A DNA stretch of 64,000 bases from Dehalococcoidia bacterium (GTDB taxonomy: Bacteria > Chloroflexota > Dehalococcoidia > Lucifugimonadales > UBA2985). Positions 1-64,000 of this stretch are shown in pieces. Made by a program: the position numbers and the translations under genes. The notes beneath the pieces were generated by a model. The model did not search any database. It saw only the letters and a program-made list of their open reading frames with translations, and was not told where the DNA came from. The stretch covers positions 1,863,369-1,927,368 of the forward strand of contig OZ253588.1 in NCBI GenBank assembly GCA_965263185.1. The letters run 5' to 3'. Numbering within the stretch: position 1 is the stretch's first letter; the number at the start of each line of letters is the position of its first letter.

Positions 1-1
1 G

Positions 2-991
2 TCGACCCTCGTCCGCTGTCTCGGCCGTCTTATCGAACCGACTCGCGGCGAGATCCTCATAGACGGCGAGGACTTGCTCGCGATGAACAAGCAGCAGTTG
101 CGGGACGTTCGCCGCCACAAGATGGGCATGGTCTTCCAGCACTTCGGCAACTTTCCCCACAAGCGGGTCCTGGACAACGTGGCTTACGGTCTCCAGGTTC
201 AGGGCGTTGACAAGGCCATTCAACTCAACCGCGCCGCCGAAGTCATTGAGATGGTGGGGCTCACGGGGTGGGAGGAACGGTACCCGCACGAGCTGAGCGG
301 CGGAATGCAGCAGCGTGTTGGGCTGGCCCGCGCCCTTGCAGTCGACCCGGAGATCCTCCTCTTTGATGAGCCGTTCAGCGCTCTAGATCCCCTCATCCGG
401 CGGGACATGCAGGACCAGTTGATCGGACTCCAGCAGCTGGTCCAGAAGACGATGGTATTCATAACCCACGATTTCCTAGAAGCCCTCAAGGTCGGGGACC
501 GGGTCGCCATAATGAAGGACGGCGAGTTCGTTCAGACAGGCACGCCGGAGGAGATTGTCTCCAACCCGGTCGACGACTACGTGCGGGACTTCACCCGGGA
601 CGTGCCCAGATCCAAGGTGCTCACAGCGCGTTCTGTCATGACCCCGCCCCGAGTGTACGCCACCGCAGACGAGGGGCTAGCCGACCTGATGACCAGGCTG
701 GCCGCCCAGGAATGTGACTGCGCTGTCGTGGTCGACGGTCAGGACCGTTTCATCGGGACGGTGCATTTGGCGGATGTGTCTGGTAGCGGGGTGGCGTACT
801 CCAGCGTCGCCTCCGTAATGTGGGACTCCTGTGCCATCGTGGAGCCGGATACCCGCCTCGAACGGCTGATTCCCCTGGCCATCGACGGTGACGCCCCCAT
901 CGCTGTCCTTGACCACGGCCGGTGCATCGGCACCATCAGCCGGGAGGCGGCAATGGCGGCCCTCGTAGGCGACGATGGAGTAGCGACGTGA
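2..991 (+). CDS. proV: Glycine betaine/proline ABC transporter ATP-binding subunit with C-terminal CBS domains (5'-truncated by window edge)
   Basis: The frame is open from base 2 ([14 protein letters not shown], just after Walker A). [15 protein letters not shown] signature, [13 protein letters not shown] Walker B, CBS pair at the C-terminus. Confidence 0.92.
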
Positions 992-2976
992 TCCGTACGG
1001 AGGCCCTCCAGACTCGCCCTGTCCGGGAGCGCCGATACCGGGTCGTCCTGTGGGTGGCCATTGCCATCGCCGCGTACATCCTGGCCTATTCACTGGCGAC
1101 CACCAATGCTAGCACTGACTTCGGAGACTGGCCGGGGAGCTGGGAGCCTCCCGTCCAGGAGCCGATCGACAACTTCTTTGAATGGTTCGGCGACAGCCTC
1201 TCCTGGTTCTTCAATCCAGTTTCCGAAGTGATAGACGCGGGCCTCGCCGGGTTAGACACATTCCTCCTTTGGCTTCCCTGGACCGTTGTTGTTGCGGCGG
1301 TATCGATGTTGGGGTTCAGGCTCGGCGGCAGGTGGCTTGGGGTCTTTTGCGGCGCTGCCATGCTGTTCATCGGCTTCAACGGGTACTGGGACTCCGCGAT
1401 GCTCACTTTAAGCGTACTGGGGGTTTCAGTGATTATCGCCGTAGGGATTGGTGTGCCGATCGGTGTATTCGCTGCCTTCAGCAATCGCTTCGAGGCAGGC
1501 GTCCGCCCGATTCTCGACACCATGCAGGTCCTGCCTGCCTTCGTATACCTCATCCCAGCCCTGGTCCTATTCGGAGTGAGCGGCGCCCAGGGCGTCTTCC
1601 TTACGGTGGTCTACTGCATTCCACCCGCTATAAGGCTCACCAACTTGGGGATCCGCCAGGTTCCCCAGGCCGCTGTGGAAACGGCCCACTCGCACGGGTC
1701 GACGACGTCTCAGACGCTGTTTCAGGTCCAGCTGCCGCTGGCAAAGAGCTCGATCATGATGGGCATCAACCAGACCATTATGATGGCAGTTGCCATGGTG
1801 ATAATAACTGCCCTGGTGGGAATTGATGGGCTCGGCAGGGACGTATGGCTCTCGTTGAGGGAGGTGGACGCGGGGAAGGGACTGGAGAGCGGCATTGCCA
1901 TCGTGCTCTTGGCCGTCATCCTGGACAGGCTCAGCTACGCCCTCGCGAATTCCGGCCCCAACTCAGCTACATCCGTCCAGGTCATAGGTCGGCGCTCTCA
2001 TGAGACGGCCGGCCGGAGCCTTAAGAACATGACTGCCCGCTACACTCTTCATATTTCGGGCGTGGGTCTGATAGCCGTCCTGATGGTCATTGGTTCCCTG
2101 GTCGGCCCCCTGAGAAACTTCCCGGATGGCCTGACCTTCTCAATGGCGGGCCCTATCAACAGTGTCTTCGACTGGATGGCCGTCAACCTCCATTTCATTA
2201 CAAGTTGGGTACGGGACAACCTGTTCCGGGAACTTGGGTACTCACCCATTTACACCCTGCTCCTCTGGCTCCCCTGGCCGGCGTTGATGGTCATCGCAGC
2301 CGGGCTGGCCTACTTCACCGCTGGATGGCGGGTGGGGCTTCTCGCGGTGTCGGGTCTGGCCTTCGCAGGCTTCGGCGGAGTTTGGGACGTGACCATAGAC
2401 ACCTTGAGCCAGGTGCTGACCGCAGGGCTGTTCACGGTGGTAGTGGGTATCGGGATTGGCGTTGTCGCCTCCCAGAGCAGGGCCTTCGAGATGGCTCTGC
2501 GGCCCATCCTCGACACCATGCAGACCATGCCAATCTTCGTTTACCTGATTCCGGTCATTATGCTCTGGGGTATCGGGCCTCTGGTGGGCATCATAGCCAC
2601 AGCGGTGTATGCGTTGCCTCCGGCGATCCGCATGACCAGCCTCGGCATCAGGGAAGTGCCGGCACAGGTAATCGAGACGGCCCAGGCCCACGGCTCAACC
2701 GGCCTTCAGACCATGCTTCAGGTCAAGATCCCCCTGGCCTTCCCGACGATAATGATGGGTGTCAACCAGACCATCATTATGGTGTTCGCCATGGTAATTA
2801 TCGCTGGACTTGTGGGTGGTGGGGGCCTAGGACAGGAAGTCTACAAAAATTCCATCTGGCTAAGAATGGGTGACGGCCTGATTGCCGGGATGACCATCGT
2901 CTTCATGGCGATGACGCTTGACCGCATGACCAGGGGCAAACAGGGCACAGTAATACCTCTTACGGCGCTGAGGTAG
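988..2976 (+). CDS. proW: ABC permease, two fused ProW-type membrane domains
   Basis: GTG start overlaps the proV stop (GTGA). The motif [15 protein letters not shown]...IRxTxLGIRxVP..xETA..HGST occurs twice. Confidence 0.9.
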
Positions 2977-3094
2977 CGAGAATGCGGTACACGGCCCGCG
3001 AACCCGCACAAGGAGGGATGCCTATTGGACGATATGGTATGTTGCAATCTGACAGGATGTCTAATACACTCCTGACCCTGAAAGGAGAAAGAAA

Positions 3095-4099
3095 ATGAAA
3101 ACAGTGAAGAATAGGTGGATTGGTCTATCTATGATTGTGGCGCTGGCCATGGTCATCACAGTAGCATTGGCCTGTGAACAAGAAGCCGACGAAGGCGTCG
3201 ATGGGCCGGAGACCAGGGGCACACTGTATCTCGTCGACCAGGACTGGAACGGCCAGCTTGCCACGACGGCTGTTGCGCAGATCCTGCTGGAGCAGGAAAT
3301 GGACCACACTGTCGCAACCAAATTTGCGCCCGCCGATTCGGCGCCCCTCTTCATAGGCCTCGAACGTGGCGATTTTCATTTCGTCTGCTGCAACTGGCCT
3401 TCCTACAGCGCCGAACTCCTGGACGAATACGTGAACGCTGAAGACGCCGAAGTGGAGCGCATGGGGACGGTTGGCATAGTGGGTGAGACCGGCTGGTATG
3501 TTCCTTCCTACGTCATCAATGGCGACGCCGACCGCGGCATCGAAGCAGTGGCGCCCAACCTACGCTCGGTTAGCGACCTGAACCAGTACAAGGACGTCTT
3601 TGCCACGAGCGATACCGGTAATAGTGGCAGACTCCTGGAGTTCACTCCTGCTTGGGATACAAGGCCAGAGGAACGACTTGAGGCGTTCGGCGTCGACTTC
3701 CAGACTGTGTTCTCCGGGTCCGAAGGCGCGTCTCTGGCTGAACTCGACGCCGCCTTTCAAAGGGGCGATCCCGTTATCACGTACCTATGGGAGCCCCACT
3801 GGGCACATGCCAAGTACAACCTGGTGCAGATCGAGATGCCCGAGTGGACTTCGGACTGCTATCCCGAGGGTGACAGCTTCAACTGCGGCTACCCAACCGA
3901 CGCCGTAGCAAAGCTGATTTGGCCGGGTCTTCAGGACGAGTTTCCAGAGGCATACGAGTTCCTCTCCAATTTCCAGATGACCAATGAACAGCAGAACGAG
4001 ATAGTCTTCAACCTCACCGAGAACGGCCTGCCCGTACGCCAGGCCGCGCAGGAGTGGGTTGACGCCAACGAGTCAGTCTGGAGATCCTGGATTCCATAG
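3095..4099 (+). CDS. proX: Glycine betaine/proline-binding lipoprotein (ProX/OpuAC family)
   Basis: Lipobox VALAC; YLWEPHW and GETGWYVPSYV motifs; RBS GAAAGGAG; operon context. Confidence 0.88.
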   Translation: MKTVKNRWIGLSMIVALAMVITVALACEQEADEGVDGPETRGTLYLVDQDWNGQLATTAVAQILLEQEMDHTVATKFAPADSAPLFIGLERGDFHFVCCNWPSYSAELLDEYVNAEDAEVERMGTVGIVGETGWYVPSYVINGDADRGIEAVAPNLRSVSDLNQYKDVFATSDTGNSGRLLEFTPAWDTRPEERLEAFGVDFQTVFSGSEGASLAELDAAFQRGDPVITYLWEPHWAHAKYNLVQIEMPEWTSDCYPEGDSFNCGYPTDAVAKLIWPGLQDEFPEAYEFLSNFQMTNEQQNEIVFNLTENGLPVRQAAQEWVDANESVWRSWIP

Positions 4100-4159
4100 A
4101 TAGAAGCCCCGCTTTCGGATATGGGTCGGAAGCAGTTATCAGACGGATCGTAAATTGAC

Positions 4160-4192
4160 GGCCCGGAAAGGGGTCAATCCCCTTTCCGGGCC
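4160..4192 (+). terminator. Hairpin after the proVWX operon
   Basis: Perfect 14-bp stem GGCCCGGAAAGGGG-tcaat-CCCCTTTCCGGGCC, 60 bp after the stop; the U-tract is weak. Confidence 0.7.
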
Positions 4193-4210
4193 TGATTTGC
4201 TGTGGCTAGA

Positions 4211-4309
4211 GTAGGCCGTCAGCGATAAGCGATAGTGGGACACAAGCGGAGGAAGAGAGCCGGAGAGGCTTGAGGTAGGGCTAGCTCCCTGGATGAGGTA
4301 GAGTGCTTC
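4211..4309 (+). mobile_element. Orphan left end and leader of IS3-B
   Basis: Degenerate IRL GTAGGCCGTCAGCGATA..GTGGGACAC followed by GCTCCCTGGATGAGGTAGAGT, as at 48805-48830 and 34165-34195. Confidence 0.75.
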
Positions 4310-4440
4310 AACTCGGGCCAGGCTCACCAATGGGAAGCTGCCGAGGCCGATATCCCGCCGGCGTCCGTCGACGGTGATGCGCTGTACCCAGGACTTCCGA
4401 CCAGCCTTGCTGATGTAGAGACGCAACCCCCGCCATCGGA
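4310..4440 (-). pseudogene. N-terminal (arm-binding) fragment of a P4-like integrase, paralogue of 60373-61521
   Basis: LYISKAGRKSWVQRITVDGRRRDIGLGSFPLVSLA aligns to LFISKAGRKSWVQRITIDGHRRDIGLGGFPSVSLA of the intact integrase; truncated at the IS end. Confidence 0.88.
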
Positions 4441-4497
4441 GTGTCGTCTATGACTCATGGGCAATCCGAGACAACATCGGACAAGTGCGGAACGATG

Positions 4498-4520
4498 AGT
4501 GGTGGAGATAGGGGGAGTCG
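4498..4520 (-). repeat. attR: duplicated 3' end of tRNA-Ala
   Basis: AGTGGTGGAGATAGGGGGA (19 bp) is identical to 61676-61694, and the match extends to 23 bp with one mismatch. Confidence 0.9.
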
Positions 4521-4555
4521 TAGTTAGCTTTGAAACAGGGCTGTTCTGTGAAGCG

Positions 4556-4575
4556 TTCCCACACTTGTTACCACA
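4556..4575 (+). promoter_or_regulatory. Putative integrase arm-type sites (attR side)
   Basis: TTCCCACA-CTTG-TTACCACA has the same 12-bp spacing as TTACCACA-TATA-TTACCACA at 61545-61564. Confidence 0.6.
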
Positions 4576-4667
4576 ATTGGAAGCAGCAAGAATCTCAGTA
4601 TAGTACCCATGTGACCTATTGTATCCCCCTGCCATGTACCACGCCTACTTTATGCTACCACATCAGG

Positions 4668-4812
4668 CTTCTGGCCGACTACAATTCGGTACGGTCGTTG
4701 CAGGCTTTAATATTCCCGGGTGTCGGTCGGATTCAACAGCGGTGGCCAATAGTATAGACGTCCCGGTGTGCTTGGTTGGACCCAAATGAGCGGTTCGAGT
4801 CCTCTTAGGTGG
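4668..4812. repeat. ~140-bp dispersed element, copy 1 (copy 2 at 18758-18900)
   Basis: Shared blocks CTTCTGG, ACTACAATTCGG, CCCGGGTGTCG, GTCGGATTCAACAGCG, CCGGTGTGCTT, AATGAGCGGTTCGAGTC. Confidence 0.8.
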
Positions 4813-4883
4813 AGCTGACCCCACCTCAAAATCCTCGAGGTTCTCTACCCCCTCAACTGTCCCATTATCGCTGACAACCTACA
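4813..4883 (-). mobile_element. Orphan IS3-B left end, joined at CC to the 140-bp element
   Basis: Reverse strand reads TGTAGGTTGTCAGCGATAATGGGACA...TTTGAGGTGGGGTCAGCT-CC-ACCTAA. Confidence 0.8.
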
Positions 4884-5024
4884 AAAGGTAACGATTTTAT
4901 TGAGGCAATGCCCCAGGCTCCAATCTTCCCACGGCTACTCCGACTGACCGTGAACGCGGAGTAGTCCCCTAGCTTCTGGAACAGAGGAATGCCCCGCCGC
5001 AGGATGTTCCATACTCGAGTGTGC

Positions 5025-6281
5025 TTATGGCGCTGCTGCCTGCCGGTGAGCGGTTCCGACCAGCGCCTGAAGACGTGATGCAAATACTCCGCTGTATCCC
5101 TTCTTTCGGGAATCGTGAGGATCCATGTTGTCTATGCTGGATATCTCATACCCGCTATGTCCCGATTTGGCCGTGATGATCAAATCACCGCCTTTCAAGG
5201 CGACGTCATCTATCCCATCGTAAGACAACTGGCTGACATTCTGCTCCAGCAGGCCGTTGCTCACCAACAGGAGCCGGCGACCGGTGGCGGCGATGACGCC
5301 TCCATAGAGTTCCTCTTTCGCCCCATTCTGCCCGTAATCGCCCCATGCCAGGGCTTCGATATGCTCGTCGTCATCCATGATTTCTACGAGCTTGCGGCGC
5401 TCGCCGCCATGGTTTTTCCTATGGTTCCAAAGCGGGTGTTGCAGTTTCCATTCTGCGGAAATCCTCGCCTCCGCAGACACCCGCCGCGCCGCAGTTCCAA
5501 CATGCTCCCTCATCAGCTTTACAAACTGGGTTGCGTCGCCTTCCTCCCGGAACTCTAGGGCGCGGACCTCTGCATCGACGTCTACGAACCGGACGCTCGT
5601 CCCTCCCCAGTACTCCACTGACAGGATGCTTCCGTGAGGGCAGCCTGCCCGCTCGCGTTCATAGTTAAACCCCAGAGTGCAGAACAGGATGCGCCGGTCG
5701 GTTGCCACGGCTAAGGCCTCAGAAGCCATAAGAGATGTTGTATTGATTTGATAACTACCGCCGCCCCCCTGGGTGTTACCCCCCGCTTCATACACCTTTT
5801 GCTCGCCCACCGTGCAATGTGCCCAGTGGTCAATGCGTTCCTCGCCCATCAGAATGCTCGACAACCTGTCCTCCAGGGACGCTGCATCGGCGTGCAAGCG
5901 GCCCCGGATGTAATCGGCCAACCTGGCGGCGCCTGGGTCCAGGGTGATCGAGTAGTCTTGCCTGGGCGCTACGACGGTCAGTATGCCCGGCCCCTGCTCC
6001 CGTACTTCCCGGATAGCTAGGTAGGGGATTAGTTCCATGTTCTTGCTGAGGCGGCCGCGGTTGAGCAAGACTAGCCCCCGCTCCGTGGCGGCGACGATGC
6101 CCCGGTCATGGTTCGCGTTGTCGCTGCCCCAACTGCACCCGAAAAGGTGCTCGACATTGTCGCCCTCCACGATGGCGTCGTAGAGCATTCTGCGTTCGCC
6201 CTTGAAGTCGTCGCGTCCCCAGCCCGGTTGCAACATTTGCCAACGCCTATCTATGTTGTCTCTAGTTTCCTTGCTGGCCAT
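5025..6281 (-). CDS. Protein with three tandem bacterial PH-like (bPH_3/YokE-like) domains
   Basis: Three repeats of (E/D)..E.I.....G...(A/V)AT.R.L(L/F). GGAGG RBS before ATG at 6281, so the real start is probably shorter than the tracked ORF. Confidence 0.65.
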   Translation of the reverse strand: MASKETRDNIDRRWQMLQPGWGRDDFKGERRMLYDAIVEGDNVEHLFGCSWGSDNANHDRGIVAATERGLVLLNRGRLSKNMELIPYLAIREVREQGPGILTVVAPRQDYSITLDPGAARLADYIRGRLHADAASLEDRLSSILMGEERIDHWAHCTVGEQKVYEAGGNTQGGGGSYQINTTSLMASEALAVATDRRILFCTLGFNYERERAGCPHGSILSVEYWGGTSVRFVDVDAEVRALEFREEGDATQFVKLMREHVGTAARRVSAEARISAEWKLQHPLWNHRKNHGGERRKLVEIMDDDEHIEALAWGDYGQNGAKEELYGGVIAATGRRLLLVSNGLLEQNVSQLSYDGIDDVALKGGDLIITAKSGHSGYEISSIDNMDPHDSRKKGYSGVFASRLQALVGTAHRQAAAP

Positions 6282-6384
6282 CGGTGTTTCCTCCAGCTTT
6301 TCAGGGTGAGGTGAGCGCCAGTATAACGCCGCCCTCGATATAGATTCCAGTCCCTGGGATAGGATTTCGAGACGTGGGTTGGGT

Positions 6385-6548
6385 TGCCGCGTGTAGATTG
6401 CCGGGATCTTTGACCCGCTAAACCGGCAATTTGACAAGGCCATTCCGCTCTGCCGTATTATCGCCGAGTCCGGAACGCCAGCCCGGGTCAGACCCATCCG
6501 GCAGCCATGGCTGGAAAACCCGGTTGCTAACCGCTGGCAGAAAGCCAT
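6385..6548 (-). pseudogene. Decayed C-terminus of a Cre-like tyrosine recombinase
   Basis: GFSSHGCRMGLTRAGVPDSAIIRQ...AIYTR resembles the H-x-x-R...Y catalytic tail (FSGHSxRVG..LxRAG....IxRQGRW....YTR). Confidence 0.5.
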
Positions 6549-6615
6549 ACTTCAGGTATTCCAGCCAAGGGTGTATACGAGCGGGGCTCCACCCTGGTAA
6601 TCACCAACCTGTAGA

Positions 6616-6775
6616 TGGTAACCAGTTTACCGGGGAGATACCGCCCGAGCTGGACAGCCTCTCGAACCTGGAAGTTCTGAGGCTAGGTGGTGACCAGCTG
6701 ACCGGGTGCATACCAGGAGGGTTGCGAGGAGTACAGAATAGCGACGTCGACGACATTGGTCTGCCATTCTGCTGA
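6616..6775 (+). pseudogene. Orphan 3' fragment of an LRR protein gene
   Basis: GNQFTGEIPPELDSLSNLEVLRLGGDQLTGCIP...DIGLPFC* has the same C-cap as 7374-8369; no start or N-cap. Confidence 0.8.
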
Positions 6776-7373
6776 TCCCCATGCCTTACTCCAGGCAGGG
6801 CCTTTGTTGGGGTCCTGCCTGCAATGGATGGGAGCGCCGCACATCCCCTTCTCCAGTTCCCTCATCCACCACGCCAGGGCCTCGTGGCGCTCCTGTTGGC
6901 CTGGGCGATAAAGTTCCTGGTAGTAATAGGCGTGGCGCCGGCTGGTGTGGGCAGGCGCTGGGGTTGACGGCGTCGGCGGGCGGCTGACGGGCCCGCCGCT
7001 CCGTCATACACGAGTTAGCGCGTAGAAATAGCCTGCAATGCCCGCGCCGCAAGAGACCATCGTCCAGGCGGAGATTACCTTCTCGTGCCCCCCAAGTTGT
7101 AGATGGCGATCACACCCGCGTACCACAGGGGGTGCGCCGACAGGAACAGAAGCGCCTCCTGCCAGGGGATTTCACCAGGGAGTGTCGAAGGAGATGAGCG
7201 GGGCAACCACGCCCGAAATCTTTCCGCTCAAATGGTTGGGACAGGCTCAACATGAGCGGGTGCAGGCCCCGTACTTGATACGGGAGCGGGCGGCGCCATG
7301 CGCCATAGCCAACACGCGCTGGGAGCGCCTACAAGGCGATATGCTGTCCGTCTCCGGCTGAGTGCGCGTGGCT

Positions 7374-8369
7374 TCAGCAGAAGGGCAGGTAGCCAAGGTC
7401 AGAGAAGTTAGAGTCCAACTGGTCTTCCAGGCTGCTTGGCACGCACCCACTCAACTCGTTGCTGTGGAGGACCAGCTCTGTCAGGTTGGAGAGGCTGCCC
7501 AGCTCCGCCGGTATCTCCCCGCTCAGGGCGTTGTCGTCGAGGTGCAACCATTCCAGGTTGGAGAGGCTGCCCAGCTCCGCCGGTATCTCCCCGCTCAACT
7601 CGTTGCCGTAGAGTCTCAGTATCTCCAGGTTGGAGAGGCTGCCCAGCTCCGCCGGTATCTCCCCGCTCAACTCGTTGCCGCCGAGGAGCAGCCTTTCAAG
7701 GTTGGAGAGGCTGCCCAGTTCCGCCGGTATCTCCCCGCTCAACTTGTTGTTGTGGCTGATGTCCAGATATGTCAGGTTGGAGAGGCTGCCCAGTTCCGCC
7801 GGTATCTCCCCGCTCAACTTGTTGTTGCCCCTGAGGCTCAACCATTCCAGGTTGGAGAGGCTGCCCAGCTCCGCCGGTATCTCCCCGCTCAACTTGTTGT
7901 TGCGGAACTGCAGCCGTGTAACGCGCCCGTCGTCGTCAGTGGTGACGCCCTCCCATTCGCCGAGGGGAGCGTCACTCAGCCATTTTTCGTTGAGAGTCCA
8001 GTTCTCACCGTTCGTTGCGTTGTAGAGGGCAACCAAGGCTTCCCTGTCCGTTTCGACGGAGCCGGAGGCCGCGGGCGGCGCTGTGGTAGCCGCAGGTACA
8101 GGCGTATCGGTGGCAGTGGGCGCGCCGTCCCCTGACCCTGGCGTGGTAGGCGTCTGTGTGGGGGAGGCCGGCGTCTCCGTTGGGGTGGACGCGGTCCGGT
8201 CGGGGCCTGCTGTCACGCCGGACGGCTCGTCAGAGCCGCAGGCCGCGAGCGCCACCGTAAGGGCCAGCGCAAGGACAACGCTCAACAGGGTCACGTATCT
8301 TGTCGTGCGTGTACTGGTAATTTTCTTTCTCTCCCGGTCTTGACCAGCAACATATATCCACAGGTTCAT
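7374..8369 (-). CDS. LRR lipoprotein with plant-type 24-aa LRRs
   Basis: Lipobox VALAAC, Pro/Thr linker, N-cap DREALVALYNATNGENW..EWEGVTTD, repeats LSGEIPAELGSLSNL, C-cap LSGCVP..LPFC. Confidence 0.9.
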   Translation of the reverse strand: MNLWIYVAGQDRERKKITSTRTTRYVTLLSVVLALALTVALAACGSDEPSGVTAGPDRTASTPTETPASPTQTPTTPGSGDGAPTATDTPVPAATTAPPAASGSVETDREALVALYNATNGENWTLNEKWLSDAPLGEWEGVTTDDDGRVTRLQFRNNKLSGEIPAELGSLSNLEWLSLRGNNKLSGEIPAELGSLSNLTYLDISHNNKLSGEIPAELGSLSNLERLLLGGNELSGEIPAELGSLSNLEILRLYGNELSGEIPAELGSLSNLEWLHLDDNALSGEIPAELGSLSNLTELVLHSNELSGCVPSSLEDQLDSNFSDLGYLPFC

Positions 8370-8463
8370 ACAGATAATATAGAGGAGTCGCTATGGGTGT
8401 CAATGCTGGGACACCCTTTTCGCCACTCCCAAATATGGTTGACATGTCGGCTTCCGCGGGGAT

Positions 8464-8537
8464 GAGCGGGCGCCCCATGCGCAATAGCCAACACAACCCG
8501 GGAATACCAAAAGCGGTGTTCCTAACGTGTGTTGGGT
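8464..8537. repeat. Direct repeat (with 7284-7315) plus imperfect hairpin flanking the LRR gene
   Basis: GAGCGGGCG(G/C)C(G/C)CCATGCGC(C/A)ATAGCCAACAC on both sides; hairpin ATAGCCAACACA...GGAATACC-aaaagc-GGTGTTCC...TGTGTTGGGTAT. Confidence 0.6.
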
Positions 8538-8559
8538 ATGACGCACGACACCGCCCATC

Positions 8560-8875
8560 CTGAGCCTGTCTGTTTCAAAGCAGCAGAGGGTCGGGAAGTC
8601 AGCCTAGTGGAGGCCGGTCTGAACCAACCTGGGATAGCAGACAGGCATGTCGATGCCCTTCTTAACCCTATTGGCCACCGACGCCTCTCGCCACTCCGGG
8701 ACACCGCCTCGGCCATCATCACCGACACGCGGGAACCGTGTCGGTGATGATGTCGTCTATCCTCTCGGTGATGTCCATGGTGCAGGCGTGGGTGGAGTAG
8801 GCCAGCGCCCGGCGTCTCTCCACCCGCTCGGTGGCCACCAAGTCGATGATGTCGCCGCTCTTGAGGAACTCTCCC
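8560..8875 (-). pseudogene. Frameshifted remnant of an ICE/plasmid-type SF2 helicase C-terminus
   Basis: One frame reads EWREASVANRVKKGIDMPVCYPRLVQTGLH*ADFPTLCCFETD, like the LVQTGLDLLxFPT motif of ICE helicases (recalled similarity). Confidence 0.45.
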
Positions 8876-8897
8876 AATAGGCGGCACTAGAGCCTGA

Positions 8898-8967
8898 TTA
8901 AAAGTCCAGAACGAACCGCAGTGTGAAAGTTCTTGATTTCGTCCAGTTAGGTGGGCCTATTTTGACG
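8898..8967 (-). other. attP-like dyad encoding a recombinase-type C-terminal tail (VLPTVKIGPPNWTKSRTFTLRFVLDF*)
   Basis: CGTCAAAATAGG-CCCA-CCTAACTGGACG is an imperfect inverted repeat; related copies at 13773-13830, 15175-15231, 35075-35144, 37629-37680. Confidence 0.6.
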
Positions 8968-9131
8968 GTAGGCAGAACCATCTTTGAGATGTGGCTGGGC
9001 CTGGGAGGCTCACCAGGGTTTGCTACTACACAACTATGGCAGGATGGCATGGGCGGCGACAAATGTCGCCCGTGCCTATGCCGCTGCAACCAGCCTGAGT
9101 CAGGGATTTACCTCGAAAGCGGTCCGTGTCT

Positions 9132-9785
9132 CTAGTCTCCCAGCAGCCCGTTACGCACGCACCACAGAACCAGCCCCTGCATCGTCCCGACCCCCAACTT
9201 TTGCTGGATGCCGTAGATGGCGTTCCGAGCGGTCACCGGCTTAATCCCCCTCGCCTCCGCGATCCTAGTGTAGGACATACCCTGGGCGAAGGAGACGAGT
9301 ATCTCCCGCTCCCTCGGAGTCAGCCCGACGGCGGCATCTTCCGTCTTCCCGCCGCGGCGTATCGCCTCGAACGCCCTTCTCACAATTTCAGTTGGCAAAT
9401 GAAAATCGCCCAGGACCACGTTTCGGAGGGCTGACAGCAGTTGCTCCCTGTTAGTCTCCTTCTGGAGGAATCCGGTGGCGCCGGCGGCCACGGCCTCCAC
9501 GACGGCGTCCTCCTCCGTAGAGGCCGTTAGCATGAGCACGCGGGTCTCGGGCGCGGACTCCATGATCTCCCTACACGCCTCCACGCCATCCTTCTTCGGC
9601 ATCATCACGTCCATCACCACTACGTCCGGCGACACGTCGGCCGCAACCCTGACCGCCTCCTCGCCATCCGCCGCCTGTCCCACCACCTCGAACTCGCCGG
9701 ACTGGTCCAGGAGCTGCTGCAGTCCGACTCTCACGATTGAATGGTCGTCGACGATCATCACTCTTATGCGCTCGCCTGCTGACAT
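9132..9785 (-). CDS. NarL/LuxR-family response regulator
   Basis: REC domain (IVDDH, VVVMDVMMP) plus LuxR HTH (LTPREREIL). Confidence 0.92.
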   Translation of the reverse strand: MSAGERIRVMIVDDHSIVRVGLQQLLDQSGEFEVVGQAADGEEAVRVAADVSPDVVVMDVMMPKKDGVEACREIMESAPETRVLMLTASTEEDAVVEAVAAGATGFLQKETNREQLLSALRNVVLGDFHLPTEIVRRAFEAIRRGGKTEDAAVGLTPREREILVSFAQGMSYTRIAEARGIKPVTARNAIYGIQQKLGVGTMQGLVLWCVRNGLLGD

Positions 9786-9801
9786 TCCAGACCTCCTCTC
9801 T

Positions 9802-11052
9802 CTATCGTTCCCGCGGTACCACGCAGGTCACGGTTGCGCCGCCCATGGCGCCTCGCTGGTCCACCACGAGGCGCCCGCCCAGCCGTTCGGCGGCCCTGCT
9901 CATGTTCGCGAAGCCGTTACCGCGCTCCGCGTAGTCATCGGGAAGTCCGACGCCGTCGTCCGACACCGACAGGCGACTATCCTCCTCGGCAAACTCCAAG
10001 TCGATGGCAACATTGCTCGCTTCCGCATGGCGGTATGCGTTGGTGAGCGCGTTGTGCGCTATCGAGAATAACAGGCTCCTGGCCTCGACCGATAGCAACG
10101 GCTCGGCGCCGGTGTGAGTCATCTCGACTGGCACCGAGGTCACGTTCGTAAAGCTGGTTGCGTGCGATCTCAGAGCCCAGCTCAGATCCCTACCTTCGTA
10201 GATGCCGCCCACATTTATAGGGTGTCTCAGTTCCCATATGATGGACCGGGACAGCCGGGACGTCGCCTCAAGCGTGGCGGTCAGTTCCGGGTTCGCGTCT
10301 CCGGCATGCGCTTTTGCTGTGTCGATGCCCAACCCTATCATGTAAGCGGACTGGGCAGCGGTATCGTGAATGGCGTGGGACAGCTCGATCCGCTCACGCT
10401 GAAGCGCCTGCTCGCGCTCCACAGCCTGCCTCCACCTGATCCGCTCGAACCTGGTTGCCAGGTTGACCGCCGCAACGACCGCATACATGACGGCTATCCT
10501 GGCCAGCAACGCCTTCTCGTCCCCTGCCTCGATGTCTATTCCATCCCCCACGGTCAGGCTGATTGCCACATAGACGAGGGACACTATAGTCACCCACATT
10601 ATGTTGAGCCTGAAGGAAGTGAACAGCACCGCCAACCCGGCCAGCGCGGGATAGTAGAACAGGTGGTGGAAGGAGTGGCTGAAGCCATCGCTTAACGCCG
10701 CCGCTGCCGAAACAAGGAACACGTCCAACGCGTAGAGAGCCACAGGCCAGCGCCATGTGATCGGCCTGTTGGACAGGAGACGGTAGTGAATGTACCCATT
10801 GAACCCGATCAACACGAGGAGGAGCAGCGGAAATGGGGCATACCTGGCAACCCCGAAATAGAGATAGGGGCGATACACCAGTTCAAATAGCAATACGGCG
10901 ATTACAAACCAGTGCCCTCTGACGGACATGGTTGCCACGTACTTTAGGCCGTCCGGGTCTATCTGGTTGAGCGTCCAGCCGTTCACCCGGAAGGCGTCGG
11001 TTGTCTTCGTGACTAGCTGCAGGACCCTGCTGTAGTGGGACCCGTGAGGCAT
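9802..11052 (-). CDS. Membrane sensor histidine kinase (HisKA_3 type)
   Basis: TM N-terminus, ERIELSHAIHDTAAQ H-box, AHNALTNAYRHA, SVSDDGVG; co-directional with the regulator. Confidence 0.9.
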   Translation of the reverse strand: MPHGSHYSRVLQLVTKTTDAFRVNGWTLNQIDPDGLKYVATMSVRGHWFVIAVLLFELVYRPYLYFGVARYAPFPLLLLVLIGFNGYIHYRLLSNRPITWRWPVALYALDVFLVSAAAALSDGFSHSFHHLFYYPALAGLAVLFTSFRLNIMWVTIVSLVYVAISLTVGDGIDIEAGDEKALLARIAVMYAVVAAVNLATRFERIRWRQAVEREQALQRERIELSHAIHDTAAQSAYMIGLGIDTAKAHAGDANPELTATLEATSRLSRSIIWELRHPINVGGIYEGRDLSWALRSHATSFTNVTSVPVEMTHTGAEPLLSVEARSLLFSIAHNALTNAYRHAEASNVAIDLEFAEEDSRLSVSDDGVGLPDDYAERGNGFANMSRAAERLGGRLVVDQRGAMGGATVTCVVPRER

Positions 11053-11359
11053 CTCGTATCCCTGTTCTAGAATCTATGAGGTGGATAGCTGCGGGCGGGA
11101 GTTCCAAGCACATCCTTCATCAATCTAAACAGTTGGTGCTATGCCCGCAAGTAGCACATGCCCTCGCCAACAGAGCGATAGTACCTCCAAATGACTCTGA
11201 AGCTGTAAATGGTCGGACATTTTCGCTGGCCAGTTAAGGAGGACAGAATCGTTGAACATCAACACCACTCAAAGCAGGGGCATTTGCACATATATCGGAC
11301 AGGGCAACTGCCCCTAATAAATAGGGCATTTGGTAATTGTTTGCGGCAAGGAAATCAGG

Positions 11360-11480
11360 GATCATGTGTCGGTTGCGCTGCTCGCGGTGATCGGAGCGGT
11401 CTGGGCCCTGCCCCAAAGGCAATGGCCGCGCCGGACCGGCCCTCGGGCCTGACAGCAGAATACAGCCACGAAGACAGTTT
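11360..11480 (+). pseudogene. Frameshifted start of a secreted FN3-like protein
   Basis: VALLAVIGAVWALPQ resembles the 14168 signal peptide (ALLAVIGALLVLPQ), then AMAAPDRPSGLTA after a frameshift. Confidence 0.45.
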
Positions 11481-11576
11481 GGAGCAGCTTCAGGAAGCTA
11501 ACCTGACTCCTTTCTTCTCTTCGGTGGATTTGGGATAAGGGAAGAACTAATTTACAAGCACGGAGGGCGAGGCACA

Positions 11577-13019
11577 ATGCGATCACGGCGCCAGTTTGAC
11601 ACGGGAGTTGATACGGGAAGAAAAGACACCGCTTTGATGAGAGCCGAACCGAGGTGGCCGGGACGTTTGCGTCTTCGACTCCTGGCGGCCGTGCTCATCG
11701 CCGCTTTCGCCGCGCTCACGATCTACGCGTATACGGCGAACGTGTCGGTCGTGTCGGCGGCGAGTCCCTGTCCCGCGGTCAACGACTGGTGCACGACGAT
11801 GACGGTGGCAGACGCCGAGGGTGACGGAATATTAAACGGGTATGAATTTGACAAGTTCGGCTCGATCGTCGACGACACGATCCAACCCGGCGGCGCAAAC
11901 ATCAACGTCTGGACCGTGCACACCTTTGCGCACCCGCTCCCGCAACTGCCCGATTACATTTTCTTCGGCTCTAACCCGAGGGTGCCGCGCGGCACGCAGG
12001 TCACCATTGAAGGGCACACGTTCATAGCGGACGCGGAGTCGCATGACGGCGAGGAGGGCGATACGGGCGATAAATGGGAATTTCCCTCTGGCGAGTTGCC
12101 CGCCAGCCTGGTCTGGTCGGCAGGCCAGGAGGTCACGGTAAGCGTGAAGCTTGCCTCCCCGTGCGACAACCTGGACAACCTGGTCAACGCCATCGTCGTC
12201 AAGAACCTGACCGGTGAGATCACCCAAGCGGGAGACACCAACCTCCACAAGATCAGGCTCGACCCCTACAAGAGCTACCTCATCGAGGCCATCGGAGTGG
12301 ACGGCAGCGACATGCTCGGCGTCGAGGAACACCCCAACCTCACCCTGGAGGACCCTGAAATCCCCGCCATCTGGAACGCCAGAGGCAGATCCGAGTTGAT
12401 TACCTACGGTTCCAAGAGTGACGGCAACGCCATCAGGCGCATCTTGCGAACCGACCACCGCACCTACAAGATCGAGGTTTCCTCAGGCAACAACGGCACC
12501 GGCACCTACCAGCTCAAGGTCCGGGTCAACAACATCTGCCGGATCAACGACGACGGCGACGCACAGTACCAGTGGGCCGGCGGCCCGGAGGGCTACCCCC
12601 AGGGCTCCGACCTGCCCGCTGGAATCGGAGGACGTCAGGTCCTGCTGACCGGCACCGACTGGGGGAACAACAACGTGACCCGGCCGGAAATTCACCACGT
12701 CCTGGGAGACAACTGGGACTCCAACCCCGACGAGGACTGGATCGGCGTTGACCTGGAGCAGGGTGAGGAATACACCGTCAGGCTTCGGACCAAGACCAGC
12801 CTGCCGGAGAGGCTGCAAGCCACCCAACTCAAGATCCTGGGCATCAAAGACGCCGACGGGAACGCCATCAGCGGCACCGCCAGCGCGGGAGACGCCGGAA
12901 AGAAGGTCTTCGTCACCAACTGGGAGGCGCCCAGCACCGGCCGTCACTACATCGCCGTGGGGACGGAGGGCACCGACCGGACCGGGATCTACTGGATAAG
13001 CATCACCAGGAAGAACTAG
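11577..13019 (+). CDS. Secreted protein with PPC-like (pre-peptidase C-terminal) domains
   Basis: Signal peptide (possible start 11637); DEDWIGVDLEQGEEYTVRL, TGRHYIAVG..TGIYWISI, YKIEVSSGNNGTGTYQLKV. Confidence 0.72.
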   Translation: MRSRRQFDTGVDTGRKDTALMRAEPRWPGRLRLRLLAAVLIAAFAALTIYAYTANVSVVSAASPCPAVNDWCTTMTVADAEGDGILNGYEFDKFGSIVDDTIQPGGANINVWTVHTFAHPLPQLPDYIFFGSNPRVPRGTQVTIEGHTFIADAESHDGEEGDTGDKWEFPSGELPASLVWSAGQEVTVSVKLASPCDNLDNLVNAIVVKNLTGEITQAGDTNLHKIRLDPYKSYLIEAIGVDGSDMLGVEEHPNLTLEDPEIPAIWNARGRSELITYGSKSDGNAIRRILRTDHRTYKIEVSSGNNGTGTYQLKVRVNNICRINDDGDAQYQWAGGPEGYPQGSDLPAGIGGRQVLLTGTDWGNNNVTRPEIHHVLGDNWDSNPDEDWIGVDLEQGEEYTVRLRTKTSLPERLQATQLKILGIKDADGNAISGTASAGDAGKKVFVTNWEAPSTGRHYIAVGTEGTDRTGIYWISITRKN

Positions 13020-13164
13020 GATTGACGACAACCCGCGACAGCAGCGTCTCCGCCACCTTGGACACGACATCGGCAGTCGCCGTTATGACGGCCCTCATCA
13101 GGGGCATGTCGTCCTCAACTCCAGGGAAGAATCGCGGGACACGCGGACGTATCTCATCTTCGAG

Positions 13165-13437
13165 GTGACCCTGAACCGGGAAGCGAACAAGGAAGTGCGC
13201 GTGGACTACGTCACCGTGGACGGTCCTGCGGTGGCGGGCCGGGACTACGAGCCGAAGTCAGGGACGCTGGTGTTTGGCAGGCGCGATCTTACGAAGACGA
13301 TATGGGTGTCGGTAGAGTTCGACGCGGCGTACGAGGACACCGAGACTATGACGCTGCGGCTGTCGAACCCACGTGGCGGGCAGATCGAGGACGGCACGGC
13401 GACCGGCTCCATTTACGATTACTCGACTAGCAGATAG
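13165..13437 (+). pseudogene. Detached Calx-beta domain
   Basis: FEVTLNRE..EVRVDYVTVDGPAVAGRDYEPKSGTLVFG..DAAYEDTETMTLRLSNP; no signal peptide and out of frame with the upstream gene. Confidence 0.78.
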
Positions 13438-14167
13438 GGATCGCGTACTTGCTGCTGCCGTGCAGCTAAAAGGCAAAAAGGGCAGCATCATGGGTGTGCG
13501 GGAGGGATCGTCGCCCGGCCCGCAACGGAATCTCCCGGTGCATGGGAGTCCTGATGCGTCCTACGGGAGGCCCGGTGCGTCATGCCGAAACAGCGCACAT
13601 ACTACTGACCTTACCCCCTAAAACAGTGGCATTGTCAATGAGAGTGCTCTGAGTAATGTTCTTCCCCCTTCTACTCAACGCAATCCCCCTGCCTGATGGG
13701 GAAAGGCCAGCATCTAATTGTTCTCCCAAACAAACCTCAGCCTGAAGGTTCTTGTTTTGGAATCTGTTTCGGTTACACCGCCAAAGCGAAGGCAATGGTG
13801 AAGGTTCTTGATTTTGTCCAGTTATGTGGGGCTAGAATGTACTGTAATGCGAACGTTGCGGTGGGAGATTTCAATGCAGTGAGCGGGTTGAGCGACCCAC
13901 ATAAGCCTCCACCGGGCTTAAACCTGCCGGGCTGGAGGATCGGCATCCCAAGACCGCGCTGGGCCGTGGCGTGCGTGTAGAAGAAGCGTTCATATTCCAT
14001 TCAGTAGGGCAGATGACTATCTCGTGGCAGAGCCAATGCCCCCTTGGATTGGGCCATTTGGCACTTGCCGTGGGCAAGGACATTTTGGAATCATGTGGTT
14101 ATTCAAGACGAGGGGCGGTCAACCGGAAAGACACCCTGAGCGGTTGATTGACCTATAGGAGTGAACC

Positions 14168-14701
14168 ATGAGAAACATGATTCTGTCGCGCGCCGCCATC
14201 TGGACTGCCGCTGCCCTGCTGGCGGTCATCGGAGCCCTCCTGGTCCTACCTCAGAGCGCGGAAGCCGGGCGCGGGCCGAGCTTAAAGATCAAGTCGGTTC
14301 AAATGAACATCACTCCCACAGCCGACGCCACCTTGGATAATAAGAAGGTGGACATATCCTTCAAGTGGCGTGCGTCGAGAAACGCAACCGGTTACCAGAT
14401 CGATAGACGTGAGCGCATCGGCGACCTGTCGGGGTCTATTAGTTTTGAATCCGAATGGACGGGGTGGAAAGCCAACAGGCAGGAATCAGATACTGCAAGA
14501 AGCACGACCATCAACTATCCTTACAGTTTCGACCAAGTGGGCAAGATGGTGGAATGGAGAGTTCGCGTGAAGGACGCAAACGGCAACTGGAGCCGCTGGT
14601 ACAACATCGGCGTCAGCTGGGGTATCAAGTCGAAGCACTCCACCCACTACGTGATTAAACGGGAATGGTTCTACCCGGAAGATTATCCGGTACTGAACTA
14701 G
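14168..14701 (+). CDS. Secreted beta-rich (FN3-like) protein
   Basis: Signal peptide ending AEA; ISFKWRASRNATGYQIDRR, VEWRVRVKDANGNWSRW; RBS AGGAG. Confidence 0.75.
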   Translation: MRNMILSRAAIWTAAALLAVIGALLVLPQSAEAGRGPSLKIKSVQMNITPTADATLDNKKVDISFKWRASRNATGYQIDRRERIGDLSGSISFESEWTGWKANRQESDTARSTTINYPYSFDQVGKMVEWRVRVKDANGNWSRWYNIGVSWGIKSKHSTHYVIKREWFYPEDYPVLN

Positions 14702-14979
14702 TGTGGTGTATCCGTAGTTCGCTGCATTATTCGGGGGCTTTCTGAATGGACAGAGAACCGGAGTCTTGCACGAACCAGAGTAACGGATCAGCGTCGATCA
14801 CCCCTGTATTTGCCAATGAACTACGGATACACCACACTAGTGTGGTGTATCCGTAGTTCGCCGCATCATTCGGAGGCTTTCCGAAAGGACAGGGAACTGG
14901 ATTCTTGCTCGAACCAGAGTAACCTATCAGCGTCGATTGCCCCTTTATTTACCAATGAACTACGGATACAGGACACTAG
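14698..14979. mobile_element. Tandem dimer of a 135-bp MITE (possibly IS630-like) sharing CTAG sites
   Basis: CTAG at 14698, 14837 and 14976; TIR TGTGGTGTATCCGTAGTTC / GAACTACGGATACACCACA; 139-bp period. Confidence 0.85.
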
Positions 14980-15110
14980 GGCCAAGTGATTGGCGTCAGA
15001 AAAGGCCTGCACACATGGACACGCCGTCGGGCTGAAACACAAAAAGGGCCGCATACATGGTCAGCCTAGGGGAGGACACCGAACCGCGTATCGTAGTGTA
15101 CCGAGTAGGG

Positions 15111-15270
15111 TGTTGGCAACCAGCGAAAATAGGACGCGATAGGGGGCAGGTCAACGGGGACGGATCAGTTCTGACTACAAGTCCAGAACGAACCTCAGCC
15201 TGAAGGTTCTTGATTTTGTCCAGTTAGGTGGAGTTGACCCCACCTCAAACCCCTCGGGTTTCTCTATCCC
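15111..15270 (-). mobile_element. IS3-B shell: right end, recombinase tail and leader
   Basis: IRR TGTTGGCAACCAGC at 15111; tail PPNWTKSRTFRLRFVLDL* at 15175-15231; leader 15232-15270 cut by IS3-A. Confidence 0.65.
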
Positions 15271-16611
15271 TGAGGTGGACCCAGGAAACTGGACAGGTAG
15301 CTAAGTGGGAATCCTGCTCCTAAACTAATGACAGCTAATGCTGTCGAGGAGGAGCGGGAAATGACCAGAGAGCGAAGGAAGCACAGCCCGGCCTTCAAGG
15401 CCAAAGTTGCAGTGGAGGCAATGAAGGGCGAGCGGACGGTGGCGGAACTGGCCGCCCGGTTCGAGGTCCACCCCAACCAGATTCAGACTTGGAAGAAGGC
15501 CCTGGCCGACGGCGCGGCCGCCATCTTCGACCACGGCAACGGGACCAATAAGGGCAAGGAGCAGAAGAACAACGACGCCCTGGTGGCCCGGCTGTACCAG
15601 CAGATCGGCCAGCTCAAGGTGGAGCGGGATTTCTTGGAGGAAAGGTCCGGTCCATGAGCCCAGCAAAGCGGCGTGAGCTGGTGGACCGGCAACATCAGAC
15701 CCTGTCCATAGTGCGGCAGTGTGCGTTGCTGGGGGTCGGTCGCTCCAGCCTCTACTACCGTCCCAAGGAGACCTCGCAGCAGGGCCTGTCCCTGATGAGG
15801 GAGATGGACCGCCAGTACCTGGAAACCCCTTTCTACGGATCCAGGCGGATGAGGGCATCGCTGGAGCGGCAAGGCATGCCGGTAAGCCGGAAACGGGTAC
15901 AGCGGCTCATGAGGGTGATGGGGCTGCGAGCTATCTACCGGCAGCCTCGCACCAGCCAACCGGCGCCGGAACGCCGGGTCTATCCCTACCTGCTGAGGGA
16001 CCTGACGATCACCCGGCCCAACCAGGTATGGGCGGCCGACATCACCTACTTGCCCATGGCCCGGGGATTCCTCTACTTGGTCGTGATCATGGACTGGCAC
16101 AGCCGGTACGTGGTGACCTGGTGATTGTCCAACACTCTGGAGACCGCCTTTTGTGCCGAGGCGTTGAGCGACGCCCTGAACCATGGAACGCCCAATGTAA
16201 TGAACACGGACCAGGGAAGCCAGTTCACCAGCCGCGAGTTCACGCAGATACTCCAGGATCACTCAGTGAGGATCAGCATGGACGGCAGGGGCAGGTACCA
16301 GGACAACATTTTCGTCGAGCGGCTATGGCGGACGGTGAAATACGAGGAGGTCTACCTTAAGGCCTACGTCAACGCCGGTGAAGCCCGGAGGGAGTTGGGA
16401 GCCTACTTCCAGTTCTACAACCACCGGAGGCCGCATCAGGCGCTGGGCTACCGGACGCCGGCGGAGGTCTTCTACGGGGAGACTGTTGAAGAGGATGAGG
16501 AACTGAAGGAAAGGAGGCGCTCGGACCAACGGGTTTCGGTATCACACGGAGAAGTGCAGGAGTCCCACTTAATTGTGGCTTGATCCTGTCCAACCGATGG
16601 GGTCCACCTCA
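15271..16611 (+). mobile_element. IS3-family element IS3-A (orfA to 15657; orfB 15654-16583 with nonsense TGA at 16122)
   Basis: IRs TGAGGTGGACCC..GGACAGG at both ends; HTH orfA (RKHSPAFKAKVA); DDE orfB (WAADITY, NTDQGSQF, ERLWRTVKYE). Confidence 0.9.
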
Positions 16612-17277
16612 AAGAGCCATCTATCGGAGGCCCAGGACCAGCAAGCCTGGCTTGGGGCACAGGGTTTACCCATACTTGCTGCGAAGCATGAGAATCACCA
16701 GGCCCAACCAGGTGTGGGCGGCAGATATAACCTACGTGCCCATGGCCAGAGGTTTCATGTACCTGGTAGCCATCATGGACTGGCACAGTCGGTGCGTGCT
16801 CGCCTGGCGTCTTTCCAATACACTGGACGTAGATTTCTGTGTCAAGGCTCTGGAGGAGGCTCTTGAGAAGGGCGAACCTGAGATATTCAACACAGACCAG
16901 GGGAGCCAATTCACGAGTGAAGCCTTCACTGGGCTTTTGAAACAGCGAGGTATCCAGATCAGCATGGATGGGAAGGGGAGCTATAGAGACAACCTCTTTG
17001 TGGAGAGGCTATGGCGGAGTGTCAAGTACGAGGAGGTGTATCTGAAGGCATACGCAGACGGCAGGGATGCCAGGGTCGGTATAGGCGAGTATCTCAGTTT
17101 CTACAACACCCAGAGACCTCACCAGGCCTTGGGCTACCGAACCCCGGGGGAGGTATTCATATCTGGAAGTGGAGGAAACGTGGTAACATCACCGATGACA
17201 TCAACACAGGGGTCTAAAAGGGCAGTCCACGATCTTATATTGGCCTCTAACCTGTCCAGCTAATGGGGTCCACCTCA
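16612..17277 (+). mobile_element. 3' half of a second IS3-A-type element
   Basis: orfB remainder (WAADITYVPMARGF..) to 17263, then IRR ending GGTCCACCTCA at 17277. Confidence 0.85.
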
Positions 17278-18449
17278 GCGGAGTCGCGGGGCGCGCCTTC
17301 CCTCTCCAGCCTGTTGGCGTCAACGACTGACTCAGTGTGATCGACGGTCTCGGCAGTGTGCAGTTGAGGCCCTGCAAGGAATTGGTCTTGCCCCATTCTC
17401 AGAACAGCGCATGACCCGTACAAGGCCGCTGCGCCACCGCTGCCCCCTCGACCATAAGAGAACTACTACTCATCCGTCTCCCTTCGCCTCTACCCCAGTC
17501 CATGAGCCAGCCGCAGGCATCGCGATGGTCCTGGACGGGGGCATACGTCCCCATCGGCGGCTGGATTGTAGCGGGAGGATGGCCCTCCAGAGGCCAGGGC
17601 TACCCCGGCATGGCGGCCAACGGCGGCGACTGGAAGCAGCCCTGGCGCCACGGCCGCGTGGGTCAACAGCCCCGGAAGGAGTGGCTGGGAGTAATCATTC
17701 CATGTGGGTGTACGCCGGAAACAGGGACGGGATGCCCCGCTGAGTGGAGCGCAAGATCGAGATGTATGCTCAGCGCCGGCAGGCCGACACGGAGATGAGA
17801 CGCGACTTGGGCCACCCAGGTGAGGTCGTCTCTCAAGTCGTGAATGCGCAGCGCAGCGGCCAATGGCGGCGGTTGTGAAGCGCTAAAAGGGATCAACGAC
17901 GATTAGGGCGCTGCCAGATCCATCGGAGGTCCTGGACGGCGAGGCGCTAAAAGGCAAACTTGATAGCGAGCCTATTGACGGGCTGCCCTGGCCACTGGCC
18001 TATATGAGGGTCCCCCCTCTTGGCATACTGAGCTGACTCTGGCGGGTCAACTAAAAGGGTCACGGTCGCTTACCTCCTTACCCCCCATTAGAACATCTGG
18101 ATTTTTCCCCCTGATTATAAACTCTCTTATATTATATCTGCGCGCGAGATGCTTTAACTCTCACACACACACACAGTTTGACCCTAACCCAGGCGTCTTC
18201 TCCCTCCACCACCGTCTTGGACAATCACTATCTCAGGGAGCTTATAAGCAGTAGGCTTATCCTCAGCGCGGCGAGAGGCGCGACGCCTCTGTCCAGTCTT
18301 GCGCTCCTGTTGGGCCTTGGCCTGCTGTTCAAGAATCTTCTACCAGCGCGCGTCTAAGTCCTCGGAGGGCGCGCCACTTTCACTCATACTCACACGCAAC
18401 CCGCAACCCGCTACTCTCTCACACACGCGCCGCTCACACTCAGGCACAT
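17278..18449 (-). repeat. Module copy Z: small ORF (18184-18449, internal stop), (TG)7, AT-rich tract and core
   Basis: Reverse-complement homologue of 54870-56121. Confidence 0.85.
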
Positions 18450-18489
18450 GAGACCCGCCACTCTCATGAAGACCTCGAAGTGGTCCAGA

Positions 18490-18757
18490 CCAGTGCCCTC
18501 CGACCTGGAGGCGGCCATGGTGGCCTTCGCCAGCTCCTACAACTACCGGCGCTATCACAAGGCTCTGGGAAATGGACGCCCTCGGACGTGCTCAGGGGAA
18601 AGCGCCAGGAGATCCTACGCCGCAGGAAGGAGGTGCAAGCCCAACCGATCGAACGACGGAGACCGCACAACAGGGCCGTCAGTGAGCTTACGAGACCTCA
18701 ATCCGATCCCCTGATCTCTCGGGTCTCCAGGTGTGCCACTTTTGCTGGGTGCCAACA
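18490..18757 (+). mobile_element. 3' remnant of IS3-B with right IR
   Basis: PSDLEAAMVAFASSYNYRRYHKALGN matches the 51720 region; IRR ...GCTGGGTGCCAACA. Confidence 0.8.
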
Positions 18758-18900
18758 CTTCTGGACCACTACAATTCGGAAAGGTCAGGTGAAGGCTCTA
18801 ATTGCCCCCGGGTGTCGAGTCGGATTCAACAGCGATAGCAGATGGTATGGATGCTCCGGTGTGCTTCGTTGGGCCTAATGAGCGGTTCGAGTCTCGTTAG
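18758..18900. repeat. ~140-bp dispersed element, copy 2
   Basis: Homologous to 4668-4812; starts exactly at the IS3-B right end. Confidence 0.8.
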
Positions 18901-18929
18901 GTTCTACTAGCCACTGATACTAAATTCGA

Positions 18930-19012
18930 GGTATGGTCACTCACCAAGACTCCAACCGACCTCTTATCTCTCGGGTCTCAGATCTGATGCTCATTATTGA
19001 TGACAACCTACA
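18930..19012 (-). mobile_element. Degenerate orphan IS3-B left end
   Basis: Reverse strand TGTAGGTTGTCATCAATAATGAG..CCCGAGAGA..GAGGT. Confidence 0.65.
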
Positions 19013-19057
19013 GACCCCGTTTTCCCACAGAGCCGTACGCCGAGGCGCAAGCAGCCA

Positions 19058-21847
19058 CTAGCGTTCCGATTCCTCCACCGACACCTGTTCTTGGAGACCT
19101 AGATCTGTGAGAGCTTGCCGCAACTCCAACTGGAAGCCTTGGGCCATACCAGCATCGACGCTAACTGAGAACTCGATGCCGACGCTCAAGCCATCTCCAG
19201 AGCGCAGCTTGGGCAGGATTCTCGTGCCGAGCCGGTTCCAGACCTCTGGTGGTACAGTGCCCCTAAGCTTTAGAGTGGTCTTTCGGCCTATGGGCGGGAC
19301 AGGTGGTACATGGGGGTCGGTTGGGGAGTCATCTGGCCCCGTTGGTGGCTCCACCGGGGGGGGTGGGGGCTCAATTGGAATCTGCGTCCCGCCTTCCTGG
19401 GCCGCCCGGAGTTGCTCAGCCTTGGCCTTGGTCAGTAGAAAGACCCCTGACTCAAAGGCTACCTCCTCCGCTCCTACCGGCTCTTTGTACCACACCCTCT
19501 CGTATTCGCCGTCACCCTTGTCTCCCGAAGCCAAGCCGAAATCTCCGTCTGACACGAACTCCACAATCCGCCGTCGAAGAACGGCGTCCGGGTCCATAAG
19601 CCGAGTCAACGCGCCATTTAGGAAGCTCTGGCGGAGGCTGGTGAGCGGCCAGGCTCCCGTATCCTTGAATGCGGGCGGCCAGTGTCGGTCGATGTACCCT
19701 GCGCCAACGGACTCGTTGAGCAAGGCCCCTGACTTCAACGCGGCAATAACGCGTCCGCAGAGCGTCTCACTTCCACTTGAATGGCCGGCGCCGAGGTCAA
19801 TGACCTTCAGCCCGTCCGCCGCCTGGGCATCGCTGAGCATCACGAAACGGTATCCGCCCCACACTTCGTCCTTTGCCGCCTCCTCCGCTTCCCTGACTCT
19901 GGCCTGCACTTCGACGCGATCCGCCTGGTCGAAATCAGCGCCTAGGAAGCCTTGTGAGACCTCCTGGGCCACACGTCGCCAGGCAAGCAACAATTCGACA
20001 CACTCTCTCAGCTCACGTCCGGGCTTCTTGGCGCACCACACCAGCGCCCCGGGATAGAGTCGCGGGGACCTGCCACGCTCCCTGGTCCACCGGCCAAGGC
20101 GTTCCACAAGCTGCCCACTCCCTTGCCACTCTTCTGTTGGATCCAAGATCACCAACGTCAGCTTTGGCGTGTCCTGGACCGCGTCGCCGTCCTCTGGGAA
20201 GTGGACTATAGAAATCGTTGCGCCGCGGGCGAATTCGCCTTCCACGAGCCTGCGAACAGCAGGTTTGACCTCCGTTTCCTCGTCAAGGGAGGCGCGCCGG
20301 TCGCTGACGACCTTCCGCAACGTCGCTTGATGATGGATGCGGTAGCCGTCCGTACCGACCCTGCGCATGAAGAAGCCAGACTTCTCCAGGGCAGAGGCGG
20401 CGTTGTCTACAGTAGTCGTCTCAACATCCGGCTCGCCGAGGGCGAAGCGCAACTCCGGCAGGTGGGCCACCTTGTCCACCTGTCCGCCGGAGGACTCGAA
20501 CAGAATCGCCGTGCCAACTCTGCGGTGAATGTCCCGTAGCGCCCCCTTGGTGTCTGCGTCCAAAGCCTTGCTGTGGGCTGTCTCCCCGGCAAGGTCTGCG
20601 TCGATAGCAACGTCCAAGCGGGACTCGCCCAACTGTCCCAGGACCACGGCTCGGAACTCCGGCACATGCAGCGGGGCCGATCCTAGCGTGATGAGCGGCT
20701 CGTTCCGGGCTTGGCGGAATTGCTCCCGCGAGGCCCAGGAAATCCACTGCGCCAGCATGGCCAACGCCCCACGGGTCTGCTGAAACTGGGTGAGGGCACG
20801 CCATTTGCGCTGGAAGACGGAGAGCGTCGCCGGGTGGAACGGATAACATGATTCAAAGCGCTTCCGAAGGAAGTCCCGCCCTCTGCTGCCGGTGGCCGCC
20901 GTATCCACGGCCGTCCACTCGGATGGGAGACGTGCGCTTCGCTCGAAGCACCAGTCGGCGTAAGCCTTCGCCACATTCTGGCGTACACGGTCACTGCCCA
21001 AGCTCTCGAACAGGCGGCGGCGCACGACCTCGCTGATCTCCGACTCGTCATTGGCAATCAGGTCCCGGGCAACGCGGCGCACTACCTTGGTGATTCGGTC
21101 CTGCCATTCCTGGTCCCACTCGGTCATCTCCACCTGGCTGCGGGGCAAGCTGATGACACCGGCCACCGTGGTCGCGCCAGTCGTGGCCACAGTCAGGTTT
21201 TGCAGGAAGGCGTGGAAGGAGTCGGCCATACCCCGGTGACGGTTGACGAAGTTGAGCACCTCATCGAACAGGAGGAGCACCGGCGCGTTTGCTTCGGCGA
21301 ACACCCGGGCCAGCGCCTCGGTTCCGGGCGGCGTGTTGCGGGCGGCATCCCCCAACGCGGCGACACCCGCATCTCCTGCAAGCTGGCGGGCCAGGTCTAT
21401 CCAGGGCGTCTCCCTCCCCTCGGACGGGTCCCAGGCGTTGCCGACGAATACTCCAACTCGGGCTTCGGGAGCCTCTGCTATCCCCGCTTCTCGTAGAAGC
21501 TCCGCGACGCCAGGAAGCTCGCCAGCCTTGCGCCCGGCGTTGGCGAGATGGTAGAGGGATGCGAGGGTGTGGGTCTTGCCGCCGCCGAACTGGGTTATCA
21601 GCGTCAGGATGGGCGCGGTGTTCTCCGTCCTACCGGACAAACGCCGCAGCACCATGCCGGAGTGCTCCGTCAGCGCACGGGTGAAGCAGGTGCGGGAGAA
21701 GAACTGCGCCGGGTCGCTGTAGTCCGGTGGCGCAGTCCCAGCCACCACCTGCTCCAAGGCGATGGCGAACTCGTCCGGGCTGAAGGACCGGCCTTCGCGG
21801 ACTTCCTTCCGGAGAGTTACTACTTTGTACCAAGGGTCAAGTGCCAT
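19058..21847 (-). CDS. DUF499 AAA+ ATPase
   Basis: N-terminus PWYKVVTLRKEVREG..DEFAIAL; Walker A TQFGGGKTH; Walker B LLLFDE; ESCYPFHP. Confidence 0.9.
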   Translation of the reverse strand: MALDPWYKVVTLRKEVREGRSFSPDEFAIALEQVVAGTAPPDYSDPAQFFSRTCFTRALTEHSGMVLRRLSGRTENTAPILTLITQFGGGKTHTLASLYHLANAGRKAGELPGVAELLREAGIAEAPEARVGVFVGNAWDPSEGRETPWIDLARQLAGDAGVAALGDAARNTPPGTEALARVFAEANAPVLLLFDEVLNFVNRHRGMADSFHAFLQNLTVATTGATTVAGVISLPRSQVEMTEWDQEWQDRITKVVRRVARDLIANDESEISEVVRRRLFESLGSDRVRQNVAKAYADWCFERSARLPSEWTAVDTAATGSRGRDFLRKRFESCYPFHPATLSVFQRKWRALTQFQQTRGALAMLAQWISWASREQFRQARNEPLITLGSAPLHVPEFRAVVLGQLGESRLDVAIDADLAGETAHSKALDADTKGALRDIHRRVGTAILFESSGGQVDKVAHLPELRFALGEPDVETTTVDNAASALEKSGFFMRRVGTDGYRIHHQATLRKVVSDRRASLDEETEVKPAVRRLVEGEFARGATISIVHFPEDGDAVQDTPKLTLVILDPTEEWQGSGQLVERLGRWTRERGRSPRLYPGALVWCAKKPGRELRECVELLLAWRRVAQEVSQGFLGADFDQADRVEVQARVREAEEAAKDEVWGGYRFVMLSDAQAADGLKVIDLGAGHSSGSETLCGRVIAALKSGALLNESVGAGYIDRHWPPAFKDTGAWPLTSLRQSFLNGALTRLMDPDAVLRRRIVEFVSDGDFGLASGDKGDGEYERVWYKEPVGAEEVAFESGVFLLTKAKAEQLRAAQEGGTQIPIEPPPPPVEPPTGPDDSPTDPHVPPVPPIGRKTTLKLRGTVPPEVWNRLGTRILPKLRSGDGLSVGIEFSVSVDAGMAQGFQLELRQALTDLGLQEQVSVEESER

Positions 21848-21849
21848 TT

Positions 21850-22707
21850 CTAAACTCCAAGCTTGAGATTGACCGCTCCCAGGTAACCGCTCATAACGAA
21901 ATTACTCCAAAGCAGCTTTTCGTTCAACTGGTTGATTATCGCCCACAAGAACTCCAGTTCTCGTTCTGGGCTATGAATCCAGATCTCGCTAGGTGACACG
22001 GGAAAGCCTTGTTCGATGGCTCTCTCGACTGGGCTCTCGAACGGAAGGGAGTCAACTGCTACAAACCCTTGCCCTAGAACGAATACGCCATCGACAAACA
22101 GATGGTTAAAGAACCCGCGCTCTCCCGGATTGGTGCTCCTGAGGTCGTCTAGCCCAAAGCTATCCTCTTTCGAGACATCCATCATCCAATTGAGGACCGT
22201 TGCAATCTTTGCAGGACCTTCGTAGGCAAAGATGAATGAATAGGGACGTGGATTCTTGACCATGCCTGTAGGATTGAAGCTCTGAGGATCGAATCGCGCC
22301 AAGCTCTTGATACGCTTGGCCACTGCGGCAGCGTCTCTGACGTCCTCCTTAGTCAAACGTGATTTGATCTCTATCGTTGATGAGACGGTTTCGATGAAGA
22401 AAAGGTCGATGCCAGCCGCCAAAGGAAGTTTCGGGTATCGCTTGTTGTGTATCACTACGTCGATTTGATTCCTAATCTCCCCTTCCTTAGTTTCTCCGTC
22501 GAAGATTTCCCCGGTGCTGACTCCCCACAGGTCCGAGATATTCTGCGCCAAGAACTCCCGAATGAACGCTTCCCGGATTAGCCCTCTGTTCAGGCCATGG
22601 TGGAACGATCTTGCTGCATTGCCTTCTGCTTCAAGTCGCCTTCTGATGCGGTCGAAATGCGACCGGAACAGTGTCATTGATGCCGTTTCCCCGGGTTGAG
22701 TTGTCAC
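21850..22707 (-). CDS. DUF6602-like protein, predicted PD-(D/E)xK nuclease fold
   Basis: RGLIREAFIREFL..STGEIFD..QIDVVIHN..P...IETVSSTIEIKSRL. Confidence 0.7.
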   Translation of the reverse strand: MTTQPGETASMTLFRSHFDRIRRRLEAEGNAARSFHHGLNRGLIREAFIREFLAQNISDLWGVSTGEIFDGETKEGEIRNQIDVVIHNKRYPKLPLAAGIDLFFIETVSSTIEIKSRLTKEDVRDAAAVAKRIKSLARFDPQSFNPTGMVKNPRPYSFIFAYEGPAKIATVLNWMMDVSKEDSFGLDDLRSTNPGERGFFNHLFVDGVFVLGQGFVAVDSLPFESPVERAIEQGFPVSPSEIWIHSPERELEFLWAIINQLNEKLLWSNFVMSGYLGAVNLKLGV

Positions 22708-22790
22708 TTGGTCACAGCCTCCAACGTCGCGTCACAAAGCATGCCTTCCTCGCTTATCTGAGAAAGGTGGGTGCGCTGACTTTGGCTAAG

Positions 22791-24493
22791 CCCGAATCCA
22801 CCGAAGGAGGGCGTCGGGTCAACGTCCTGAAGTGGCCAAAGGGCACTCCTCTGAATCTGGGATAATGGTTTTGTAACAACAAACCAGTCCCGGAAAAGGA
22901 GCACCCAATAGATGCTACCACGCCACCAACCCGACCGCATCCGCATCGCCTTCGACGACCACCGCCTGGTGGCCAATGCCGGGCTGATCCTTCCAGCCAC
23001 CCTCGCCCTGCGCCTTGGCCTGCCCCAACTGGTTGACCGGCGCCTGGACCTGGGCCATGCAAAAGGCAGAGCCAACACCGGTGACAAGATGATGACGCTG
23101 GTGGCCTCCGCCCTAGCCGGCGGAGATTGCATCGACGACGCCGATGTGCTGCGCGCCGGCGGGACCGCCCGCGTGCTCGGTTTCACGGCTAAGGCTCCCT
23201 CCACCCTGGGCGCCTTCCTGCGCAGCTTCAGGTGGGGCCATGTCCGCCAACTGGACCGGGTGAGCCGCGAGTTGCTGGCACGGGCATGGCAGGCCGGAGC
23301 CGGACCCGGCGACGCACCCTTGACTATCGACCTCGATTCCACCATCTGCGAGACCTACGGACTGGCCAAGGAGGGCGCCCGCCACCACGGCTACACCGGT
23401 GCGCGGGGCTATCACCCACTGCTGGCCGTCGCCGCCGGAACCGGAGACGTGCTGATGGCCCGCCTGCGCGAGGGCCGCGCCAACACTGCCCGCGGCGCAG
23501 CCCACTTCCTGCGTGAAACGGTGGGGCGGGTGCGCTACGCCGGGGCCAGGGGACAACTCACGGCGCGGGCCGACAGCGGCTTCTACGCTCATAGCGTGGT
23601 ATCCGTCTGCCGCAAGATGGATGTCCGCTTCTCCATCACCCTCCGCCAGTACAAAAGCCTGCACAATGTCATCGAGGCCATACCAGAAGAGGACTGGACT
23701 CCCATTCCCTACTGGATGGACGGCGCCGCCGATGTAGCCGAGACGACTTACACCCCCTTCCAGAGTGAGCCCGACGCCGCGCCGGCGCGGCTCATCGTCC
23801 GGCGGGTGAAGCCCACGCCCGGTTCCCAGTTGGCCCTCTTCGCCACCTACAGCTATCACGGCTTCATCACCGACCGCGATGGGGAGATGCTGGAACTGGA
23901 GGCTGATCATCGCCGTCACGCCGAGATCGAGAATGCGATACGCGACCTCAAGTACGGCGTCGGACTGAACCACATGCCGTCCGGCCGCTTCGCCGCCAAC
24001 GGCGCCTGGCTGGCGGTACAGGTGATGGCACACAACCTGGCCCGCTGGACAGCCCGCATCGGCCTGGGTCAGCAGATCGTGACCACCAAGACCCTCAGAC
24101 GACGGGTCTTTGCCTTGGCCGGACGGATCACCCGCTCGGCACGCCGATTGACCCTGCATCTTCCCCGGCGCTGGCCCTGGGAGGAGCAGTTCAGCCGCGC
24201 CCTGGCCCGGCTGCGAGCCATTCCACTCCCAGCCTGACGGCGCCCTCCGCCACTGACCCAACGTCCCCGCCAACTCGCACCAACCAGCTCCGCGGGAGTT
24301 CCCTGCTGCTTATTCCCTGGCCATCCGCACATCGCAGCTCCCCCAGATCGCCATTGGGACCCTGTGCGACAACTAAAGACCCCCCGCCGACCTCCCATCT
24401 ACCCCAATCGAGCCCGGACCATCGCTTTTGTAACTTCGAGGCCTCCTTCCAGTGTCCTCACGCCGTCCATCCGTGTCCATCGGTGGATTCGGG
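22791..24493 (+). mobile_element. IS1380-family copy 1 (transposase 22912-24237)
   Basis: TIR CCCGAATCCACCGA; 5-bp TSD CTAAG at 22786 and 24494; DLDST, RADSG, AEIENAIRDLK motifs. Confidence 0.93.
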
Positions 24494-24528
24494 CTAAGGA
24501 CAAGAATCGGTTTGCCTCCACACGTCCT

Positions 24529-24885
24529 TTAGGAGCTTGGCGGATGTGATATCCTGATTCTCCCGCCGCGTATAGTTACTACCGCACGTTCTTCCATTGC
24601 CTGGCGATGCCGTTCGATTACTTCAGCGACCAGCGCTATGCGTTGCTCGGCTGGCACGTCCGGCAACCGGACCAGTCCAGCGTGTGAGATATCGTGCAGG
24701 TAGATCAACTCACCAAAGTCGGTATCTATCGTAATCAGGACACGGTCCGTCGATTCCGCCAGCTCCAACAAAGTCTTGTCGCCAGGGTCAGGGCCCAAGG
24801 TCCTAGCCTCGATCACATCATGTCCGTCATTGCGGAGCCACTCCGCCAATCGGCGTCCCGCGCAACGATCTACAAGAAACCTCAT
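24529..24885 (-). CDS. DUF5615 PIN-like toxin
   Basis: MRFLVDRC..DKTLLELAE..RVLITIDTDFGEL; ATGA overlap with the upstream antitoxin. Confidence 0.85.
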   Translation of the reverse strand: MRFLVDRCAGRRLAEWLRNDGHDVIEARTLGPDPGDKTLLELAESTDRVLITIDTDFGELIYLHDISHAGLVRLPDVPAEQRIALVAEVIERHRQAMEERAVVTIRGGRIRISHPPSS

Positions 24886-25133
24886 GCTTCAGAAACCGAG
24901 ACCGGAGCAAGCGTGTCCCCTGCTATGACTGTGTGGGCATAGGCTATGCAGGCGCGGATGTCTTCAGGTTCCAATTCAGGGTAATCATCCAACACCTCCT
25001 GCTGGGTAACTCCCTGGCTCAGGAGGCTCAGAATGAGTTCTACGGATATCCGCATATCACGGATGATCGGCTTCCCGCCAAATACGTCGGGGCGGGCCGT
25101 GATGCGCTCTAGGAGTTTCCCGTTACCTGACAT
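24882..25133 (-). CDS. DUF433 antitoxin
   Basis: RITARPDVFGGKPIIRDMRISVELIL..YPELEPEDIRACIAYA. Confidence 0.9.
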   Translation of the reverse strand: MSGNGKLLERITARPDVFGGKPIIRDMRISVELILSLLSQGVTQQEVLDDYPELEPEDIRACIAYAHTVIAGDTLAPVSVSEA

Positions 25134-25176
25134 GTCTTCCCTCCTGGACGAGAGTATTTGCCTTCATTGAGCCTTC

Positions 25177-28100
25177 TCACCGCGGCACAGCCAGCAGCAT
25201 AGCGTCCAGCAGGCGCTTTTCCTCGCTGCCGCGAGGGTAGAGCGCTGTCAGGGCGTTGGCGAGGCGCAGAAAGTCGGGGCTGCGCTCCTGTTCAGCCCGC
25301 AGCAGGTTTCGTAGGGCCTGGCTGCGGCCCGACGCCTGCAACAGCATCGCGGCGTGGACCCGGTCCAGCGTCGTCGCTGACAGCGTAGGCTCTATACCGT
25401 CAGCCGTCACCGTCCCTGGTCTTCCGCGCCGCCGTGCCCGTCCCCGCACGGCAGGCGGCTCTTCCGGAAACAGGCTCAGTTGGAGAGAGGCGTTCGATGT
25501 GGCGTCCATCTCATCGGCTGCTGCGGCAACGCCAGACTCCCCAAAGAGTTGTTTCCCCCGCTCCGTGATGGGCAACAGCCGCACGACACCCTTCTCCGTC
25601 CTGATGATGCGTGACTCCCAGTCGTCTAGGTGGATCCCCAGGGGCTGGGCGAACCGACGCGCCACGTCGAAGGGCAGGCTGAATCCCGATGCTTGCTTGC
25701 GGGGCGTCTCGTCCTCTTCCGCCTCGTCATTCTCCTCGTCGTCGGGTTCAACCCCGTTGTCTGAGGAAGCGCCTTCCGACGTGCTCTGCATCGTCCAGAG
25801 GAACAGCGCCGTCAGGCGTGAGTCCTCCTCCAGTGCCCCCGCTGCCCCGTTGCGCGCCTGTGCCTCTGCCGTCCCCAGCACCTGCTCCAACGCCTCACGC
25901 CCTACCACCTCCCACACCCTCTCCAGGTACTCCGGAAGGTTGATCTCGCGGCCCTCCGCCGTCTCCACGCGAGAGTAGCGACTGTATATCTCCAATGCTG
26001 GTCCGACACAGGCGAACACCAAATCCGCGCCTCGGATGCCCTCGCCCTGCAGTCGCTGCATCCAGTCGGCGACGCGCTCCGGTAGCTTGCGGAGCACGTC
26101 CGGCCAATCGCCGACCGGGGCGTCCTCGGGCCGTGGGCGGCAGATGAGATGAACGCTGGTCGCCAAAGATGCAGTGTCTCGTGCGTTGATCCGAGAGGCA
26201 GATTCCGTAGCAATGGGCCAAGAGCCGGTCACCGTCCAGCCTCCTTTGACCATGCCGGCGAGCAGGGCTTCCCATCCTTCAGTGGTCTTGTGGGCAAAAA
26301 CGACAGAGCCGATGCCGTCCTCACTCAGGACGCGACGACCCTCCGCAAACACCTTTGCAATTGTATCCTCAAAGAATGCTGCATCCTTGGGTCGCCCCTC
26401 ATATTCATGGGATTGATTCCAGACGCATTCTTGGGTCTTAGGTGAAAGCGTATTGGTTGTATCAAAGGGGTCGCGTAGTAAAGGATGTCGTGGCAATGTG
26501 CGATTAAGCCAAACAAGAAAGAAGTCAGAGAGGTCTGCATAGGGAATCGCATCATAGTAGGGAGGATCAGTAAACCAGACTCCAGCTGCTTGATCAGGTA
26601 GGGGATGATTGGTTGCATCGGCAAGCTGAAGCTGGCCTAAGATGGCAGAGCGGCTGAATTCTACAACTTCGCAAACTCCACCAACACTTGATAGAAACAC
26701 TCCCCTCGCGTTGCTCTTTGGTGTAGATTCACAGAAATCCCACACTATAGGAAGAGCTTGGCGCGCAAAAACGTTTACCGGGTTTTCTGCAGTGCTTTCC
26801 CATCGAGCGAGCGAGTTATTCCCATCAGCCATCTTACCTAAGAGCAACGCGGTCAGTTCCTGAATAACACCTACTGATGGGTTCGCCATCGTCCCTACAA
26901 ACTTCACTAAGGCCGCTTTCTGTCTCGCTGTGAACAGGTCGCCGAAACTTGCCATTCCGTAGCGGGTCACAGCTGAGAGCCCTCGCGCGTTAGGGGAAGG
27001 ACGTATCGGGTTGAGCGGCTCGTCCGGTACAGGGCAGAGGCCTTGCCTACCGCCGCGCTCCCATTCATCCAGCATCTCTGCCACTCGCTCTTGCGCCCGG
27101 CGTACCGCAGCGTAGTCGGCATTAGTGGGCAGCCGATAGTGGCGTCCCTGCTCGCCAGGTTTCAAGGTCACCACCGCCGTCATGCGCGCCCCGCCGGTGC
27201 GGTTGCCCTGCTGGTCGAACACGGTGTCGGCACCGCCTCGCAGTACGGATAGCTGGGAGCGCACGCGCTCCGGCGGCAGCACGGCTCCACAGCAGGCGCA
27301 TGTTGCCCTGGCGCGTGACACAGTGCCAGCTGCCACCTCTCTATCGGACTCCGGCTCAAATATCTCGAGATCGATATACGGTGGCTGGTCGTTTGGCCGC
27401 TTCACCTCAGTCCGCAACGCCCATTTGCGGTTGGGCTTCCGGCACAGCCACATGGAACGCATCAGGGGAATCTCCGCGCCGCAGTTTGGCGACTCGCATC
27501 GCACCGTCCGCGCCCACAGGTAGGCGATGGGCGTCGCCCCGTCCGGGTCCTTGGGGTAGAGGTCTGCCAACTCCTTCTCGGCCTTCGCCTTGATTTCCTG
27601 TCCGACCTTGCGGAGCTCCTCAGCGAGTCTTGGCCCATGCCGGGGGATGTCCTCCAGCATCACCTTGAGGATGAGGCAGGCGACGGGATTGAGGTCGCTG
27701 GCGAAGGTCTCGCAGCCCAACCTCAGGGCTTCCAGGGGGATCGAGCCGCCCCCGGCGAAGGGGTCCACCACGAGGGGCGTCTCCTCCGGGTGAGCGGCCC
27801 GCACCAGTGCCCGGCCAGTCTCCACGTACTCCGCCTTGGCTGCGTTGTCCCAGTTGGCAAAGTCGGCGATGAACTTGAGCAGCGCTCGCCGCAAACCTTC
27901 GTCCGTCTTGACCTGTTCGTTCCAGCCGGATGGCCTGGTCTTCATCCCCAGCAGTGCTCGCCGTGCATCAGTCTTGAACGACGGCGGGCAGTTGGCGTCG
28001 CACGGGTCCGGCAGCAGCAACGCCATCAGCACCGCCCGCGACGACGCCAGTGGTCGCCGCGCCCACCATAGGTGCAGCGTCGAGGGGTGCCCATGCCGTA

Positions 28101-28185
28101 TCGACTTCTCCCGCGCTGCGTGCCGCGACACTTCCGCGATGGGAAAATCAACTTCGGCCAGGCGCTTGCATTCTTTGGGGATCAT
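25177..28185 (-). CDS. DUF1156 adenine-specific DNA methyltransferase
   Basis: TLHLWWARRPL (DUF1156), motif I DPFAGGGSIP, motif IV FTDPPYYD. Confidence 0.92.
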   Translation of the reverse strand: MIPKECKRLAEVDFPIAEVSRHAAREKSIRHGHPSTLHLWWARRPLASSRAVLMALLLPDPCDANCPPSFKTDARRALLGMKTRPSGWNEQVKTDEGLRRALLKFIADFANWDNAAKAEYVETGRALVRAAHPEETPLVVDPFAGGGSIPLEALRLGCETFASDLNPVACLILKVMLEDIPRHGPRLAEELRKVGQEIKAKAEKELADLYPKDPDGATPIAYLWARTVRCESPNCGAEIPLMRSMWLCRKPNRKWALRTEVKRPNDQPPYIDLEIFEPESDREVAAGTVSRARATCACCGAVLPPERVRSQLSVLRGGADTVFDQQGNRTGGARMTAVVTLKPGEQGRHYRLPTNADYAAVRRAQERVAEMLDEWERGGRQGLCPVPDEPLNPIRPSPNARGLSAVTRYGMASFGDLFTARQKAALVKFVGTMANPSVGVIQELTALLLGKMADGNNSLARWESTAENPVNVFARQALPIVWDFCESTPKSNARGVFLSSVGGVCEVVEFSRSAILGQLQLADATNHPLPDQAAGVWFTDPPYYDAIPYADLSDFFLVWLNRTLPRHPLLRDPFDTTNTLSPKTQECVWNQSHEYEGRPKDAAFFEDTIAKVFAEGRRVLSEDGIGSVVFAHKTTEGWEALLAGMVKGGWTVTGSWPIATESASRINARDTASLATSVHLICRPRPEDAPVGDWPDVLRKLPERVADWMQRLQGEGIRGADLVFACVGPALEIYSRYSRVETAEGREINLPEYLERVWEVVGREALEQVLGTAEAQARNGAAGALEEDSRLTALFLWTMQSTSEGASSDNGVEPDDEENDEAEEDETPRKQASGFSLPFDVARRFAQPLGIHLDDWESRIIRTEKGVVRLLPITERGKQLFGESGVAAAADEMDATSNASLQLSLFPEEPPAVRGRARRRGRPGTVTADGIEPTLSATTLDRVHAAMLLQASGRSQALRNLLRAEQERSPDFLRLANALTALYPRGSEEKRLLDAMLLAVPR

Positions 28186-28202
28186 TTGAAGCTTAGCCTA
28201 CC

Positions 28203-29657
28203 TCAAAACACTTCGGTGCTAGACGGTGGAGCATTGGTTCTTGAACGTGTCAATTCACGACTATTGCTAGTGTACTCCACACCGCGTATGTCCAATACTA
28301 CAATACTATCTAAGTCCAAACGCAGAGCAGGTTCATCGTAGGACATCGGGTCGTCATCATCTCCCAAACCATCCTCACTCCATTCAGGCACTTGCTCGAT
28401 CATAGGCAACTTTGAAGGCGGGGTGGTCCTGACGTACTCCAGTATAGATATTCCGTCGTCGTCATCTGTGTCCTCCCTGACAGGAGGTACATTTATCCTA
28501 AAGTTAACTATATGGGATTGATCGCGCGGTTCCACTCTACAAGCGTGGTTGAATAACACCACGTTGCGGCCGTCCCCACCTGTCTGTGATGAAGTGTAGA
28601 TCATACCGTCAAGGCGCGGCTCCACTTTGTTCGCTAGATATTCCGCTACGACCTGAGTGGTGAGGTATTCTACGGCCTCGTCCTGTGGCATCACAGGTTG
28701 GCTCAACTCGCTTACCAAGTCTCTTAGGAATTCCGCACGCGCTTTGCGTACGCCGTATTCGGGGTCAAAGTAGCTTCCTCCTACGTAAACCTCCTTCAGC
28801 GTGAGCAAGTCAAGCAGGCGCATAGGTCGCAACATCTCGAACTTGGCCAAAACGACGTAGCTACCCACCGGAGGACGGATCTCCGAGATGCAGGTGGATT
28901 TGTCCATAGCTCCGTAAAATACGGGAATGCCTTGGGCGTTCATCCTCCCACTCCTAGTCAGTCTTGATGGCGGTGGGCCAATTTGACTGGCAGGCGAAAT
29001 CAGCATTGCCTTGAGTTCAAGAGTAGACAGGGCCTGGCGCGCTCGCCAAATGAACCTGTTTTCGTCCTCTGGGCCAATTTCAAGGACTACTGGCCGACTG
29101 GGATATGCCCTGAGGGAGTTCAAGTCACCAAATATATCGTGCAGCATCCGTTCGGTGCTTCTGCTGAAGAACCTTGTCCGAGAACGGATTTCGGTACGAA
29201 ATGCATTCCAGGTCTCAGGGAACTTCCAGTCGTCGGTACTGGACTCCTCGTAGAACGCATCAGAGTCATATGGATTCTCTTCTCCCTCTCTCATAGCCTC
29301 ATATTGATAGCGGCCAAAGAGTAATGCACACACGTCGCCTGCTACCTGTTCGGTAAGGCCTGCAATGTCGGCAATAACACCCTCCACAGGCTGGCCTTCT
29401 CTATACCACTCCACTAGACGCTCACGCATTAACGCGTAATCCAAGGCGTCCGGCTCACTTGGAGTGAGTTCGAAATGTTCTTCCAGAACTGCATGGGTAA
29501 GATTGGCTAATTCCTCTAGCGTCAGCACCCCGCGCGTCTTACCACAGTAATTGCATTTGTCCGAAGTCCCTTCCTTTTTCACCTCGTCGGCCAGGAACTG
29601 GTCACCAATGCAGGTATGGCATATATGCTTAGCCTCACTGTCATGTATAGCGGTCAT
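28203..29657 (-). CDS. RES-domain protein with Cys-containing N-terminal domain
   Basis: CHTC..CNYC N-terminus; RARQ, SGRMNAQGIPVFYGA..ISEIRP, YTSSQ (R-E-S residues). Confidence 0.82.
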   Translation of the reverse strand: MTAIHDSEAKHICHTCIGDQFLADEVKKEGTSDKCNYCGKTRGVLTLEELANLTHAVLEEHFELTPSEPDALDYALMRERLVEWYREGQPVEGVIADIAGLTEQVAGDVCALLFGRYQYEAMREGEENPYDSDAFYEESSTDDWKFPETWNAFRTEIRSRTRFFSRSTERMLHDIFGDLNSLRAYPSRPVVLEIGPEDENRFIWRARQALSTLELKAMLISPASQIGPPPSRLTRSGRMNAQGIPVFYGAMDKSTCISEIRPPVGSYVVLAKFEMLRPMRLLDLLTLKEVYVGGSYFDPEYGVRKARAEFLRDLVSELSQPVMPQDEAVEYLTTQVVAEYLANKVEPRLDGMIYTSSQTGGDGRNVVLFNHACRVEPRDQSHIVNFRINVPPVREDTDDDDGISILEYVRTTPPSKLPMIEQVPEWSEDGLGDDDDPMSYDEPALRLDLDSIVVLDIRGVEYTSNSRELTRSRTNAPPSSTEVF

Positions 29658-32600
29658 TCTTTGGATCCCTTGTATCGTGCCCGCTCTTCCGCAATTCTCA
29701 TGGGCTTAGTCATGGCATCCACTTCCAGCCAGTAGTGCTGCACCTTGCTGACCTCATGCCAGGGGAAGCGGGCCGGATCCTCGATTGGCTCCTGTAGCTG
29801 CGGGTCGGCAGCGCAGTTGGTGACAACGTAGAGCCAGTAGCAGTCGCGGCGGTCCTCAGCCACGCGCCGCTCGTTGGGCGACAGCAGGATGGTGCCGGAC
29901 TCGGCGGCGAGGCCCTTCACCTCTATCAGGCGCAACTGACCCGACTCTACGTCGAGGCTGGTGACGTCGTAGCCCAGGTTCTTCTCGTGAACGTCGTACA
30001 CCTGGCGGCCCTGGGCGGTCTCGTACTCCATCACCACCCGCATGGCGGTCATCTCGGTCTCGGCGTTCGGACGCAGGCGCTTTATTTCGGGAGTCTCGCG
30101 CTCCGGATGGGGCATGACCAGGACGCTGGCCAGTCGTTCGACACCCTGAAGTGTGAGCGCTCTCTGCTGGGTGAGTTCACGCCGCCGCCGCTCCCGGCGC
30201 GCCATAGCCTCGTCGTGACGGGCTTCGGCCTGGGCCAAGCGGCCCTCTGCGCCTGTGACCTGCTTCTCCATCTCCTCAGAGGCGCGGCCTATTTCCTGGT
30301 CGAAGCGATTCAGCACCTCCTCGAGCGACATTTCGACATGATCGGCGATTCGGTCCACCTCTGCCACCCGCTCGGCGCGCACATCTTCGATGAAGGGAGT
30401 GAGCGCGTGCTCGTTCAGCCAATCGGTAGCCTCCACAAGCGAGGCCACGGTGGGAAGGCCCTCCGGAACGGCAGCCGGAGTCAGGTTGCCGAGTATCTCC
30501 GGTTCCCGGAGGCATGGCGCACTGCCGTCCGCTAGTTCCACGGTGAAGAGCCGCTCGTGGATCACATGCCCTAGGCCATCGACGACCCGCGCCCGGTAGA
30601 AATCGAGACGCGCTGGGGTCTCGTGGTCAAGAGAGTACAAACAAGCGCCGGCAGCAAAAGCGTCCCTGCTGGTTTCGACGCAGTGACGACGGAGAGCCTC
30701 GAAGAGTGGATGTCCGGGCGTGACCCATTCCAGGTTGTGCTCCTCCGCTGTGTCCCGATCCGTGGATAGGCGTGGATAGCGGGACACCAACTCGGTAAGA
30801 CTCCAGTCGGGATCGCGCTCATACTTCTTCAAGGCAGTCGGCGTCCGGCCCGGCTCGAAGGTGTGGGGCAAGTGGCGCACCGGGTTGAGGGTGAGGGATG
30901 CCTGCTCAGCGCTCTCCGATAGAAAGCGGGCTATGGATTCCGGCACCACCCGGCGCTCCTGGGCGCGGGCGCGGCGTTCGACCAGCATTTCCAGGTTGAG
31001 CTTTTTGGCGGCCAGACCTTCCAGCGCCGTCTGACAGATTTCACGGAAACGGCCCTCGTCAACATCCCTCAGCAGACGGTCTTCCAGGTCGGCGTCGCCC
31101 AGCTTGCCAGAGTAGTAGTCACGAAATACGCGGTCCACTTGGGCAGCAGGCAAGACCTCGCCAACCACGTTGAACACGCCGTCATCGTCGAGGGCGTCCC
31201 TGATTTCCTGAAGCTTGGTCAGGAGGCGTTGGAGCACGTGCCCTTCGATAGTGTTGGCAGCGACGAAGTTGAAGATGAGGCAGTCGAAGCGCTGGCCATA
31301 GCGGTGGATGCGCCCCATGCGCTGCTCCAGTCGGTTCGGGTTCCAGGGGATATCGTAGTTAAAGAGAATGTGGCAGCACTGGAGGTTGATTCCCTCTCCT
31401 GCCGCTTCGGTCGCCACCAAGACCTGGATGTTCCCGTCGCGGAACTGCTGTTCAGTGTAGAGACGGGAGCCCACCTCATCCCTTGAACCGGACCTCATGC
31501 CGCCGTGGATAGAGCCTACCCGGAAGCCCCAGGCCTTCAGCCTCTCCACGAGATAGTCCAGGGTATCCCTGAACTCAGTGAATATCAGCAGCCGTTGGTC
31601 CGGGTCTTCGAAGAACCCTTGCTCTTGCATGATGTCCTTGAGTCTGCTGAGCTTAGCCTCCTCACCCGATGCCTCGACAGTGGTTGCTTGGGCCGCAAGC
31701 TCCTTGAGCTCGGCGATCTCCTTGCGGACTTCGTCGGAGTTCCCTGCAAGCGTGACCGCCTCCAGCATCCGCTCCAGACGTTCGCGCTCGGTGTCCTCAA
31801 GCTCTTCCAGGTCCTCCCAGTCGGGAAGGCTCGGCGGCGCAGTCCGCGCCAAGTCTTGGGCCTGCTTTAGTCCCTCTTCCAGGCGATTGGCCCGGTTCTC
31901 AAGCGAGCGGCGCATCGCATGGGCGCTGGAGGCTAACCGTCGCTGGTACAAGGACATGAGGAAGCCGACGGCGCGAGCCCTGGGGTCGTCGCCCTGGGCC
32001 GCAGCGCGGGTGCTCTGCCGTTTCACGAACCGAGTAACCGCTTGGTACAACTCGAACTCGGCGTCGTCCATGGTGAAGCTGACCGTGTGTGTGATTCGCT
32101 TTGTGAACACGGGCTTGGCGGCCCAAGCGCCGTCTGGCTGGCGCTCAGGGAAGTAGACCATCGCCTCTTTCGTGCGGCGAAGGTAAAAGGGCGCTCGCCG
32201 CCGCTCCATTGCCTCCCTAATGGACTTTACGTCGGCATAGGCGTCTCGATCCAGCAGTTGTAGGAACAGCGTGAAGTTATGAGGGTCGCCCTTGTGAGGT
32301 GTAGCGGTGAGCAGCAGCATGTTGTCAGCGCTGTCCCGGAGCAGCTCACCCAGCCTGTAACGCTGGCTCTTGTGCGTCTCGTCCCGCGCCGACATGCGAT
32401 GGGCCTCGTCGACAATCACCAGGTCCCAACGCACCTGCCGTAGACCGGGAAGAATATCTTCGCGCTTGGCGAGGTCGAGGGACGTGATGGTCTGCTTCTG
32501 GTCGAGCCACTGGTTGACGCCGAACTGGTCTCGGATGTCGCCGCCCTTCAGGACGAAGAACCGCTCGTCGAACTTTTCTCTTAGCTCCCGCTGCCACTGG

Positions 32601-33091
32601 AAGGTCAGGTTCGCCGGGCACACAACAAGGACTCGCTCGGCCAGCCCCCGCAACTTGAGCTCGCGGATAAGCAGACCGGCCATGATGGTCTTACCGGCCC
32701 CAGCGTCATCTGCCAGCAGGAACCGTACGCTGGGGAGCTTAAGGAGATAGTCGTAGACGGCCTCAAGCTGGTGGGGTAGGGGATCCACCCGCGAGATGGA
32801 CAACCCGAAGTAGGGGTCGAACTCGTGGGCGATGCCGAGGGAATACGCCTGGAGGCCAAGGCGCAGGAGCCGTCCGTCGCTATTGTATGAAAGGGTGGGG
32901 TCGGCGATAACGAGGCTCGCGATGTCGGCTGAGGTCAGCGTAACACGCCGGAATCGCTCGGTGCGCTGCCCGACAAGGCCCGCCTCCACGGAACCCGGAC
33001 CGTTCGTGCGTACAGTCTCCACCCGCATCGGCTCGCTGAACAGCGGCCCAGTTAGCACCTGCCCTTCACAGATCGCGGTATCGATGGTCAA
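29654..33091 (-). CDS. SNF2-family helicase with C-terminal DUF3883-like nuclease domain
   Basis: LADDAGAGKT, VDEAH, TATPH, TEAAGEGINLQ, EQRMGRIHRYGQ; GYDVTS..IEVKG tail; TTG start with GGAGG RBS. Confidence 0.92.
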   Translation of the reverse strand: MTIDTAICEGQVLTGPLFSEPMRVETVRTNGPGSVEAGLVGQRTERFRRVTLTSADIASLVIADPTLSYNSDGRLLRLGLQAYSLGIAHEFDPYFGLSISRVDPLPHQLEAVYDYLLKLPSVRFLLADDAGAGKTIMAGLLIRELKLRGLAERVLVVCPANLTFQWQRELREKFDERFFVLKGGDIRDQFGVNQWLDQKQTITSLDLAKREDILPGLRQVRWDLVIVDEAHRMSARDETHKSQRYRLGELLRDSADNMLLLTATPHKGDPHNFTLFLQLLDRDAYADVKSIREAMERRRAPFYLRRTKEAMVYFPERQPDGAWAAKPVFTKRITHTVSFTMDDAEFELYQAVTRFVKRQSTRAAAQGDDPRARAVGFLMSLYQRRLASSAHAMRRSLENRANRLEEGLKQAQDLARTAPPSLPDWEDLEELEDTERERLERMLEAVTLAGNSDEVRKEIAELKELAAQATTVEASGEEAKLSRLKDIMQEQGFFEDPDQRLLIFTEFRDTLDYLVERLKAWGFRVGSIHGGMRSGSRDEVGSRLYTEQQFRDGNIQVLVATEAAGEGINLQCCHILFNYDIPWNPNRLEQRMGRIHRYGQRFDCLIFNFVAANTIEGHVLQRLLTKLQEIRDALDDDGVFNVVGEVLPAAQVDRVFRDYYSGKLGDADLEDRLLRDVDEGRFREICQTALEGLAAKKLNLEMLVERRARAQERRVVPESIARFLSESAEQASLTLNPVRHLPHTFEPGRTPTALKKYERDPDWSLTELVSRYPRLSTDRDTAEEHNLEWVTPGHPLFEALRRHCVETSRDAFAAGACLYSLDHETPARLDFYRARVVDGLGHVIHERLFTVELADGSAPCLREPEILGNLTPAAVPEGLPTVASLVEATDWLNEHALTPFIEDVRAERVAEVDRIADHVEMSLEEVLNRFDQEIGRASEEMEKQVTGAEGRLAQAEARHDEAMARRERRRRELTQQRALTLQGVERLASVLVMPHPERETPEIKRLRPNAETEMTAMRVVMEYETAQGRQVYDVHEKNLGYDVTSLDVESGQLRLIEVKGLAAESGTILLSPNERRVAEDRRDCYWLYVVTNCAADPQLQEPIEDPARFPWHEVSKVQHYWLEVDAMTKPMRIAEERARYKGSKE

Positions 33092-33094
33092 CCG

Positions 33095-33725
33095 CTATGT
33101 CCTCCCTATCTGGTTCATCGAGATCCTGCGTTCACCATCGACAACCAGTGCGCTCGTGGGTTCCGCGATCCAATTGGGCATAATTGCCCGCAACGCGGCC
33201 AACTCCTCAAGGTCCTCGGATGAGAGTTTGCGCCCAATCACATCCAAGCTCGCCTCCACTTCGTCAGGCCCCAGCCACGACAGCGCACGAACCGCCTCAC
33301 CTGCGGTCGGTACGGTGCCGCCAGTTGCCAACGGGGGGCATGGCGCAAGCCCACCGTCAACTCGCCGAGCGTCAGCTTGCGATTGGGTCCGGAGGTCAGG
33401 TAAACCGACTGCACCGGCATCTGGGTGGTAAGTCCGAGGGCGTTCGCCGCAGCACCGCCACAAGGCACTATTGTCTCGCCCCATAGCGCCGACAGCGACG
33501 CGATCACCTTCTCGACGGCAGGCGGGCGAAGACCGAAACGGGTCTCCACGGGGCATACGTAGATGCCGTGGCAAACCCGCATCAAACTTCCTTTTTGGGC
33601 AAGACGGGACAACGCCTGGTCGATTGCTGCCTGGTTCCCAGGTGCAGCAGTACCTTCGGATGCAGCAGTGCGCCTTCGGGTAGTGTAGCGGCGTAGGCCA
33701 TGATCTGTTCCGGCGAACTCGGCAT
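33095..33725 (-). pseudogene. DUF6088 / AbiEi-like type IV antitoxin with two frameshifts (~33640, ~33310)
   Basis: Reassembled: MPSSPEQIMAYAATLPEG..LLHLGTR/AAIDQALSRL..GIYV..AANALGLTTQMP..RHAPRWQL/AGEAVRALSWLGP. Confidence 0.75.
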
Positions 33726-33790
33726 CGGCACAACTCCCCTTGAATGTCAGAATTGTAGCATCTACACTAACACTTATCAACGACGCCAAA

Positions 33791-34260
33791 TGTAGGTTGT
33801 CATCGATAATGGGACAACTCCGCCACCAGTTGCTTGAGTTCTACGTTCTCTCGCCTCAGCCCCTGAACCTCCTGCTGCGTGGCGTCCCGCACCATGTCGC
33901 GGGTCAACCTCTCCCTCCCAGCCTCCATGAACTCCTTCGTCCACGCATAGTAGGAGTGGGGCTTGATCCCCTCACGCCGGCACAGGTCACTCACTGTGAC
34001 CTCCCGGTGGAATCCCTCCAACACGATGCGGATCTTCTCCTCCGACGTGTACTTGCGCCGACTGGCAGCCTTCATCGTCCGCACGAAGGACCTGGTCTCC
34101 TCTGTCCGCTCCTCTGCGTGCACCGCCTTGGCTGTCTCTGTCTGGGACATTGTTGCTCCTCTCTATGAAGTACTCTACCTCATCCAGGGAGCTCACCCAA
34201 CCTCAACTCTCTCGGGTTTTTCTGCCCGTTCCAGTGTCCCATTGTCGCTGACAACCTACA
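33791..34260 (-). mobile_element. 470-bp IS3-B derivative bounded by two left-type IRs, containing truncated orfA (33800-34150)
   Basis: TGTAGGTTGTCATCGATAATGGGACA at 33791 and its inverse ending at 34260. Confidence 0.82.
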
Positions 34261-34831
34261 GATCCGTAGAAAGGGGTTTCCAGGTACTGGCGGTCCATCT
34301 CCCTCATCAGGGACAGGCCCTGCTGCGAGGTCTCCTTGGGACGGTAGTAGAGGCTGGAGCGACCGATCCCCAGCAACGCACACTGCTGCACTATGGACAG
34401 GGTCTGATGTTGCCGGTCCACCAGCTCACGCCGCTTTGCTGGGCTCATGGACCGGACCTTTCCTCCAAGAAATCCCGCTCCACCTTGAGCTGGCCGATCT
34501 GCTGGTACAGCCGGGCCACCAGGGCGTCGTTGTTCTTCTGCTCCTTGCCCTTATTGGTCCCGTTGCCGTGGTCGAAGATGGCGGCCGCGCCGTCGGCCAG
34601 GGCCTTCTTCCAAGTCTGAATCTGGTTGGGGTGGACCTCGAACCGGGCGGCCACTTCGGCCACCGTCCGCTCGCCCTTCATTGCCTCCAGTGCAACTTTG
34701 GCCTTGAAGGCCGGGCTGTGCTTCCTTCGCTCTCTGGTCATTTCCCGCTCCTCCTCGACAGCATTAGCTGTCATTAGTTTAGGAGCAGGATTCCCACTTA
34801 GCTACCTGTCCAGTTTCCTGGGTCCACCTCA
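34261..34831 (-). mobile_element. 5' part of IS3-A (orfA 34445-34774; orfB truncated)
   Basis: Near-identical to 15271-15840; cut at the IS3-B IR. Confidence 0.88.
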
Positions 34832-34850
34832 ACAGCTATGGCGCCACAAG

Positions 34851-34930
34851 TGTAGGCCGTCAGCGATAGTGGGACACTCCTCGACCCGACAGATCAGGGG
34901 TTGTCTTGAGGTGTGGCGAGCTTCCTGAGG
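34851..34930 (+). mobile_element. Orphan degenerate IS3-B left end
   Basis: TGTAGGCCGTCAGCGATAGTGGGACAC..TTGAGGTGTGGCGAGCTTCC. Confidence 0.65.
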
Positions 34931-35074
34931 GCCCTGTCGTAGGGATTTCTCTGTTGGATCGGCCAAGCCTGAACCTCTTTGCATCTCGGTGTTGGCTCAG
35001 GTGGGTTCTTGCTGTAACCTGGGCACTCCTAATTGCTACAATGGCATTGCAAGCTCGAATGTGGTTCTGTCTAC

Positions 35075-35144
35075 CGTCAAAATAGGCCCACCCAACTGGA
35101 CGAAATCAAGAACCTTCGTGTTGCGGTTCAAGTTGGCACTATAG
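35075..35144 (+). other. attP-like dyad with recombinase-type tail (VLSTVKIGPPNWTKSRTFVLRFKLAL*)
   Basis: Homologous to 8898-8967, with the same inverted symmetry around CC at 35088-35089. Confidence 0.6.
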
Positions 35145-35320
35145 GGTCCGCTCGTTCACCACATATCACGGTACTGCCCGGCTATGTGATTTTGGACCAG
35201 ACCGCAAATACATTTGCCGAGAGTTCGTTTCTCGCGGGCCTCCGGGTCTGCTACCTTGATGTCCTCGGCGACTGCGGTCCAGCCCGTGGTTGACGGTGAC
35301 AGTTCGAGCTGTGCCCCTTC

Positions 35321-36010
35321 CTATTCCAGCTCCAACCCAAGGTGTTCCCGAAAGGCCCTGGCGCCTTCCGGCGTTACCTGCACCAAACGCGGGCCGGAGC
35401 CGGGCCGCAGCCATTCCATTGCCAAGTAGTGCTGTGTGAGCACTGCTCCGAGAGCGCCGCCTAGGTGATCCCGCTTATCCGTCCAGTCTAGGCAGCGCCG
35501 AGCGAAAATCCTTCGCTGGCGCCTTACCGCCTCCAAGTCGATGCCCAGCCTGAAGCAGAATACATGCCCCTCTTCGGAGAGCAGAAACCCCTTCTCGTGG
35601 GGAGTCAAGTAGCCATGGGAGACCATTACGCGAGCCAGCGACGACCCAAGGCGCCCCGCCAGATGGTCGTAGCAGGTTCTGGCGAGCTCTATTTCCGTAA
35701 GGGAGCGCGTGGGCGGCTTATTTTGGCTCGGGAGCAACTCGTACATGATTTCCAGCACGTCCGAGATTTGCGGCTCGGAAATCCGGTAGAACCGGTGCCG
35801 CCCGCTCCGCTCGAAACTCACGAGACCCGCTTCCACCAGTCTGCCGAGGTGCGTGCTGGCTGTGTTGAATGCCACGCGGGAGATGATTCCCAGTTCCGTG
35901 GCCGAGCGAGGCTGGCCGTCCAGCAACACCTCCAGCATCCGTCTTCTGGGTGGAGAGGCCAGAAGAGTGGCTAGTCCCTCGATTGACTCGATTGATCTAG
36001 CTGCATCCAT
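35321..36010 (-). CDS. ArsR/SmtB-family transcriptional regulator with C-terminal extension
   Basis: LASPPRRRMLEVLLDG..STHLGRLVEAGLV..GRHRFYR; ARTCYDHLAGRLG. Confidence 0.88.
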   Translation of the reverse strand: MDAARSIESIEGLATLLASPPRRRMLEVLLDGQPRSATELGIISRVAFNTASTHLGRLVEAGLVSFERSGRHRFYRISEPQISDVLEIMYELLPSQNKPPTRSLTEIELARTCYDHLAGRLGSSLARVMVSHGYLTPHEKGFLLSEEGHVFCFRLGIDLEAVRRQRRIFARRCLDWTDKRDHLGGALGAVLTQHYLAMEWLRPGSGPRLVQVTPEGARAFREHLGLELE

Positions 36011-36085
36011 ATTTCGATGTTACTGGAAGCATTGAATACTGTAAACCCCTACAATCGCCTCACCCTTGTATAGAGAGGTGGAAAC

Positions 36086-37333
36086 ATGCAAGATACCCCG
36101 AACGCCCCGCGCCGTCCTATACTCATCATTTTTGCGAACGTGTCCTATCGGTGGTTGTTTTCCGCCGGCGTTGTGGTGAACGTCGGTGTATGGGCGTGGC
36201 TCCTCTCTAGCAACTTCATCATATACGAGATAACCCAGTCGCCTTTCCTGGCGCAGCTCAACGGTGTCGCCTTTGCCGTGCCGAACCTGCTCATTGGCAT
36301 CCTCAGTGGCGTACTTGCCGACAGCTTCGACCGACGCAGGCTGCTTCAGGTGTCCTACCTCCTAAACGGCGCCGTCGCCCTGTTCTTCGCCTGGATGGTC
36401 CTGAAGTTCCACGTCGAGGCATGGCAGGTGATGGGAGCCACACTGATCATAGGCTCTGTGAACACCCTGGATTGGGCTTCCCGGTGGACTCTGGCTTCGA
36501 ACGTAGTTGAGAGGCGGGTTCTCCCGTATACGATGGCCTTGGAAGCGTCTTCGCTGATGGGTGGGCAGTTCGCGGGGCCATGGTTGGGAGGGGCTCTTGT
36601 GGGCATTGCACCCCTAGGGCAGGTTGGAGTCGCTGTCCCTCTTGCGGTTATTGGAGCCCTGTTCCTGGCGGGGACTCTTTTGATGCTGAGGGTCACGCCC
36701 CTGGTTCCGCAGGAATTCAAAGCATTCGAGGTACGGACGGTATGGGCCAGAACCGTTGAGGGACTTCGCGTGGTTGCGGGAAATCGCGTGGTTATAGGAA
36801 CACTTGGCATAGCCTTCTTGGTCAACGCATTTTTCTATTCCCATACGTCATTGATTCCAGCCTTCGCCAAGGACGTCTTGCGAGTGGGCCCGGCGCCCAT
36901 GGGCCTTCTGGGAGGAGCGCAGGGGATGGGAGCACTGGTGGGGGCCACGTACATCGCCCTGCAGAGCGACATCCGCCGGAACTCAACCTATTTCATCGTG
37001 GGTTCCCTAATGACGTTGATCGGCCTGCTGGCGTTCTCCATCTCACGGTTTTTTCCCATCGCACTGGGGAGCCTGTTTTTTGCCGGCCTTGGCCTTGGGG
37101 GGTTCTCCTCGATGCTCACAACGCTGACGCTCACCTCCGTCAGCGATGAGATGCGCGGCCGCGCCAGCGGCATGGTAAACCTCGCGATTGGCGGATGGCC
37201 CCTGGGTTTGCTGGTAGTAGGAGTATTGGCAGAGCTGAGGGGGCCGAGCTTAGCCCTGATCTGCACCTCCGCGACAGGCCTGGCAGTAACGGCTCTATGG
37301 TCGTATCGATGCAAGGAGATGCGTAAAGTGTAA
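36086..37333 (+). CDS. MFS transporter
   Basis: About 12 TM segments; GVLADSFDRRRLL motif A; divergent from the ArsR gene. Confidence 0.9.
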   Translation: MQDTPNAPRRPILIIFANVSYRWLFSAGVVVNVGVWAWLLSSNFIIYEITQSPFLAQLNGVAFAVPNLLIGILSGVLADSFDRRRLLQVSYLLNGAVALFFAWMVLKFHVEAWQVMGATLIIGSVNTLDWASRWTLASNVVERRVLPYTMALEASSLMGGQFAGPWLGGALVGIAPLGQVGVAVPLAVIGALFLAGTLLMLRVTPLVPQEFKAFEVRTVWARTVEGLRVVAGNRVVIGTLGIAFLVNAFFYSHTSLIPAFAKDVLRVGPAPMGLLGGAQGMGALVGATYIALQSDIRRNSTYFIVGSLMTLIGLLAFSISRFFPIALGSLFFAGLGLGGFSSMLTTLTLTSVSDEMRGRASGMVNLAIGGWPLGLLVVGVLAELRGPSLALICTSATGLAVTALWSYRCKEMRKV

Positions 37334-37628
37334 TGGGCGGCTCGTGTGGTTCGAGCTCAAGGCCTACAATCTGAGAAAGGCTGCCAAATTGTCCATATAG
37401 CCCGACCCTCAGGATAGCCCAGCGAGATCACTCGGCTTGACAACGAAGGTGATGACCGAGATTACCTTACCCAAAATGCCCACAAGCTCATTTCTATCCC
37501 CGAGACCTCCCTCCGAAGAACTCGCCAAAGCTATCAAAGATCTCCTTACACAGGCAGAACGACGATCAAGAAAAGCGATTCTCGTACACGCTGCTAGGGC
37601 TAACCGCTCTGTCCGGGGACGCTGAGCT

Positions 37629-37680
37629 CCACCCAACTGGACGAAATCAAGAACCTTCGTCCTCAGATTCTATCTGGCAA
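37629..37680 (+). other. Hybrid att-like half site with recombinase-type tail
   Basis: TGAGCT-CC-ACCCAACTGGACGAAATCAAGAACCTTC. Confidence 0.55.
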
Positions 37681-37837
37681 ATAATCACCACCCGCCTGCT
37701 TAAGCGCGGGATGTGTAGATTGTTAGCGGACCATTGAGGAGGTTCATGCAAGCGACTGGATGCCGCCTGTGGCTATCGCCTTCGGGCGGCACGCTTCTTC
37801 CGATAGCTAAAGGCCAAGGTATGCTGGAAACGCCGCG

Positions 37838-37981
37838 CTAAGCAGCCTTACCGATTCGGAACATCCTTGTGGAGCAGACTGGGCATACACCCTGAGTGGC
37901 CGGGCGGCCGTTTTTCATCGTAATGGCCTGGGCGTTGCTCATCTCCCTCTTGGTCCGGCACTTCATACAGTATGCTTCCAA
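37838..37981 (-). CDS. DUF5679 small zinc-ribbon protein (47 aa, below ORF-track cutoff)
   Basis: TTG start after GGAGG; MEAYCMKCRTKREMSNAQAITMKNGRPATQGVCPVCSTRMFRIGKAA. Confidence 0.85.
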   Translation of the reverse strand: MEAYCMKCRTKREMSNAQAITMKNGRPATQGVCPVCSTRMFRIGKAA

Positions 37982-38127
37982 GGCGTTCCTCCAGATTTGT
38001 AGTAGTAAAGTCTATCCTACATTAAGAGCAGACGTAAGTCAGCAATTGGTCCTGGTATGGTGTAAGCAAGGTTAGTCCCTCATTTGCCGGTTATGACGTA
38101 GCCTCCCGACTGCGCGGCAAGAAGGAG

Positions 38128-39351
38128 TGGTCTTCACCCCGAAAGCTGGTCCAGGTGGAGTGTTAGTTTTGTGGGATGATTACACATGTGAGAGGAGGAT
38201 CATTCCATGAAGAGTTCCCGGTACACATCGGAGCAGATAGCCCTTGCCCTCAGGCAGGCTGAGGGTGGCACGCCGGTCCTGGAGGTGTGTGTCGGAAGAT
38301 GGGGGTTGCCGAGCAGACCTTCTACCGGTGGAAGAAGAAGTTCCTGGGTATGGGTGTGGCAGAGGTAAGACGGCTCAAGGTTCTGGAAGAGGAGAACCGA
38401 AAGCTGAAGCAGTTGGTGGCAGAGCTGAGTCTGGACAAGCAGATGCTCCAGGATGTGCTGCGAAAAAAGCCGTAGGGCCTGCGCAGTTGCGGGACCATGC
38501 TTGGTATCTTCGGGAAGCGTATGGGGTGAGCGAGCGTCGAGCGTGCCAGGCTCTCACCTTTGGACGCTCCACCTACAGATACGAAAGTGTGGCGGCTGAG
38601 CAGGCGGCTCTACGGATGAGGATCAGGGGTCTGGCTGCAGTGCGAGTGAGCTATGGGTACCGACGTATCCACGTGTTGTTGAAACGGGAGGGATGGCAGG
38701 TGAACCATAAGCGTGTTTACAGGCTCTACTGTTTGGAGGGGCTCCGGTGCGGCCCAAAAGGCCGAGACGCCACGTATCCAGCCGGCGGCGGGATTTCCGG
38801 ACCCAGGCATCAAGACCCGATGAGAGGTGGGCAATGGACTTCATGAGCGACGAGCTGTTCGATGGACGGCGGATTCATATGTTAACGATAGTGGACCACT
38901 TTACCCGTGAGAGTCTGGCTATCGAGGTAGATGGCAGCCTGCGAGGCCAGCGTGTGGTGGAGGCGCTGGCACGCCTGGCTCTGGGGGGCAGGAAGCCAAA
39001 GACCATATCCATAGACAACGGTCCAGAATTCACGTCCAAGCGTCTGGACCAGTGGGCGTACCTGAACGGTGTGGGTCTGGACTTCAGTCGGCCTGGCAAG
39101 CCTACAGACAACGCTATGATCGAGGCCTTCAACGCCAGGCTTAGGGCTGAATGCCTCAACGAAAGTTGGTTCTTGTCTTTGGAGGACGCTCGGGAGAAAA
39201 TAGAGGGGTGGCGCCGACACTACAACGGCGAACGTCCCCACAGCGCCCTGGGCAACCTCGCCCCGGAGGCCTTTGCCCTGGTGGCCACAGCAGGGGTTCA
39301 ATGACCCACGAAACTCACACTACAACTGGCACAAAGAATGGGGCAAGACCA
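38128..39351 (+). mobile_element. IS3-family (IS407-like) element IS3-C with frameshifted orfs
   Basis: IRs TGGTCTT..; orfA from 38207 with an extra GT at ~38287; A6G slip site at ~38463; orfB WAMDFMSD, DNGPEF, ESFN-like motif. Confidence 0.85.
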
Positions 39352-39382
39352 CCGCCCATCCGTGTCCTTCGGTGGATTCGGG
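39352..39382 (+). mobile_element. Isolated IS1380 right end
   Basis: CCGCCCATCCGTGTCCTTCGGTGGATTCGGG is identical to the ends at 42509 and 54859. Confidence 0.85.
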
Positions 39383-40783
39383 CTAATCACCTATCCTATA
39401 CAAACTACCTTTACATAAACCATCATAACCCGAACGACTAAAGTACACTCGTCTATTTTCCTCAGTAAAATGTATAGTGAATGGCTCTCCTGGGACAAGC
39501 CTAACTACTTCTCCCACTTCATCACTACTTGCCCATCCGAATATATAACTCGAAGGTTGAGTCCTCAAATTCTTACCTATAGGACAATTATAATCAGCCA
39601 ACTTATCATACCCTAAAAACTCTAGTTTCCCATTCTCATCATAACCGCCCCATATAGGTATTTTATATTCATAAGTACCTGGAAGAAGATACTTTGCATC
39701 ATATCCTACTATCTTCTCTTTCCCCGTCCATAGTATACCCACAGGGAAAGTAAATAGTTCTTTCTCACACCAGCCATATCCTGGCACAATATAGTTTAGC
39801 TCTTTCTTGATTTTCTCTAACTCAGGATGAATAGGAGCTTTCGAGTTAATTTCCCCCGTAACCTCTATCCTATATATATGTCCCTGACCCAACCACTCCA
39901 TTACATCCTCTCTCCACTCTGCACAATAAATATCAAAAGGTATAGATGTAGGTTCAGGCGTAGCAGAGGGTCTAGGAGTCCTCGTTGGTGGTGGTGTAGG
40001 TGTACCAAGTAGTTCGTTAGTATCAGGTATTCTAGCGGGCTTGTTAGATCCCTCTTTTATATCAGTGCCTACGTTGTTGACAGGAATGGCGAAACCTATG
40101 CCGGCTATCGCCCTTCCTTCCCTGTCGTACTCCACCCTCGACACCACTATCCCTACCACCTGGCCGAACATGTTCAGCAACGGACCTCCGCTATTGCCCG
40201 GATTCAGCGCCGCGTCCGTTTGCAGCCTGTCGTCTCTCCTAGCCGATATGATGCCCGTGCTGACCGTAGGCTCCGCATCAGCATCCTGGAAGTAGGGGAA
40301 GCCGATGGCCACCACTTCATCCCCCACGCGTGCGTTGCTCGAGTCCCCTATGGCGATGGGCGTGAAGGACCGGTCGGAATCTATCTGAACATAGGCCAGG
40401 TCGAGCGTAGAGTGCTTGTCTATCACTCTGCCGCTGTATCTCCCTCCGGCAGCCAGGCGGACAGTTACGCTGACATCTTCATCAACCACGTGCTCATTGG
40501 TTACCACCAGGCCACTTTCATTCACGATGAACCCGCTACCGGCACCCGTGCTGGCGATAACCTGGACAATGCTGGGCAATGCATTCTCGGTTATATCGGC
40601 AACGGACAGGCCCGATGAGAGCAGGCCCTCGTTTTCAAGCGGTTCCCGTGTGGCGACAGGCGGGGTGGGAACGGCGGTGGTCCCTACAGCAGAGGGGCGC
40701 TCGATGGCAGGCGTCGCCTGGGGCGTACACGCGGCCACGGCGACAAGCAGAAAGATGGTGGGCAATAAAAGTCGGTGCAACAA
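39383..40783 (-). CDS. Lipoprotein trypsin-like (HtrA-type) serine protease with an AT-rich unknown C-terminal domain, no PDZ
   Basis: Lipobox AVAAC; GSGF, VTNEHVV, DLA, LNPGNSGGP catalytic triad. Confidence 0.85.
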   Translation of the reverse strand: MLHRLLLPTIFLLVAVAACTPQATPAIERPSAVGTTAVPTPPVATREPLENEGLLSSGLSVADITENALPSIVQVIASTGAGSGFIVNESGLVVTNEHVVDEDVSVTVRLAAGGRYSGRVIDKHSTLDLAYVQIDSDRSFTPIAIGDSSNARVGDEVVAIGFPYFQDADAEPTVSTGIISARRDDRLQTDAALNPGNSGGPLLNMFGQVVGIVVSRVEYDREGRAIAGIGFAIPVNNVGTDIKEGSNKPARIPDTNELLGTPTPPPTRTPRPSATPEPTSIPFDIYCAEWREDVMEWLGQGHIYRIEVTGEINSKAPIHPELEKIKKELNYIVPGYGWCEKELFTFPVGILWTGKEKIVGYDAKYLLPGTYEYKIPIWGGYDENGKLEFLGYDKLADYNCPIGKNLRTQPSSYIFGWASSDEVGEVVRLVPGEPFTIHFTEENRRVYFSRSGYDGLCKGSLYRIGD

Positions 40784-40800
40784 AGTTTCCTCTTTCTGTT

Positions 40801-42509
40801 AGCCGTTCAACAGGATTTCAATGACGGCGTCGGCATGCTGAAGAAGCAAAAGGGCGCTCCTCTGAATCTGGGATAATGGTTCTGGAACAGAAAACCGCCC
40901 GGAAACAAGGAGCACCCAATAGATGCTACCACAGAACAATCCCGACCGTATCCGCATAGTCTTTGACGACCACCGCTTGGTGGCCAATGCCGGCCTGCTG
41001 CTGCCGGCCACCCTGACCCAGCGCCTGGGCCTGCGGGAACTCGTCGACCATCACCTGGACCTTGGCGACGCGCCGGGCCGGGCGAACACGGGTGACAAGA
41101 TAATGACGCTGGTCGCTTCCGCGCTGGCTGGCGGCGACTGCATCGACGACGCAGATGCGCTGCGAGCCGGTGGGACGGCCGGTGTTCTCGGCTGCGTAGT
41201 CAAGGCTCCCTCCACCCTGGGCACCTTCCTGCGCAGTTTTCGCTGGGGCCACGTCCGTCAACTCGACCGCGTGAGCCGCGAGTTGCTGGCCCCGGGCCTG
41301 GAAGGCCGGAGCCGGACCCGGCGACGCACCCTTGACTATCGACCTAGATTCCACCATCTGCGAGACCTACGGGCTGGACAAGGAAGGGGCGCGACACCAT
41401 GGTTACACCGGCGCGCGGGGCTATCACCCGCTGCTGGCCGTCGCCGCCGGAACCGGCGACGTGCTGATGGCCCGGCTGCGCGAGGGCCGGGCCAACACCG
41501 CCCGCGGCGCCGCCCACTTCCTGCGTGAAACGGTGGGGCGGGTGCGCTACGCCGGAGCCAGGGGACAACTCACGGCGCGGGCCGACAGCGGCTTCTACGC
41601 TCATAGCGTGGTATCCGTCTGCCGCAAGATGGATGTCCGCTTCTCCATCACCCTCCGCCAGCACAAAAGCCTGCACAATGTCATCGAGGCCATACCTGAA
41701 GATGCCTGGACGCCCATTCCCTACTGGATGGACGGCGCCGCCGATGTGGCAGAGACCACCTATATCCCCTTCCAGAGTGAGCCCGACGCCGCGCCGGTGC
41801 GGCTCATCGTCCGGCGGGTGAAGCCCACGCCCGGTTCCCAGTTGGCCATCTTCGCCACCTACAGCTATCACGGCTTCATCACCGACCGCGATGGGGAGAT
41901 GCTGGAACTGGAGGCCGATCATCGCCGTCACGCCGAGATCGAGAATGCGATACGCGACCTCAAGTACGGTGTCGGACTGAACCACATGCCGTCCGGCCGC
42001 TTCGCCGCCAACGGCGCCTGGCTGGCGGTACAGGTGATGGCGCACAACCTGGCCCGCTGGACAGCCCGCATCGGCCTGGGTGAGCAGATCGTGACCACCA
42101 AGACCCTCAGACGACGGGTCTTTGCCTTGGCCGGACGGATCACCCGCTCGGCACGCCGATTGACCCTGCATCTTCCCCGGCGCTGGCCATGGGAGGAGCA
42201 GTTCAGCCGCGCCCTGGCCCGGCTGCGAGCCATTCCACTCCCAGCTTGACGGCGCCCTTCTGCCACTGACCCAACGTCCCCGCCAACTCGCACCAAGCAG
42301 CTCCGCGGGAGTTCCCTGCTGCCTATTCTATTGCCATCCCGCGCATCCCAGCTCCCGCAGACGGCCATTTGGGGGCCTGTGCGGTGACTGAAGACCCTCC
42401 GCCGACCTCCCATCTACCCCAATCGAGCCCAGGCCATCTCCCCTGTACCTCTCTCATCCCCCTTCTCCGGTCCTCACGCCGCCCATCCGTGTCCTTCGGT
42501 GGATTCGGG
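40801..42509 (+). mobile_element. IS1380 copy 2 (transposase 40923-42249, frameshift ~41292; variant left end)
   Basis: Split ORFs 40923-41528 and 41332-42249; right TIR at 42509; left end CCGTTCAACAGG differs from the other copies. Confidence 0.85.
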
Positions 42510-42559
42510 ATTATGTAAATCTAGTCACGAACATGGCCCCGGAATCGGACACTTCAGTG

Positions 42560-42588
42560 CGGTCTATCCCCACGTGTGTGGGGAACTC
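42560..42588 (-). CRISPR. Solitary type I-E-like CRISPR repeat (no array, no cas in window)
   Basis: GAGTTCCCCACACACGTGGGGATAGACCG (29 nt) versus E. coli GAGTTCCCCGCGCCAGCGGGGATAAACCG; palindromic stem intact. Confidence 0.75.
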
Positions 42589-42612
42589 CTGATGATCCTG
42601 GCCGCCTTCGTC

Positions 42613-42714
42613 CTAGCGGTCCTCCGGTTCTTCCGGTCCCAGCAGGTAACGCGTGAACATCAGGATGGCGTAGATGGCCTTCCGAGAAGGCTTGCGTGGT
42701 CTAGGCATCAGCAT
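42613..42714 (-). CDS. Possible 33-aa ORF ending 24 bp upstream of the solitary repeat
   Basis: MLMPRPRKPSRKAIYAILMFTRYLLGPEEPEDR*; weak RBS (GTAGGA). Confidence 0.3.
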   Translation of the reverse strand: MLMPRPRKPSRKAIYAILMFTRYLLGPEEPEDR

Positions 42715-43393
42715 TTCCTACCAGTGTGATAGCCAACCTGTACACCTTGCCCTGAGACTCAATCGGTAGTAGGGCACGCTAAAAGGGTTAGCATAAGTAG
42801 GAGCGTCATAGCCGCGTCCGTTCACCTGGAAGCGCGCCCACCTGTATCCTCTCGTGGGCTCCTGGTGGGCGTCGCTGGCAAGTTGCCGCAGGGCCCTCGT
42901 CAACTCCGAGCAAGTGAGTAGCGGCTCCGGCCCATCCGGCAGATGCGGACTGTCCCTGTTTGCTCCGGGCTGGTAGCAACACCGAGGGGGTACCAGCCCG
43001 CCCGTTGGCGATATTGCTTCCACCAGTGAGCCTCATTCCTCCACCAAGGCCTCACTGCCTCCACAGAATTGAGCCGATTCGTGCAAGTGGTGGAGGGAGT
43101 GGAAGCAGTGGAGGCAAATCCGACTTCTCTGCGGGGTGACTCGGAAGGGCAAGGAATGGGCGCTCTCGGTGTCACCTGGACCTAGCATTTCCTGCCAACG
43201 GCGTGGACGGACAGATACTTCCATCTCTGGTGTAACCCTAGCGATGCAATGCTGTGGGGTTGCATGTGGGGTTAGGGGTGAAATTACTACGAAACCATAG
43301 CCAAAACCGCCTCAGAGTGGCAGACAGGCCTCCTCTCGCTCAGCCCAAGACCCTCCATGGCGTATGACGCCGCTATTCTCCTCGCCTTGGGCT

Positions 43394-44228
43394 TCAGAAG
43401 TTTTTTGACAACATCTCCTTCAGCGCCCAGTTGTCCAACGCCTGCTGGGCCACAATATGCTTGAGTCGCCGGTTCTCATCCTCCAGGGACTTGAGCCTCT
43501 TGAGCTCGCTCACCGTCAGCCCTGCGTACTTGGCCTTCCAGTTGTAGAAGGTGGCGTCGCTCATGCCGTGCTTACGGCACAGGTCGGCTGTCCTGGCCCC
43601 CCGCATCAGCCGCTGCACCCGCTCCCGGCTTACCGGGAACCCCTGCCGGTTCAGCCAAGCCCGCATCCGCCGTGACTCATAGAAGGGGGCGCCAGGTACT
43701 GCCGGTCTATCTCCCGCATCAGCGACAGGTCCTTTCCAGAAGCCCCTTGTGACGGTAGTATATGCTGGAGCGGCTCACCCCCAGCAGGGCGCATTGCCCC
43801 ACTATCGTCAACGAGGGATGCTCTCGGTCCACCATCTCCCGCCGCCGGGCCGGGTTCATGGACCGGACCTCTCGGCCAAGAAATCCCGCTCCACCTTCAA
43901 CTGGCCAATCTCCTGGTACAACCGGGCGCCCAGAGCGGCGTCGCTCTGGGCCTTCTGGTGCTGACCATTGCCGAACACACCGGCGGCTCCCTCGGTCAGG
44001 GCCTTATTCCAGGCTTGAATCTGGCTTGGGTGGACTTCGTACCGGGCGGCCAGTTGGGCCACTGTCTCCCCCCCTTAACCGTATCCAGGGCCACCCTCGC
44101 CTTGAAGGCCGGGCTGTGTTTCCTTCTTCCTTGCGCCATGTCCTTCTCCTTCCAGACAGCAACAGCTGCCCTTAGCTTAGGAGCAGGACTCTCACTTAGC
44201 CACCTGTCCAGCTTCCTGGGTCCACCTC
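43394..44228 (-). mobile_element. Fused IS3 remnants (IS3-A-like 5' part plus IS407-like orfA fragment)
   Basis: IRL CCTGTCC..GGTCCACCTCA ending ~44228; broken orfA/orfB; ADLCRKHGMSDATFYNWKAKY. Confidence 0.75.
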
Positions 44229-44305
44229 AGTGTTTGTCATAAGCGCTATACTGGCCGTGGTCGACTGTTTTAGTTCTTGGCGACGTACCCGCTTGAAGGT
44301 GGCCA

Positions 44306-44585
44306 ATGGGTGAAAGCGCGTACGTCTGCGCCAAGCTCCGTTTCGACCGCCGTATACGATTGGAGCTCAACGGCGCCACTATTGCCTCAGATGCCGGACT
44401 GTTGGCCGGCCGGGAGCTGCATGGTGCGCTGGGAGTGATCGAGACGGCGAGTGAGTGTTTGCAGGAGACTCGGGGCGGTCGCAACGTGCAGCGCCGATTG
44501 GAGCCTCTTCTCAGGCAGTCGGTGTACAGTCGTCTGGCAGGCTGCGAGGAAACCAGCGACGCTGAACGGTTGGCCGATGACTTAA
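44306..44585 (+). pseudogene. N-terminal fragment of a different IS1380-family transposase
   Basis: MGES..LRFDRRIRLELNGATIASDAGLL..LLRQSVYSRLAG..DAERL. Confidence 0.7.
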
Positions 44586-44604
44586 CGATAGGGAGTGAAT
44601 CGAA

Positions 44605-47049
44605 ATGAGAACGCCACGCCTTTTCCTGGGAGTCTTTGCCCTTGCGCTGATTCTTCCGTTGCTGCTGGTGGCCTGCGGCGGCTCCGATGAACCGACAGAT
44701 AGGGCTGTGTCTACCCCAACGCAGGCAGCGGGCGCAACTGAACGGACGCCTTCTACGCCCGCCGAGGCCGACCCGGCTGCGACTACGGCGGCAGTGGCCG
44801 AACCGTCGCCCACGCCTGAGGACACCGCCACGCCGACAACTGCAGTGGCCGAACCGTCGCCCACGCCCAGGGCCACCGCCGTATCCCCGCTGGCACAGAC
44901 CTCGCCCGAAACGGACCGGGAAGCACTGGTCGCCCTCTATAACGCCACCGGCGGCAAAGCCTGGAGGCGCAGCTACAACTGGCTGGGCGACTTGCCGATT
45001 GGCGAGTGGTCTGGCGTCACCACTGACGACAACGGCCGCGTCACCAGACTAGATCTCAGCGATAGCGAGTTGAGCGGGGAGATACCGCCGGAGTTGGGCA
45101 ACCTCGCCAACCTGATTGGGCTGGACATCAGCGATAACGAGTTGAGCGGGGAGATACCGCCGGAGTTGGGCAACCTCGCCAACATGCAAGTGCTGACCCT
45201 TGGCGGGAACCAGTTGAGCGGGGAGATACCGCCGGAGTTGGGCAACCTCGCCAACATGGGAGTGCTGACCCTTGGCGGGAACCAGTTAAGCGGGGAAATA
45301 CCGCCGGAGTTGGGCAACCTCGCCAACCTGATTGGGCTGGGCCTCCATGACAACCAGTTGAGCGGGGAGATACCGCCGGAGTTGGGCAACCTCGCCAACC
45401 TGAAAGGGCTGTGGCTCAACGAAAACCGGTTGGGTGGGGAGATACCGCCGGAGTTGGGCAACCTCGCCAACATGGAAAGCCTGTGGCTCCACGACAACCA
45501 GTTGAGCGGAGAGATACCGCCGTGGTTGAGCGACCTCGCCAACCTGCAATGGCTGCTCCTCCACGACAACCAGTTGAGCGGGGAGATACCGCCGTGGTTG
45601 GGCGACCTCGCCAACCTGATTGGGCTGGGCCTCAACGGGAACGAGTTGAGCGGGTGCGTGCCCAGCAGTTTGTTGGGCCGGTTGGATATGGACAAATCAG
45701 ATCTAGGTGATCTCGAGTTCTGCCCTTGGCTGGCGCAGACCTCGCCCGAAACGGACCGGGAAGCGCTGGTCGCCCTCTATAACGCCACCGGCGGCAAAGC
45801 CTGGAGGCGCAGCTACAACTGGCTGGGCGACTTGCCGATTGGCGAGTGGTCTGGCGTCACCACTGACGACAACGGCCGCGTCACCAGACTAGATCTCAGC
45901 GATAGCGAGTTGAGGGGGGAGATACCTGCGGAGTTGGGAAACCTCGCCAACCTGACATGGCTGAATCTCTACGAGAACGACTTGAACGGGGAGATACCTG
46001 CGGAGCTGGGCAACCTCGCCAACCTGATATGGCTGGACCTCAGCGATAACGAGTTGAGCGGGGAGATTCCGCCGGAGTTGGGCAACCTCGCCAACCTGAT
46101 TGGGCTGGGCCTCCACGATAACGAGTTGAGCGGGGAGATTCCGCCGTGGTTGGGCGACCTCGCCAACCTGATATGGCTGCTCCTCCACGATAACGAGTTG
46201 AGCGGGGAGATACCGCCGGAGTTGGGCAACCTCGCCAACCTGATTGGGCTGGGCCTCGGCAACAACCACTTGAGCGGGTGCGTGCCCAGCAGTTTGTTGG
46301 GCCGGTTGGATATGGACAAATCAGATCTAGGTGATCTCGAGTTCTGCCCTTGGCTGGCGCAGACCTCGCCCGAAACGGACCGGGAAGCGCTGGTCGCCCT
46401 CTATAACGCCACCGGCGGCAAAGCCTGGAGGCGCAGCTACAACTGGCTGGGCGACTTGCCGATTGGCGAGTGGTCTGGCGTCACCACTGACGACAACGGC
46501 CGCGTCACCAGACTAGATCTCAGCGATAGCGAGTTGAGCGGGGAGATACCGCCGGAGTTGGGCAACCTCGCCAACCTGGAACTGCTGGACCTCAGCGATA
46601 ACGAGTTGAGCGGGGAGATACCTGCGGAGCTGGGCAACCTCGCCAACCTGATTGGGCTGGACCTTGGCGGGAACCAGTTGAGCGGGGAGATACCGCCGGA
46701 GTTGGGCAACCTCGCCAACATGCAAGCTCTGTGGCTCCACGAAAACCGGTTGGGTGGGGAGATACCGACGGAGTTGGGCAACCTCACCAACATGCAAGCT
46801 CTGTGGCTCCACGAAAACCGGTTGGGTGGGGAGATACCGCCGTGGTTGGGCGACCTCGCCAACCTGATATGGCTGCTCCTCCACGATAACGAGTTGAGTG
46901 GGGAGATACCGCCGCAGTTGGGCAACCTCGCCAACCTGGGAGTGCTCACCCTTAGCGGGAACGAGTTAAGCGGGTGCGTGCCAAGCAGTTTGTTGGGCCG
47001 GTTGGATATGGACAAATCAGATCTAGGTGATCTCGAGTTCTGCCCTTGA
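44605..47049 (+). CDS. Lipoprotein with three tandem plant-type LRR modules
   Basis: Lipobox LVAC; modules start at 44893, 45733 and 46357, each N-cap, 72-nt LRR units and C-cap DLGDLEFCP. Confidence 0.92.
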   Translation: MRTPRLFLGVFALALILPLLLVACGGSDEPTDRAVSTPTQAAGATERTPSTPAEADPAATTAAVAEPSPTPEDTATPTTAVAEPSPTPRATAVSPLAQTSPETDREALVALYNATGGKAWRRSYNWLGDLPIGEWSGVTTDDNGRVTRLDLSDSELSGEIPPELGNLANLIGLDISDNELSGEIPPELGNLANMQVLTLGGNQLSGEIPPELGNLANMGVLTLGGNQLSGEIPPELGNLANLIGLGLHDNQLSGEIPPELGNLANLKGLWLNENRLGGEIPPELGNLANMESLWLHDNQLSGEIPPWLSDLANLQWLLLHDNQLSGEIPPWLGDLANLIGLGLNGNELSGCVPSSLLGRLDMDKSDLGDLEFCPWLAQTSPETDREALVALYNATGGKAWRRSYNWLGDLPIGEWSGVTTDDNGRVTRLDLSDSELRGEIPAELGNLANLTWLNLYENDLNGEIPAELGNLANLIWLDLSDNELSGEIPPELGNLANLIGLGLHDNELSGEIPPWLGDLANLIWLLLHDNELSGEIPPELGNLANLIGLGLGNNHLSGCVPSSLLGRLDMDKSDLGDLEFCPWLAQTSPETDREALVALYNATGGKAWRRSYNWLGDLPIGEWSGVTTDDNGRVTRLDLSDSELSGEIPPELGNLANLELLDLSDNELSGEIPAELGNLANLIGLDLGGNQLSGEIPPELGNLANMQALWLHENRLGGEIPTELGNLTNMQALWLHENRLGGEIPPWLGDLANLIWLLLHDNELSGEIPPQLGNLANLGVLTLSGNELSGCVPSSLLGRLDMDKSDLGDLEFCP

Positions 47050-47292
47050 GGCCCCGGCTCACCGGGCCTGTCGCCGAGATAAATTCTTTACCATTGTTAA
47101 ACTGTAGGTACGGGCACATCGCTTCGAACACGTACGAGTGAGCGGCGCAACCCCCAGGCGCGGCAGGGGATCGGGTTACAGCAGTTCATGCAGTGCTAGA
47201 CGTTCACGACCCACAGCCCATCAGGACGCCGGAGTCTACGCAAGGTACACGTAGACCTTACGCAGGGGTGGCGTAGAATGGCCCGCTACTCC

Positions 47293-47425
47293 TCACAAGC
47301 CCGCGACCGCGGGAGTCCTTAAGGAGAATGAGCTGCCGCCAACCTCACGGCTCTCGACCCAAACCTCGCCGCCGTGGGCCTGTGCGGTGTGCTTGAGTAT
47401 GACCAGTCCCAGGCCAGTGCCTCCC
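47293..47425 (-). pseudogene. C-terminal HATPase fragment of a histidine kinase
   Basis: [28 protein letters not shown]; truncated by the IS3-B IR at 47429. Confidence 0.72.
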
Positions 47426-47471
47426 TCCTGTAGGTCGTCAGCGATAATGGGACTGCGATAATCCCACCCGG

Positions 47472-47645
47472 GCCACCTCGGCTCGGGCCTGACCCATAAT
47501 GGGACCGGCGCAATGCCCTGAATGTGATCTGTCGACTCGTTCTCGAGGCGGCCCACCAAGCCCACTGACCAGGTGAGAGTGACCTCATAGGAGCGTGGCC
47601 ATAGGCCCCCTCGCAGTCCTGTCCGCTCCCCTGGCCCGCTGGAGC
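47472..47645 (+). ncRNA. Predicted IS110 bridge RNA (target- and donor-binding loops)
   Basis: Guide-like segments at 47496-47505, 47524-47528, 47587-47596 and 47611-47619 match the target and junction sequences; each loop has an inner hairpin and outer stem. Confidence 0.8.
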
Positions 47646-48742
47646 TAATCCAGTCGAGCATGAGGAGAGATCTGTGACAGATACCAACCGCTTGGGCGCT
47701 ACCAGGGTCATTATCGGGGTCGACACACACAGAGACGAACACGTAGCCGTGGCAATTGATTGCCTTGGCGCCTGGCTGGGTCAGCGCCGGCTGCCGTCCG
47801 TTTCCAGTGGCTACGAAGCCCTCCATTGCTGGGCGTCAGGGCTAGGAGATGTAGTTGCCTTCGGAATCGAAGGCACGGGCTCCTACGGAGCAGGACTGTC
47901 AAGGTACCTTGTGAGACGTGGCAGGACCGTCATCGAGGTCAACAGGCCCGACAGGTCCACGCGCCGTAGGCTGGGTAAGAGTGACCCTGTAGATGCTGAG
48001 ATGGCAGCACGGTCTGTCCTCGCTGGAGTAGCCAGGGACTACCCAAAGTCAGGTCTCGACAGTGTGGAGATGATCCGGATGCTCAAGATCGTTAAGGACT
48101 CGGCCATCAAGGCCCGCACCCAGGCCATCAACCAGATTAGGGCGCTTATCGTCACTGCACCTCTGGAACTGAGACACGAGTTGGCCAGTCTCGATGTCTC
48201 CCGGCTTGTGGCTCGCTGTGCCAGGTTTCGACCCGGTCATCTGTCGACGCCGGCAGGGGCGGCCAAGTACTCCCTTCGACTACTGGCCGTCGTCATGGCC
48301 AACTCACCTCTGAGATTGAAGGTGTAAATGACGAGCTGTTACGCCTCACCGCAGAGACGGCTCCAGCATTGGTGGAACTCTTTGGTATCGGACCAGACAC
48401 GGCTGCCACCCTCCTGGTCACCGCAGGAGGCAATCCAGAACGACTGAGGTCTGAGGCTGCGTTCGCTGCCCTGTGTGGCGTGAACCCGGTCCCTGCCTCT
48501 TCAGGCAGGACCAACCGCCATAGACTCAATCGAGGGGGCGACCGCCAGGCCAACGCTGCACTCTATCGCATCGTCCTCGTGCGCCTCCGCTACCATGAGC
48601 CAAGCAAGGAGTATATGGGCCGTCGTACGGGCGAAGGAATGACAAAACCTGAGGTCATCCGTTGCCTCAAACGATACGTCGCTCGTCAGGTCTATTCCAT
48701 CCTGCGCGACATGGGACGCAAGAACCTGGCCGCGGCTGCAAT

Positions 48743-48762
48743 TTGACATGTATAGGAGCATC
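48743..48762 (+). promoter_or_regulatory. -35 half of the IS110 circle-junction promoter
   Basis: TTGACA (48743) joined to the left end gives exactly 17 nt before GATAAT (47457-47462). Confidence 0.78.
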
Positions 48763-49613
48763 ACGAAATGGGGTAGAAAAAGCCGAGAGGTTTGAGGTGT
48801 GGAGAGCTCCCTGGATGAGGTAGAGTACTTCAGAGAGAGGAGCAAAGATGTCCCAGGCAGAAACAACTAAAGCAGAGGCCGCTGAGGAGCGGACGGAGGA
48901 GACCAGGTCCTTCGTGCGAAGAGTCAGGACAGCAACCAGGCGCAAGTACACTCTGGAGGAAAAGATCCGTATGGTGCTGGAGGGGTTCCGCCGGGAGGTC
49001 ACTGTGAGTGACCTGTGCCGCAGGGAAGGTATCAAGCCCCACTCCTACTATGCATGGACCAAGGAGTTCATGGAGGCTGGGAAGGAGCGGTTGACCCGGG
49101 ACGCGGTGCGGGACGCCACGCAGCAGGAGGCACACCAACTCAAGAGAGAGAACGTAGAGCTGAAGCAGTTGGTGGCGGAGTTGTCCCTGGAGAGGTACCG
49201 TCTCAAAAAACGGCCATACCGATACCCCACGCCGACGCCGGTATCAACGGATGAACGCTTTGGAGAAGACGGAGGTACTTGCCAGGGTAGCCTCGTCTTC
49301 CCTGCCCAAGCGGAAGGCGCTGGGTGAGCTTGGAGTGGCCAGGAGCACATACTACCGGTGGCTCAGGCGGAAGGACCAACAAGGCCTTGAGGATGATACA
49401 GGAGGCGGCAAGCCCCCGTGGAACAGACTGACCTCCCGGGAAGTCGACTGCGTTCTGTCGGCAGCAAGGGAGATGCCGGAGCTGAGTTGCCGGCAACTGG
49501 CAGCGTGGACCACCGACAATGTGGGCTTCTCAGCCTCAGAGTATACGGTCTACCGCATCCTTCGGAGGGAGGGCCTGGTGAAGAGGCCTGAGATGCGACT
49601 GGCTGCGGGTAAG

Positions 49614-51318
49614 CCCGAATCCACCGAAGGACACGGATGGGCGGCGTGAGGACCGGAGAAGGGGGATGAGAGAGCTACAGGGGAGATGGCCTGGGCTCGA
49701 TTGGGGTAGATGGGAGGTCGGCGGAGGGACTTCAGTCACCGCACAGGCCCCCAATGGCCGTCTGCGGGAGCTGGGATGCGCGGGATGGCAAGAGAATAGG
49801 CAGCAGGGAACTCCCGCGGAGCTGGTTGGTGCGAGTTGGCGGGGACGTTGGGTCAGTGGCGGAGGGCGCCGTCAGGCTGGGAGTGGAATGGCTCGCAGCC
49901 GGGCCAGGGCGCGACTGAACTGGGTATCCCAGGGCCAGCGCCGGGGAAGATGCAGGGTCAATCGGCGTGCCGAGCGAGTGAGCCGTCCGGCCAAGGCGAA
50001 GACCCGTCGTCTGAGGGTCTTGGTGGTCACGATCTGCTCACCCAGGCCGATGCGGGCTGTCCAGCGGGCCAGGTTGTGTGCCATCACCTGTACCGCCAGC
50101 CAGGCTCCGTTGGCGGCGAAGCGGCCGGACGGCATGTGGTTCAGTCCGACACCGTACTTGAGGTCGCGTATCGCATTCTCGATCTCGGCGTGACGGCGAT
50201 GATCAGCCTCCAGTTCGAGCATCTCCCCATCGCGGTCGGTGATGAAGCCGTGATAGCTGTAGGTGGCGAAGAGGGCCAACTGGGAACCGGGCGTGGGTTT
50301 CACCCGCCGGACGATGAGCCGCACCGGCGCGGCGTCGGGCTCACTCTGGAAGGGGATATAGGTGGTCTCTGCCACATCGGCGGCGCCGTCCATCCAGTAG
50401 GGAATGGGAGTCCAGTCCTCTTCTGGTATGGCCTCGATGACATTGTGCAGGCTTTTGTGCTGGCGGATGGTGATGGAGAAGCGGACATCCATCTTGCGGC
50501 AGACGGATACCACGCTATGAGCGTAGAAGCCGCTGTCGGCCCGCATCGTGAGTTGTCCCCTGGCCCCGGCGTAGCGCACCCGCCCCACCGTCTCACGCAG
50601 GAAGTGGGCGGCGCCGCGGGCGGTGTTGGCCCGGCCCTCGCGCAGCCGGGCCATCAGCACGTCTCCGGTTCCGGCGGCGACGGCCAGCAGCGGGTGATAG
50701 CCCCGCTGACCGGTGTAACCATGGTGGCGCGCCCCTTCCTTGGCCAGTCCATAGGTCTCGCAGATGGTGGAGTCCAGGTCGATGGTCAGGGGCCCGTCGC
50801 CGGGTCCGGCCCCGGCAGCCCAGGCCCGGGCCAGCAACTCCCGGCTAACCCGGTCCAGTTGGCGGACATGGCCCCACCTGAAGCTGCGCAGGAAGGCGCC
50901 CAGGGTGGAGGGAGCCTTAGCCGTGAAACCGAGAACGCGGGCGGTCCCGCCGGCGCGTAGCACATCGGCGTCGTCGATGCAGTCGCCACCGGCCAACGCG
51001 GAGGCCACCAGCGTCATCATCTTGTCACCGGTGTTGGCTCTGCCTTTTGCATGGCCCAGGTCCAGGTGCCGGTCAACCAGTTGGGGCAGGCCAAGGCGCA
51101 GGGCCAGGGTGGACGGAAGAATCAGCCCGGCATTGGCCACCAGGCGGTGATCATCGAAGGCGATGCGGATGCGGTCGGGTTGGTGGCGTGGTAGCATCTA
51201 TTGGGTGCTCCTTTTCCGGGACTGGTTTGCTGTTACAAAACCATTATCCCAGATTCAGAGGAGCACCCTTTGGCCACTTCAGGACGCTGACCCGACGCCC
51301 TCCTTCGGTGGATTCGGG
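49614..51318 (-). mobile_element. IS1380 copy 3 (transposase 49872-51197)
   Basis: TIRs; TSD GTAAG on both sides; inserted in IS3-B orfB. Confidence 0.93.
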
Positions 51319-52080
51319 GTAAGGAGTACCATCGCAAGACCACCGCCCCCACCAGATGTGGGCCACCGACGCCTCCTACTTCAGTGTGGTGGGTTGGGGC
51401 TACTACTACCTGGTCACCGTCATGGACGACTACTCCCGCTTCATCCTGGCTTACAGGCTTCAGCGGGACATGACATCCGACTCCTTCATAGAGGTGGCCC
51501 AGGATGCGGTGGACCGAACGGGCATGGATCTGGTCCCAATAACGGACCGGACCAGGCTGCTGAGCGACAACGGACCGGGTTACGTGTCAAGGGCCTTCAG
51601 GGACTACCTGGGGATGGTGGGCATCAGGCACATCCTGGCAGCCCCTTTCCATCCTCAGACCAACGGCAAGCTGGAGCGCTACCACCAGACCCTCAAGCGG
51701 GACGTGAACCAGTTGCCCTATGAGTTACCCTCGGACCTGGAGGCGGCCATCGTGGCCTTCGTCAGCTACCACAACTACCGGCGCTATCACAAGGCCCTGG
51801 GGAACGTCACACCCTCAGACGTGCTCAGGTGCAGACGCCAGGAGATCCAACGACGCAGAAGGGAGGTGCAGGTGACCTTACCCCCGAAGACAGCACAACA
51901 GGGGAATCTGGGAGCTTACAAGACCTCCATAAAACCCCTGATCTCTCTGGTCTCAAAGTGTGCCATTCTTGCTGGTTGCCAACAGCTCGGGGTCGCAATT
52001 GCAGGACTTCCACATAGAGATCCTGAACCGGAATCTTCTTAAGCTCCCATTGGAAACCGGGGGCAGGACGCGGACTTTCG

Positions 52081-53145
52081 CTACTCGCAGACTACCCCGT
52101 CGCCGTCGCCGTCATTCATGTATGGGTAAGCCGGATGGTCCGAACGCACGGGCGCTATCCCGTGGGCCCGCGCTTCCGCGCAGGAAATGCGCCCGTTGCC
52201 GTTGTCATCGTACACGGCTAGAGGATCGGCAACGGGAGTGGGGTAGGGTGTAGCAGTGGAGGGGCTGGCGGTGGCGTCACTGATCATCATTTCAATCGAT
52301 GAGCATCCAGACAGCACAGTCTCAAGGGCGTCGGCTTCTGTCTCGTCTATGGTGAGCTGGTATTCCTGGCGAACCTGCGCGACTCGGTCTGCAAACCAGC
52401 ATTGGTTGAGGTCCGGAAGCCATTCCGCGGCGTCTTTTGCGCTCTTCTGGTGACGGTTGACCTCCGGGCTGGCCAGCGTAAGGTTGAGCAGGTCGGAGGC
52501 AAACCGCTTCTTGGTCTCAGCATCCGCAGCGCACAAGCCGCTATCGTGGGCCTCGGAGCGTGCAACGATGTGCTCAATGTCAGTCTGGCTTGTATCTTCG
52601 AAATGGGTTCCGGTGTAGGGGCCGTAGATTAGGCCATTCAGTTCCTCGACTATGCGATTCTCAACCGACTGACTGTAGGGATAGTCGTCAGAGTCGTACG
52701 GTGAACATCGCTCTTCCGGAGCCACTACCAGGCTGCGCCAAGTACCCGGTAATGGCTGCGGGGTCCAAGTCGGGCTTGTATCTTCAACTGGCTGCTGTGT
52801 CCCAATGGCCTCATTTGTCGGTGTCGGCGGTAGGGTAGGGGTATTCGCAACAGAGGGAGCAAGAGTAGGGGACGGCGCCTCAGCCGGAGTATGAGTTGGA
52901 GCCGGCGCCGGTGTCGGCAGGGATGTTGATTCCATCGGTGACGGGATCGCCGTACTGGTCTCAATGGCAACCAGAGTGGGACTAGCCCCACTCTGGTTCT
53001 CCGTGGCATTTTCCGAACATCCGGCGAGGATTCCGAAGAGAATTATGACCGCAAATATGAAGCGCAAGAGCACACCTTTAGCGCTGGATTTGGATTTGAA
53101 GTCTAAACTAGAGCTATGGGTATGTAAATGCGAATGGATGGGCAT
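52081..53145 (-). CDS. Lipoprotein with DUF1524 (HNH-type) nuclease and Excalibur Ca-binding domains
   Basis: Lipobox LAGC; TDIEHIVARSEA..NLTLASPEVNRHQKS; SCAEARAHG..Y..MNDGDGDGVVCE. The real start is probably downstream of 53145. Confidence 0.8.
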   Translation of the reverse strand: MPIHSHLHTHSSSLDFKSKSSAKGVLLRFIFAVIILFGILAGCSENATENQSGASPTLVAIETSTAIPSPMESTSLPTPAPAPTHTPAEAPSPTLAPSVANTPTLPPTPTNEAIGTQQPVEDTSPTWTPQPLPGTWRSLVVAPEERCSPYDSDDYPYSQSVENRIVEELNGLIYGPYTGTHFEDTSQTDIEHIVARSEAHDSGLCAADAETKKRFASDLLNLTLASPEVNRHQKSAKDAAEWLPDLNQCWFADRVAQVRQEYQLTIDETEADALETVLSGCSSIEMMISDATASPSTATPYPTPVADPLAVYDDNGNGRISCAEARAHGIAPVRSDHPAYPYMNDGDGDGVVCE

Positions 53146-53153
53146 CTTCTAAG

Positions 53154-54859
53154 CCCCAATCCACCGAACGGGCGCGTCTGAAAGGCCTCCTGAAGAAGCA
53201 AAAGGGTGCTTCACTGAATCTGGGATAATGGTTTTGTAACGGCAACCCGACCCCAGAGAAGGAGCACCCAATAGATGCTACCACGCAACCACCTCGACCG
53301 CATCCGAGTCGCCTTTGACGATCACCGCCTGGTGGCCAATGCCGGCCTGCTCCTCCCAGCCACCTTGGCACTGCACCTCGGCCTTTCCCAACTGGTTGAC
53401 CGGCGCCTGGACCTGGGCCATGCAAAAGGCAGAGCCAACACCGGTGACAAGATAATGACGCTGGTGGCCTCTGCGTTGGCCGGTGGCGACTGCATCGACG
53501 ACGCCGATGCGCTGCGAGCTGGGGGGACGGCCGGTGTTCTCGACTGCCTGGTCAAGGCGCCATCCACACTGGGCACCTTCCTGCGCAGCTTTCGCTGGGG
53601 CCACGTCCGCCAACTGGACCGGGTGAGCCGCGAGTTGCTGGCCCGGGCCTGGGCGGCTGGGGCTGGACCCGGCGACGCACCCTTGACAATCGACCTCGAT
53701 TCCACCATCTGCGAGACCTACGGACTGGCCAAGCAAGGGGCCCGCCATCACGGCTACACCGGTCAGCGGGGCTATCACCCGCTGCTGGCCATCGCCGCCG
53801 GAACCGGCGACGTGCTGATGGCCCGGCTGCGCGAGGGCCGCGCCAACACTGCCCGCGGCGCTGCCCACTTCCTGCGTGAAACGGTGAGCCGGGTTCGCTA
53901 CGGCGGGGCCAGGGGACAACTCACGGCGCCGGCCGACAGCGGCTTCTACGCTCATAGCGTGGTATCCGTCTGCCGCAAGATGGATGTCCGCTTCTCCATC
54001 ACCATCCGCCAGCACAAAAGCCTGCACAATGTCATCGAGGCCATACCTGAAGATGCCTGGACGCCGATTCCCTACTGGATGGACGGCGCCGCCGATGTGG
54101 CAGAGACCACCTATATTCCCTTCCAGAGTGAGCCCGACGCCGCGCCGGTGCGGCTCATCGTCCGGCGGGTGAAGCCCACGCCCGGTTCCCAGTTGGCCCT
54201 CTTCGCCACCTACAGCTATCACGGCTTCATCACCGACCGCGATGGGGAGATGCTCGAACTGGAGGCCGATCATCGCCGCCACGCCGAGATCGAGAATGCG
54301 ATACGCGACCTCAAGTACGGTGTCGGACTGAACCACATGCCGTCCGGCCGCTTCGCCGCCAACGGCGCCTGGCTGGCGGTACAGGTGATGGCGCACAACC
54401 TGGCCCGCTGGACAGCCCGCATCGGCCTGGGTGAACGGATCGCGACTACCAAGACACTCAGACGACGGGTCTTCGCCCTAGCCGGACGGATCACCCGCTC
54501 GGCGCGCCGCCTCACCCTGCATCTTCCCCAGCGCTGGCCCTGGGAAACCCAGTTCAATCGAGCCCTGGCCCGGCTGCGAGCCATTCCACTCCCAGCCTGA
54601 CGGCGCCCGTCCGCCACTGACCCAACGTCCCTGCCAACTCGCGCCACCCTGGTCCGCGGGAGTTCCCTGCTGCCTATTCTATTGCCATCCCGCGCATCCC
54701 AGCTCCCGCAGACGGCCATTGGGGGCCTGTGCGGTGACTCAAGACCCTCCGCCGACCTCCCATTTACCCCAATCGAGACCAGGCCATCTCCCCTGTAGCT
54801 CTCTCATCCCCCTTCTCCGGTCCTCACGCCGCCCATCCGTGTCCTTCGGTGGATTCGGG
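53154..54859 (+). mobile_element. IS1380 copy 4 (transposase 53275-54600)
   Basis: TIRs; flanks CTAAG and ATAAG do not match. Confidence 0.92.
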
Positions 54860-54869
54860 ATAAGGTCTT

Positions 54870-56121
54870 CAAGAGAGTAGCGTGTCGCGTGTGCCTGAGC
54901 GTGGCGCGGCGCGTGTGTATGTGTATGTGTATGAGAGTAGCGCGTGTGTGTGAGTGTGAGTGGGCGTGGCGCGTGTGTGTGAGTGAAAGTGGCGCGCCCT
55001 CCGAGGACTTAGATGAGCGGTGGCAGAAGATTCTTGAACAGCAGGCCAAGGCCCAACAGGAGCGCAAGACTGGACAGAGGCGTCGCGCCTCTCGCCGCGC
55101 TGGTAAGAAGATGCGGAGTTACAAGCTCCCTGAGATAGTGGTTGTCCAAGACGGTGGTGGTGGGAGAAGGCGCCTGGGTTAGGGTCAAACTGTGTGTGTG
55201 TGTGAGAGTTAAAGCATCTCGCGCGCAGATATAATATAAGAGAGTTTATAATCAGTGAAAAAAATCCAGATGTTCTAATGGGGGGTAAGGAGGTAAGCGA
55301 CCGTGACCCTTTTAGTTGACCCGCCAGAGTTAGCTCAGTATGCCAAGAGGGGGGACCCTCATATAGACCAGTGGCCAGGGCAGCCCGTCAATAGGCTCGC
55401 TATCAAGGTTGCCTTTTAACGCCTCGCCGTCCAGGACCTCCGGTATATCTGGCCGCGCCCTAATCATCGTTGATCCTTTTTGGCGTTTCACAACCGCCGT
55501 CATTGGCCGCTGCGCTGCGCATTCACGACTTGAGAGACGACCTCACCTGGGTGGCCAAATCTGTGTCTCATCTCCGTGTTGGCCTGCCGGCGCTGAGCAT
55601 ACATCTCAAGGTTGCGCTCCACTCAGCGGGGCATCCCGTCCCCGTTCCCGGCGTACACCCACATGGAATGATTACTCCCAGTCACTCCCTCCGGGGCTGT
55701 TGACCCACGCGGCCGTGGCGCCGAGGCTGCTCCCAGTCGCCGCCGTTGGCCGCCATGCCGGGGTAGCCCCGGGCCTCTGGGGACATCCTCCCGCTGCAAT
55801 CCCCCCGCCGATGGGGACGTATACTCTCGTCCAGGACCATCGCGGCCCCTGCGGATGGCCCATGGACTGGGGTAGAGGCGAAGGGAGACGCGGGAGTAGT
55901 AGTCTTGGTAGGGCAGAGTGATCTGCGGTGGCGTAGCAGCCTTGTACGGGTCATGCGCTGTTCTGAGAACGGGGACTCCTTGAAGGATCTCGGCTGCGCT
56001 CTGCTGAGACCGGCGCTCACCGTGTTTCTCGGGAAACCCGCTGGATCTCTGGACGCTCACGCTGCATCAGCCGTTGATTCAGGCAAGCCGGAGAAGAAAG
56101 GCGCCCGCCCCGCGACTCCGC
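54870..56121 (+). repeat. Module copy Y: RY-rich repeats, ORF 54889-55182, (TG)7 at 55191, AT-rich tract and core
   Basis: Homologous to 17278-18449 (inverted); the arm is also homologous to 56270-58348. Confidence 0.85.
54889..55182 (+). CDS. Small hypothetical protein (three paralogues in window)
   Basis: Conserved core EDLDERWQKILEQQAKAQQERKTGQRRRASRRA..YKLPEIV.V.DGGGGRRRLG*. Confidence 0.5.
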   Translation: MCLSVARRVCMCMCMRVARVCECEWAWRVCVSESGAPSEDLDERWQKILEQQAKAQQERKTGQRRRASRRAGKKMRSYKLPEIVVVQDGGGGRRRLG

Positions 56122-56269
56122 ACTTGGCGGCTCTTAACGGTCTTGCCCGATTTTGTTGGTTGCTAACAGTTTGCATCTGCGCGGTGGTGGCGCTCCTTTC
56201 TGCCGGGAGTCCCCGTCCCTTAATGGACGGGGCTTCCTGGTGTCGGGGCCGCAGATCCGTGCCCCCCAA

Positions 56270-58348
56270 CTCAATTAGAACATCTGGATTTTTCCCGCTA
56301 ATTCTAAACTCTCTTATATTATATCTGCGCGTGATAGGGGTTTAACATATACACACACACACAGTTTTACCCTAACCCAGGCGTCTTCTCCCTCCACCAC
56401 CGTCTTTGACAATCACTATCTCAGGGAGCTTGTAGTTCTGCTGCTTACCCCCAATCCACCGAACGGGCGCGTGTGAAAGGCCTCCTGAAGAAGCAAAAGG
56501 GCGCTCCACTGAATCTGGGATAATGGTTTTGTAACAGGAAACCGACCCCAGAAAAGGAGCACCCAATAGATGCTACCACGCAATCACCCTGACCGCATCC
56601 AAGTCGCCTTCGACGATCACCGCCTGGTGGCCAATGCCGGGCTGATTCTTCCGTCCACCCTCGCCCTGCGCCTTGGCCTGCCCCAACTGGTTGACCGGCG
56701 CCTGGACCTGGGCCATGCAAAAGGCAGAGCCAACACCGGTGACAAGATAATGACGCTGGTGGCCTCTGCGTTGGCCGGTGGCGACTGCATCGACGACGCC
56801 GATGCGCTGCGAGCCGGTGGGACGGCCGGTGTTCTCGACTGCCTGGTCAAGGCTCCCTCCACACTGGGCGCCTTCCTGCGCAGCTTCAGGTGGGGCCACG
56901 TCCGCCAACTGGACCGGGTGAGCCGCGAGTTGCTGGCACGGGCATGGCAGGCCGGAGCCGGACCCGGCGACGCACCCTTAACTATCGACCTCGATTCCAC
57001 CGTCTGCGAGACCTACGGACTGGACAAGGAAGGGGCGCGACACCATGGTTACACCGGCAAGCGGGGCTATCACCCGCTGCTGGCCGTCGCCGCCGGAACC
57101 GGAGACGTGCTGATGGCCCGCCTGCGCGAGGGCCGCGCCAACACTGCCCGCGGCGCTGCCCACTTCCTGCGTGAGACGGTGGGGCGGGTGCGCTACGCCG
57201 GAGCCAGGGGACAACTCACGGCGCGGGCCGACAGCGGCTTCTACGCTCATAGCGTGGTATCCGTCTGCCGCAAGATGGATGTCCGCTTCTCCATCACCCT
57301 CCGCCAGCACAAAAGCCTGCACAATGTCATCGAGGCCATACCTGAAGATGCCTGGACGCCGATTCCCTACTGGATGGACGGCGCCGCCGATGTGGCAGAG
57401 ACCACCTATATCCCCTTCCAGAGTGAGCCCGACGCCGCGCCGGTGCGGCTCATCGTCCGGCGGGTGAAGCCCACGCCCGGTTCCCAGTTGGCCATCTTCG
57501 CCACCTACAGCTATCACGGCTTCATCACCGACCGCGATGGGGAGATGCTCGAACTGGAGGCCGATCATCGCCGTCACGCCGAGATCGAGAATGCGATACG
57601 CGACCTCAAGTACGGTGTCGGACTGAACCACATGCCGTCCGGCCGCTTCGCCGCCAACGGCGCCTGGCTGGCAGTACAGGTGATGGCGCACAACCTGGCC
57701 CGCTGGACAGCCCGCATCGGCCTGGGTCAGCAGATCGTGACCACCAAGACCCTCAGACGACGGGTCTTTGCCTTGGCCGGACGGATCACCCGCTCGGCAC
57801 GCCGATTGACCCTGCATCTTCCCCGGCGCTGGCCCTGGGAGGAGCAGTTCAGCCGCGCCCTGGCCCGGCTGCGAGCCATTCCACTCCCAGCTTGACGGCG
57901 CCCTTCTGCCACTGACCCGTCATCCAACCCAACGTCCCCGCCAACTCGCGCCAGTCCGGTCCGCGAGCGCCTCTTGCCGTGTCCTATCCCGCCATCTCCC
58001 TCGCCACAGCCACTGTAAGCCGCCATCGGCGCCCCCAAAAGCGCCTGCGACCGCCGCCAACCTCCCATCTACCCGAATTCGAGCCCGGACCATCGCTTCT
58101 GTAACTTCCTCACCCTCCTTCCAGTGTCCTCACGCCGTCCATCAGTGTCCATCGGTGGATTCGGGCTTACCCTCAGCGCGGCGAGAGGCGCGCCGCCTCT
58201 GTCCAGTCTTGCGCTCCTGTTGGGCCTTGGCCTGCTGCTCAAGAATCTTCTGCCATCGCTCATCTAACTCATCCGAATGTGAGCCGTTTTCGGACATATT
58301 CACACACGCTGCGCGCTCAGGCATATTCACACACGCCGCGTCACTCAT
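56270..58348 (-). repeat. Module copy X (arm only), ORF split by IS1380 copy 5
   Basis: ORF halves 58348-58166 and 56448-56372; CA tract at 56351; AGATATAATATAAGAGAGTTT. Confidence 0.82.
56449..58165 (+). mobile_element. IS1380 copy 5 (transposase 56570-57895)
   Basis: TIRs; TSD CTTAC on both sides. Confidence 0.93.
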
Positions 58349-59087
58349 CGCCGGGTGAGCGGCGGCGCTTCATCTCGCCGCGGAGAGCGGCTGAGACTTG
58401 GGAATCACGCGCTCTTGCTTGACGCCGTCGTAGGGTGCGGGTGCACCTCTGCGGGTCGCCCTCCCTCCTCATCTTTGCCTTCAGCCCTCTGGAGCCCTCT
58501 GGAGCCGTTGGCCCCTAGCGGCTAGCGGGACGTCTAGGGGATGTCAGGACGTTGGCCGTCCCCGTGGCTGAGGCCCTGTTTGGGCTGCTAGCGACGTGAG
58601 CAAAGGGCGCCAATAACGCCCGTACAGCCCCTCTGAAGGTGCAACCAACTCCCCCCCCCCCAAATACTACCCAGGGCCCCATCCACGCCCTCCGTGCCAG
58701 CGATGCGCCAGCTGCGGGCATTCCAGCAATGTCCCGAGGGCCCGATCCGCGACCTGCCGTATCAAGCGCCTGCAAGTTGCCTTGAACTTGGTGGCGCCCA
58801 AGAGGCCGGTACATTTCACGGCTGTTTCCTCATGGTCAGCGGGATCGGCTCCTGCCAAGAGATAGTACAGGACTGCGAGAGGGTCAATGGCTACGCCCTA
58901 TCAGGTCACCGCTCATCCGATCGGTAGGCTCGGCTGGCGCTTCTAAGAGAACGAGTCGTCAGAACACCAGAATGGCGCTGGGCCAGTGTAATCTGGAGTG
59001 GAACCCGAGCCGGAGGGGGCACGATTGAGATTATCCCAGTCCCCCCGCCTGACGGCCCAAGGTCTCCGCCCTCTCCATTTCCGCGGG

Positions 59088-59936
59088 CTAATGGAGACCC
59101 AGCTTGTAATCACCATATGCTTTCAGCCATGCAGGGTTTCTGTCCATAAGTCGGCACCAAGTGATGGCGAGCGCAGCCATGGGCATTTTCCTCACCATAT
59201 GGAGACCGAAAAGCTTGTCTTCCTTGTGGAGTGGCCTGCGTCTGCGGACTGGTCTGTCCACGTTGGGGCATCTCTTCATGGCTTCCAAGACCACCTCATA
59301 CTCCTGTAGCGGGAGTTCGGGGTTCTTCTCGGTGTTGGGGGTGAAGGTCAGAAACTCTTGGAATTCGACCCTCGCCTCGCGCAGAAGGGGCCTGGCCAGG
59401 CGATTGTAACGCCTTCGAAGCTGCCCCTCTTTCCAAGGCACGGACCCGTGCATCAGCTCCCCCAGGGCCGCAAGCGCTGGGTTGTGGATGTCGCTGGCGA
59501 GGATTTTAAAGAAGGCGATGGTGGCCGCCCACACCTCAGGGGTTTCAGCCGCCATGGGGATGTAGTTGGAAAACCACTCGCGAATGCGCACGCTCCCGAT
59601 TTCAGTCGCGTTTTCGAGCAGCTGAAGGGTTCTCGCAGCCAGGTCGGGACTCATTCCCATGTCCAGAAGGTCACGCGCGGTCCAGTCCTGCTGCGCCTTA
59701 GATACCGGCTCGGCAATGCTGACCCGCGTCGCCGGGCCGGCAGAGGGGCGGCTGAGCAAGCCATTGCTCAACCACCGGCTCACCGTGCGCACCGAGACTC
59801 CTGCTTCACGAGCAATCTCGTAGTGGGTCTTCCCTTCGTCGAGTAGCGCCTGGATCTTGGCGATGTTGGCATAGAGTGGCACTGGGCGGTCTCCTTTGGG
59901 CCTGATACTGGCGTAAGCTGGCGTGTATTGGCGCAC
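59088..59936 (-). CDS. HTH-domain hypothetical protein, divergent from alpA
   Basis: ALLDEGKTHYEIAREAGVSVRTVSRWL helix-turn-helix; start uncertain. Confidence 0.7.
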   Translation of the reverse strand: MRQYTPAYASIRPKGDRPVPLYANIAKIQALLDEGKTHYEIAREAGVSVRTVSRWLSNGLLSRPSAGPATRVSIAEPVSKAQQDWTARDLLDMGMSPDLAARTLQLLENATEIGSVRIREWFSNYIPMAAETPEVWAATIAFFKILASDIHNPALAALGELMHGSVPWKEGQLRRRYNRLARPLLREARVEFQEFLTFTPNTEKNPELPLQEYEVVLEAMKRCPNVDRPVRRRRPLHKEDKLFGLHMVRKMPMAALAITWCRLMDRNPAWLKAYGDYKLGLH

Positions 59937-60104
59937 GTCAAATGGCGCACGATTGTTGGCGGTATTCTATCATACATATAGTGGCCAAAACAATTGCCGG
60001 CATCAGAGTTGCCAAGGGGGGTGGGTGATCCTTACACCCGTCCAGGTGTCCGCTCTGTAAGTTTGGCGCCAATGGCCGAATCAGGACAGAAAGGAGGTGG
60101 CGAT

Positions 60105-60290
60105 ATGCACAACAGACTGCTGAAGCGACGCCAGGTTGAGGAAATCACGGGCATAAGTCGCTCGTCGATCTACCGGCTCATGAAGAGTGGAGAGTTCCCA
60201 CAGCGCGTCAAGGTCGGCCGCAACGGCTCCAGGTGGAGGGAAAGCGACATCACGGCTTGGGTGGAGTCGCGGCCGGAAGCGAGGAGCTAG
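60105..60290 (+). CDS. alpA: AlpA-family regulator/excisionase
   Basis: RLLKRRQVEEITGISRSSIYRLMKSGEFPQRVKVG..RWRESDITAW; RBS AAGGAGG. Confidence 0.9.
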   Translation: MHNRLLKRRQVEEITGISRSSIYRLMKSGEFPQRVKVGRNGSRWRESDITAWVESRPEARS

Positions 60291-60372
60291 GTTGGCCCGC
60301 CCGATACGGCGTAGATGCGACCTGTACGACCGGAGCCACGGCTATATCTTGCTGTTTCGGCTTCCACTGAGG

Positions 60373-61521
60373 TCAGCCGGTCAGGTAGTCCGCCCAAAGC
60401 TGCATCAGAGAGCGGCGCCGCTCAAACAGGTCGGACCTGGCGTAGGCCTGTTCCGTTGAATTCCCCAGGATATGGGCAAGGGCCGACTCCGACACAGCCC
60501 AGGGGGTATCCGTCTGCTCCAGCGTCCAGTTCTTGAAGCTGCTACGGAACCCGTGGACGGTGGCGCTCTCCGCCAGGCCCGTTGAACGGAGGACCTTAGT
60601 GAGCGTCATGTCAGACATCGGCGAACCCGGCCTCAGGGGTGAGGGGAACACCAGACCCGACTCATCGCGCAGCGCCGATGCCTTGCAAAGCACATCAAGG
60701 GCCTGTCCGCTCAGGGGTACCCGGTGCTCCACGCCCGCCTTCATACGCTGGGGCGGTATCCTCCATACCTGCCCCGGGATGTCGATCTCGTCCCAGACAG
60801 CGCCCCTGGCTTCACCGGAACGCGCCGCCGTCAAGACCAGAAATCGAAAGCACAACTTGGCCGGCATGGAGGCTTGGGACGCATCCACAGTCTTGAGCGC
60901 CTCTCCCACCTCCGGGTAGGGCAGGGCTCTGAGATGGGCCTTCACCTTCGGCATAGGGGGCAAGGCGCCGTCAATGGCCTCCCCCGCCGGGTTGGTCTCC
61001 ATGAAGCCGTGCGCCATCGCCCATCGGAATATGGTCCGCATCCGTTGACGCACCCTCCGGGCCGTCTCCGGCCGGGTCGTCCATACCGGCGTGAGGACTT
61101 GCAGCACTTCGGTCCGGTCTATGCGGTCGAGAGGTGTGTTGCCCAGCGCCGGCATGGCGTGTCGCTCCAGGGTCTGCGTCCAGCTTGCGCTGTGCTTCCC
61201 GTTGCGCCAGCGCGGTCTATTCGCCTCATGGACGGCATGTGCAGCATCCCTGAATGACGGCATAGCAGGCCTGCGTTTGTCCGCCAGGGGGTCGCGACCG
61301 CCCGCAACGGCCGCTCGATAGTCCGCCGCCTTCTCGCGGGCTTGAGCCAGGCTCACCGACGGGAAGCCGCCCAGGCCGATATCCCGCCGGTGTCCGTCGA
61401 TGGTGATGCGCTGCACCCAGGACTTCCGACCGGCCTTGCTGATGAATAGGTGCAGTCCCCCGCCGTCCGAGAATCGCCCGGGGTCCTTGAGGGCCTTAAC
61501 CCGCGTCGCCGATAGTGGCAT
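60373..61521 (-). CDS. int: P4-like tyrosine integrase
   Basis: Arm-binding N-terminus; TAARSGE, HGFRSSF, LAH, AYARSD catalytic motifs; next to the tRNA. Confidence 0.95.
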   Translation of the reverse strand: MPLSATRVKALKDPGRFSDGGGLHLFISKAGRKSWVQRITIDGHRRDIGLGGFPSVSLAQAREKAADYRAAVAGGRDPLADKRRPAMPSFRDAAHAVHEANRPRWRNGKHSASWTQTLERHAMPALGNTPLDRIDRTEVLQVLTPVWTTRPETARRVRQRMRTIFRWAMAHGFMETNPAGEAIDGALPPMPKVKAHLRALPYPEVGEALKTVDASQASMPAKLCFRFLVLTAARSGEARGAVWDEIDIPGQVWRIPPQRMKAGVEHRVPLSGQALDVLCKASALRDESGLVFPSPLRPGSPMSDMTLTKVLRSTGLAESATVHGFRSSFKNWTLEQTDTPWAVSESALAHILGNSTEQAYARSDLFERRRSLMQLWADYLTG

Positions 61522-61544
61522 CGTCGCACCTCAGTCACGATATG

Positions 61545-61564
61545 TTACCACATATATTACCACA
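61545..61564 (+). promoter_or_regulatory. Putative integrase arm-type sites (attL side)
   Basis: TTACCACA x2 with 12-bp period. Confidence 0.6.
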
Positions 61565-61677
61565 CTTGTGGCGGGATAGTGAGGGAACAGGATGGCATGA
61601 TGGGGTACTGATCAGGGATTGAACAGCTACGAACAGGGGCGTTCTGGGACAACATAGGACAAGAGAGGAATGATAAG

Positions 61678-61753
61678 TGGTGGAGATAGGGGGACTCGAA
61701 CCCCCAACCTCGGCGATGCGAACGCCGCGCTCTCCCAGTTGAGCTATATCCCC
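61678..61753 (-). tRNA. tRNA-Ala (CGC)
   Basis: GGGGATATAGCTCAACTGGGAGAGCGCGGCGTTCGCATCGCCGAGGTTGGGGGTTCGAGTCCCCCTATCTCCACCA; cloverleaf, G3:U70, encoded CCA. Confidence 0.97.
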
Positions 61754-61784
61754 ACTCCGGCGCATGGCGGCCCTTGCAGCTTGG

Positions 61785-61813
61785 ATTGTAACGCCGGCCT
61801 TACCGGTCGTCAA
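61785..61813 (-). promoter_or_regulatory. Sigma70-like promoter of tRNA-Ala
   Basis: TTGACG-N17-TACAAT on the minus strand. Confidence 0.7.
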
Positions 61814-61907
61814 TTGCGGCGGGCCGCCCGCGTAGGCTGGACAACCTGCTACCGTTATTACTATCATATCGCACAAGGCAATTGCAAAGCGACAGGAGCG
61901 GCAAGCC

Positions 61908-63341
61908 GTGAACTTTGACGAATACAACCTGGACCCGTCCATATACGATGAGATGTTCCTGCCGGACGGCTCGCCCAGAGACCACTTCCGGGAGCTTCAC
62001 CGGGTCCTGACAGACCTCTCGGCAGAGGAGATTGGCAGCATCCAGGAGCGGGTCAACCTCTCCTTCTCCAACGAGAGCATCTCCTTCACCGTCTACGGTG
62101 ACGACCAGGAGGAGGAGCGGATCATCCCCGTCGACTGCCTGCCGCGCCTGTTGTCCGCGGCGGAGTGGCGGACACTGGAGAGCGGCCTGGCCCAACGCCT
62201 GAAAACCCTGAACCTCTTTCTGGACGACGTCTACAATGCGGGCCATATCATCGCCGACGGGGTTGTGCCGGAGGATATGGTCAGAGGATGCCCCCAGTAC
62301 CGGGAGGAGATGCGCGGCTTCTCGCCGCTCCACGGCGCGTGGGCCGTCATATGCGGCACGGACGTGGTGCGCACCAACCAGGGGTTCCGCGTCCTTGAGG
62401 ACAACCTGCGCGTCCCATCCGGCGTATCCTATATGATCGCCAACCGGAGGGCGGTGAAGGCCAGCCTGAGACGGCTCTATCGGAGCTCCCGCGTCCGGGA
62501 GGTGGAGCAGTACGGCAGTATGCTGCTCACAACCCTGAGAGAGCTGGCCCCCAACGGCAAGCAGGCCCCGACCATCGCCCTGCTGACGCCCGGCGTATAT
62601 AACTCGGCGTTCTACGAGCACATGTTCCTGGCACGCGAGCTGGGCGCGGAGCTTGTAGAGGGCCGCGATCTGCTGGTGGAAGACGGCTTTGTGTACATGC
62701 GAACCACCACCGGCCTTCGCCGCGTGGACGTGATTTACCGCCGCGTGGACGATGACTTCATCGACCCACTGGCCTTCCGGCCAGACTCCCAACTGGGAGC
62801 GCCAGGCCTCCTCAACGCCTGCCGGCTCGGCAACGTGGCCCTGGCCAACGCCCCAGGCACCGGCGTTGCCGACGATAAGAGCGTGTATGCCTACGTGCCG
62901 GATATGACGCGCTACTACCTGGGCGAGGAGCCCATTCTGGAGAACGTGGAGACCTACCTGTGCCGGAGACCCAGGGACCTTGAGTATACCCTGGATAACA
63001 TGCATGACCTGGTGGTGAAACGCGTTGGCGAGTCCGGAGGCTACGGCATGATAATCGGCCCCCACTCGACGCCCAAAGAGCGAGAGGAGTATGCCGCGCA
63101 GCTGCGCGCCAACCCCGCCGACTTCGTATCGCAGCCGGTGCTGGCCCTCTCCCGCGCGCCCTGCCTTGTGGACGGCCGGTTTGAGCCGCGCCACGTTGAC
63201 CTGCGCCCGTTCGTGCTCCAGGGCGGGGAGACGCGCATAGTGCCCGGCGCTTTTTGCAGGGTGGCCCTGCGCAGGGGCAGCCTGGTTGTGAACTCAAGCC
63301 AGGGCGGCGGCGGCAAGGACTGCTGGGTCCTCTCGGACTGA
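61908..63341 (+). CDS. Circularly permuted ATP-grasp type 2 protein
   Basis: YDEMF..G.PR, VLEDNLRVPSGVSY, DVIYRRVDDDFIDP, PRHVDLRPF, VVNSSQGGGGKDCWV. Confidence 0.92.
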   Translation: MNFDEYNLDPSIYDEMFLPDGSPRDHFRELHRVLTDLSAEEIGSIQERVNLSFSNESISFTVYGDDQEEERIIPVDCLPRLLSAAEWRTLESGLAQRLKTLNLFLDDVYNAGHIIADGVVPEDMVRGCPQYREEMRGFSPLHGAWAVICGTDVVRTNQGFRVLEDNLRVPSGVSYMIANRRAVKASLRRLYRSSRVREVEQYGSMLLTTLRELAPNGKQAPTIALLTPGVYNSAFYEHMFLARELGAELVEGRDLLVEDGFVYMRTTTGLRRVDVIYRRVDDDFIDPLAFRPDSQLGAPGLLNACRLGNVALANAPGTGVADDKSVYAYVPDMTRYYLGEEPILENVETYLCRRPRDLEYTLDNMHDLVVKRVGESGGYGMIIGPHSTPKEREEYAAQLRANPADFVSQPVLALSRAPCLVDGRFEPRHVDLRPFVLQGGETRIVPGAFCRVALRRGSLVVNSSQGGGGKDCWVLSD

Positions 63342-63542
63342 TGAACGTCCCAGGCTCCGACCTGCCGCGCCCCGCCGTTCCCCTCACGCCCTTCGACATT
63401 CTCAGAGCCTGCCCCGTACTTGATACGGGGACGAACGGGACGAGGGGCCCGCTCATGGCGCTCACTTGCCAGTTCGTCGCGAACATGTCGAACCATATGA
63501 GCGGGCATGACGACGATGGGGTGTGATACAATAGGGCGCGAT

Positions 63543-64000
63543 ATGCTTACCAAGCGAATCATCCCGTGCCTGGACGTGGCCGGCGGCCGTGTGATCAAGG
63601 GCGTCAAGTTTGTGAGCCATCGGGACGCGGGCGACCCGGTGGAGCTGGCGGCCTTCTACGACGCGGAGGGCGCAGACGAGATGGTGTTCTACGACATCAC
63701 GGCCTCGGCGCAGGGCAGAAACATCATGCTGGAGGTGGTGTCCAGAACTGCGGAGCAGCTCTTCATCCCGCTTACGGTCGGGGGCGGACTGCGCAGTGTG
63801 GAGGACATGAGCGCCATGCTCAACGCTGGCGCCGATAAGGTCTCCATCAATACGGCGGCAGTCCAGGACCCGGACCTGATCCGCCAGGGAGCCGAGGCGT
63901 TCGGCAATCAGTGCATTGTGCTGGGTATGGACGTCAAACGAGCAGGGGACAGCGCCACACCCAGATGGCAGGTGTATACCCATACGGGGAGCGGCGGCGG
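63543..64000 (+). CDS. hisF: Imidazole glycerol phosphate synthase cyclase subunit (3'-truncated)
   Basis: [52 protein letters not shown]. Confidence 0.95.

Follow-up and report, generated by a model that had tools for sequence, protein, structure and literature searches.

The closest known system to the one described here is that of the ssrA genomic islands of Dehalococcoides. These islands are associated with the serine integrase DsiB and form tandem arrays with short repeats between islands (McMurdie et al. 2011, PMC3146451). Many carry no integration module and are presumed to be moved in cis or in trans. All of them enter one gene only, that for tmRNA, in its T loop, and are associated with a direct repeat of 20 bp (PMC3146451). 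The canonical phage integrases A118/LI, Bxb1 and phiC31 underlie the attP/attB model, in which attB is shorter than attP and its distal motif lies about 5 bp nearer the centre (Rutherford et al. 2013, PMC3783163). In the multi-targeting clade of large serine recombinases (LSRs), the enzymes typically carry DUF4368, and their targets are often AT-rich and have TT at the core (Durrant et al. 2022, PMC10083194). Finally, mycobacteriophage BPs, known for its integration-dependent immunity, uses a tyrosine integrase and has its attP inside the repressor gene (Broussard et al. 2013; PMC4557955), and the lost tail of the repressor is an ssrA-like degradation tag with demonstrated function (PMC4557955).

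The window analysed here is a stretch of 64,000 nucleotides from a Dehalococcoidia bacterium, and our analysis makes it likely that the repeats within it are attachment-site arms of a Dehalococcoidia-wide LSR family that exchanges DNA at a fixed CC in tRNA 3' ends and their look-alikes and spreads cassettes. As in the ssrA islands, the setting is the same bacterial class and the end of an LSR gene of about 540 codons abuts the 3' end of a tRNA-like gene; unlike them, the present system involves several tRNA genes and look-alikes, breaks at acceptor positions 71-72 and has only CCACC in common between partners. Integration into the tmRNA gene with a 20-bp 3'-end repeat was not found, and that gene (C1:2235856-2236211) was rejected as a target, with no census site near it. 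No small DsiA-like partner of about 200 aa was seen among the five Resolvase-domain matches of the genome. With the canonical phage integrases the family shares a three-domain recombinase, an imperfect-dyad attP of about 50 bp, a shorter attB with its distal motif nearer the centre, and a central dinucleotide that would set polarity; it differs in a shift of 6 bp rather than 5, an attP inside the recombinase frame, tRNA-end targets and an abundance of chromosomal attP-type sites that strict attP x attB selectivity does not predict. Like the multi-targeting LSRs, one cluster (at least 90% identity) is joined to many targets sharing a motif, but here the target is a conserved tRNA T arm plus acceptor end with a CC core, and the LSR has no DUF4368, its only Pfam domains being Resolvase, Recombinase and Zn_ribbon_recom. 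The likeness to BPs lies in an attP within an ORF, which gives integrated and free elements different C-termini, whereas here the gene concerned is the serine recombinase itself.

The repeated motif and the recombinase genes that carry it

The motif AACTGGACRAAATCAAGAAC has five exact matches in the window against 0.02 expected from shuffles:

8929-8948 (-), 13804-13823 (-), 15206-15225 (-), 35094-35113 (+), 37635-37654 (+): exact copies of AACTGGACRAAATCAAGAAC

All five encode P(P/H)NWTKSRTFx(L/I)xFxL in frame, with a stop at codon 17 in four and after 22 codons in the copy at 37635, in agreement with the preliminary description of five recurring att half-sites with a nearby stop. About 27 copies occur in the 2.5-Mb source genome, which shows that the repeat is not local, and 15 of 40 relatives across the order carry 1-17 copies each; the copies are mostly intergenic and are conserved at the nucleotide level across an order. 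A census of the genome lists 45 sites with a CC-ACC core, comprising 14 P-P', 13 other-P', 12 P-other (the last two similarly frequent) and six with a short arm.

The motif was rejected as an IS terminal inverted repeat, no inverted pairs at IS-like distances being found among the genome's copies. A structured RNA (group II intron end, omega RNA, tRNA-like sequence or tmRNA) was also rejected, as Rfam at gathering thresholds gave no match for the motif across the whole window; permissive Rfam searches of 4550-4900 and 34840-35180 returned noise only, and ARAGORN found no tRNA at the short arm described below. The C-terminus of a local gene was rejected for the source genome, where in-frame upstream codons number at most 59 in every copy, and was taken up again because intact LSRs of relatives end in the motif.

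An intact 546-aa LSR of a relative (L030 1411-3048), with Resolvase, Recombinase and Zn_ribbon_recom domains, ends in the motif over its last 19 codons. More generally, full-length proteins ending in ...GSPPNWTKSRTFxLxFxLxh before the stop are LSRs with these same three domains, and 328 relatives were found in Dehalococcoidia. Intact LSR genes that close in frame with the motif occur in at least 24 species. The gene to which the site is physically joined codes for Resolvase, Recombinase and zinc-ribbon domains, and the full-length homologues of the tail, on which the preliminary description had staked its reading, are recombinases. When the last 70 residues were compared with 1.84 billion representative proteins, the 302 matches were mostly fragments of 57-260 aa, which fits many 3' remnants in metagenomes and is uninformative on full-length proteins. 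Searching by sequence for prior findings gave none. Twenty-five near-identical LSR loci of different species agree as far as CCACC, with a mean pairwise identity of 0.88-1.00; the value drops to 0.78-0.80 over the P' core, to about 0.5 over the tail and to 0.26 past the stop.

In the source genome, the five Resolvase-domain matches all lie outside the window, in agreement with the preliminary description, which had placed no recombinase gene in it. Their frames span 251-588 aa, four being full-length (538-588 aa, including LSRs of 564 and 588 aa) and one a disrupted large gene (251-aa frame). Resident LSRs ending in related arms are:

C1:207022-208626: resident LSR ending in a related arm
C1:762974-764737: resident LSR ending in a related arm
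C1:2181428-2183044: resident LSR ending in a related arm

The resident LSRs are 52-62% identical to the class-A LSR and end in a short arm or an antisense tRNA, and one is disrupted. A class-A LSR with this exact tail, such as that at L047 3001-4638, is absent from the source genome, which counts against our preferred reading. A second recombinase tail family was considered, in which the last 14 residues of a 539-aa LSR (C1:2149848-2151464) recur at nine other places; these were rejected as att sites because they are the 3' end of an IS5-like transposase gene.

Cassettes and junctions in the window

The sites of the window bound two recombinase-less cassettes, E1 and E2, and adjoin several IS3-B ends:

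4792..4812 (-): short (attB-type) arm CCACCTAAGAGGACTCGAACC, joined at CC 4812-4811 to the IS3-B leader
4813..4883 (-): second independent IS3-B left end, made up of IRL (4858-4883) and leader; the cut is at the CC where the 15231 copy is also cut
8898..8979 (-): complete attP-type site at the right end of E1; P arm 8956-8979, CC 8954-8953, P' core plus 16-codon tail with stop at 8948-8898
8955..13827 (-): recombinase-less cassette E1, bounded by P' at one end and by a P arm at the opposite end
9132-9785 and 9802-11052: E1 genes for a response regulator and a histidine kinase
11577-13019 (+): E1 480-aa ORF with no Pfam match
13773..13854 (-): E1 left-end site; P' core plus tail (PHNWTKSRTFTIAFALAV, then stop) at 13823-13773, CC 13829-13828
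15175..15231 (-): attL-type junction, P' core plus tail (PPNWTKSRTFRLRFVLDL, then stop) joined at CC 15231-15230 to the IS3-B leader
15232..15270 (-): IS3-B leader remnant, a B-type arm (..GGGGTTTGAGGTGGGGTCAACT)
34148..34260 (-): unrecombined IS3-B left end with IRL, leader ..GGTGAGCT-CC-CTGGATGAGG and orfA start; the uncut pseudo-attB reference
35063..35144 (+): complete attP-type site; P arm 35063-35086, CC 35088-35089, P' core plus tail (PPNWTKSRTFVLRFKLAL, then stop) at 35094-35144
35090..37628 (+): recombinase-less cassette E2, with a 62-aa ORF among its genes
35321-36010 (-) and 36086-37333: E2 genes for an ArsR-type regulator and an MFS transporter
37629..37703 (+): E2 right-end site; CC 37629-37630, P' core plus 22-codon tail (NWTKSRTFVLRFYLANNHHPPA, then stop)

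The P arm at 8956-8979 is what is left of an LSR gene's last ~17 codons (..HISKMVLPTVKIG), and the left arm at 13830-13854 is a P arm that has diverged and comes closest to the one of the genome's LSR beside tRNA-Ile. E1 has a second copy at C1:278829-288583 that is 96-99% identical, interrupted by insertions and set in different flanks. A cassette of another genus (L028 2995-6354) matches E2 at 93% identity and stops at the same cores; there too a P' site follows, and the left flank differs. The right end of E2 is only weakly P-like, which weighs against the preferred reading. The P arm at 35063-35086 ends a repeat of about 235 nt that has seven copies in the genome and starts with an IS3-B-like inverted repeat at 34851. 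By position only, the cassette arrays of the window flank a defence operon.

In five intact copies, the IS3-B leader that follows IRL TGTAGGTTGTCAGCGACAATGGGACA reads ...GGTCAGCT-CC-CTGGATGAGG. At 15231 and 4812, in two independent copies, it is replaced immediately past this CC, exactly as had been noticed before; in the remnant at 15232..15270 the inverted repeat itself was removed by a second IS3 element starting at 15271. Two details of the preliminary description need correction. The right arm at 4812 is not the motif but the shorter related arm CCACCTAAGAGGACTCGAACC, which has the spacing of an antisense-read tRNA T arm with GAACC at position 16 and, with the IS3-B leader, makes a hybrid B-CC-B' site. 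The left arm at 37629, taken to be partly IS3 leader, has only ~8 nt alike and is the conserved right end of E2. The reciprocal IS3-leader product P-CC-CTGGATGAGG, proposed earlier, is absent from the source genome, and this counts against our reading.

Arm geometry, targets and competing explanations

Two copies had earlier been called symmetric dyads; those at 8929 and 35094 are imperfect dyads around the central CC: 15 of 25 positions match when the left arm is compared with the reverse complement of the right, a score reached by only 2-3 of 5000 shuffles. The full site of about 52 bp, GGTTCTGCCTACCGTCAAAATAGGC-CC-ACCTAACTGGACGAAATCAAGAACC, is an imperfect dyad straddling the recombinase gene end, with the left (P) arm coding for ..SVLxTVxxGPP and the right (P') arm for NWTKSRTF, followed by eight codons and a stop. 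GGAC occupies positions 10-13 in both arm geometries, while the start of GAACC differs: it lies at position 22 in P and P' arms, at 16 in the short arm and the arms of tRNAs, and at 17 in the leader of IS3. The P and P' arms resemble a T arm of tRNA lengthened by 6 bp between GGAC and GAACC. Such an offset matches the attP/attB geometry described for serine integrases, for which the published shift is 5 bp, and the distal motif is probably read by the zinc-ribbon domain. The sites are imperfect inverted repeats, ~40-50 bp long and centred on a probable crossover of 2 bp that partner sites share, and attB is the shorter one, with its distal motif nearer the centre. The CC is central in 38 of the 45 listed census sites, and the breakpoints fall at the crossover in the 25 LSR loci, three tRNA junctions, two IS3 leaders, E1 and E2. 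Both checks that could have overturned the initial att reading, on whether the homologues are recombinases and on whether the junctions are scattered, went in its favour, and the reading as a whole is supported. The central CC is probably the exact crossover dinucleotide.

The repeats might instead be decayed 3' ends of recombinase pseudogenes, spread by duplication and by homologous recombination within the conserved 24-50 nt, with no site-specific exchange at CC. Most P arms are indeed short remnants with upstream stops, some homologous exchange could start within a core of 24 nt, and one site pair differs by a clean core indel of 22-24 nt. The left breakpoints, however, fall at CC even beside tRNA, the IS3 leader and unrelated DNA, where only CCACC is common, and these five shared bases are too few for homologous recombination; nor does such spread give any role to two arm geometries with a 6-bp offset. 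We regard this explanation as improbable.

The tRNA junctions bear further on the nature of the sites. In three relatives P' lies immediately next to the 3' ends of tRNA-Val, tRNA-Met and tRNA-Ala, and in one genome (G003) an LSR fragment, oriented as expected, is found 9 kb downstream of tRNA-Ala-P'. In the source genome, an intact LSR runs into an antisense tRNA-Ile, and a decayed P' follows tRNA-Ala(GGC). These tRNA 3' ends are the primary targets, and the sites of other cassettes also serve as targets. The natural target would be the T arm plus acceptor 3' end of several tRNA genes, with tRNA-like sequences used too, and the crossover CC would correspond to tRNA positions 71-72, just before A73-CCA. 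The IS3 leader, which resembles a tRNA-Ala 3' end, is a secondary (pseudo) attB and not the main target. The earlier proposal of an LSR family that uses this leader as attB stands as to the family and is revised as to the target.

An intergenic repeat of REP or MITE type, or a small RNA gene, onto which mobile DNA was targeted with only an incidental link to the recombinase, would account for a motif that is multicopy, mostly intergenic and conserved in nucleotides order-wide, and for the IS3 ends that adjoin several copies. It is very hard to reconcile with intact LSR genes of at least 24 species ending in frame in the motif, with 27 downstream nt that look like codons and have a fixed stop, or with the lack of an Rfam family match and of a MITE-type inverted partner, and we consider it most improbable. 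Tyrosine integrases usually duplicate 15-60 nt of tRNA. That the sites are tRNA-type attachment remnants of such enzymes is the least probable explanation: nine of them occur in the genome, several beside tRNA genes and one within the window at ~60.4-60.9 kb beside tRNA-Ala(CGC), but none lies within 20 kb of the five sites, the tRNA duplication at the junctions is 5-7 nt only, and the gene whose own reading frame includes the site codes for a serine recombinase.

The recombinase tail across the probable crossover

Under the LSR attachment-site reading, the 45 genome sites would be leftovers of repeated integration and excision, bounding cassettes mostly without a recombinase that are presumably moved in trans by intact LSRs elsewhere in the genome, perhaps to this day. 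Two further points count against this reading. Neither a matched attL/attR pair of one event nor an empty site was reconstructed, and many chromosomal sites are of attP type (P-CC-P'). Canonical LSR rules, under which attP pairs with attB only, do not yield such sites directly; these call for composite elements, for neighbouring elements that recombine with each other, or for a looser choice of partner.

The eight codons after the 24-nt binding core are conserved at the protein level only (xLxFxLxh-stop). The 27 nt downstream of the core vary like codons with the stop at a fixed place, exactly at codon 17 in 53 of 82 P' sites, and the four hydrophobic residues of the tail have T at the second codon position in at least 94% of cases, while first and third positions vary. 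The conserved tail codons lie past the crossover, and therefore each crossover swaps the C-terminus of the recombinase itself. Recombination would join the recombinase gene to a new P' arm and replace the last 16 residues, which selection would maintain as an amphipathic xLxFxLxh tail. This arrangement suggests a built-in coupling of recombination state to protein form. A further possibility, which we put forward tentatively and hold to be rather doubtful, is that recombinase and cassettes together make up a system akin to an integron but driven by a serine recombinase, in which each cassette starts with a spare "last exon" (the 24-nt core plus eight codons, xLxFxLxh-stop) and the C-terminus reports the recombination state. 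If so, the gene would have its canonical tail when joined to a P' arm, in a free circle or an array; next to a tRNA flank, its tail would be foreign. Such a switch could set the stability of the enzyme or the direction in which it acts, with no need for a separate directionality factor.

Serine integrases are highly valued as tools of genome engineering, and to our knowledge almost all of those known hit single protein-coding or intergenic targets. The present family would be unusual in reading the T arm, acceptor stem and CCA end common to many tRNA genes, and in having the last 16 residues of its recombinase coded across the crossover and kept by selection in dozens of sites. Its attP arms, which resemble a tRNA arm with a 6-bp spacer, would offer a natural illustration of the domain-spacing model that separates attP from attB. 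For the Dehalococcoidia themselves, the family would explain how small cassettes carrying regulators and transporters pass between genera at 93% identity or more.

A repeat that ends large serine recombinase genes

The five motif copies reported in the preliminary description are borne out, as the 20-mer AACTGGACRAAATCAAGAAC recurs at its coordinates (8898-8967, 13773-13830 and 15175-15231 on the minus strand, 35075-35144 and 37629 on the plus strand) against an expectation of 0.02 from shuffles, and all five copies are read in a single frame as P(P/H)NWTKSRTFx(L/I)xFxL. Alignment of these copies gave a shared block of ~55-60 nt starting at CCACC, with a stop at codon 17 in four copies and later in the fifth. 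The repeat is more than a local oddity: the 2.5 Mb genome holds 25-30 copies and 15 of 40 relatives, from several families of the order, hold 1-17 each, while a reversed-pattern control returned no matches in the relatives' genomes. All-against-all comparison of the copies revealed a modular build, with a core at roughly -6 to +25, counted from AACTGG; around half of the copies have a sharp left boundary, and the others carry a second conserved module, GGTTCTGCCTACCGTCAAAATAGG, on the left. This left module is also found without the motif, and similarity there ends just past GGCCCACC.

Two simple readings were rejected. The repeat is not the end of a local gene in this genome, where upstream in-frame codons number at most 59 at every copy, and the ORFs adjoining the window copies are unrelated genes and IS3 transposase fragments. 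Nor is it a known structured RNA: an Rfam search of the window found only a tRNA-Ala elsewhere, and permissive searches around two sites returned noise only.

One of 20 loci fetched from relatives encodes an intact 546-aa protein ending in the motif. It carries Resolvase, Recombinase and zinc-ribbon recombinase domains and is therefore a large serine recombinase (LSR; class A below), as had been proposed for the missing gene. In three other relatives the motif begins right where a tRNA gene (tRNA-Val, tRNA-Met or tRNA-Ala) has its 3' end, with ...GCCCACCA or ...CAGCTCCACCT joined to AACTGG. Scanning one genome per species gave 328 relatives of the LSR, all from Dehalococcoidia or Chloroflexota assemblies, and many are 90-98% identical despite different source species. 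Across 25 LSR loci, mean pairwise DNA identity is 0.88-1.00 over the 120 nt preceding CCACC, 0.78-0.80 over the next 24 nt, ~0.5 in the 27 nt beyond this core and 0.26 (random) past the stop; therefore a near-invariant LSR gene is joined at one fixed point to many versions of the motif. In other cases the right-hand partner at this point is an antisense tRNA-like arm, or a second LSR gene that runs convergently and so appears as its reverse complement. A second LSR class, 66-69% identical and of opposite core polarity (TGGG), and a third LSR type are regularly arranged tail to tail in ~20 genomes (loci L102-L123); they overlap at the core, so that the end of each gene serves as the outer arm of the other. 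An LSR of this genome (C1:206935-208626, C1 denoting a contig of this genome) is of the third type.

Site architecture and the coding tail

The left module encodes the end of LSRs (..SVLxTVxxGPP), and the resident LSRs of this genome finish with this sequence or a variant. We call this module the P arm, and the motif, which the tail follows, the P' arm. The arms form an imperfect dyad about the central CC, matching at 15 of 25 positions, a score reached by 2-3 of 5000 shuffles. Counted outward from this CC, GGAC sits at positions 10-13 alike in the long (P and P') arms, in tRNA arms and in a short arm, CCACCTAAGAGGACTCGAACC, whereas GAACC lies at 22-26 in the long arms and at 16-20 in the other two; the long arms therefore correspond to a tRNA T arm with six extra bp. 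This geometry agrees with the model for the Listeria A118-type integrase, in which attP exceeds attB in length by ~10 bp and attB has its zinc-ribbon motif 5 bp nearer the centre (PMC3783163); the assignment of protein domains to arm motifs is inferred. The central CC occupies positions 71-72 in tRNA numbering, and the P' arm provides A73 and a second CC, so that integration largely restores the tRNA end.

This genome and the fetched loci together supplied 82 distinct P' sites, and in 53 of them the stop falls exactly at codon 17. All three positions of the first eight codons (NWTKSRTF) are conserved, as would be predicted for a protein-binding DNA site. In the next eight, positions 1 and 3 are free to vary, and four alternating codons have T in second place (at least 94%), which yields xLxFxLxh. 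This variation is a coding signature, so the last 16 LSR residues are encoded past the inferred crossover point and kept by selection, also at sites now without an adjoining recombinase gene. One speculative analogy is mycobacteriophage BPs, whose attP lies within the repressor gene, so that a degradation tag is lost on integration (PMC4557955). In one P' subfamily (C1:959520, 1097639 and 1592449; relatives' loci L026, L034, L039, L052, L062, L089 and L100) the tail is cut after ~26 nt and succeeded by a conserved module, ..CAATAGACACGGAAA..GGTACGCGTGGGCGGTCGATTTGG.., which may be the end of another element inserting at a fixed place in P'.

The element named IS3-B genuinely belongs to the IS3 family, having both orfA and orfB, and its five intact copies read ..TCAGCT-CC-CTGGATGAGG. 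Its leader, the stretch after the left inverted repeat, was said to be cut at this CC, and two different copies confirm this, one joined to P' at 15231 and one to the short arm at 4812; the third proposed junction, at 37629, does not hold, its left side being a conserved cassette end (E2, below) and not IS3 leader. The leader carries GGTTGGAG...TCAGCTCC, with CAACC or AAACC at position 17, and tRNA-Ala carries GGTTCGAG...TCAGCTCC; this similarity accounts for the leader's use as a pseudo-target. The 4812 junction consists of two B-type arms, the expected footprint of excision between attL and attR of different origin.

Fixed breakpoints, two arm geometries and in-frame recombinase ends also bear on other origins of the repeat: pseudogene debris spread via homologous recombination, a REP/MITE-like repeat and remnants of tyrosine-integrase sites each fit these features poorly.

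Cassettes and sites across the genome

Discrete units bounded by sites in the window
8955-13827, minus orientation: E1, two-component system and 480-aa ORF
35090-37628: E2, ArsR-type regulator and MFS transporter

A second copy of E1 (C1:278829-288583) has different flanks on both sides; its 480-aa ORF (11577-13019, plus strand) has no Pfam match. E2 is 93% identical to a unit in the genome of another genus, where a P' site again follows and the preceding DNA is different. Both cassettes are without a recombinase, so any movement must rely on enzymes encoded elsewhere. A ~235-nt repeat at 34851-35088 runs from an IS3-B-like inverted repeat to a P arm; among its six further copies (C1:937638, 939270, 952121, 1381793, 1583988 and 1963899) and itself, two differ by the clean presence or absence of 22-24 nt of P' core. 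The minus sites (4812-15231) and plus sites (35088-37703) point away from each other and together flank an IS3 cluster and a defence operon at 19058-33091, an arrangement that may derive from inversion between sites.

Census of the 45 sites with a CC-ACC core in this genome, left arm named first
P with P': 14
other sequence with P': 13
P with other sequence: 12
short-arm sites: 6 (5 other sequence with short arm, 1 P with short arm)

This genome encodes five serine recombinase genes; the window, as first described, contains none. One intact resident LSR reads into an antisense tRNA-Ile, and a decayed P' follows tRNA-Ala(GGC). This genome has no class-A LSR carrying exactly this tail; its own LSRs are 52-62% identical to that enzyme. 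Neither a matched attL/attR pair nor an empty site was reconstructed. Canonical serine integrases act on attP-attB pairs only; the numerous chromosomal P-CC-P' sites require an extra step, which could be composite elements with internal attP sites, excision between adjacent elements, or relaxed partner choice.

In a 539-aa LSR (C1:2149848-2151464, minus strand) the natural end seems to have given way, at a P'-like sequence, CTTGGACAAGAACACAGAAC, to GAWTRTQNGWRCC, then LLGMSNLKRAKGLL in another frame. A matching stretch forms the 3' end of an IS5-like transposase gene at nine other places (e.g. 294846, 518829 and 928734). One relative has a cassette array comparable with the window's (G020, its contig C1, 106-129 kb; L026-L028): six P' sites, all facing the same way at spacings of 2-7 kb, and no recombinase gene close by. 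Nine tyrosine integrases are encoded in this genome, several adjoining tRNA genes; the one in the window (60430-60912, minus strand), beside tRNA-Ala(CGC) (61678-61753, minus strand), looks like part of an ordinary tRNA-targeting island unrelated to the serine recombinase sites.

Relation to known systems

The nearest described system is that of the Dehalococcoides ssrA genomic islands, which occur in tandem arrays, many of them lacking an integration module; the gene for their ~540-aa serine integrase directly adjoins the tmRNA gene (PMC3146451). The LSR family described here differs in targeting several tRNA genes and look-alikes rather than the tmRNA gene, in breaking them in the acceptor stem and not the T loop, in sharing only five bases between site and targets, and in encoding its own recombinase tail across the crossover. 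It also lacks DUF4368, typical of a published multi-targeting LSR clade (PMC10083194).

Follow-up and report, generated by a model that had tools for sequence, protein, structure and literature searches.

The Hma system, made up of a helicase-nuclease, a DNA methylase and an ATPase (HmaA, HmaB and HmaC; Payne et al. 2021, PMC8565338), is also known as the Type-1 DUF499-centred BREX-related (BR) system (NAR 2026, PMC12839542). HmaA has been reported to act as a nickase and to give defence against T4 (Liu et al. 2024, PMC11232893), and the Type-1 BR helicase normally bears a NOV_C PD-(D/E)xK nuclease (PMC12839542, PMC11232893). DUF3780 is absent from Type-1 BR systems and present in Type-2 BR systems (PMC12839542), the latter corresponding to the restriction-like (RL) system of Gao et al. 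2020. That Hma loci hold independent defence genes nested within them has already been described: embedded genes were reported in 62.7% of 1,485 Hma systems, 96.7% of them co-oriented (Payne et al. 2024, bioRxiv 10.1101/2024.01.29.577857), and insertions in 66.5% of hma loci (Liu et al. 2024, PMC11232893). Two single-gene defences are also relevant here, namely aRES, a stand-alone NAD+-depleting antiphage protein reported to defend alone (Osterman et al. 2026, bioRxiv 10.64898/2026.01.28.702374), and Damona, a DUF6602 anti-phage cassette from the chromosomal integrons of Vibrio (bioRxiv 10.1101/2024.07.02.601686).

Gene content of the locus

The locus lies in a 64,000-nucleotide stretch of DNA (the window) from the 2.5 Mb, IS-rich, 97%-complete genome of a member of the Dehalococcoidia. 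It is an ordinary example of an Hma locus with the usual extra stand-alone defence genes, which has also been split by a recently jumped IS. Reading along the minus strand from 33091 to 19058, the order is hmaA, RES, hmaB, DUF433/DUF5615, an IS1380 element, DUF6602 and hmaC, and with the ORF list and a domain search no ORF of the operon was left without an assignment.

33095-33789, minus strand: DUF6088/AbiEi_4-like winged-helix gene upstream of hmaA, with two frameshifts relative to locus L032
29654-33091, minus strand: hmaA, 1145 aa, SNF2-rel_dom, Helicase_C and a C-terminal NOV_C PD-(D/E)xK domain (Pfam)
28203-29657, minus strand: embedded aRES-type RES protein, 484 aa, zinc-ribbon/HEPN_RES_NTD1 N-terminal region and RES NAD+ phosphorylase domain
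25177-28185, minus strand: hmaB, 1002 aa, DUF1156 N6-adenine-type DNA methyltransferase (DUF1156 E 2.4e-22)
24882-25133, minus strand: DUF433, putative antitoxin, 83 aa (PF04255 E 6.8e-24)
24529-24885, minus strand: DUF5615/Mut7-C/PIN-like putative toxin RNase, 118 aa (PF18480 E 3.3e-17)
22791-24493: IS1380-family element, 1703 bp, with terminal inverted repeats; transposase on the plus strand, 22912-24237
21850-22707, minus strand: Damona-like DUF6602 PD-(D/E)xK nuclease (PF20247 E 6.9e-16, 58.5 bits) with a NucC-like N-terminal domain
19058-21847, minus strand: hmaC, 929 aa, DUF499 ORC/Cdc6-like AAA+ ATPase (DUF499 E 5.8e-14)

An earlier note on this DNA had given the same limits, and every gene that it named was found on the minus strand. 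The two nested toxin modules that it described are RES and DUF433/DUF5615, both confirmed between core genes, and the predicted nuclease that it placed next to DUF499 is the DUF6602 gene adjoining hmaC. Its outline of a methylation-based helicase/methylase/ATPase core with nested toxin-like and nuclease genes therefore stands, but the restriction-like frame of Gao et al. 2020 in which the outline was set does not.

Assignment of the core genes

The best PADLOC matches of all three core proteins were Hma models. HmaA scored 593.7 bits against the HmaA model (over 48-1091) versus 102 against PLD_Helicase, HmaB scored 370 bits against the HmaB model versus 142 against DUF1156_MTase, and HmaC scored 318 bits against the HmaC model (profile positions 1-818 of 941) versus 64 against the DUF499 model. 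The operational rule for Hma (Payne 2024) asks that each of the three genes occur once, that all lie on one strand and that no more than three embedded genes separate neighbours. Here they are single copies on the same strand, with one gene in the slot between hmaA and hmaB (A-B) and four ORFs (DUF433, DUF5615, the IS transposase and DUF6602) in that between hmaB and hmaC (B-C), one above the limit owing to the IS; an automated PADLOC run might therefore call the system incomplete. The core is very probably an Hma system, hmaA-hmaB-hmaC, with a decayed DUF6088 gene upstream and independent defence or toxin cassettes in both intergenic slots.

The motifs expected of each protein are present. 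HmaA has intact GAGKT (131-135), DEAH (228) and D...EVK (1042/1047...1057-1059) motifs; its C-terminal domain is NOV_C, as Pfam now calls DUF3883. HmaB has FAGGG at residue 143 and DPPY at residue 540, and includes a hypervariable block resembling a target-recognition domain (TRD) at about aa 390-520 (nt 27040-26600), which could not be aligned at the DNA level in any comparison made; across aa 400-520 HmaB is only 27-43% identical to its relatives. HmaC contains GGGKT (88-92, Walker A) and LLLFDE (191-196, Walker B), and its C-terminal 130 aa are 42-59% identical to relatives versus 82-94% for aa 1-520. Judging from protein families, on which all activities proposed for this locus are based, HmaB would methylate host DNA at sites read by the hypervariable target-recognition block, HmaC, as an ATPase of the ORC/Cdc6 kind whose C-terminus varies, would sense or load on DNA, and HmaA would translocate and nick unmodified invader DNA via its NOV_C nuclease.

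The RES protein of the A-B slot

The RES gene is single-copy in the genome, and its start shares 4 nt with the end of hmaA. The RES domain was identified with PF08808 (E 1.2e-16, 61.6 bits). The N-terminal region matched PF18870 along profile positions 2-128 of 131 (E 5.5e-4; its 20.7 bits fall short of Pfam's gathering score, 27.4), and the same profile was matched by 26 of 27 aligned family members, with a best E value of 4.7e-9. Residues invariant in the 27 sequences are C13/C16/C35/C38, R238, E259 and S356, the last three being the catalytic Arg, Glu and Ser (27/27). A Foldseek search of the RES model against the PDB gave nothing significant. The published definition of aRES is a protein of 300-600 aa with RES (PF08808) and PF18870 and without an operon partner (10.64898/2026.01.28.702374), and the gene, as far as domains and description allow the likeness to be drawn, fits it. 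When triggered, a protein of this type would be expected to convert NAD+ by phosphorolysis into nicotinamide and ADPR-1''-phosphate and to arrest the infected cell.

RES homologues are mostly found away from Hma: 68 of 80 had no Hma gene within 10 kb and no conserved partner, and across 79 loci the only recurrent neighbours were HmaA and HmaB, in a minority. In the RES tree embedded and non-embedded genes are interspersed, which forces at least five changes. Full-length homologues occur on plasmids of E. coli and Shigella (~34% identity) and of Enterobacter and Citrobacter (~31%).

The B-C slot and the IS1380 element

The DUF433 and DUF5615 genes overlap by 4 nt, the antitoxin-like gene lying upstream of the PIN-like one; the DUF5615 protein further matched Mut7-C (E 2.5e-6) and PIN_10 (E 2.4e-5). 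The DUF6602 protein, in which D83...E113-I-K115 are the catalytic-type residues, matched PD_DExK (E 1.1e-22) and NucC (E 2.7e-9) in PADLOC. The slot carries a putative toxin-antitoxin pair plus a Damona-like nuclease, the latter in this genome only. Against PADLOC-DB v2.0.0, RES, DUF433 and DUF5615 matched no model and DUF6602 matched generic nuclease models only (Cas-associated PD_DExK and NucC); therefore, none of the cargo here has a hit to a model listed as an HEC or PDC candidate.

The IS has terminal inverted repeats of 23 nt and a transposase recognised by NF033539 (326 bits, cut-off 180). It is bordered by a 5-bp target duplication, CTAAG (22786-22790 and 24494-24498), as are 26 of 35 copies by 5-bp duplications, and the genome holds at least 35 full-length copies, five of them 100% identical. 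The target was the 113-bp spacer between the DUF433/DUF5615 pair and DUF6602, and the empty site reconstructed without the IS contains no ORF, such that the insertion is intergenic and no gene was broken. Being intergenic and having a clean target duplication, the insertion is recent, the work of a recently active IS. As the element is transcribed against the operon, it probably uncouples DUF6602 and hmaC by a polar effect, cutting them off from the upstream promoter. A 213-aa ORF at 22704-23345 was rejected as a gene, being an artefact that reads into the IS.

The upstream DUF6088 gene and the edges of the module

DUF6088 was detected by Pfam (E 3e-18) on the ORF 33238-33789, and in a tblastn search the intact 217-aa homologue of L032 matched three reading frames of the window. 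Nucleotide identity to L032 starts at 33786, and IS3-family fragments border the module. The DUF6088 gene is an upstream member of the same conserved module, regulator-like and decayed here. This gene, the artefactual 213-aa ORF and the intergenic position of the IS are points absent from the earlier note. Given the frameshifts in DUF6088 and the presence of the IS, expression of the system as a single unit may have been lost.

Related loci and mosaic structure

The order HmaA-RES-HmaB-(DUF433/DUF5615)-HmaC was also found in the Dehalococcoidia loci L007, L012, L022, L032 and L038 and in the metagenome contig L122. A RES gene fills the A-B slot of ten loci, of which seven show the complete HmaA-RES-HmaB-HmaC order, and across this RES-bearing clade HmaA is 72% to 98% identical to that of the window. 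Two close Hma relatives, L102 (HmaA 84%) and L103 (77%), have no RES. DUF433 is kept in the B-C slot of L032, L012, L022, L007 and L102. DUF6602 was not found in this slot in any relative examined, and in the other genomes inspected it showed no linkage to Hma; among the loci compared, only the window has DUF6602 and the IS. In a survey based on HmaA and not selected for RES, other cargo comprised a CAP12-type TIR, AbiJ_NTD4, DUF4209 with NTase and DUF1828 in the A-B slot, and AAA_21, an SDH protease and HEPN in the B-C slot. L122, located via its RES gene, has AAA_21 and DUF4276 in the B-C slot.

As 68 of the 80 RES homologues have no Hma nearby and DUF6602 is unlinked to it in the other genomes examined, the sequence comparisons point to cargo that acts autonomously more than to effectors added to a single integrated system.

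Comparison of the loci disclosed a mosaic of divergent RES and HmaB between flanks of 92-100% identity, in which the first ~70 codons of RES travel with the hmaA segment; aRES alleles of different lineages share 35-75% identity. We suggest tentatively, as a possible but rather unlikely explanation, that the RES-plus-methylase centre is an exchangeable specificity/effector block, with hmaA (and ~70 RES codons), the toxin-antitoxin pair and hmaC as recombination anchors, so that lineages would swap aRES alleles and HmaB target-recognition blocks and keep the backbone. If true, this would be cassette-shuffling defence diversification and not simple cargo hitch-hiking.

Alternative explanations

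The earlier note took the locus for a variant of the Gao et al. 2020 RL (Type-2 BR) system with substituted parts, in which DUF3780 was lost and RES, the PIN-like protein and DUF6602 were recruited into one layered system. The DUF499, DUF1156 and SNF2 families are indeed common to the RL system, the low-scoring matches to RL models in PADLOC and NCBIfam reflect true but distant homology, and DUF3780 was missing as that note had said: PF12635 had no match in the whole genome, which is weak evidence of absence, as the search was silent in control genomes too. However, Hma models scored 3-6x above RL models, and the NCBIfam RL equivalogs (ATPase, methylase and PLD-helicase) were 6-13x under their cut-offs (NF042962, 90.6 bits, cut-off 1200; NF042963, 199.8 bits, cut-off 1000; NF042964, 168.4 bits, cut-off 1100). 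Moreover, the helicase bears NOV_C and not PLD, Type-1/Hma is by definition without DUF3780 (PMC12839542), and the slots of sister loci hold unrelated cargo, all of which makes an RL variant very improbable. Since Hma/Type-1 BR normally lacks DUF3780 and has the NOV_C nuclease on its helicase, nothing has been substituted in the core. The same note had made its reading depend on the accessory genes accompanying the core elsewhere; because RES and DUF433/DUF5615 both recur with it in relatives, they do not speak against that reading, but DUF6602 does not share this recurrence.

Within an Hma system, RES (perhaps with DUF433/DUF5615) could instead be an integrated second-line effector, triggered or licensed by this Hma lineage, as its place in the A-B slot of ten loci (seven whole-order) over an HmaA identity range of 72% to 98%, the overlap with the hmaA stop, suggestive of coupled translation, and the joint movement of its first codons with hmaA would have it. 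This is improbable given that most homologues have neither Hma nor a recurrent neighbour, that embedded and non-embedded genes are interspersed on the tree, that L102 and L103 do without RES, and that aRES proteins are reported to defend alone (10.64898/2026.01.28.702374). It is extremely improbable that the locus is a decaying remnant, left non-functional as a unit by the IS and the frameshifted DUF6088 gene in an IS-overrun genome. Such decay would agree with an oppositely oriented IS between the promoter-proximal genes and DUF6602-hmaC, with the many IS copies, five of them identical, in 2.5 Mb, and with the two DUF6088 frameshifts and flanking IS3-family fragments; against it, none of the core ORFs (1145, 1002 and 929 aa) or cargo ORFs is disrupted and their catalytic motifs are preserved, the insertion is intergenic and recent, hmaC could be transcribed from a promoter of its own or from one inside the DUF6602 cassette, and the frameshifts could be assembly errors. 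An Hma core with autonomous cargo thus remains the preferred reading.

Comparison with known systems

The main value of this analysis is a correction, the locus being filed as Hma/Type-1 BR with embedded cargo and not as a new restriction-like variant. It opens no long-standing question and is of modest interest; it adds a natural aRES-type case nested in the hmaA-hmaB slot and recurrent in uncultured Dehalococcoidia, and, in the hmaB-hmaC slot, a conserved DUF433/PIN pair, while the sharp mosaic on a near-identical backbone is a small natural experiment in effector/specificity exchange in defence operons.

The Gao et al. 2020 RL (Type-2 BR) system and this locus have homologous ATPases (DUF499), methylases (DUF1156) and SF2 helicase-nucleases in common, as well as a presumed RM-like logic; in that system DUF3780 is a gene by itself and the helicase bears a nuclease of the PLD type, whereas here the nuclease is NOV_C and DUF3780 is missing. 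The RES protein resembles aRES, compared by description, in its size (~480-500 aa), HEPN_RES_NTD1 and RES domains, conserved R/E/S, lack of an antitoxin partner and defence context, but it lies inside an Hma operon, and the nearest enterobacterial plasmid homologues found are only ~34% identical. DUF433 followed by PIN-like DUF5615, two small overlapping genes, resembles a type II toxin-antitoxin system and is, from sequence, a putative pair. Damona, compared by domain, shares DUF6602 and likewise has secondary matches to Cas PD_DExK and to NucC, the small endonuclease of CBASS; it differs in occurring in an integron or prophage and not in an Hma slot. The co-oriented nested defence genes and the varied slot cargo of sister loci are those of the guilt-by-embedding or Hma-embedded candidates (10.1101/2024.01.29.577857, PMC11232893). 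HmaC here is without the N-terminal HEPN of many Type-1 systems. With Hma the locus has in common three co-oriented genes for an SNF2 helicase-NOV_C, a DUF1156 N6-methyltransferase with a TRD insert and a DUF499 AAA+ ATPase, the variable HmaC C-terminus, the lack of DUF3780 and the presence of embedded genes at both junctions, A-B and B-C; there is no categorical difference, and what is specific to this locus is its cargo set (aRES, DUF433/DUF5615 and DUF6602) and the IS1380 element in the B-C slot.

Gene content of the locus

The locus is a tightly packed minus-strand operon, and ORF listing and profile searches bore out the gene list of the earlier note.

Features of the locus in window coordinates (hmaA to hmaC assigned by ORF listing and profile search)
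33095-33789, minus, DUF6088/AbiEi_4-like gene, upstream of hmaA
29654-33091, minus, hmaA, helicase-nuclease with SNF2-rel_dom, Helicase_C and NOV_C (old DUF3883) domains
28203-29657, minus, RES protein
25177-28185, minus, hmaB, DUF1156 methyltransferase
24882-25133, minus, DUF433 protein
24529-24885, minus, DUF5615/PIN-like protein
22791-24493, IS1380-family element, transposase on plus strand; 1703 bp, 23-nt terminal inverted repeats, CTAAG target duplication
22912-24237, plus, IS1380-family transposase
21850-22707, minus, DUF6602 nuclease
19058-21847, minus, hmaC, DUF499 ATPase

Overlaps of 4 nt occur at hmaA/RES and DUF433/DUF5615, and gaps of 17 nt and 2 nt separate RES from hmaB and DUF6602 from hmaC, respectively. 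Motifs are intact in HmaA (GAGKT, DEAH, and D...EVK in NOV_C), HmaB (FAGGG, DPPY), HmaC (GGGKT, LLLFDE) and the DUF6602 protein (D83...E113-x-K115). In the RES family R238, E259 and S356 are invariant, and a four-cysteine cluster is located at the N-terminus. A promoter and terminator scan, which gave sites not in excess over shuffled sequence, was set aside.

The DUF6088 gene is conserved with the module in the related loci L012, L019 and L032. It is intact (217 aa) in L032, the closest relative, and occupies three frames with two frameshifts in the window; decay of a regulator or faulty assembly may explain these. In L032, a long-read MAG, hmaA (6568-10004) is split into ORFs of 1002 and 153 aa and hmaC (15244-17796) stops at 850 aa, probably owing to homopolymer assembly errors rather than real decay.

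Assignment of the core genes

The best PADLOC-DB matches by far were the Hma models (HmaA 594, HmaB 370 and HmaC 318 bits), the models of the Gao restriction-like system being much weaker (PLD_Helicase 102, DUF1156_MTase 142 and DUF499 64 bits). The NCBIfam antiphage equivalogs were likewise far under their cut-offs, with 90.6 bits for the ATPase (DUF499_antiphage, cut-off 1200), 199.8 bits for the methylase (DUF1156_antiphage, 1000) and 168 bits for the helicase (phospholipD_antiphage, 1100). The proposal that the operon is a variant of the restriction-like system was therefore abandoned.

Cargo between the core genes

Hma, a helicase-methylase-ATPase operon, was defined in 2021 (PMC8565338). 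Embedded genes were reported in 62.7% of 1,485 Hma systems, 96.7% of them co-oriented, with defence seen for 7 of 9 cassettes tested (bioRxiv 10.1101/2024.01.29.577857); in separate work, 66.5% of hma loci had insertions (PMC11232893). Scanning genome contigs with RES yielded 80 loci, and the gene order, for which the earlier note had suggested a synteny search, recurs in Dehalococcoidia relatives. Local order was as in the window in seven Dehalococcoidia loci: HmaA-RES-HmaB-...-HmaC is carried by L007, L012, L022, L032 and L038, in L056 HmaA precedes RES, and in L018 HmaB follows it. In L019, HmaA lies on the RES contig and does not adjoin RES. The closest RES homologue of all (60% identity), on metagenome contig L122, is also placed between hmaA and hmaB.

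Without selection for RES, 401 genomes of the class were surveyed with HmaA; 86 gave matches at E≤1e-30, and about 45 of these matches span most of the protein. In twenty fetched loci the slots were empty or held other cargo, namely CAP12/Pycsar-type TIR, AbiJ_NTD4, DUF4209-nucleotidyltransferase and DUF1828 proteins between hmaA and hmaB, and AAA_21 ATPases, an SDH-type protease and HEPN between hmaB and hmaC. Such varied cargo is the published hotspot behaviour of Hma. The hmaA-hmaB cargo of L103 (3655-4794), L118/L119 (about 3704-4757) and L115 (3770-6073; all in reoriented copies) comprises the TIR protein, the AbiJ_NTD4 proteins and a 767-aa DUF7380-DUF4209-nucleotidyltransferase fusion, and L122 has an AAA_21 and DUF4276 pair in its hmaB-hmaC slot (8483-10439); these are candidate defence cassettes.

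In the hmaB-hmaC slot, DUF433/DUF5615 is kept in L032 (98% and 92% identity) and L012; L022 and L102 have more diverged DUF5615 matches, and in L007 DUF433 alone was detected. It is a putative toxin-antitoxin pair, judged solely by PIN/Mut7-C similarity and operon form, and none of the papers searched names the two families together. The DUF6602 gene is an addition of ~1 kb to this slot of the window. The family is rare in the class (12 of 401 genomes) and was beside Hma genes in none of 9 loci from other Dehalococcoidia; the sole other Hma-neighbouring case is a 61% homologue in L032, downstream of hmaC and convergent on the opposite strand. On these loci, a general DUF6602-Hma linkage in other Dehalococcoidia was rejected.

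The RES family is large (over 1,100 matches, about 490 aa long); among 27 aligned members the RES domain occurs in all and HEPN_RES_NTD1 in 26. No Hma homologue was found within 10 kb at 68 of the 80 RES loci, and as no partner recurred outside the Hma context among these 80, a conserved partner of RES was discarded. Full-length homologues on plasmids of E. coli and Shigella share about 34% identity (E 1e-66) and bear the annotation RES family NAD+ phosphorylase; those on Enterobacter and Citrobacter plasmids share about 31%. A PDB profile search with the family gave nothing at E≤1. An AlphaFold2 model (pLDDT 79.9, pTM 0.73), used in full, gave no Foldseek match in the PDB at E≤0.001, an uninformative outcome probably owing to the two-domain query. 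In two Dehalococcoidia MAGs (L029, about 3319-9834; L037, about 7857-9818) a RES homologue comes after an SNF2 helicase of another kind (28-29% identical to HmaA), with a distant DUF1156-like methylase (30%) upstream in L029, and a second helicase/methylase system may likewise host aRES-type genes.

Mosaic history of the module

Similarity to L032 runs from the DUF6088 gene (33786) to the hmaC stop (19064). The flanks outside this interval do not align, so a module of ~13 kb moves as a unit. Inside it, identity to L032 changes abruptly from segment to segment, in a mosaic.

Identity of the window to L032 along the module
DUF6088, hmaA and RES start (to about 29590): mostly 92-100% nucleotide identity
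Remaining RES (from about 29440): unalignable at the nucleotide level; 52% amino acid identity
hmaB: 67-90% nucleotide identity; TRD block unalignable
DUF433/DUF5615 pair: 94-97% nucleotide identity
hmaC: 92-100% nucleotide identity

Hma-embedded RES alleles are mutually 35-75% identical, and in a maximum-likelihood RES tree embedded and non-embedded alleles are interspersed, well-supported branches forcing at least five context changes. By its RES the window groups with L122, by its backbone with L032. Taken together, the mosaic, the divergent alleles and the conflict between the two groupings indicate that recombination has exchanged the operon centre. No other feature of the locus goes beyond the routine, and this one is the basis of a tentative and rather unlikely reading in which RES and the methylase form an exchangeable specificity/effector block between hmaA, the DUF433/DUF5615 pair and hmaC as recombination anchors.

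Insertion sequence and mobile elements

The genome contains at least 35 full-length copies of the IS1380-family element, five of them 100% identical and most others about 94%; 5-bp duplications flank 26 of 35, and NTTAG/CTAAG-like sites are favoured. The hit on the locus is recent. In the empty site rebuilt from the flanks, a spacer of 113 bp separates the stop of DUF5615 from the start of DUF6602, and no ORF there exceeds about 12 codons, so that the IS broke no gene and a 213-aa ORF (22704-23345), seemingly coupled to DUF6602, is an artefact. ISEcp1-like mobilisation of DUF6602 was also rejected, since this gene lies beyond the left end of the element, the 5-bp duplication is clean and the DUF433/DUF5615 pair, beyond the right end, keeps its position in relatives that lack the IS. 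The element reads against the direction of the operon and probably has a polar effect on DUF6602 and hmaC.

Further IS1380 copies lie in the window at about 40838-42509, 49612-51318, 53149-54865 and 56443-58167. For a Dehalococcoidia genome of only 2.5 Mb, the genome-wide load of this element is unusually heavy. IS3-family fragments bracket the module (HTH_Tnp_1 ORFs upstream, 33800-34774, minus; split rve integrase-core ORFs downstream, 15654-17263, plus), and the surrounding region is a mobile-element patchwork.

Comparison with known systems

The stand-alone aRES proteins described in a 2026 preprint by the Sorek laboratory have 300-600 aa and combine RES with PF18870, and three enterobacterial ones defend by turning NAD+ into nicotinamide and ADPR-1''-phosphate (10.64898/2026.01.28.702374). 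By domain content and length, the window RES protein falls under this operational definition. The DUF6602 protein matches two PADLOC-DB models, Cas-associated PD_DExK and NucC. Damona, a cassette of Vibrio integrons that acts against phages as a single gene, was reported with this set of matches (10.1101/2024.07.02.601686); the likeness is one of domain matches.

HmaA, which bears a NOV_C nickase domain, defends E. coli against T4 (PMC11232893). A 2026 survey renamed Hma the Type-1 DUF499-centred BREX-related system, reserved a stand-alone DUF3780 gene for Type-2, and described the methylase as carrying a TRD insert and the ATPase as having a C-terminal domain that is hypervariable (PMC12839542). 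Both are visible in the window proteins: identity falls to 27-43% at HmaB residues 400-520 (five close relatives) and to 42-59% over the C-terminal 130 residues of HmaC (six close relatives). Type-2 corresponds to the restriction-like system of Gao et al. 2020 that the earlier note cited. DUF3780 was undetected across the 97%-complete genome in a search that was silent in the control genomes too; with the Type-1 features present, this absence and the helicase-borne nuclease are the norm for the type and not substitutions. The interpretation given in the earlier note holds in part, for a methylation-based core with nested toxin-like and nuclease genes and not for the system named. The cited literature agrees with the PADLOC-DB and NCBIfam scores that the core is Hma, or Type-1 BREX-related, and the locus is such a system with an embedded aRES, a toxin-antitoxin pair, a Damona-like nuclease and a recent IS hit, the activities being those predicted from the protein families.

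Follow-up and report, generated by a model that had tools for sequence, protein, structure and literature searches.

A solitary type I-E CRISPR repeat on a tRNA-Ala island of a Dehalococcoidia bacterium is probably a relic fragment

The stretch of DNA analysed here, hereafter the window, is 64 kb long and corresponds to C1:1863369-1927368 of a 2.5-Mb genome of 61% G+C. It carries one isolated type I-E CRISPR repeat, located within an island integrated at a tRNA-Ala gene. We consider that this solitary repeat is probably a relic fragment, and not a working anti-CRISPR or regulatory RNA gene. The observations behind this reading include the following: the repeat belongs to a 100-nt unit that is found a second time in the genome, at a site called locus B, and that starts at the scar of a broken gene; locus B shows what lies downstream of the unit when no insertion sequence interrupts it; and a target test that is passed by another repeat-containing element of the same genome is failed by the window repeat. 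The features of the window are collected in Table 1.

Table 1. Features of the window around the solitary repeat and at the ends of the island (window positions)
Feature	Position	Strand	Remarks
Solitary type I-E CRISPR repeat GAGTTCCCCACACACGTGGGGATAGACCG	42560-42588	(-)	Stem CCCCAC/GTGGGG, loop ACAC, handle ATAGACCG
32-nt spacer-like stretch CACTGAAGTGTCCGATTCCGGGGCCATGTTCG	42528-42559	(-)	25/32 identical to the locus-B copy
22 nt upstream of the repeat, cgAAGGCGGCCAGGATCATCAG	42589-42610	(-)	Carries AAGGCGGCCA
100-nt unit shared with locus B (C1:1591370-1591469)	42511-42610	(-)	87% identity
33-aa ORF MPRPRKPSRKAIYAILMFTRYLLGPEEPEDR	42613-42714	(-)	Outside the conserved unit; no family match
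DNA unique to this genome, ~400 bp, non-coding-looking	42611-43014		Upstream of the unit
Decayed IS1380-family copy	40829-42509	(+)	Right end adjoins the unit; target ATTAT (42510-42514)
tRNA-Ala(CGC)	61678-61753	(-)	Proximal island end
P4-type tyrosine integrase	60373-61521	(-)	Adjoins tRNA-Ala(CGC)
AlpA	59994-60290		Near the integrase
Distal att-like direct repeat (tRNA-Ala 3' end and flank)	4470-4520	(-)	Far island end; partner 61630-61694

The repeat has the layout GAGTT-CCCCAC-ACAC-GTGGGG-ATAGACCG, that is 5 nt, a 6-bp stem interrupted by a 4-nt loop, and an 8-nt handle. This is the canonical type I-E architecture. The hairpin is present in the predicted folds of the window copy and of the locus-B copy. 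The exact 29-mer occurs once in the window and in 0 of 100 shuffles. An earlier note on this DNA, which described one 29-nt repeat with an intact stem and handle, was thus correct on this point. Among natural I-E arrays, the commonest close relative of the solitary repeat is GAGTTCCCCACACACGTGGGGATGAACC (161 copies at 9 loci), with which it shares 26 of 28 positions. More than 100 genomes from many phyla have full arrays built on its 20-nt core, TTCCCCACACAYGTGGGGAT. To judge by its layout and its likeness to real arrays, the window 29-mer is a genuine type I-E repeat. The exact variant with the ATAG handle, searched as a 23-nt pattern, was found in 0 of 185,579 species genomes and in 0 viral contigs. 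The 23-nt repeat core matched a single metagenome contig, at an unrelated degenerate array end, and an Rfam scan of window positions 40000-46000 (E<=1) gave no family match.

The repeat is isolated. The earlier note had reported no second repeat at +/-61 bp and no cas gene in the window. Both absences were recovered: over +/-52-72 nt the best score is 14/29, and the 64-kb window has no cas gene. A CRISPR array, with at least 2 repeats and spacers of ~32-33 nt, is therefore not formed by the single copy present in the window.

The genome has its own I-E system, ~540 kb from the repeat. One complete operon, at C1:1355214-1364954, encodes cas3, cse1, cse2, cas7, cas5, cas6e, cas1 and cas2 (Pfam, NCBIfam); tblastn and a Cas1 scan showed it to be the only cas locus in the genome. 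It is followed by an array at C1:1365065-1373254, with 135 repeats GGTTCCCCCGCACACGCGGGGATAGACC(N) and 134 spacers. A host I-E system with a matching repeat, for which a check had been proposed, does exist. The array repeat and the solitary repeat are identical at 24 of 29 positions, including the whole loop (4/4) and the whole handle (8/8). Three of the 5 differences are in the 5' tail and the other 2 make up one compensated stem pair (G-C to A-T). A further array of 3-4 repeats, orphan and without cas genes, was seen at C1:323286-323492.

None of the host's 134 spacers matches the window, and the same holds for 234 spacers sampled from arrays of three relatives. Spacer 69 of the host array matches a chromosomal gene of its own genome at all positions, 33/33 (C1:2221225-2221257). 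The flank of this match reads TC|T on the targeting side, with no AA-type PAM, and AA|C on the flipped side. This suggests an insertion of the spacer in reverse orientation, hence its tolerance, and the self-match is probably not licensed for interference. Spacer 69 was accordingly discounted as evidence for an inhibitor: since the targeting side has no AA-type PAM, no inhibitor is called for.

The 100-nt unit that contains the repeat recurs once in the genome, at locus B. It consists, in order, of a ~10-nt junction resembling a gene end, 11 nt, the repeat, ~40 nt and the start of a promoter element (TTTACATAA). At locus B the repeat (C1:1591419-1591447) has the same A-T stem variant, with 2 mismatches, and the upstream part of the unit is the broken end of a threonine-dehydratase paralogue, here called ilvA'. 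The ilvA' product can be aligned as far as ...GVQAEAA (HMMER against PDB structures of IlvA/TdcB, and IlvA of five congeners), and DNA homology ends at GAG GCG GCC A, 11 nt before the repeat. In the window copy, AAGGCGGCCA matches the broken ilvA' end at 9 of 10 positions, and a frame reading (K/E)AARIIRSSPH(T/M)WG* is common to both copies. Only 11 nt thus lie between the repeat and the gene-fragment junction in either copy, and the unit's 5' border is a scar left by rearrangement, which is not how a designed RNA gene would be delimited. The window copy would either descend from a junction of the locus-B type or have been joined through a microhomology of ~9 bp. An assignment of the first 5-7 nt of the repeat (GAGTTCC) to the ilvA' gene was rejected, as the DNA homology with ilvA of congeners ends at GCGGCCA and GAGTT is the true 5' end of a widespread repeat family.

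The two copies of the unit differ at 3 positions in the ~51 nt made of the repeat and its upstream part, versus 10 positions in the ~50 nt downstream. This clustering weakly suggests constraint, at roughly p~0.05-0.1 by our own estimate. In both full copies the stem is intact despite an overall divergence of ~13%, and the handle is near-perfect. The 33-aa ORF was found as described earlier, on the same strand as the repeat and ending 24 nt before it; the unit probably does not include it as a gene. A search of 30-40 relatives and of 150 genomes from the order showed neither the unit nor its unique flank. The search for the repeat variant in relatives gave nothing beyond ordinary arrays, and the junction patterns of the unit had 0 matches in viral contigs.

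Locus B lies in a tandem of threonine-dehydratase genes (C1:1589920-1592175), where a 5' fragment of 243 codons is followed, ~400 nt downstream, by a complete gene. The ilvA' fragment is 74-78% identical to IlvA of congeners and the complete gene only 71-72%. The original gene may be the fragment, with the complete ilvA as a replacement.

Locus B carries no IS. The unit continues there into a promoter element of ~96 nt, and no further repeat follows. The element contains a strong promoter-like site, TGGACA-16-TATATT with TG, directed away from the repeat. It is present at four loci (C1:1591270-1591370, 1390743-1390837, ~303300-303400 and ~2154100-2154200), with conserved blocks …CTAGNCACG…CGCCGTCCTRGACGC…TGGTCGTTGTGGACAG…TGGTATAT, and precedes unrelated genes, namely two LRR lipoprotein genes and two sets of small ORFs. 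Because the sequence upstream of it is different at each locus, the element behaves like a portable promoter or a recombination joint. A decayed unit upstream of the element was considered at two of the loci (D and F) and rejected, the alignment scores being no better than those of shuffles. Since locus B has no repeat downstream, and since the junction is 11 nt away in both copies, the repeat must, on this comparison, have been solitary before the IS insertion and the duplication.

A cassette of two small ORFs was noticed at C1:1390029-1390890 (-), between direct repeats that duplicate CCGCAGGCCCGGGTGAACC, the ribosome-binding site and the first ~9 codons (ATGGTCACACCGGAACAACGTCTCC) of the first gene. 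An IS1380 end directly follows the second copy of the direct repeat.

The island that encloses the window repeat spans ~57 kb between the tRNA-Ala gene and the distal direct repeat. The two att repeats are ~60 nt long and consist of the last ~17 nt of the tRNA and ~40 nt of flank. The tRNA gene, the adjoining integrase and the direct repeats give substance to the earlier proposal of a mobile island. The cargo comprises defence genes, LRR genes and most of the IS copies of the window. The island is heavily degraded and riddled with IS, and may have lost its mobility.

The IS next to the unit was assigned to the IS1380 family through a match of NCBIfam NF033539 to an intact sister copy. It is ~92% identical to more than 40 other copies in the 2.5-Mb genome. 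Two ORFs now make up its split transposase, and ~16-22 nt have been lost from the start of its left inverted repeat, so that no target-site duplication is seen. In this genome the element has the inverted repeats CCCGAATCCACCGAAGGA and 5-bp target duplications resembling NTTAG or ATTAT. The IS1380 end had been placed 50 bp downstream of the repeat, which agrees with the 46-50 nt measured here; the factual statements of the earlier note were all confirmed. On the other side, beyond the unique ~400 bp, a patchwork of IS fragments extends over 43014-44336.

We looked for signs of expression and targeting at the window repeat. No sigma-70-like promoter was predicted on either strand of window positions 42300-43400, which include ~800 nt upstream, by what is a crude prediction; such sites are evident elsewhere in the genome, for instance in the promoter element of locus B. 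A terminator scan found no terminator-like site adjoining the repeat on its strand. Targets of the 32-nt stretch, whose search had been suggested earlier, were sought with its first 20 nt, every sixth position being ignored, and compared with shuffled versions. Seed-side matches were at or below the shuffled level, both within +/-5 kb and genome-wide, and at neither scale did any site combine an AAG PAM with a contiguous seed. No seed match was present in the cas promoter regions. The search thus yielded no PAM-flanked match above chance in the genome. An 11-nt match of the locus-B pseudo-spacer to the left end of IS1380 was put down to chance: seed positions 1-2 are mismatched and there is no AAG PAM, and the 40 IS copies inflate the count of such matches. 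Pfam and PHROG gave no match for the 33-aa ORF and the neighbouring small ORFs, and no acr-like or phage-family neighbour of the repeat was found with them.

The same genome provides a positive control for the target test. A crRNA-like mini-array is located on the minus strand of the cas3-cse1 spacer, at C1:1357909-1357998 (spacer C1:1357889-1358396; locus L004 4891-5396). It is composed of a pseudo-repeat ...CCCCGGCCCGGGGATAGTCCT, a 33-nt pseudo-spacer and then GGTTCCCCCGCACACGCGGGGATTAGGG. The first repeat is degenerate, with the handle ATAGTCCT, and the second has a degenerate 3' end. The pseudo-spacer matches an AAG-flanked site at C1:1358056 at 15 of its first 17 positions, with mismatches at 6 and 8, and no other AAG-flanked site in the genome scores as high. 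A TTGACA-17-TACAGT promoter lies immediately upstream of this site, and a 58-aa ORF, itself followed by cse1, comes ~40 nt after it. The rest of the cas3-cse1 spacer shows no conservation at the DNA level in three relatives (G001, G008 and G020). The mini-array resembles a module of the CreR/CreTA type, placed within a type I-E operon. It passes the target test that the window repeat fails.

Other ectopic repeats are present in the genome. One, at C1:1379922-1379950 (locus C), has the same A-T stem variant with 4 mismatches, one of which breaks the stem. A half-decayed repeat is found at C1:891523-891550. Taken together, the intact window and locus-B copies, the copy with a broken stem at locus C and the half-lost copy at 891523 look like a decaying family. 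Locus C is 6.6 kb past the trailer of the array, among genes for GIY-YIG, ADP-ribosylglycohydrolase, AbiJ and PD-(D/E)XK proteins, and its pseudo-spacer has an AAG and an 8-nt seed match 4.3 kb away (C1:1384231). The congener G001 has a solitary I-E repeat, AGTTTCCCCACACACGCGGGGATAGACAA (locus L034, C1:2155000-2162000; 3471-3499 (-)), with an A·C mismatch in the stem. It lies between tRNA-Ala(CGC) and htpX, ~95 nt downstream of the former. We rejected it as an orthologue of the window repeat, as there is no synteny.

Our preferred reading, the relic fragment, may be put as follows. The source would be a locus of the GAGTTCCCCACACACGTGGGGAT... repeat family, either an I-E array or a site with a solitary repeat. 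From it, a fragment of ~100 nt, in which one repeat is accompanied by a few nucleotides of what once preceded it and by ~40 nt of the DNA that followed, would have become joined to the broken threonine-dehydratase paralogue, with ~9-10 bp of common sequence (AGGCGGCCA) at the joint. Duplication of this fragment would have given the two diverged genomic copies, the window copy ending up in the junkyard of the tRNA-Ala island. There, an IS1380 insertion 46 nt 3' of the repeat would have severed the downstream sequence before decaying itself. If read-through transcription crosses the repeat, host Cas6e could probably cut after GTGGGG; the cut would leave an RNA headed by ATAGACCG that has neither a 3' hairpin nor a target, and would thus have no programmed function. 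The repeat and its isolation, the second copy, the gene junction, the IS and the island were all observed, as was the lack of targets and of a promoter-like site; that the fragment is not under selection is what we infer. Some points speak against a relic. The intact hairpins of both copies, the host-identical handle of the window copy and the downstream clustering of differences weakly suggest otherwise; an integrative island in a host of matching subtype is the kind of setting from which functional solitary repeats were described (PMC10651486); and the congener G001 also keeps a solitary repeat.

Solitary repeat units on mobile elements were reportedly treated by Faure and co-workers in 2019. 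Functional solitary repeats have been described on mobile elements in hosts with the same CRISPR subtype (Camara-Wilpert et al. 2023, PMC10651486). A Racr-like decoy of this kind had been proposed for the window repeat. The island repeat would be transcribed, bound and cut by Cas6e, and would sequester Cas6e/Cas7 in dead-end complexes, so that the island would face a weaker I-E immunity. The other genomic copies could add to the sponge. We regard such a decoy as unlikely. Its prerequisites are in place: like the known units, the window repeat is a single intergenic repeat with an intact hairpin, here predicted in both full copies, with no cas gene or further repeat nearby, on an integrated element that has kept its integrase and att repeats; the complete host I-E system shares its handle and loop, and the two-sided G-C to A-T change preserves the stem. 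A solitary intergenic repeat on a mobile element in a same-subtype host corresponds to the bioinformatic criteria for candidates (PMC10651486). Of function itself no positive sign was seen. The element that carries the window repeat is a tRNA island and neither phage nor plasmid, no promoter-like site was predicted directly upstream, no acr-like or phage-family gene was found beside it, and the island is targeted neither by host spacers nor by the 234 sampled from relatives. Dead IS elements flank the duplicated fragment in which the repeat sits, and this fragment includes the junction with a broken gene. The repeat also has paralogues at two chromosomal loci: by gene neighbourhood, one is beside the truncated ilvA-like gene directly upstream of chromosomal ilvA and the other is in a defence-type region just past the CRISPR array. 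Finally, the one host spacer with a perfect self-match gives no reason to expect an inhibitor, its targeting side being without a PAM. A more specific proposal, that of an island-borne I-E RNA anti-CRISPR made by read-through and cut by Cas6e, which would act as a Cas6e/Cas7 sponge jointly with the paralogue downstream of the ilvA' pseudogene and protect the island as well as other accessory DNA, is slightly less probable again.

Ectopic repeats are also known to give rise to crRNA-like regulators: CreA of CreTA, CreR, the crlRNAs of CRISPR-supervised systems and viral Cracr (PMC8501985, PMC9458426, bioRxiv 10.1101/2024.12.27.630466, 10.1101/2024.10.29.618823). Both solitary mobile-element repeats and ectopic regulatory repeats are already established categories. 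In the second case the 32-nt stretch would guide Cascade to a promoter by partial complementarity, either for the host (CreA/CreR type) or for the element (Cracr type). Solitary repeat units are known to yield such RNAs (bioRxiv 10.1101/2024.12.27.630466; 10.1101/2024.10.29.618823), the window repeat combines an ectopic repeat with a spacer-length stretch within a defence-rich island, and the I-E locus of the same genome bears a mini-array with an AAG-flanked 15/17 target beside a promoter. The regulatory reading, put forward in the earlier note, is nevertheless very improbable. The window repeat has no second pseudo-repeat, no adjoining terminator-like site and no PAM-flanked partial target: its seed-side matches are no commoner than in shuffles, none has AAG with a contiguous seed, and none falls in the promoter regions of a cas operon that is ~540 kb away. 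The mini-array passes the same test. The 3' end that would define such a regulator was not found either, the IS interrupting the window copy past 46 nt and locus B having no such element. We give as little credence to a role at the DNA level, in which the hairpin repeat would be a point of recombination or attachment used in cassette exchange or in off-target integration by Cas1-Cas2. The unit does lie at rearrangement joints in both copies, and a cassette bracketed by direct repeats exists in the same genome (C1:1390029-1390890). Against this, no insert is flanked by a duplicated repeat, at loci D and F what precedes the promoter element has no homology to the unit, and no leader-like sequence is held in common with the real array. 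The least probable of the alternatives is the array truncation raised in the earlier note, with the repeat as the last or first one of a normal array whose remainder was removed by the IS1380 insertion. It would fit with the IS1380 end 46-50 nt from the repeat and with a genome full of IS copies, but it is contradicted by locus B, where the sequence past the 32-nt stretch is uninterrupted and is the promoter element common to other loci, not a repeat. Moreover, only 11 nt lead from the repeat to the gene-fragment junction in both copies, and no related strain with a multi-repeat array at the position of the IS was present in the collections searched.

The relic fragment that we favour resembles orphan and degenerate CRISPR remnants: isolated repeats of an array family in an IS-rich genome, graded decay, and an orphan mini-array of 3-4 repeats. 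It differs from them in that ~13% divergence of the unit has left the hairpin perfect and the handle near-perfect in the window and locus-B copies. Screens for solitary repeats may take a caution from this case, as a perfect-looking repeat on an island can be a fragment with a scrap of a broken gene attached. The comparison with the cas3-cse1 mini-array offers a practical yardstick for telling a genuine crRNA-like element from a fragment. An active repeat would carry RNA anti-CRISPRs beyond phages and plasmids, to tRNA-integrated islands and to type I-E in an environmental lineage. As the evidence stands, it is an example of CRISPR repeats persisting as isolated fragments in an IS-rich genome.

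What the first reader, a model, noticed from the sequence alone, without database searches (positions are those of the whole stretch)
47444..48764. IS110 with a readable bridge RNA programmed against the terminal repeat of another IS
Seen: the element sits in the inner edge of the IS3-B IRL. Its 5' non-coding end contains ATAATGGGAC (47496), identical to the left target flank (47444-47453), and ATAGGAGCGT (47587), matching its own right end ATAGGAGCAT (48752). It also contains TCGCAGTCC (47611), the reverse complement of the left junction GGACTGCGA, and GTGAT (47524), the reverse complement of the right junction ATCAC. Each guide pair flanks a small hairpin within an outer stem. Known: this is the target/donor-loop architecture, including handshake-type pairing, of IS110 bridge RNAs (Durrant et al. 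2024). Inference: an RNA-guided recombinase parasitising IS3-B, apparently with a non-identical core (donor CT, target CA). Unused ATAATGGGAC targets remain at 4860-4869 and 33806-33815.
Basis: partly seen in the sequence, partly recalled or inferred. Interest (0 to 1): 0.82.

Follow-up and report, generated by a model that had tools for sequence, protein, structure and literature searches.

The report
Dead RNA-guided IS110 inside IS3 end

Summary
A 1309-bp IS110-family element (47454-48762) lies 25 nt inside the left terminal repeat of a 1.5-kb IS3-like element (47429-51984). Its 220-nt 5' non-coding end encodes a two-loop bridge RNA. In 24 Dehalococcoidia relatives the fold is kept: 95.6% of cells are paired, against 35-48% when partners are slid. 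Across 45 distinct insertions the left and right target guides covary with the real flanks, beating all 2000 shuffles. The donor guides match the element's own ends. The 3' arm of each loop reads across the finished junction, as handshake guides do. The right end carries TTGACA and the left end GATAAT; in a circle they would lie 17 nt apart and form a junction promoter.

This copy is a pseudogene with a private 1-nt deletion. The genome holds no intact copy, only about a dozen remnants at the same site. Five or six IS3 ends carry a 4-nt GCAT footprint.

One family-wide oddity stands out. Donor and target share only a C at the crossover; the next base is always T in the donor and free in the target. 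Overall this is a new member of a known kind, of moderate-to-low interest.

The parts
47429..47453 (+). Outer 25 nt of the left terminal repeat of the IS3-like host element (TGTAGGTCGTCAGCGATAATGGGAC). This is the left target; its last base, C, is the crossover base.
   Evidence: Uninterrupted sister copies read TGTAGGTTGTCAGCGA(C/T)AATGGGAC|ACAAAATGGGGTAG. The sequences upstream of TGTAGG are unrelated between copies.
47454..48762 (+). IS110-family insertion sequence, 1309 bp. It has no terminal inverted repeats and a long 5' non-coding end. Only 16 nt follow the stop codon.
   Evidence: Conserved ends TGCGAT.AT ... TTGACAT.TATAGGAGCATC in 60+ relatives. A metagenome contig joins 47452 to 48762, skipping 1309 bases. 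Flanks are colinear with empty sites.
47457..47462 (+). GATAAT, preceded by TGC: a -10 box (extended -10). With the IS3 repeat's TCGTCA (47435) it forms a weak hybrid promoter in the integrated state.
   Evidence: One search finds TCGTCA-16 nt-GATAAT, 9 of 12 matches, with TG before it. Positions 1-6, 8 and 9 of the left end are invariant in 24 relatives.
47468..47634 (+). Structured core of the bridge RNA gene. The closing stem is 47468-72/47630-34. The long stem 47473-87/47536-51 leads into the target-binding loop.
   Evidence: RNAalifold and pair counts on 24 relatives give 95.6% paired cells, 7 pairs with compensatory changes, and 35-48% paired in slid controls.
47490..47534 (+). Target-binding loop. 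Outer stem TGAC/GTCG; 5' arm with the left target guide; hairpin GGCGCAATGCC (47507-17); 3' arm with the right target guide and handshake.
47496..47505 (+). Left target guide ATAATGGGAC, identical to the top strand of the left target and so pairing with its bottom strand.
   Evidence: 10 of 10 match here. It covaries with the left flank in relatives, for example GCAGTGCGAC, TTCTGAGAC, ATTCAAGAC.
47521..47528 (+). AATGT is the right target guide and expects ACATT after the crossover C. G at 47526 pairs with the crossover C. AT at 47527-28 is the handshake guide, complementary to the last AT of the element's right end.
   Evidence: The reverse complement of the 3' arm is ATC-ACATT, against the right junction ATC-ACGAA (2 of 5 plus one wobble). 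In relatives the same five positions track the right flank, mean 3.5 of 5 against 2.4 when shuffled. GAT is invariant.
47575..47628 (+). Donor-binding loop. Outer stem GAGAGTGAC/GTCCGCTC; 5' arm with the left donor guide; hairpin GGCCATAGGCC (47597-607); 3' arm with the right donor guide and handshake.
   Evidence: It mirrors the target loop motif by motif: YTGACC...YGGC...GCC...G(A/T)(T/C)CTGTC.
47587..47596 (+). Left donor guide ATAGGAGCGT, against the right end ATAGGAGCAT (48752-61). The one difference allows a G-T wobble.
   Evidence: The guide's ATAGGAGC is nearly invariant in relatives.
47611..47619 (+). TCGCA is the right donor guide and pairs with the left end TGCGA. G at 47616 pairs with the crossover C. 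TCC is the handshake guide, complementary to GGA of the target.
   Evidence: Reverse complement of the left junction GGACTGCGA. The handshake position opposite target position -3 covaries with the target guide: A:U 18, G:C 15, other 12.
47674..48746 (+). Recombinase pseudogene (DEDD RuvC-like N-domain plus Tnp domain), broken by a 1-nt deletion at about 48286-48288.
   Evidence: PF01548 hits 47674-48327 and PF02371 hits the next frame. Alignment with the 93% copy. Read-through translation. The joined protein scores 165.8 bits on NF033542. Other metagenomes carry an extra base after 48286.
48743..48748 (+). TTGACA, a -35 box in the right end. In a circular form it would lie 17 nt upstream of the left-end GATAAT, forming a junction promoter.
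   Evidence: Sequence. TTGACA is present at the same place in nearly all relatives' right ends. The spacing is counted from the sequence; promoter function is inferred by analogy with IS621 (PMC11208160, PMC11208158).
48752..48762 (+). Right end ATAGGAGCATC, the left donor sequence ending in the crossover C.
   Evidence: Invariant in relatives, followed by variable flank.
48763..51984 (+). Rest of the IS3-like host element. It contains the right target ACGAAATGGGG, orfA at 48848-49327, and an orfB fragment from 49251. It is interrupted by a DDE_Tnp_1_4 (IS1380-like) transposase gene at 49872-51197 (minus strand). The right terminal repeat tip is at 51984.
   Evidence: Pfam hits HTH_Tnp_1 and HTH_32. 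An intact sister copy has orfB with rve and rve_3, and scores just below the IS481 and IS3 cutoffs. The right repeat reads TGTTGGCAACCAGCAAGAATGGCACAC.

Best explanation
The region 47454-48762 is a decayed copy of an IS110-family (IS110 subgroup) insertion sequence. It reached this place by bridge-RNA-guided recombination.

How it most likely worked:
- A circular form of the element joins the right end (TTGACA) to the left end (GATAAT) 17 nt apart. This makes a promoter that transcribes the roughly 170-nt bridge RNA and the recombinase gene.
- The RNA folds into two pseudo-symmetric internal loops.
- The first loop binds the terminal repeat of an IS3-like element. Its 5' arm (AUAAUGGGAC) pairs with the bottom strand left of the crossover. 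Its 3' arm pairs with the top strand right of it.
- The second loop binds the circle junction in the same way (AUAGGAGCGU and UCGCA).
- The recombinase exchanges strands at a shared C.
- The bases just 3' of each right-hand guide (AU, UCC) are complementary to the partner DNA, so pairing increases after strand exchange (handshake).
- The result is a 1309-bp insertion 25 nt inside the IS3 repeat, in the same direction as the IS3 orfA.

What is shown: the family assignment, the boundaries, the conserved fold, the guide-flank covariation and the site specificity. What is inferred by analogy with IS621: promoter use, RNA expression and the chemistry.

The copy cannot move by itself now. It carries a frameshift, and no intact paralogue exists in the genome.
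For: Family assignment.

Boundaries and empty sites.

Site specificity within the genome: a second near-full copy, one partial copy and about ten 5' remnants all begin right after ...AATGGGAC of an IS3-like repeat.

Fold: 95.6% of cells are paired, against 35-48% in slid controls. There are compensatory changes, for example pair 23-97 with CG 13 and UA 9.

Target guides: across 45 distinct insertions from about 20 Dehalococcoidia genomes, mean identity of the left flank to the left guide is 5.5 of 8, against 3.7 shuffled (maximum 4.5). For the right flank and right guide it is 3.5 of 5, against 2.4 shuffled (maximum 2.9). No shuffle out of 2000 reaches the observed values.

Donor guides and handshake.

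Promoter parts are conserved.

An intact 92%-identical orthologue sits at the same IS3 target in another MAG, L024.

The architecture matches the published description of IS621: loops, guide strands, handshake guides 3' of the right-hand guides, and a junction promoter (PMC11208160; PMC11208158; PMC13626964).
Against: There is no direct evidence that this RNA is made. Metatranscriptome contigs cover related copies only weakly, at 90-95% identity, and could include DNA carry-over.

The right target guide fits this site poorly: 2 of 5 plus a wobble.

The donor-loop outer stem of this lineage lacks one base that the relatives have.

Rfam 15 has no matching family, so no curated model could be applied.

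Single-sequence folding is no better than shuffles, z = -1.0.

The left guides do not cover the second 'core' base as they do in IS621.
Confidence: 0.9

Rival explanations
1. The internal ATAATGGGAC and the other matches are leftovers of nested insertions: a scrap of an IS3 repeat carried inside the IS110 end. On this view they are not RNA guides, and the site preference is protein-determined.
For: The left end of the element (GCGATAATCCCAC) resembles the IS3 repeat (GCGATAATGGGAC). The genome is full of nested IS fragments.
Against: Relatives with unrelated targets carry, at the same loop position, the sequence of their own flank. The segment sits in a conserved two-loop fold. The family model is named as RNA-guided.
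Confidence: 0.03
2. The copy is still mobile as a non-autonomous element. Its ends and bridge RNA are nearly intact, so a related recombinase supplied in trans could move it.
For: The ends, the promoter parts and most of the RNA fold are intact. In another MAG, elements with one type of target loop sit in sites that match a co-resident element's loop. This suggests that RNA or protein acts in trans on shared donor ends. Other sponge-metagenome populations carry copies without the frameshift.
Against: tblastn of the whole genome finds no intact paralogue, only broken or truncated ones. The two near-full copies differ by 7% and each has its own frameshift, which indicates long inactivity.
Confidence: 0.1
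3. The element follows the IS621 scheme exactly, with a 2-nt CT core in both partners. The CT/CA difference between the two junctions then arises from a heteroduplex that is always resolved the same way, or from later mutation.
For: The donor keeps C-T. The right donor guide pairs with both bases (AG). The handshake positions lie exactly where they would with a (C,T) core.
Against: The base after the left-junction C is T in 45 of 45 insertions. The base after the right-junction C is A, C, G or T and agrees with the right target guide in 33 of 45. The 26 empty sites in this genome have A, never T, after the C. Random heteroduplex resolution would give the reciprocal pattern in half the insertions, yet none is seen.
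Confidence: 0.3

Closest known systems
IS621 of Escherichia coli and its bridge RNA (Durrant et al. 2024, PMC11208160; Hiraizumi et al. 2024, PMC11208158)
   Same: DEDD plus Tnp recombinase. RNA encoded in the long left end. Two pseudo-symmetric loops, each with a 5' guide for the bottom strand and a 3' guide for the top strand. Handshake bases 3' of the right-hand guides. A -35 box in the right end and a -10 box in the left end that meet in the circle. A C at the crossover and T after it in the donor.
   Different: The target is a transposon end, not a REP element. The left target guide is 10 nt and stops at the C. The left donor guide stops one base before the C. The base after the C need not be T in the target. 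There is no local 5' stem-loop; instead a long stem encloses the target loop. The host is a sponge-associated Dehalococcoidia genome.
[quoted passage not shown]
   Same: An IS110-superfamily element that homes to a fixed position inside the terminal repeat of another transposable element.
   Different: Those elements are IS1111-type, with sub-terminal inverted repeats and the guide RNA (seekRNA) 3' of the gene. Their target is a Tn3-family repeat. The present element is IS110-type, with the RNA 5' of the gene, and targets an IS3-like repeat.
   Same: IS110-family elements that parasitise the ends of other insertion sequences.
   Different: Different hosts, different guide sequences, and a different position in the repeat (base 25 here, base 9 in e1-5186535).
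ISPpu9 / ISPpu10 of Pseudomonas putida (PMC12288879; bioRxiv 10.64898/2026.03.19.712850)
   Same: IS110-family elements with many copies at one repeated genomic sequence.
   Different: Those target REP or intergenic repeats rather than another IS.

Membership tests
IS110 family (IS110 subgroup) insertion sequence | Recombinase with an N-terminal DEDD RuvC-like domain and a C-terminal Tnp (serine) domain | tested here: met
   PF01548 E = 3e-17 and PF02371 E = 5e-20. NF033542 scores 165.8 bits against a cutoff of 140 on the read-through protein. The gene is frameshifted.
IS110 family (IS110 subgroup) insertion sequence | Long non-coding left end and short right end, with no terminal or sub-terminal inverted repeats (this separates it from the IS1111 subgroup) | tested here: met
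   220 nt lie before the GTG at 47674 and 16 nt after the stop at 48746. The ends TGCGATAAT and GGAGCATC are not inverted copies of each other.
IS110 family (IS110 subgroup) insertion sequence | Site-specific insertion without a multi-base target duplication | tested here: met
   All copies and remnants follow ...AATGGGAC. Empty sites read GGGAC|AC..., so only the C is common to both junctions.
Bridge RNA (IS110-type guide RNA) | Two internal loops, each with a central hairpin inside an outer stem, conserved across orthologues | tested here: met
   35 pairs, 95.6% of cells paired, 7 pairs with compensatory change, slid controls 35-48%. RNAalifold found the target loop on its own. The donor-loop stem was drawn by analogy and hardly varies.
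Bridge RNA (IS110-type guide RNA) | The first-loop arms match the left target (same sense) and the right target (reverse complement), and covary with them | tested here: met
   observed means exceed all 2000 shuffles. In this copy the left side is 10 of 10 and the right side 2 of 5 plus a wobble.
Bridge RNA (IS110-type guide RNA) | The second-loop arms match the element's own right end (same sense) and left end (reverse complement) | tested here: met
   ATAGGAGCGT against ATAGGAGCAT, and TCGCA against TGCGA. The ends are invariant in the clade, so there is identity but no covariation.
Bridge RNA (IS110-type guide RNA) | Handshake guides: bases 3' of each right-hand guide are complementary to the other DNA partner | tested here: met
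   AU pairs with donor AT, and this is invariant. UCC pairs with target GGA. The position opposite target -3 covaries: 33 of 45 complementary. Definition from PMC11208158.
Bridge RNA (IS110-type guide RNA) | An identical 2-nt core (CT) in donor and target, covered by all four guides | tested here: not met
   The donor has C-T and targets have C-A/C/G/T. The left target guide stops at the C, and the left donor guide stops before it. The system works like IS621, but this detail differs.
Bridge RNA (IS110-type guide RNA) | The RNA is expressed from a promoter rebuilt at the circle junction and is bound by the recombinase | not testable with these tools
   Promoter parts are present and conserved, with 17-nt spacing. 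Only weak metatranscriptome contigs of relatives were found.
Rfam family for bridge RNA | Match to a curated covariance model | tested here: inconclusive
   No relevant hit up to E = 10 in Rfam 15. The library may simply hold no such family.
IS3 family (host element) | orfA (HTH) plus orfB (HTH and rve DDE integrase), with TG... terminal inverted repeats | tested here: inconclusive
   orfA hits HTH_Tnp_1; orfB hits rve and rve_3. The sister copy is 1544 bp with imperfect repeats beginning TGT. NCBIfam scores fall just below both the IS481 cutoff (190 against 224) and the IS3 cutoff (153 against 160). 'IS3-like' is the safe name.

The most novel reading that the evidence does not exclude
In this Dehalococcoidia clade of bridge recombinases, donor and target need to share only a single C at the crossover. 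The next base is fixed as T in the donor. In the target it is free (A, C, G or T) and is read by the right target guide.

This implies one of three things: a strand-exchange register or stagger different from the 2-nt CT core of IS621; a single-strand transfer; or a strictly biased resolution. Either way, these would be natural bridge recombinases with a relaxed core requirement.
Probability: 0.4. Interest if true: 0.55.

Novelty: new member of a known kind. Interest (0 to 1): 0.3.

Why it matters
This is a clean natural example of an IS110-type bridge RNA whose four guides and handshake bases can be read directly from the junctions, and it comes from a little-studied phylum (sponge-associated Dehalococcoidia). 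It shows one insertion sequence homing to both terminal repeats of another.

It adds no new mechanism. Its practical value lies in two things:
- The clade offers dozens of natural guide-target pairs and intact orthologues for testing.
- The clade-wide use of targets whose second 'core' base differs from the donor's could relax a design constraint of bridge recombinases, if confirmed biochemically.

The recurrent GCAT footprints in IS3 ends hint at a history of loss. Such loss would leave the IS3 repeat no longer matching the guide.

Tried and rejected
1. Rfam scan of 47000-49200 at E up to 10 gave only two chance snoRNA-like hits.

2. Single-sequence folding of 47454-47673 and 47462-47650 gave z = -1.0 and was uninformative in this G+C-rich sequence. 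The comparative fold was used instead.

3. A 2-nt 'AC' core duplicated at both junctions was rejected. Empty sites read GGGAC|AC..., and the right junction is GCATC|AC, not ...ACAC.

4. I considered that 'GAGCATCAC' in some IS3 ends means the true target contains GCATC. This was rejected because relatives with unrelated targets all end in ATAGGAGCATC. These ends are read as footprints instead.

5. For two loci, an IS3 tip follows the bridge-RNA gene at the same base. I looked in the genome for the other halves and found none. A single old event copied as a composite is the simpler reading, rather than reciprocal targeting.

6. RNA evidence: metatranscriptome contigs lie only on related copies and at low depth. 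This was not used as support for expression of this copy.

7. I did not build a covariance model. It would only re-find its own training sequences.
Full report
**Observation.**
- ATAATGGGAC at 47444-53 and again at 47496-505.
- ATAGGAGCGT at 47587-96, against ATAGGAGCAT at 48752-61.
- TCGCAGTCC at 47611-19, the reverse complement of the left junction GGACTGCGA at 47450-58.
- GTGAT at 47524-28, the reverse complement of ATCAC at 48760-64.

ATAGGAGCRT occurs nowhere else in the window, where 0.10 matches are expected by chance. The exact ATAATGGGAC occurs four times: three IS3-like ends plus the internal copy.

**The element.**
The ORFs at 47674-48327 and 48369-48746 hit PF01548 (DEDD_Tnp_IS110) and PF02371 (Transposase_20). 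Alignment with a 93% copy elsewhere in the genome shows a 1-nt deletion near 48288 in the window copy and a separate 2-nt insertion in the other copy. Reading across the deletion gives a 357-aa protein. That protein passes NCBIfam NF033542, 'IS110 family RNA-guided transposase', at 165.8 bits against a cutoff of 140.

The whole-genome tblastn finds no intact paralogue. Contigs from other sponge metagenomes carry an extra base at 48286, so the frameshift is private to this lineage. A 92% orthologue with an open 357-aa frame sits in another Dehalococcoidia MAG at the same kind of site.

**The site.**
The flank TGTAGGTCGTCAGCGATAATGGGAC (47429-53) is the tip of an IS3-like element. Uninterrupted copies read TGTAGGTTGTCAGCGA(C/T)AATGGGAC|ACAAAATGGGGTAGGAAAAGCCGAGAGG. 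This is colinear with the window's left flank plus its right flank from 48763. A metagenome contig also joins 47452 to 48762, skipping 1309 bases.

An intact sister element is 1544 bp. It has orfA (HTH_Tnp_1), orfB (HTH plus rve and rve_3) and imperfect terminal repeats. It scores just under both the IS481 and the IS3 cutoffs, so I call it IS3-like. In the window the host runs from 47429 to 51984. It is also broken by a DDE_Tnp_1_4 transposase gene at 49872-51197.

Elsewhere in the genome, a second near-full copy, a 3' fragment and about ten 5' remnants of the IS110 all begin directly after ...AATGGGAC of such a repeat. This holds in the left repeat and in those right repeats that read GGGAC.

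**The bridge RNA.**
I fetched 80 related loci from about 20 Dehalococcoidia MAGs and one actinomycete. Their left ends are invariant (TGCGAT.AT) and their right ends read TTGACAT.TATAGGAGCATC, followed by unrelated flank.

An alignment of 24 distinct left ends folds into a long stem that encloses a loop with a central 3-4-bp hairpin. A second loop repeats the first, motif by motif. Counting pairs for this two-loop structure gives 95.6% of cells paired, against 35-48% when partners are slid, with 7 pairs showing compensatory change.

The window coordinates of all parts were derived from the alignment.

| Part | Target loop | Donor loop |
|---|---|---|
| Outer stem | 47490-93 / 47531-34 | 47575-83 / 47621-28 |
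| Left guide | 47496-505 | 47587-96 |
| Central hairpin | 47507-17 | 47597-607 |
| Right guide, C-pairing G, handshake | 47521-28 | 47611-19 |

**Guides.**
In relatives the segment homologous to 47496-505 equals each element's own left flank. Examples are GCAGTGCGAC, TTCTGAGAC, ATTCAAGAC and CGCGTCAAC. The five bases homologous to 47521-25 are the reverse complement of each element's own right flank.

Over 45 distinct insertions the mean matches are 5.5 of 8 on the left and 3.5 of 5 on the right. Shuffled pairings give 3.7 and 2.4, and none of 2000 shuffles reaches the observed means.

The window copy matches its left target 10 of 10. It matches its right target only 2 of 5 plus one G-U wobble.

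The donor guides match the element's own ends. The bases 3' of the right-hand guides pair with the other partner: AU with donor AT, and UCC with target GGA. One of these positions covaries with the target guide, with 33 of 45 complementary.

This is the arrangement described for IS621: 5' arms pair with the bottom strand, 3' arms pair with the top strand, and handshake guides favour insertion.

**Promoter.**
TTGACA at 48743-48 and GATAAT at 47457-62 would be 17 nt apart in a circle joined at the C. Both are conserved in relatives.

In the integrated state the IS3 repeat supplies TCGTCA 16 nt upstream; other copies have TTGTCA. Use of either promoter is inferred, not shown.

**The 'core'.**
The base after the left-junction C is T in 45 of 45 insertions. 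The base after the right-junction C varies and agrees with the right target guide in 33 of 45. All 26 empty sites in this genome have A there.

So donor and target share only the C. The left target guide stops at that C, and the left donor guide stops one base before it. This differs from IS621, where a CT core is conserved in both partners and covered by the guides.

The cause cannot be decided from sequence. It could be a different cleavage register, single-strand transfer (compare the copy-out models in bioRxiv 2025.10.25.684509 and 2026.08.31.748434), or biased resolution.

**State in this genome.**
A classification of IS3-like repeat ends gave about 26 empty ends, at least 12 ends with an IS110 or a remnant, and 5-6 ends reading GGGA-GCAT-CA. 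The last class is the target with the last four bases of the IS110 right end inserted. One of these is in the window at 18987-18990.

GCATCA has a background frequency of 2.8e-4 per position, so about 0.1 such cases are expected by chance. One scarred end has an unscarred duplicate with the same outside flank. I read these as footprints of lost copies, a deletion between the GGA of the target and the GGA of ATAGGAGC. The process that made them is unknown.

**Comparison and verdict.**
Homing of this superfamily to other transposons' repeats is documented: IS4321/IS5075 into Tn21-type repeats, as cited in PMC11187229. The same kind of finding has turned up before in this scan.

The element is a new member of a known kind. 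It is a dead copy, and the clade-wide single-C crossover is the one feature worth a bench test.

Noticed in passing
window 58783-59043 (minus strand): A second, roughly 70%-identical remnant of an IS110 left end: the bridge-RNA region and the first codons only. It follows a degenerate IS3-like repeat (GGCCGTCAGGCGGGGGGAC|TGGGATAAT). Its left-guide segment (CAGATTACAC) does not match its flank.
   Followed up: partly
window 18987-19012 (minus strand); also genome C1:255338, 1353206, 1385125, 2440875, 1583687: IS3-like repeat ends that read ...GA-GCAT-CA..., the IS110 target with the last four bases of the IS110 right end inserted. There are 5-6 cases against about 0.1 expected. One (C1:1353206) has an unscarred duplicate with an identical outside flank (C1:299142). 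These are probable footprints of lost IS110 copies, and they would break the match to the guide.
   Followed up: partly
genome C1:248924-249030 and C1:1387178-1387275 (outside the window): In two diverged loci the IS110 left end stops at exactly the same base, after the right target guide ...GTG, and is followed by the tip (TGTAGG/TGTAAG) of another IS3-like element. No matching other half exists in the genome. This is either an old composite that spread by using the outer repeat, or a preferred IS3 insertion point inside the bridge-RNA gene.
   Followed up: partly
genome C1:716538-716691 (L006); also a metatranscriptome contig in run X26: A miniature derivative. The left end and target loop run up to the left donor guide ATAGCAGC, which is fused directly to the right-end ...GCATC and the flank. 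A deletion between the donor guide and the identical right end would produce this. The guide-donor identity makes a built-in direct repeat.
   Followed up: no
loci L041-L085 (MAG CBDCXW01...): One genome holds three element types with identical donor ends but different target loops: TTTCTGAGAC/AGGCT, CTTCGAGGAC/CGGTT and GTAGTGGGAC/ACGAG. Many copies sit in a site that matches another type's loop, and one copy has a hybrid loop. This is consistent with bridge RNAs acting in trans on any circle that shares the donor ends, and with recombination between elements.
   Followed up: partly
window 47308-47428 (minus strand): The C-terminal HATPase_c part of a histidine kinase gene (E = 1e-7), cut off by the IS3-like insertion at 47429. 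The 177-aa ORF listed there runs on into the IS by chance.
   Followed up: yes
window 49872-51197 (minus strand) and 56570-57895 (plus strand): Two copies of a 441-aa DDE_Tnp_1_4 (IS1380-like) transposase gene. The first interrupts orfB of the IS3-like host, giving three insertion sequences nested in one another.
   Followed up: partly
window 4859-4883 (minus strand), 33791-33815 (plus strand), 34260 (minus strand), 34851 (plus strand), 15111 (plus strand), 18757 (minus strand): Further IS3-like repeat ends in the window that carry the target or near-target (GGGAC|A..., GGCAC|A...) and are unoccupied. The window lies in an IS-dense region.
   Followed up: partly
runs X1-X37: The sequence and its relatives occur in sponge metagenomes and metatranscriptomes from several host species, so the genome is probably a sponge-associated Dehalococcoidia.
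   Followed up: no
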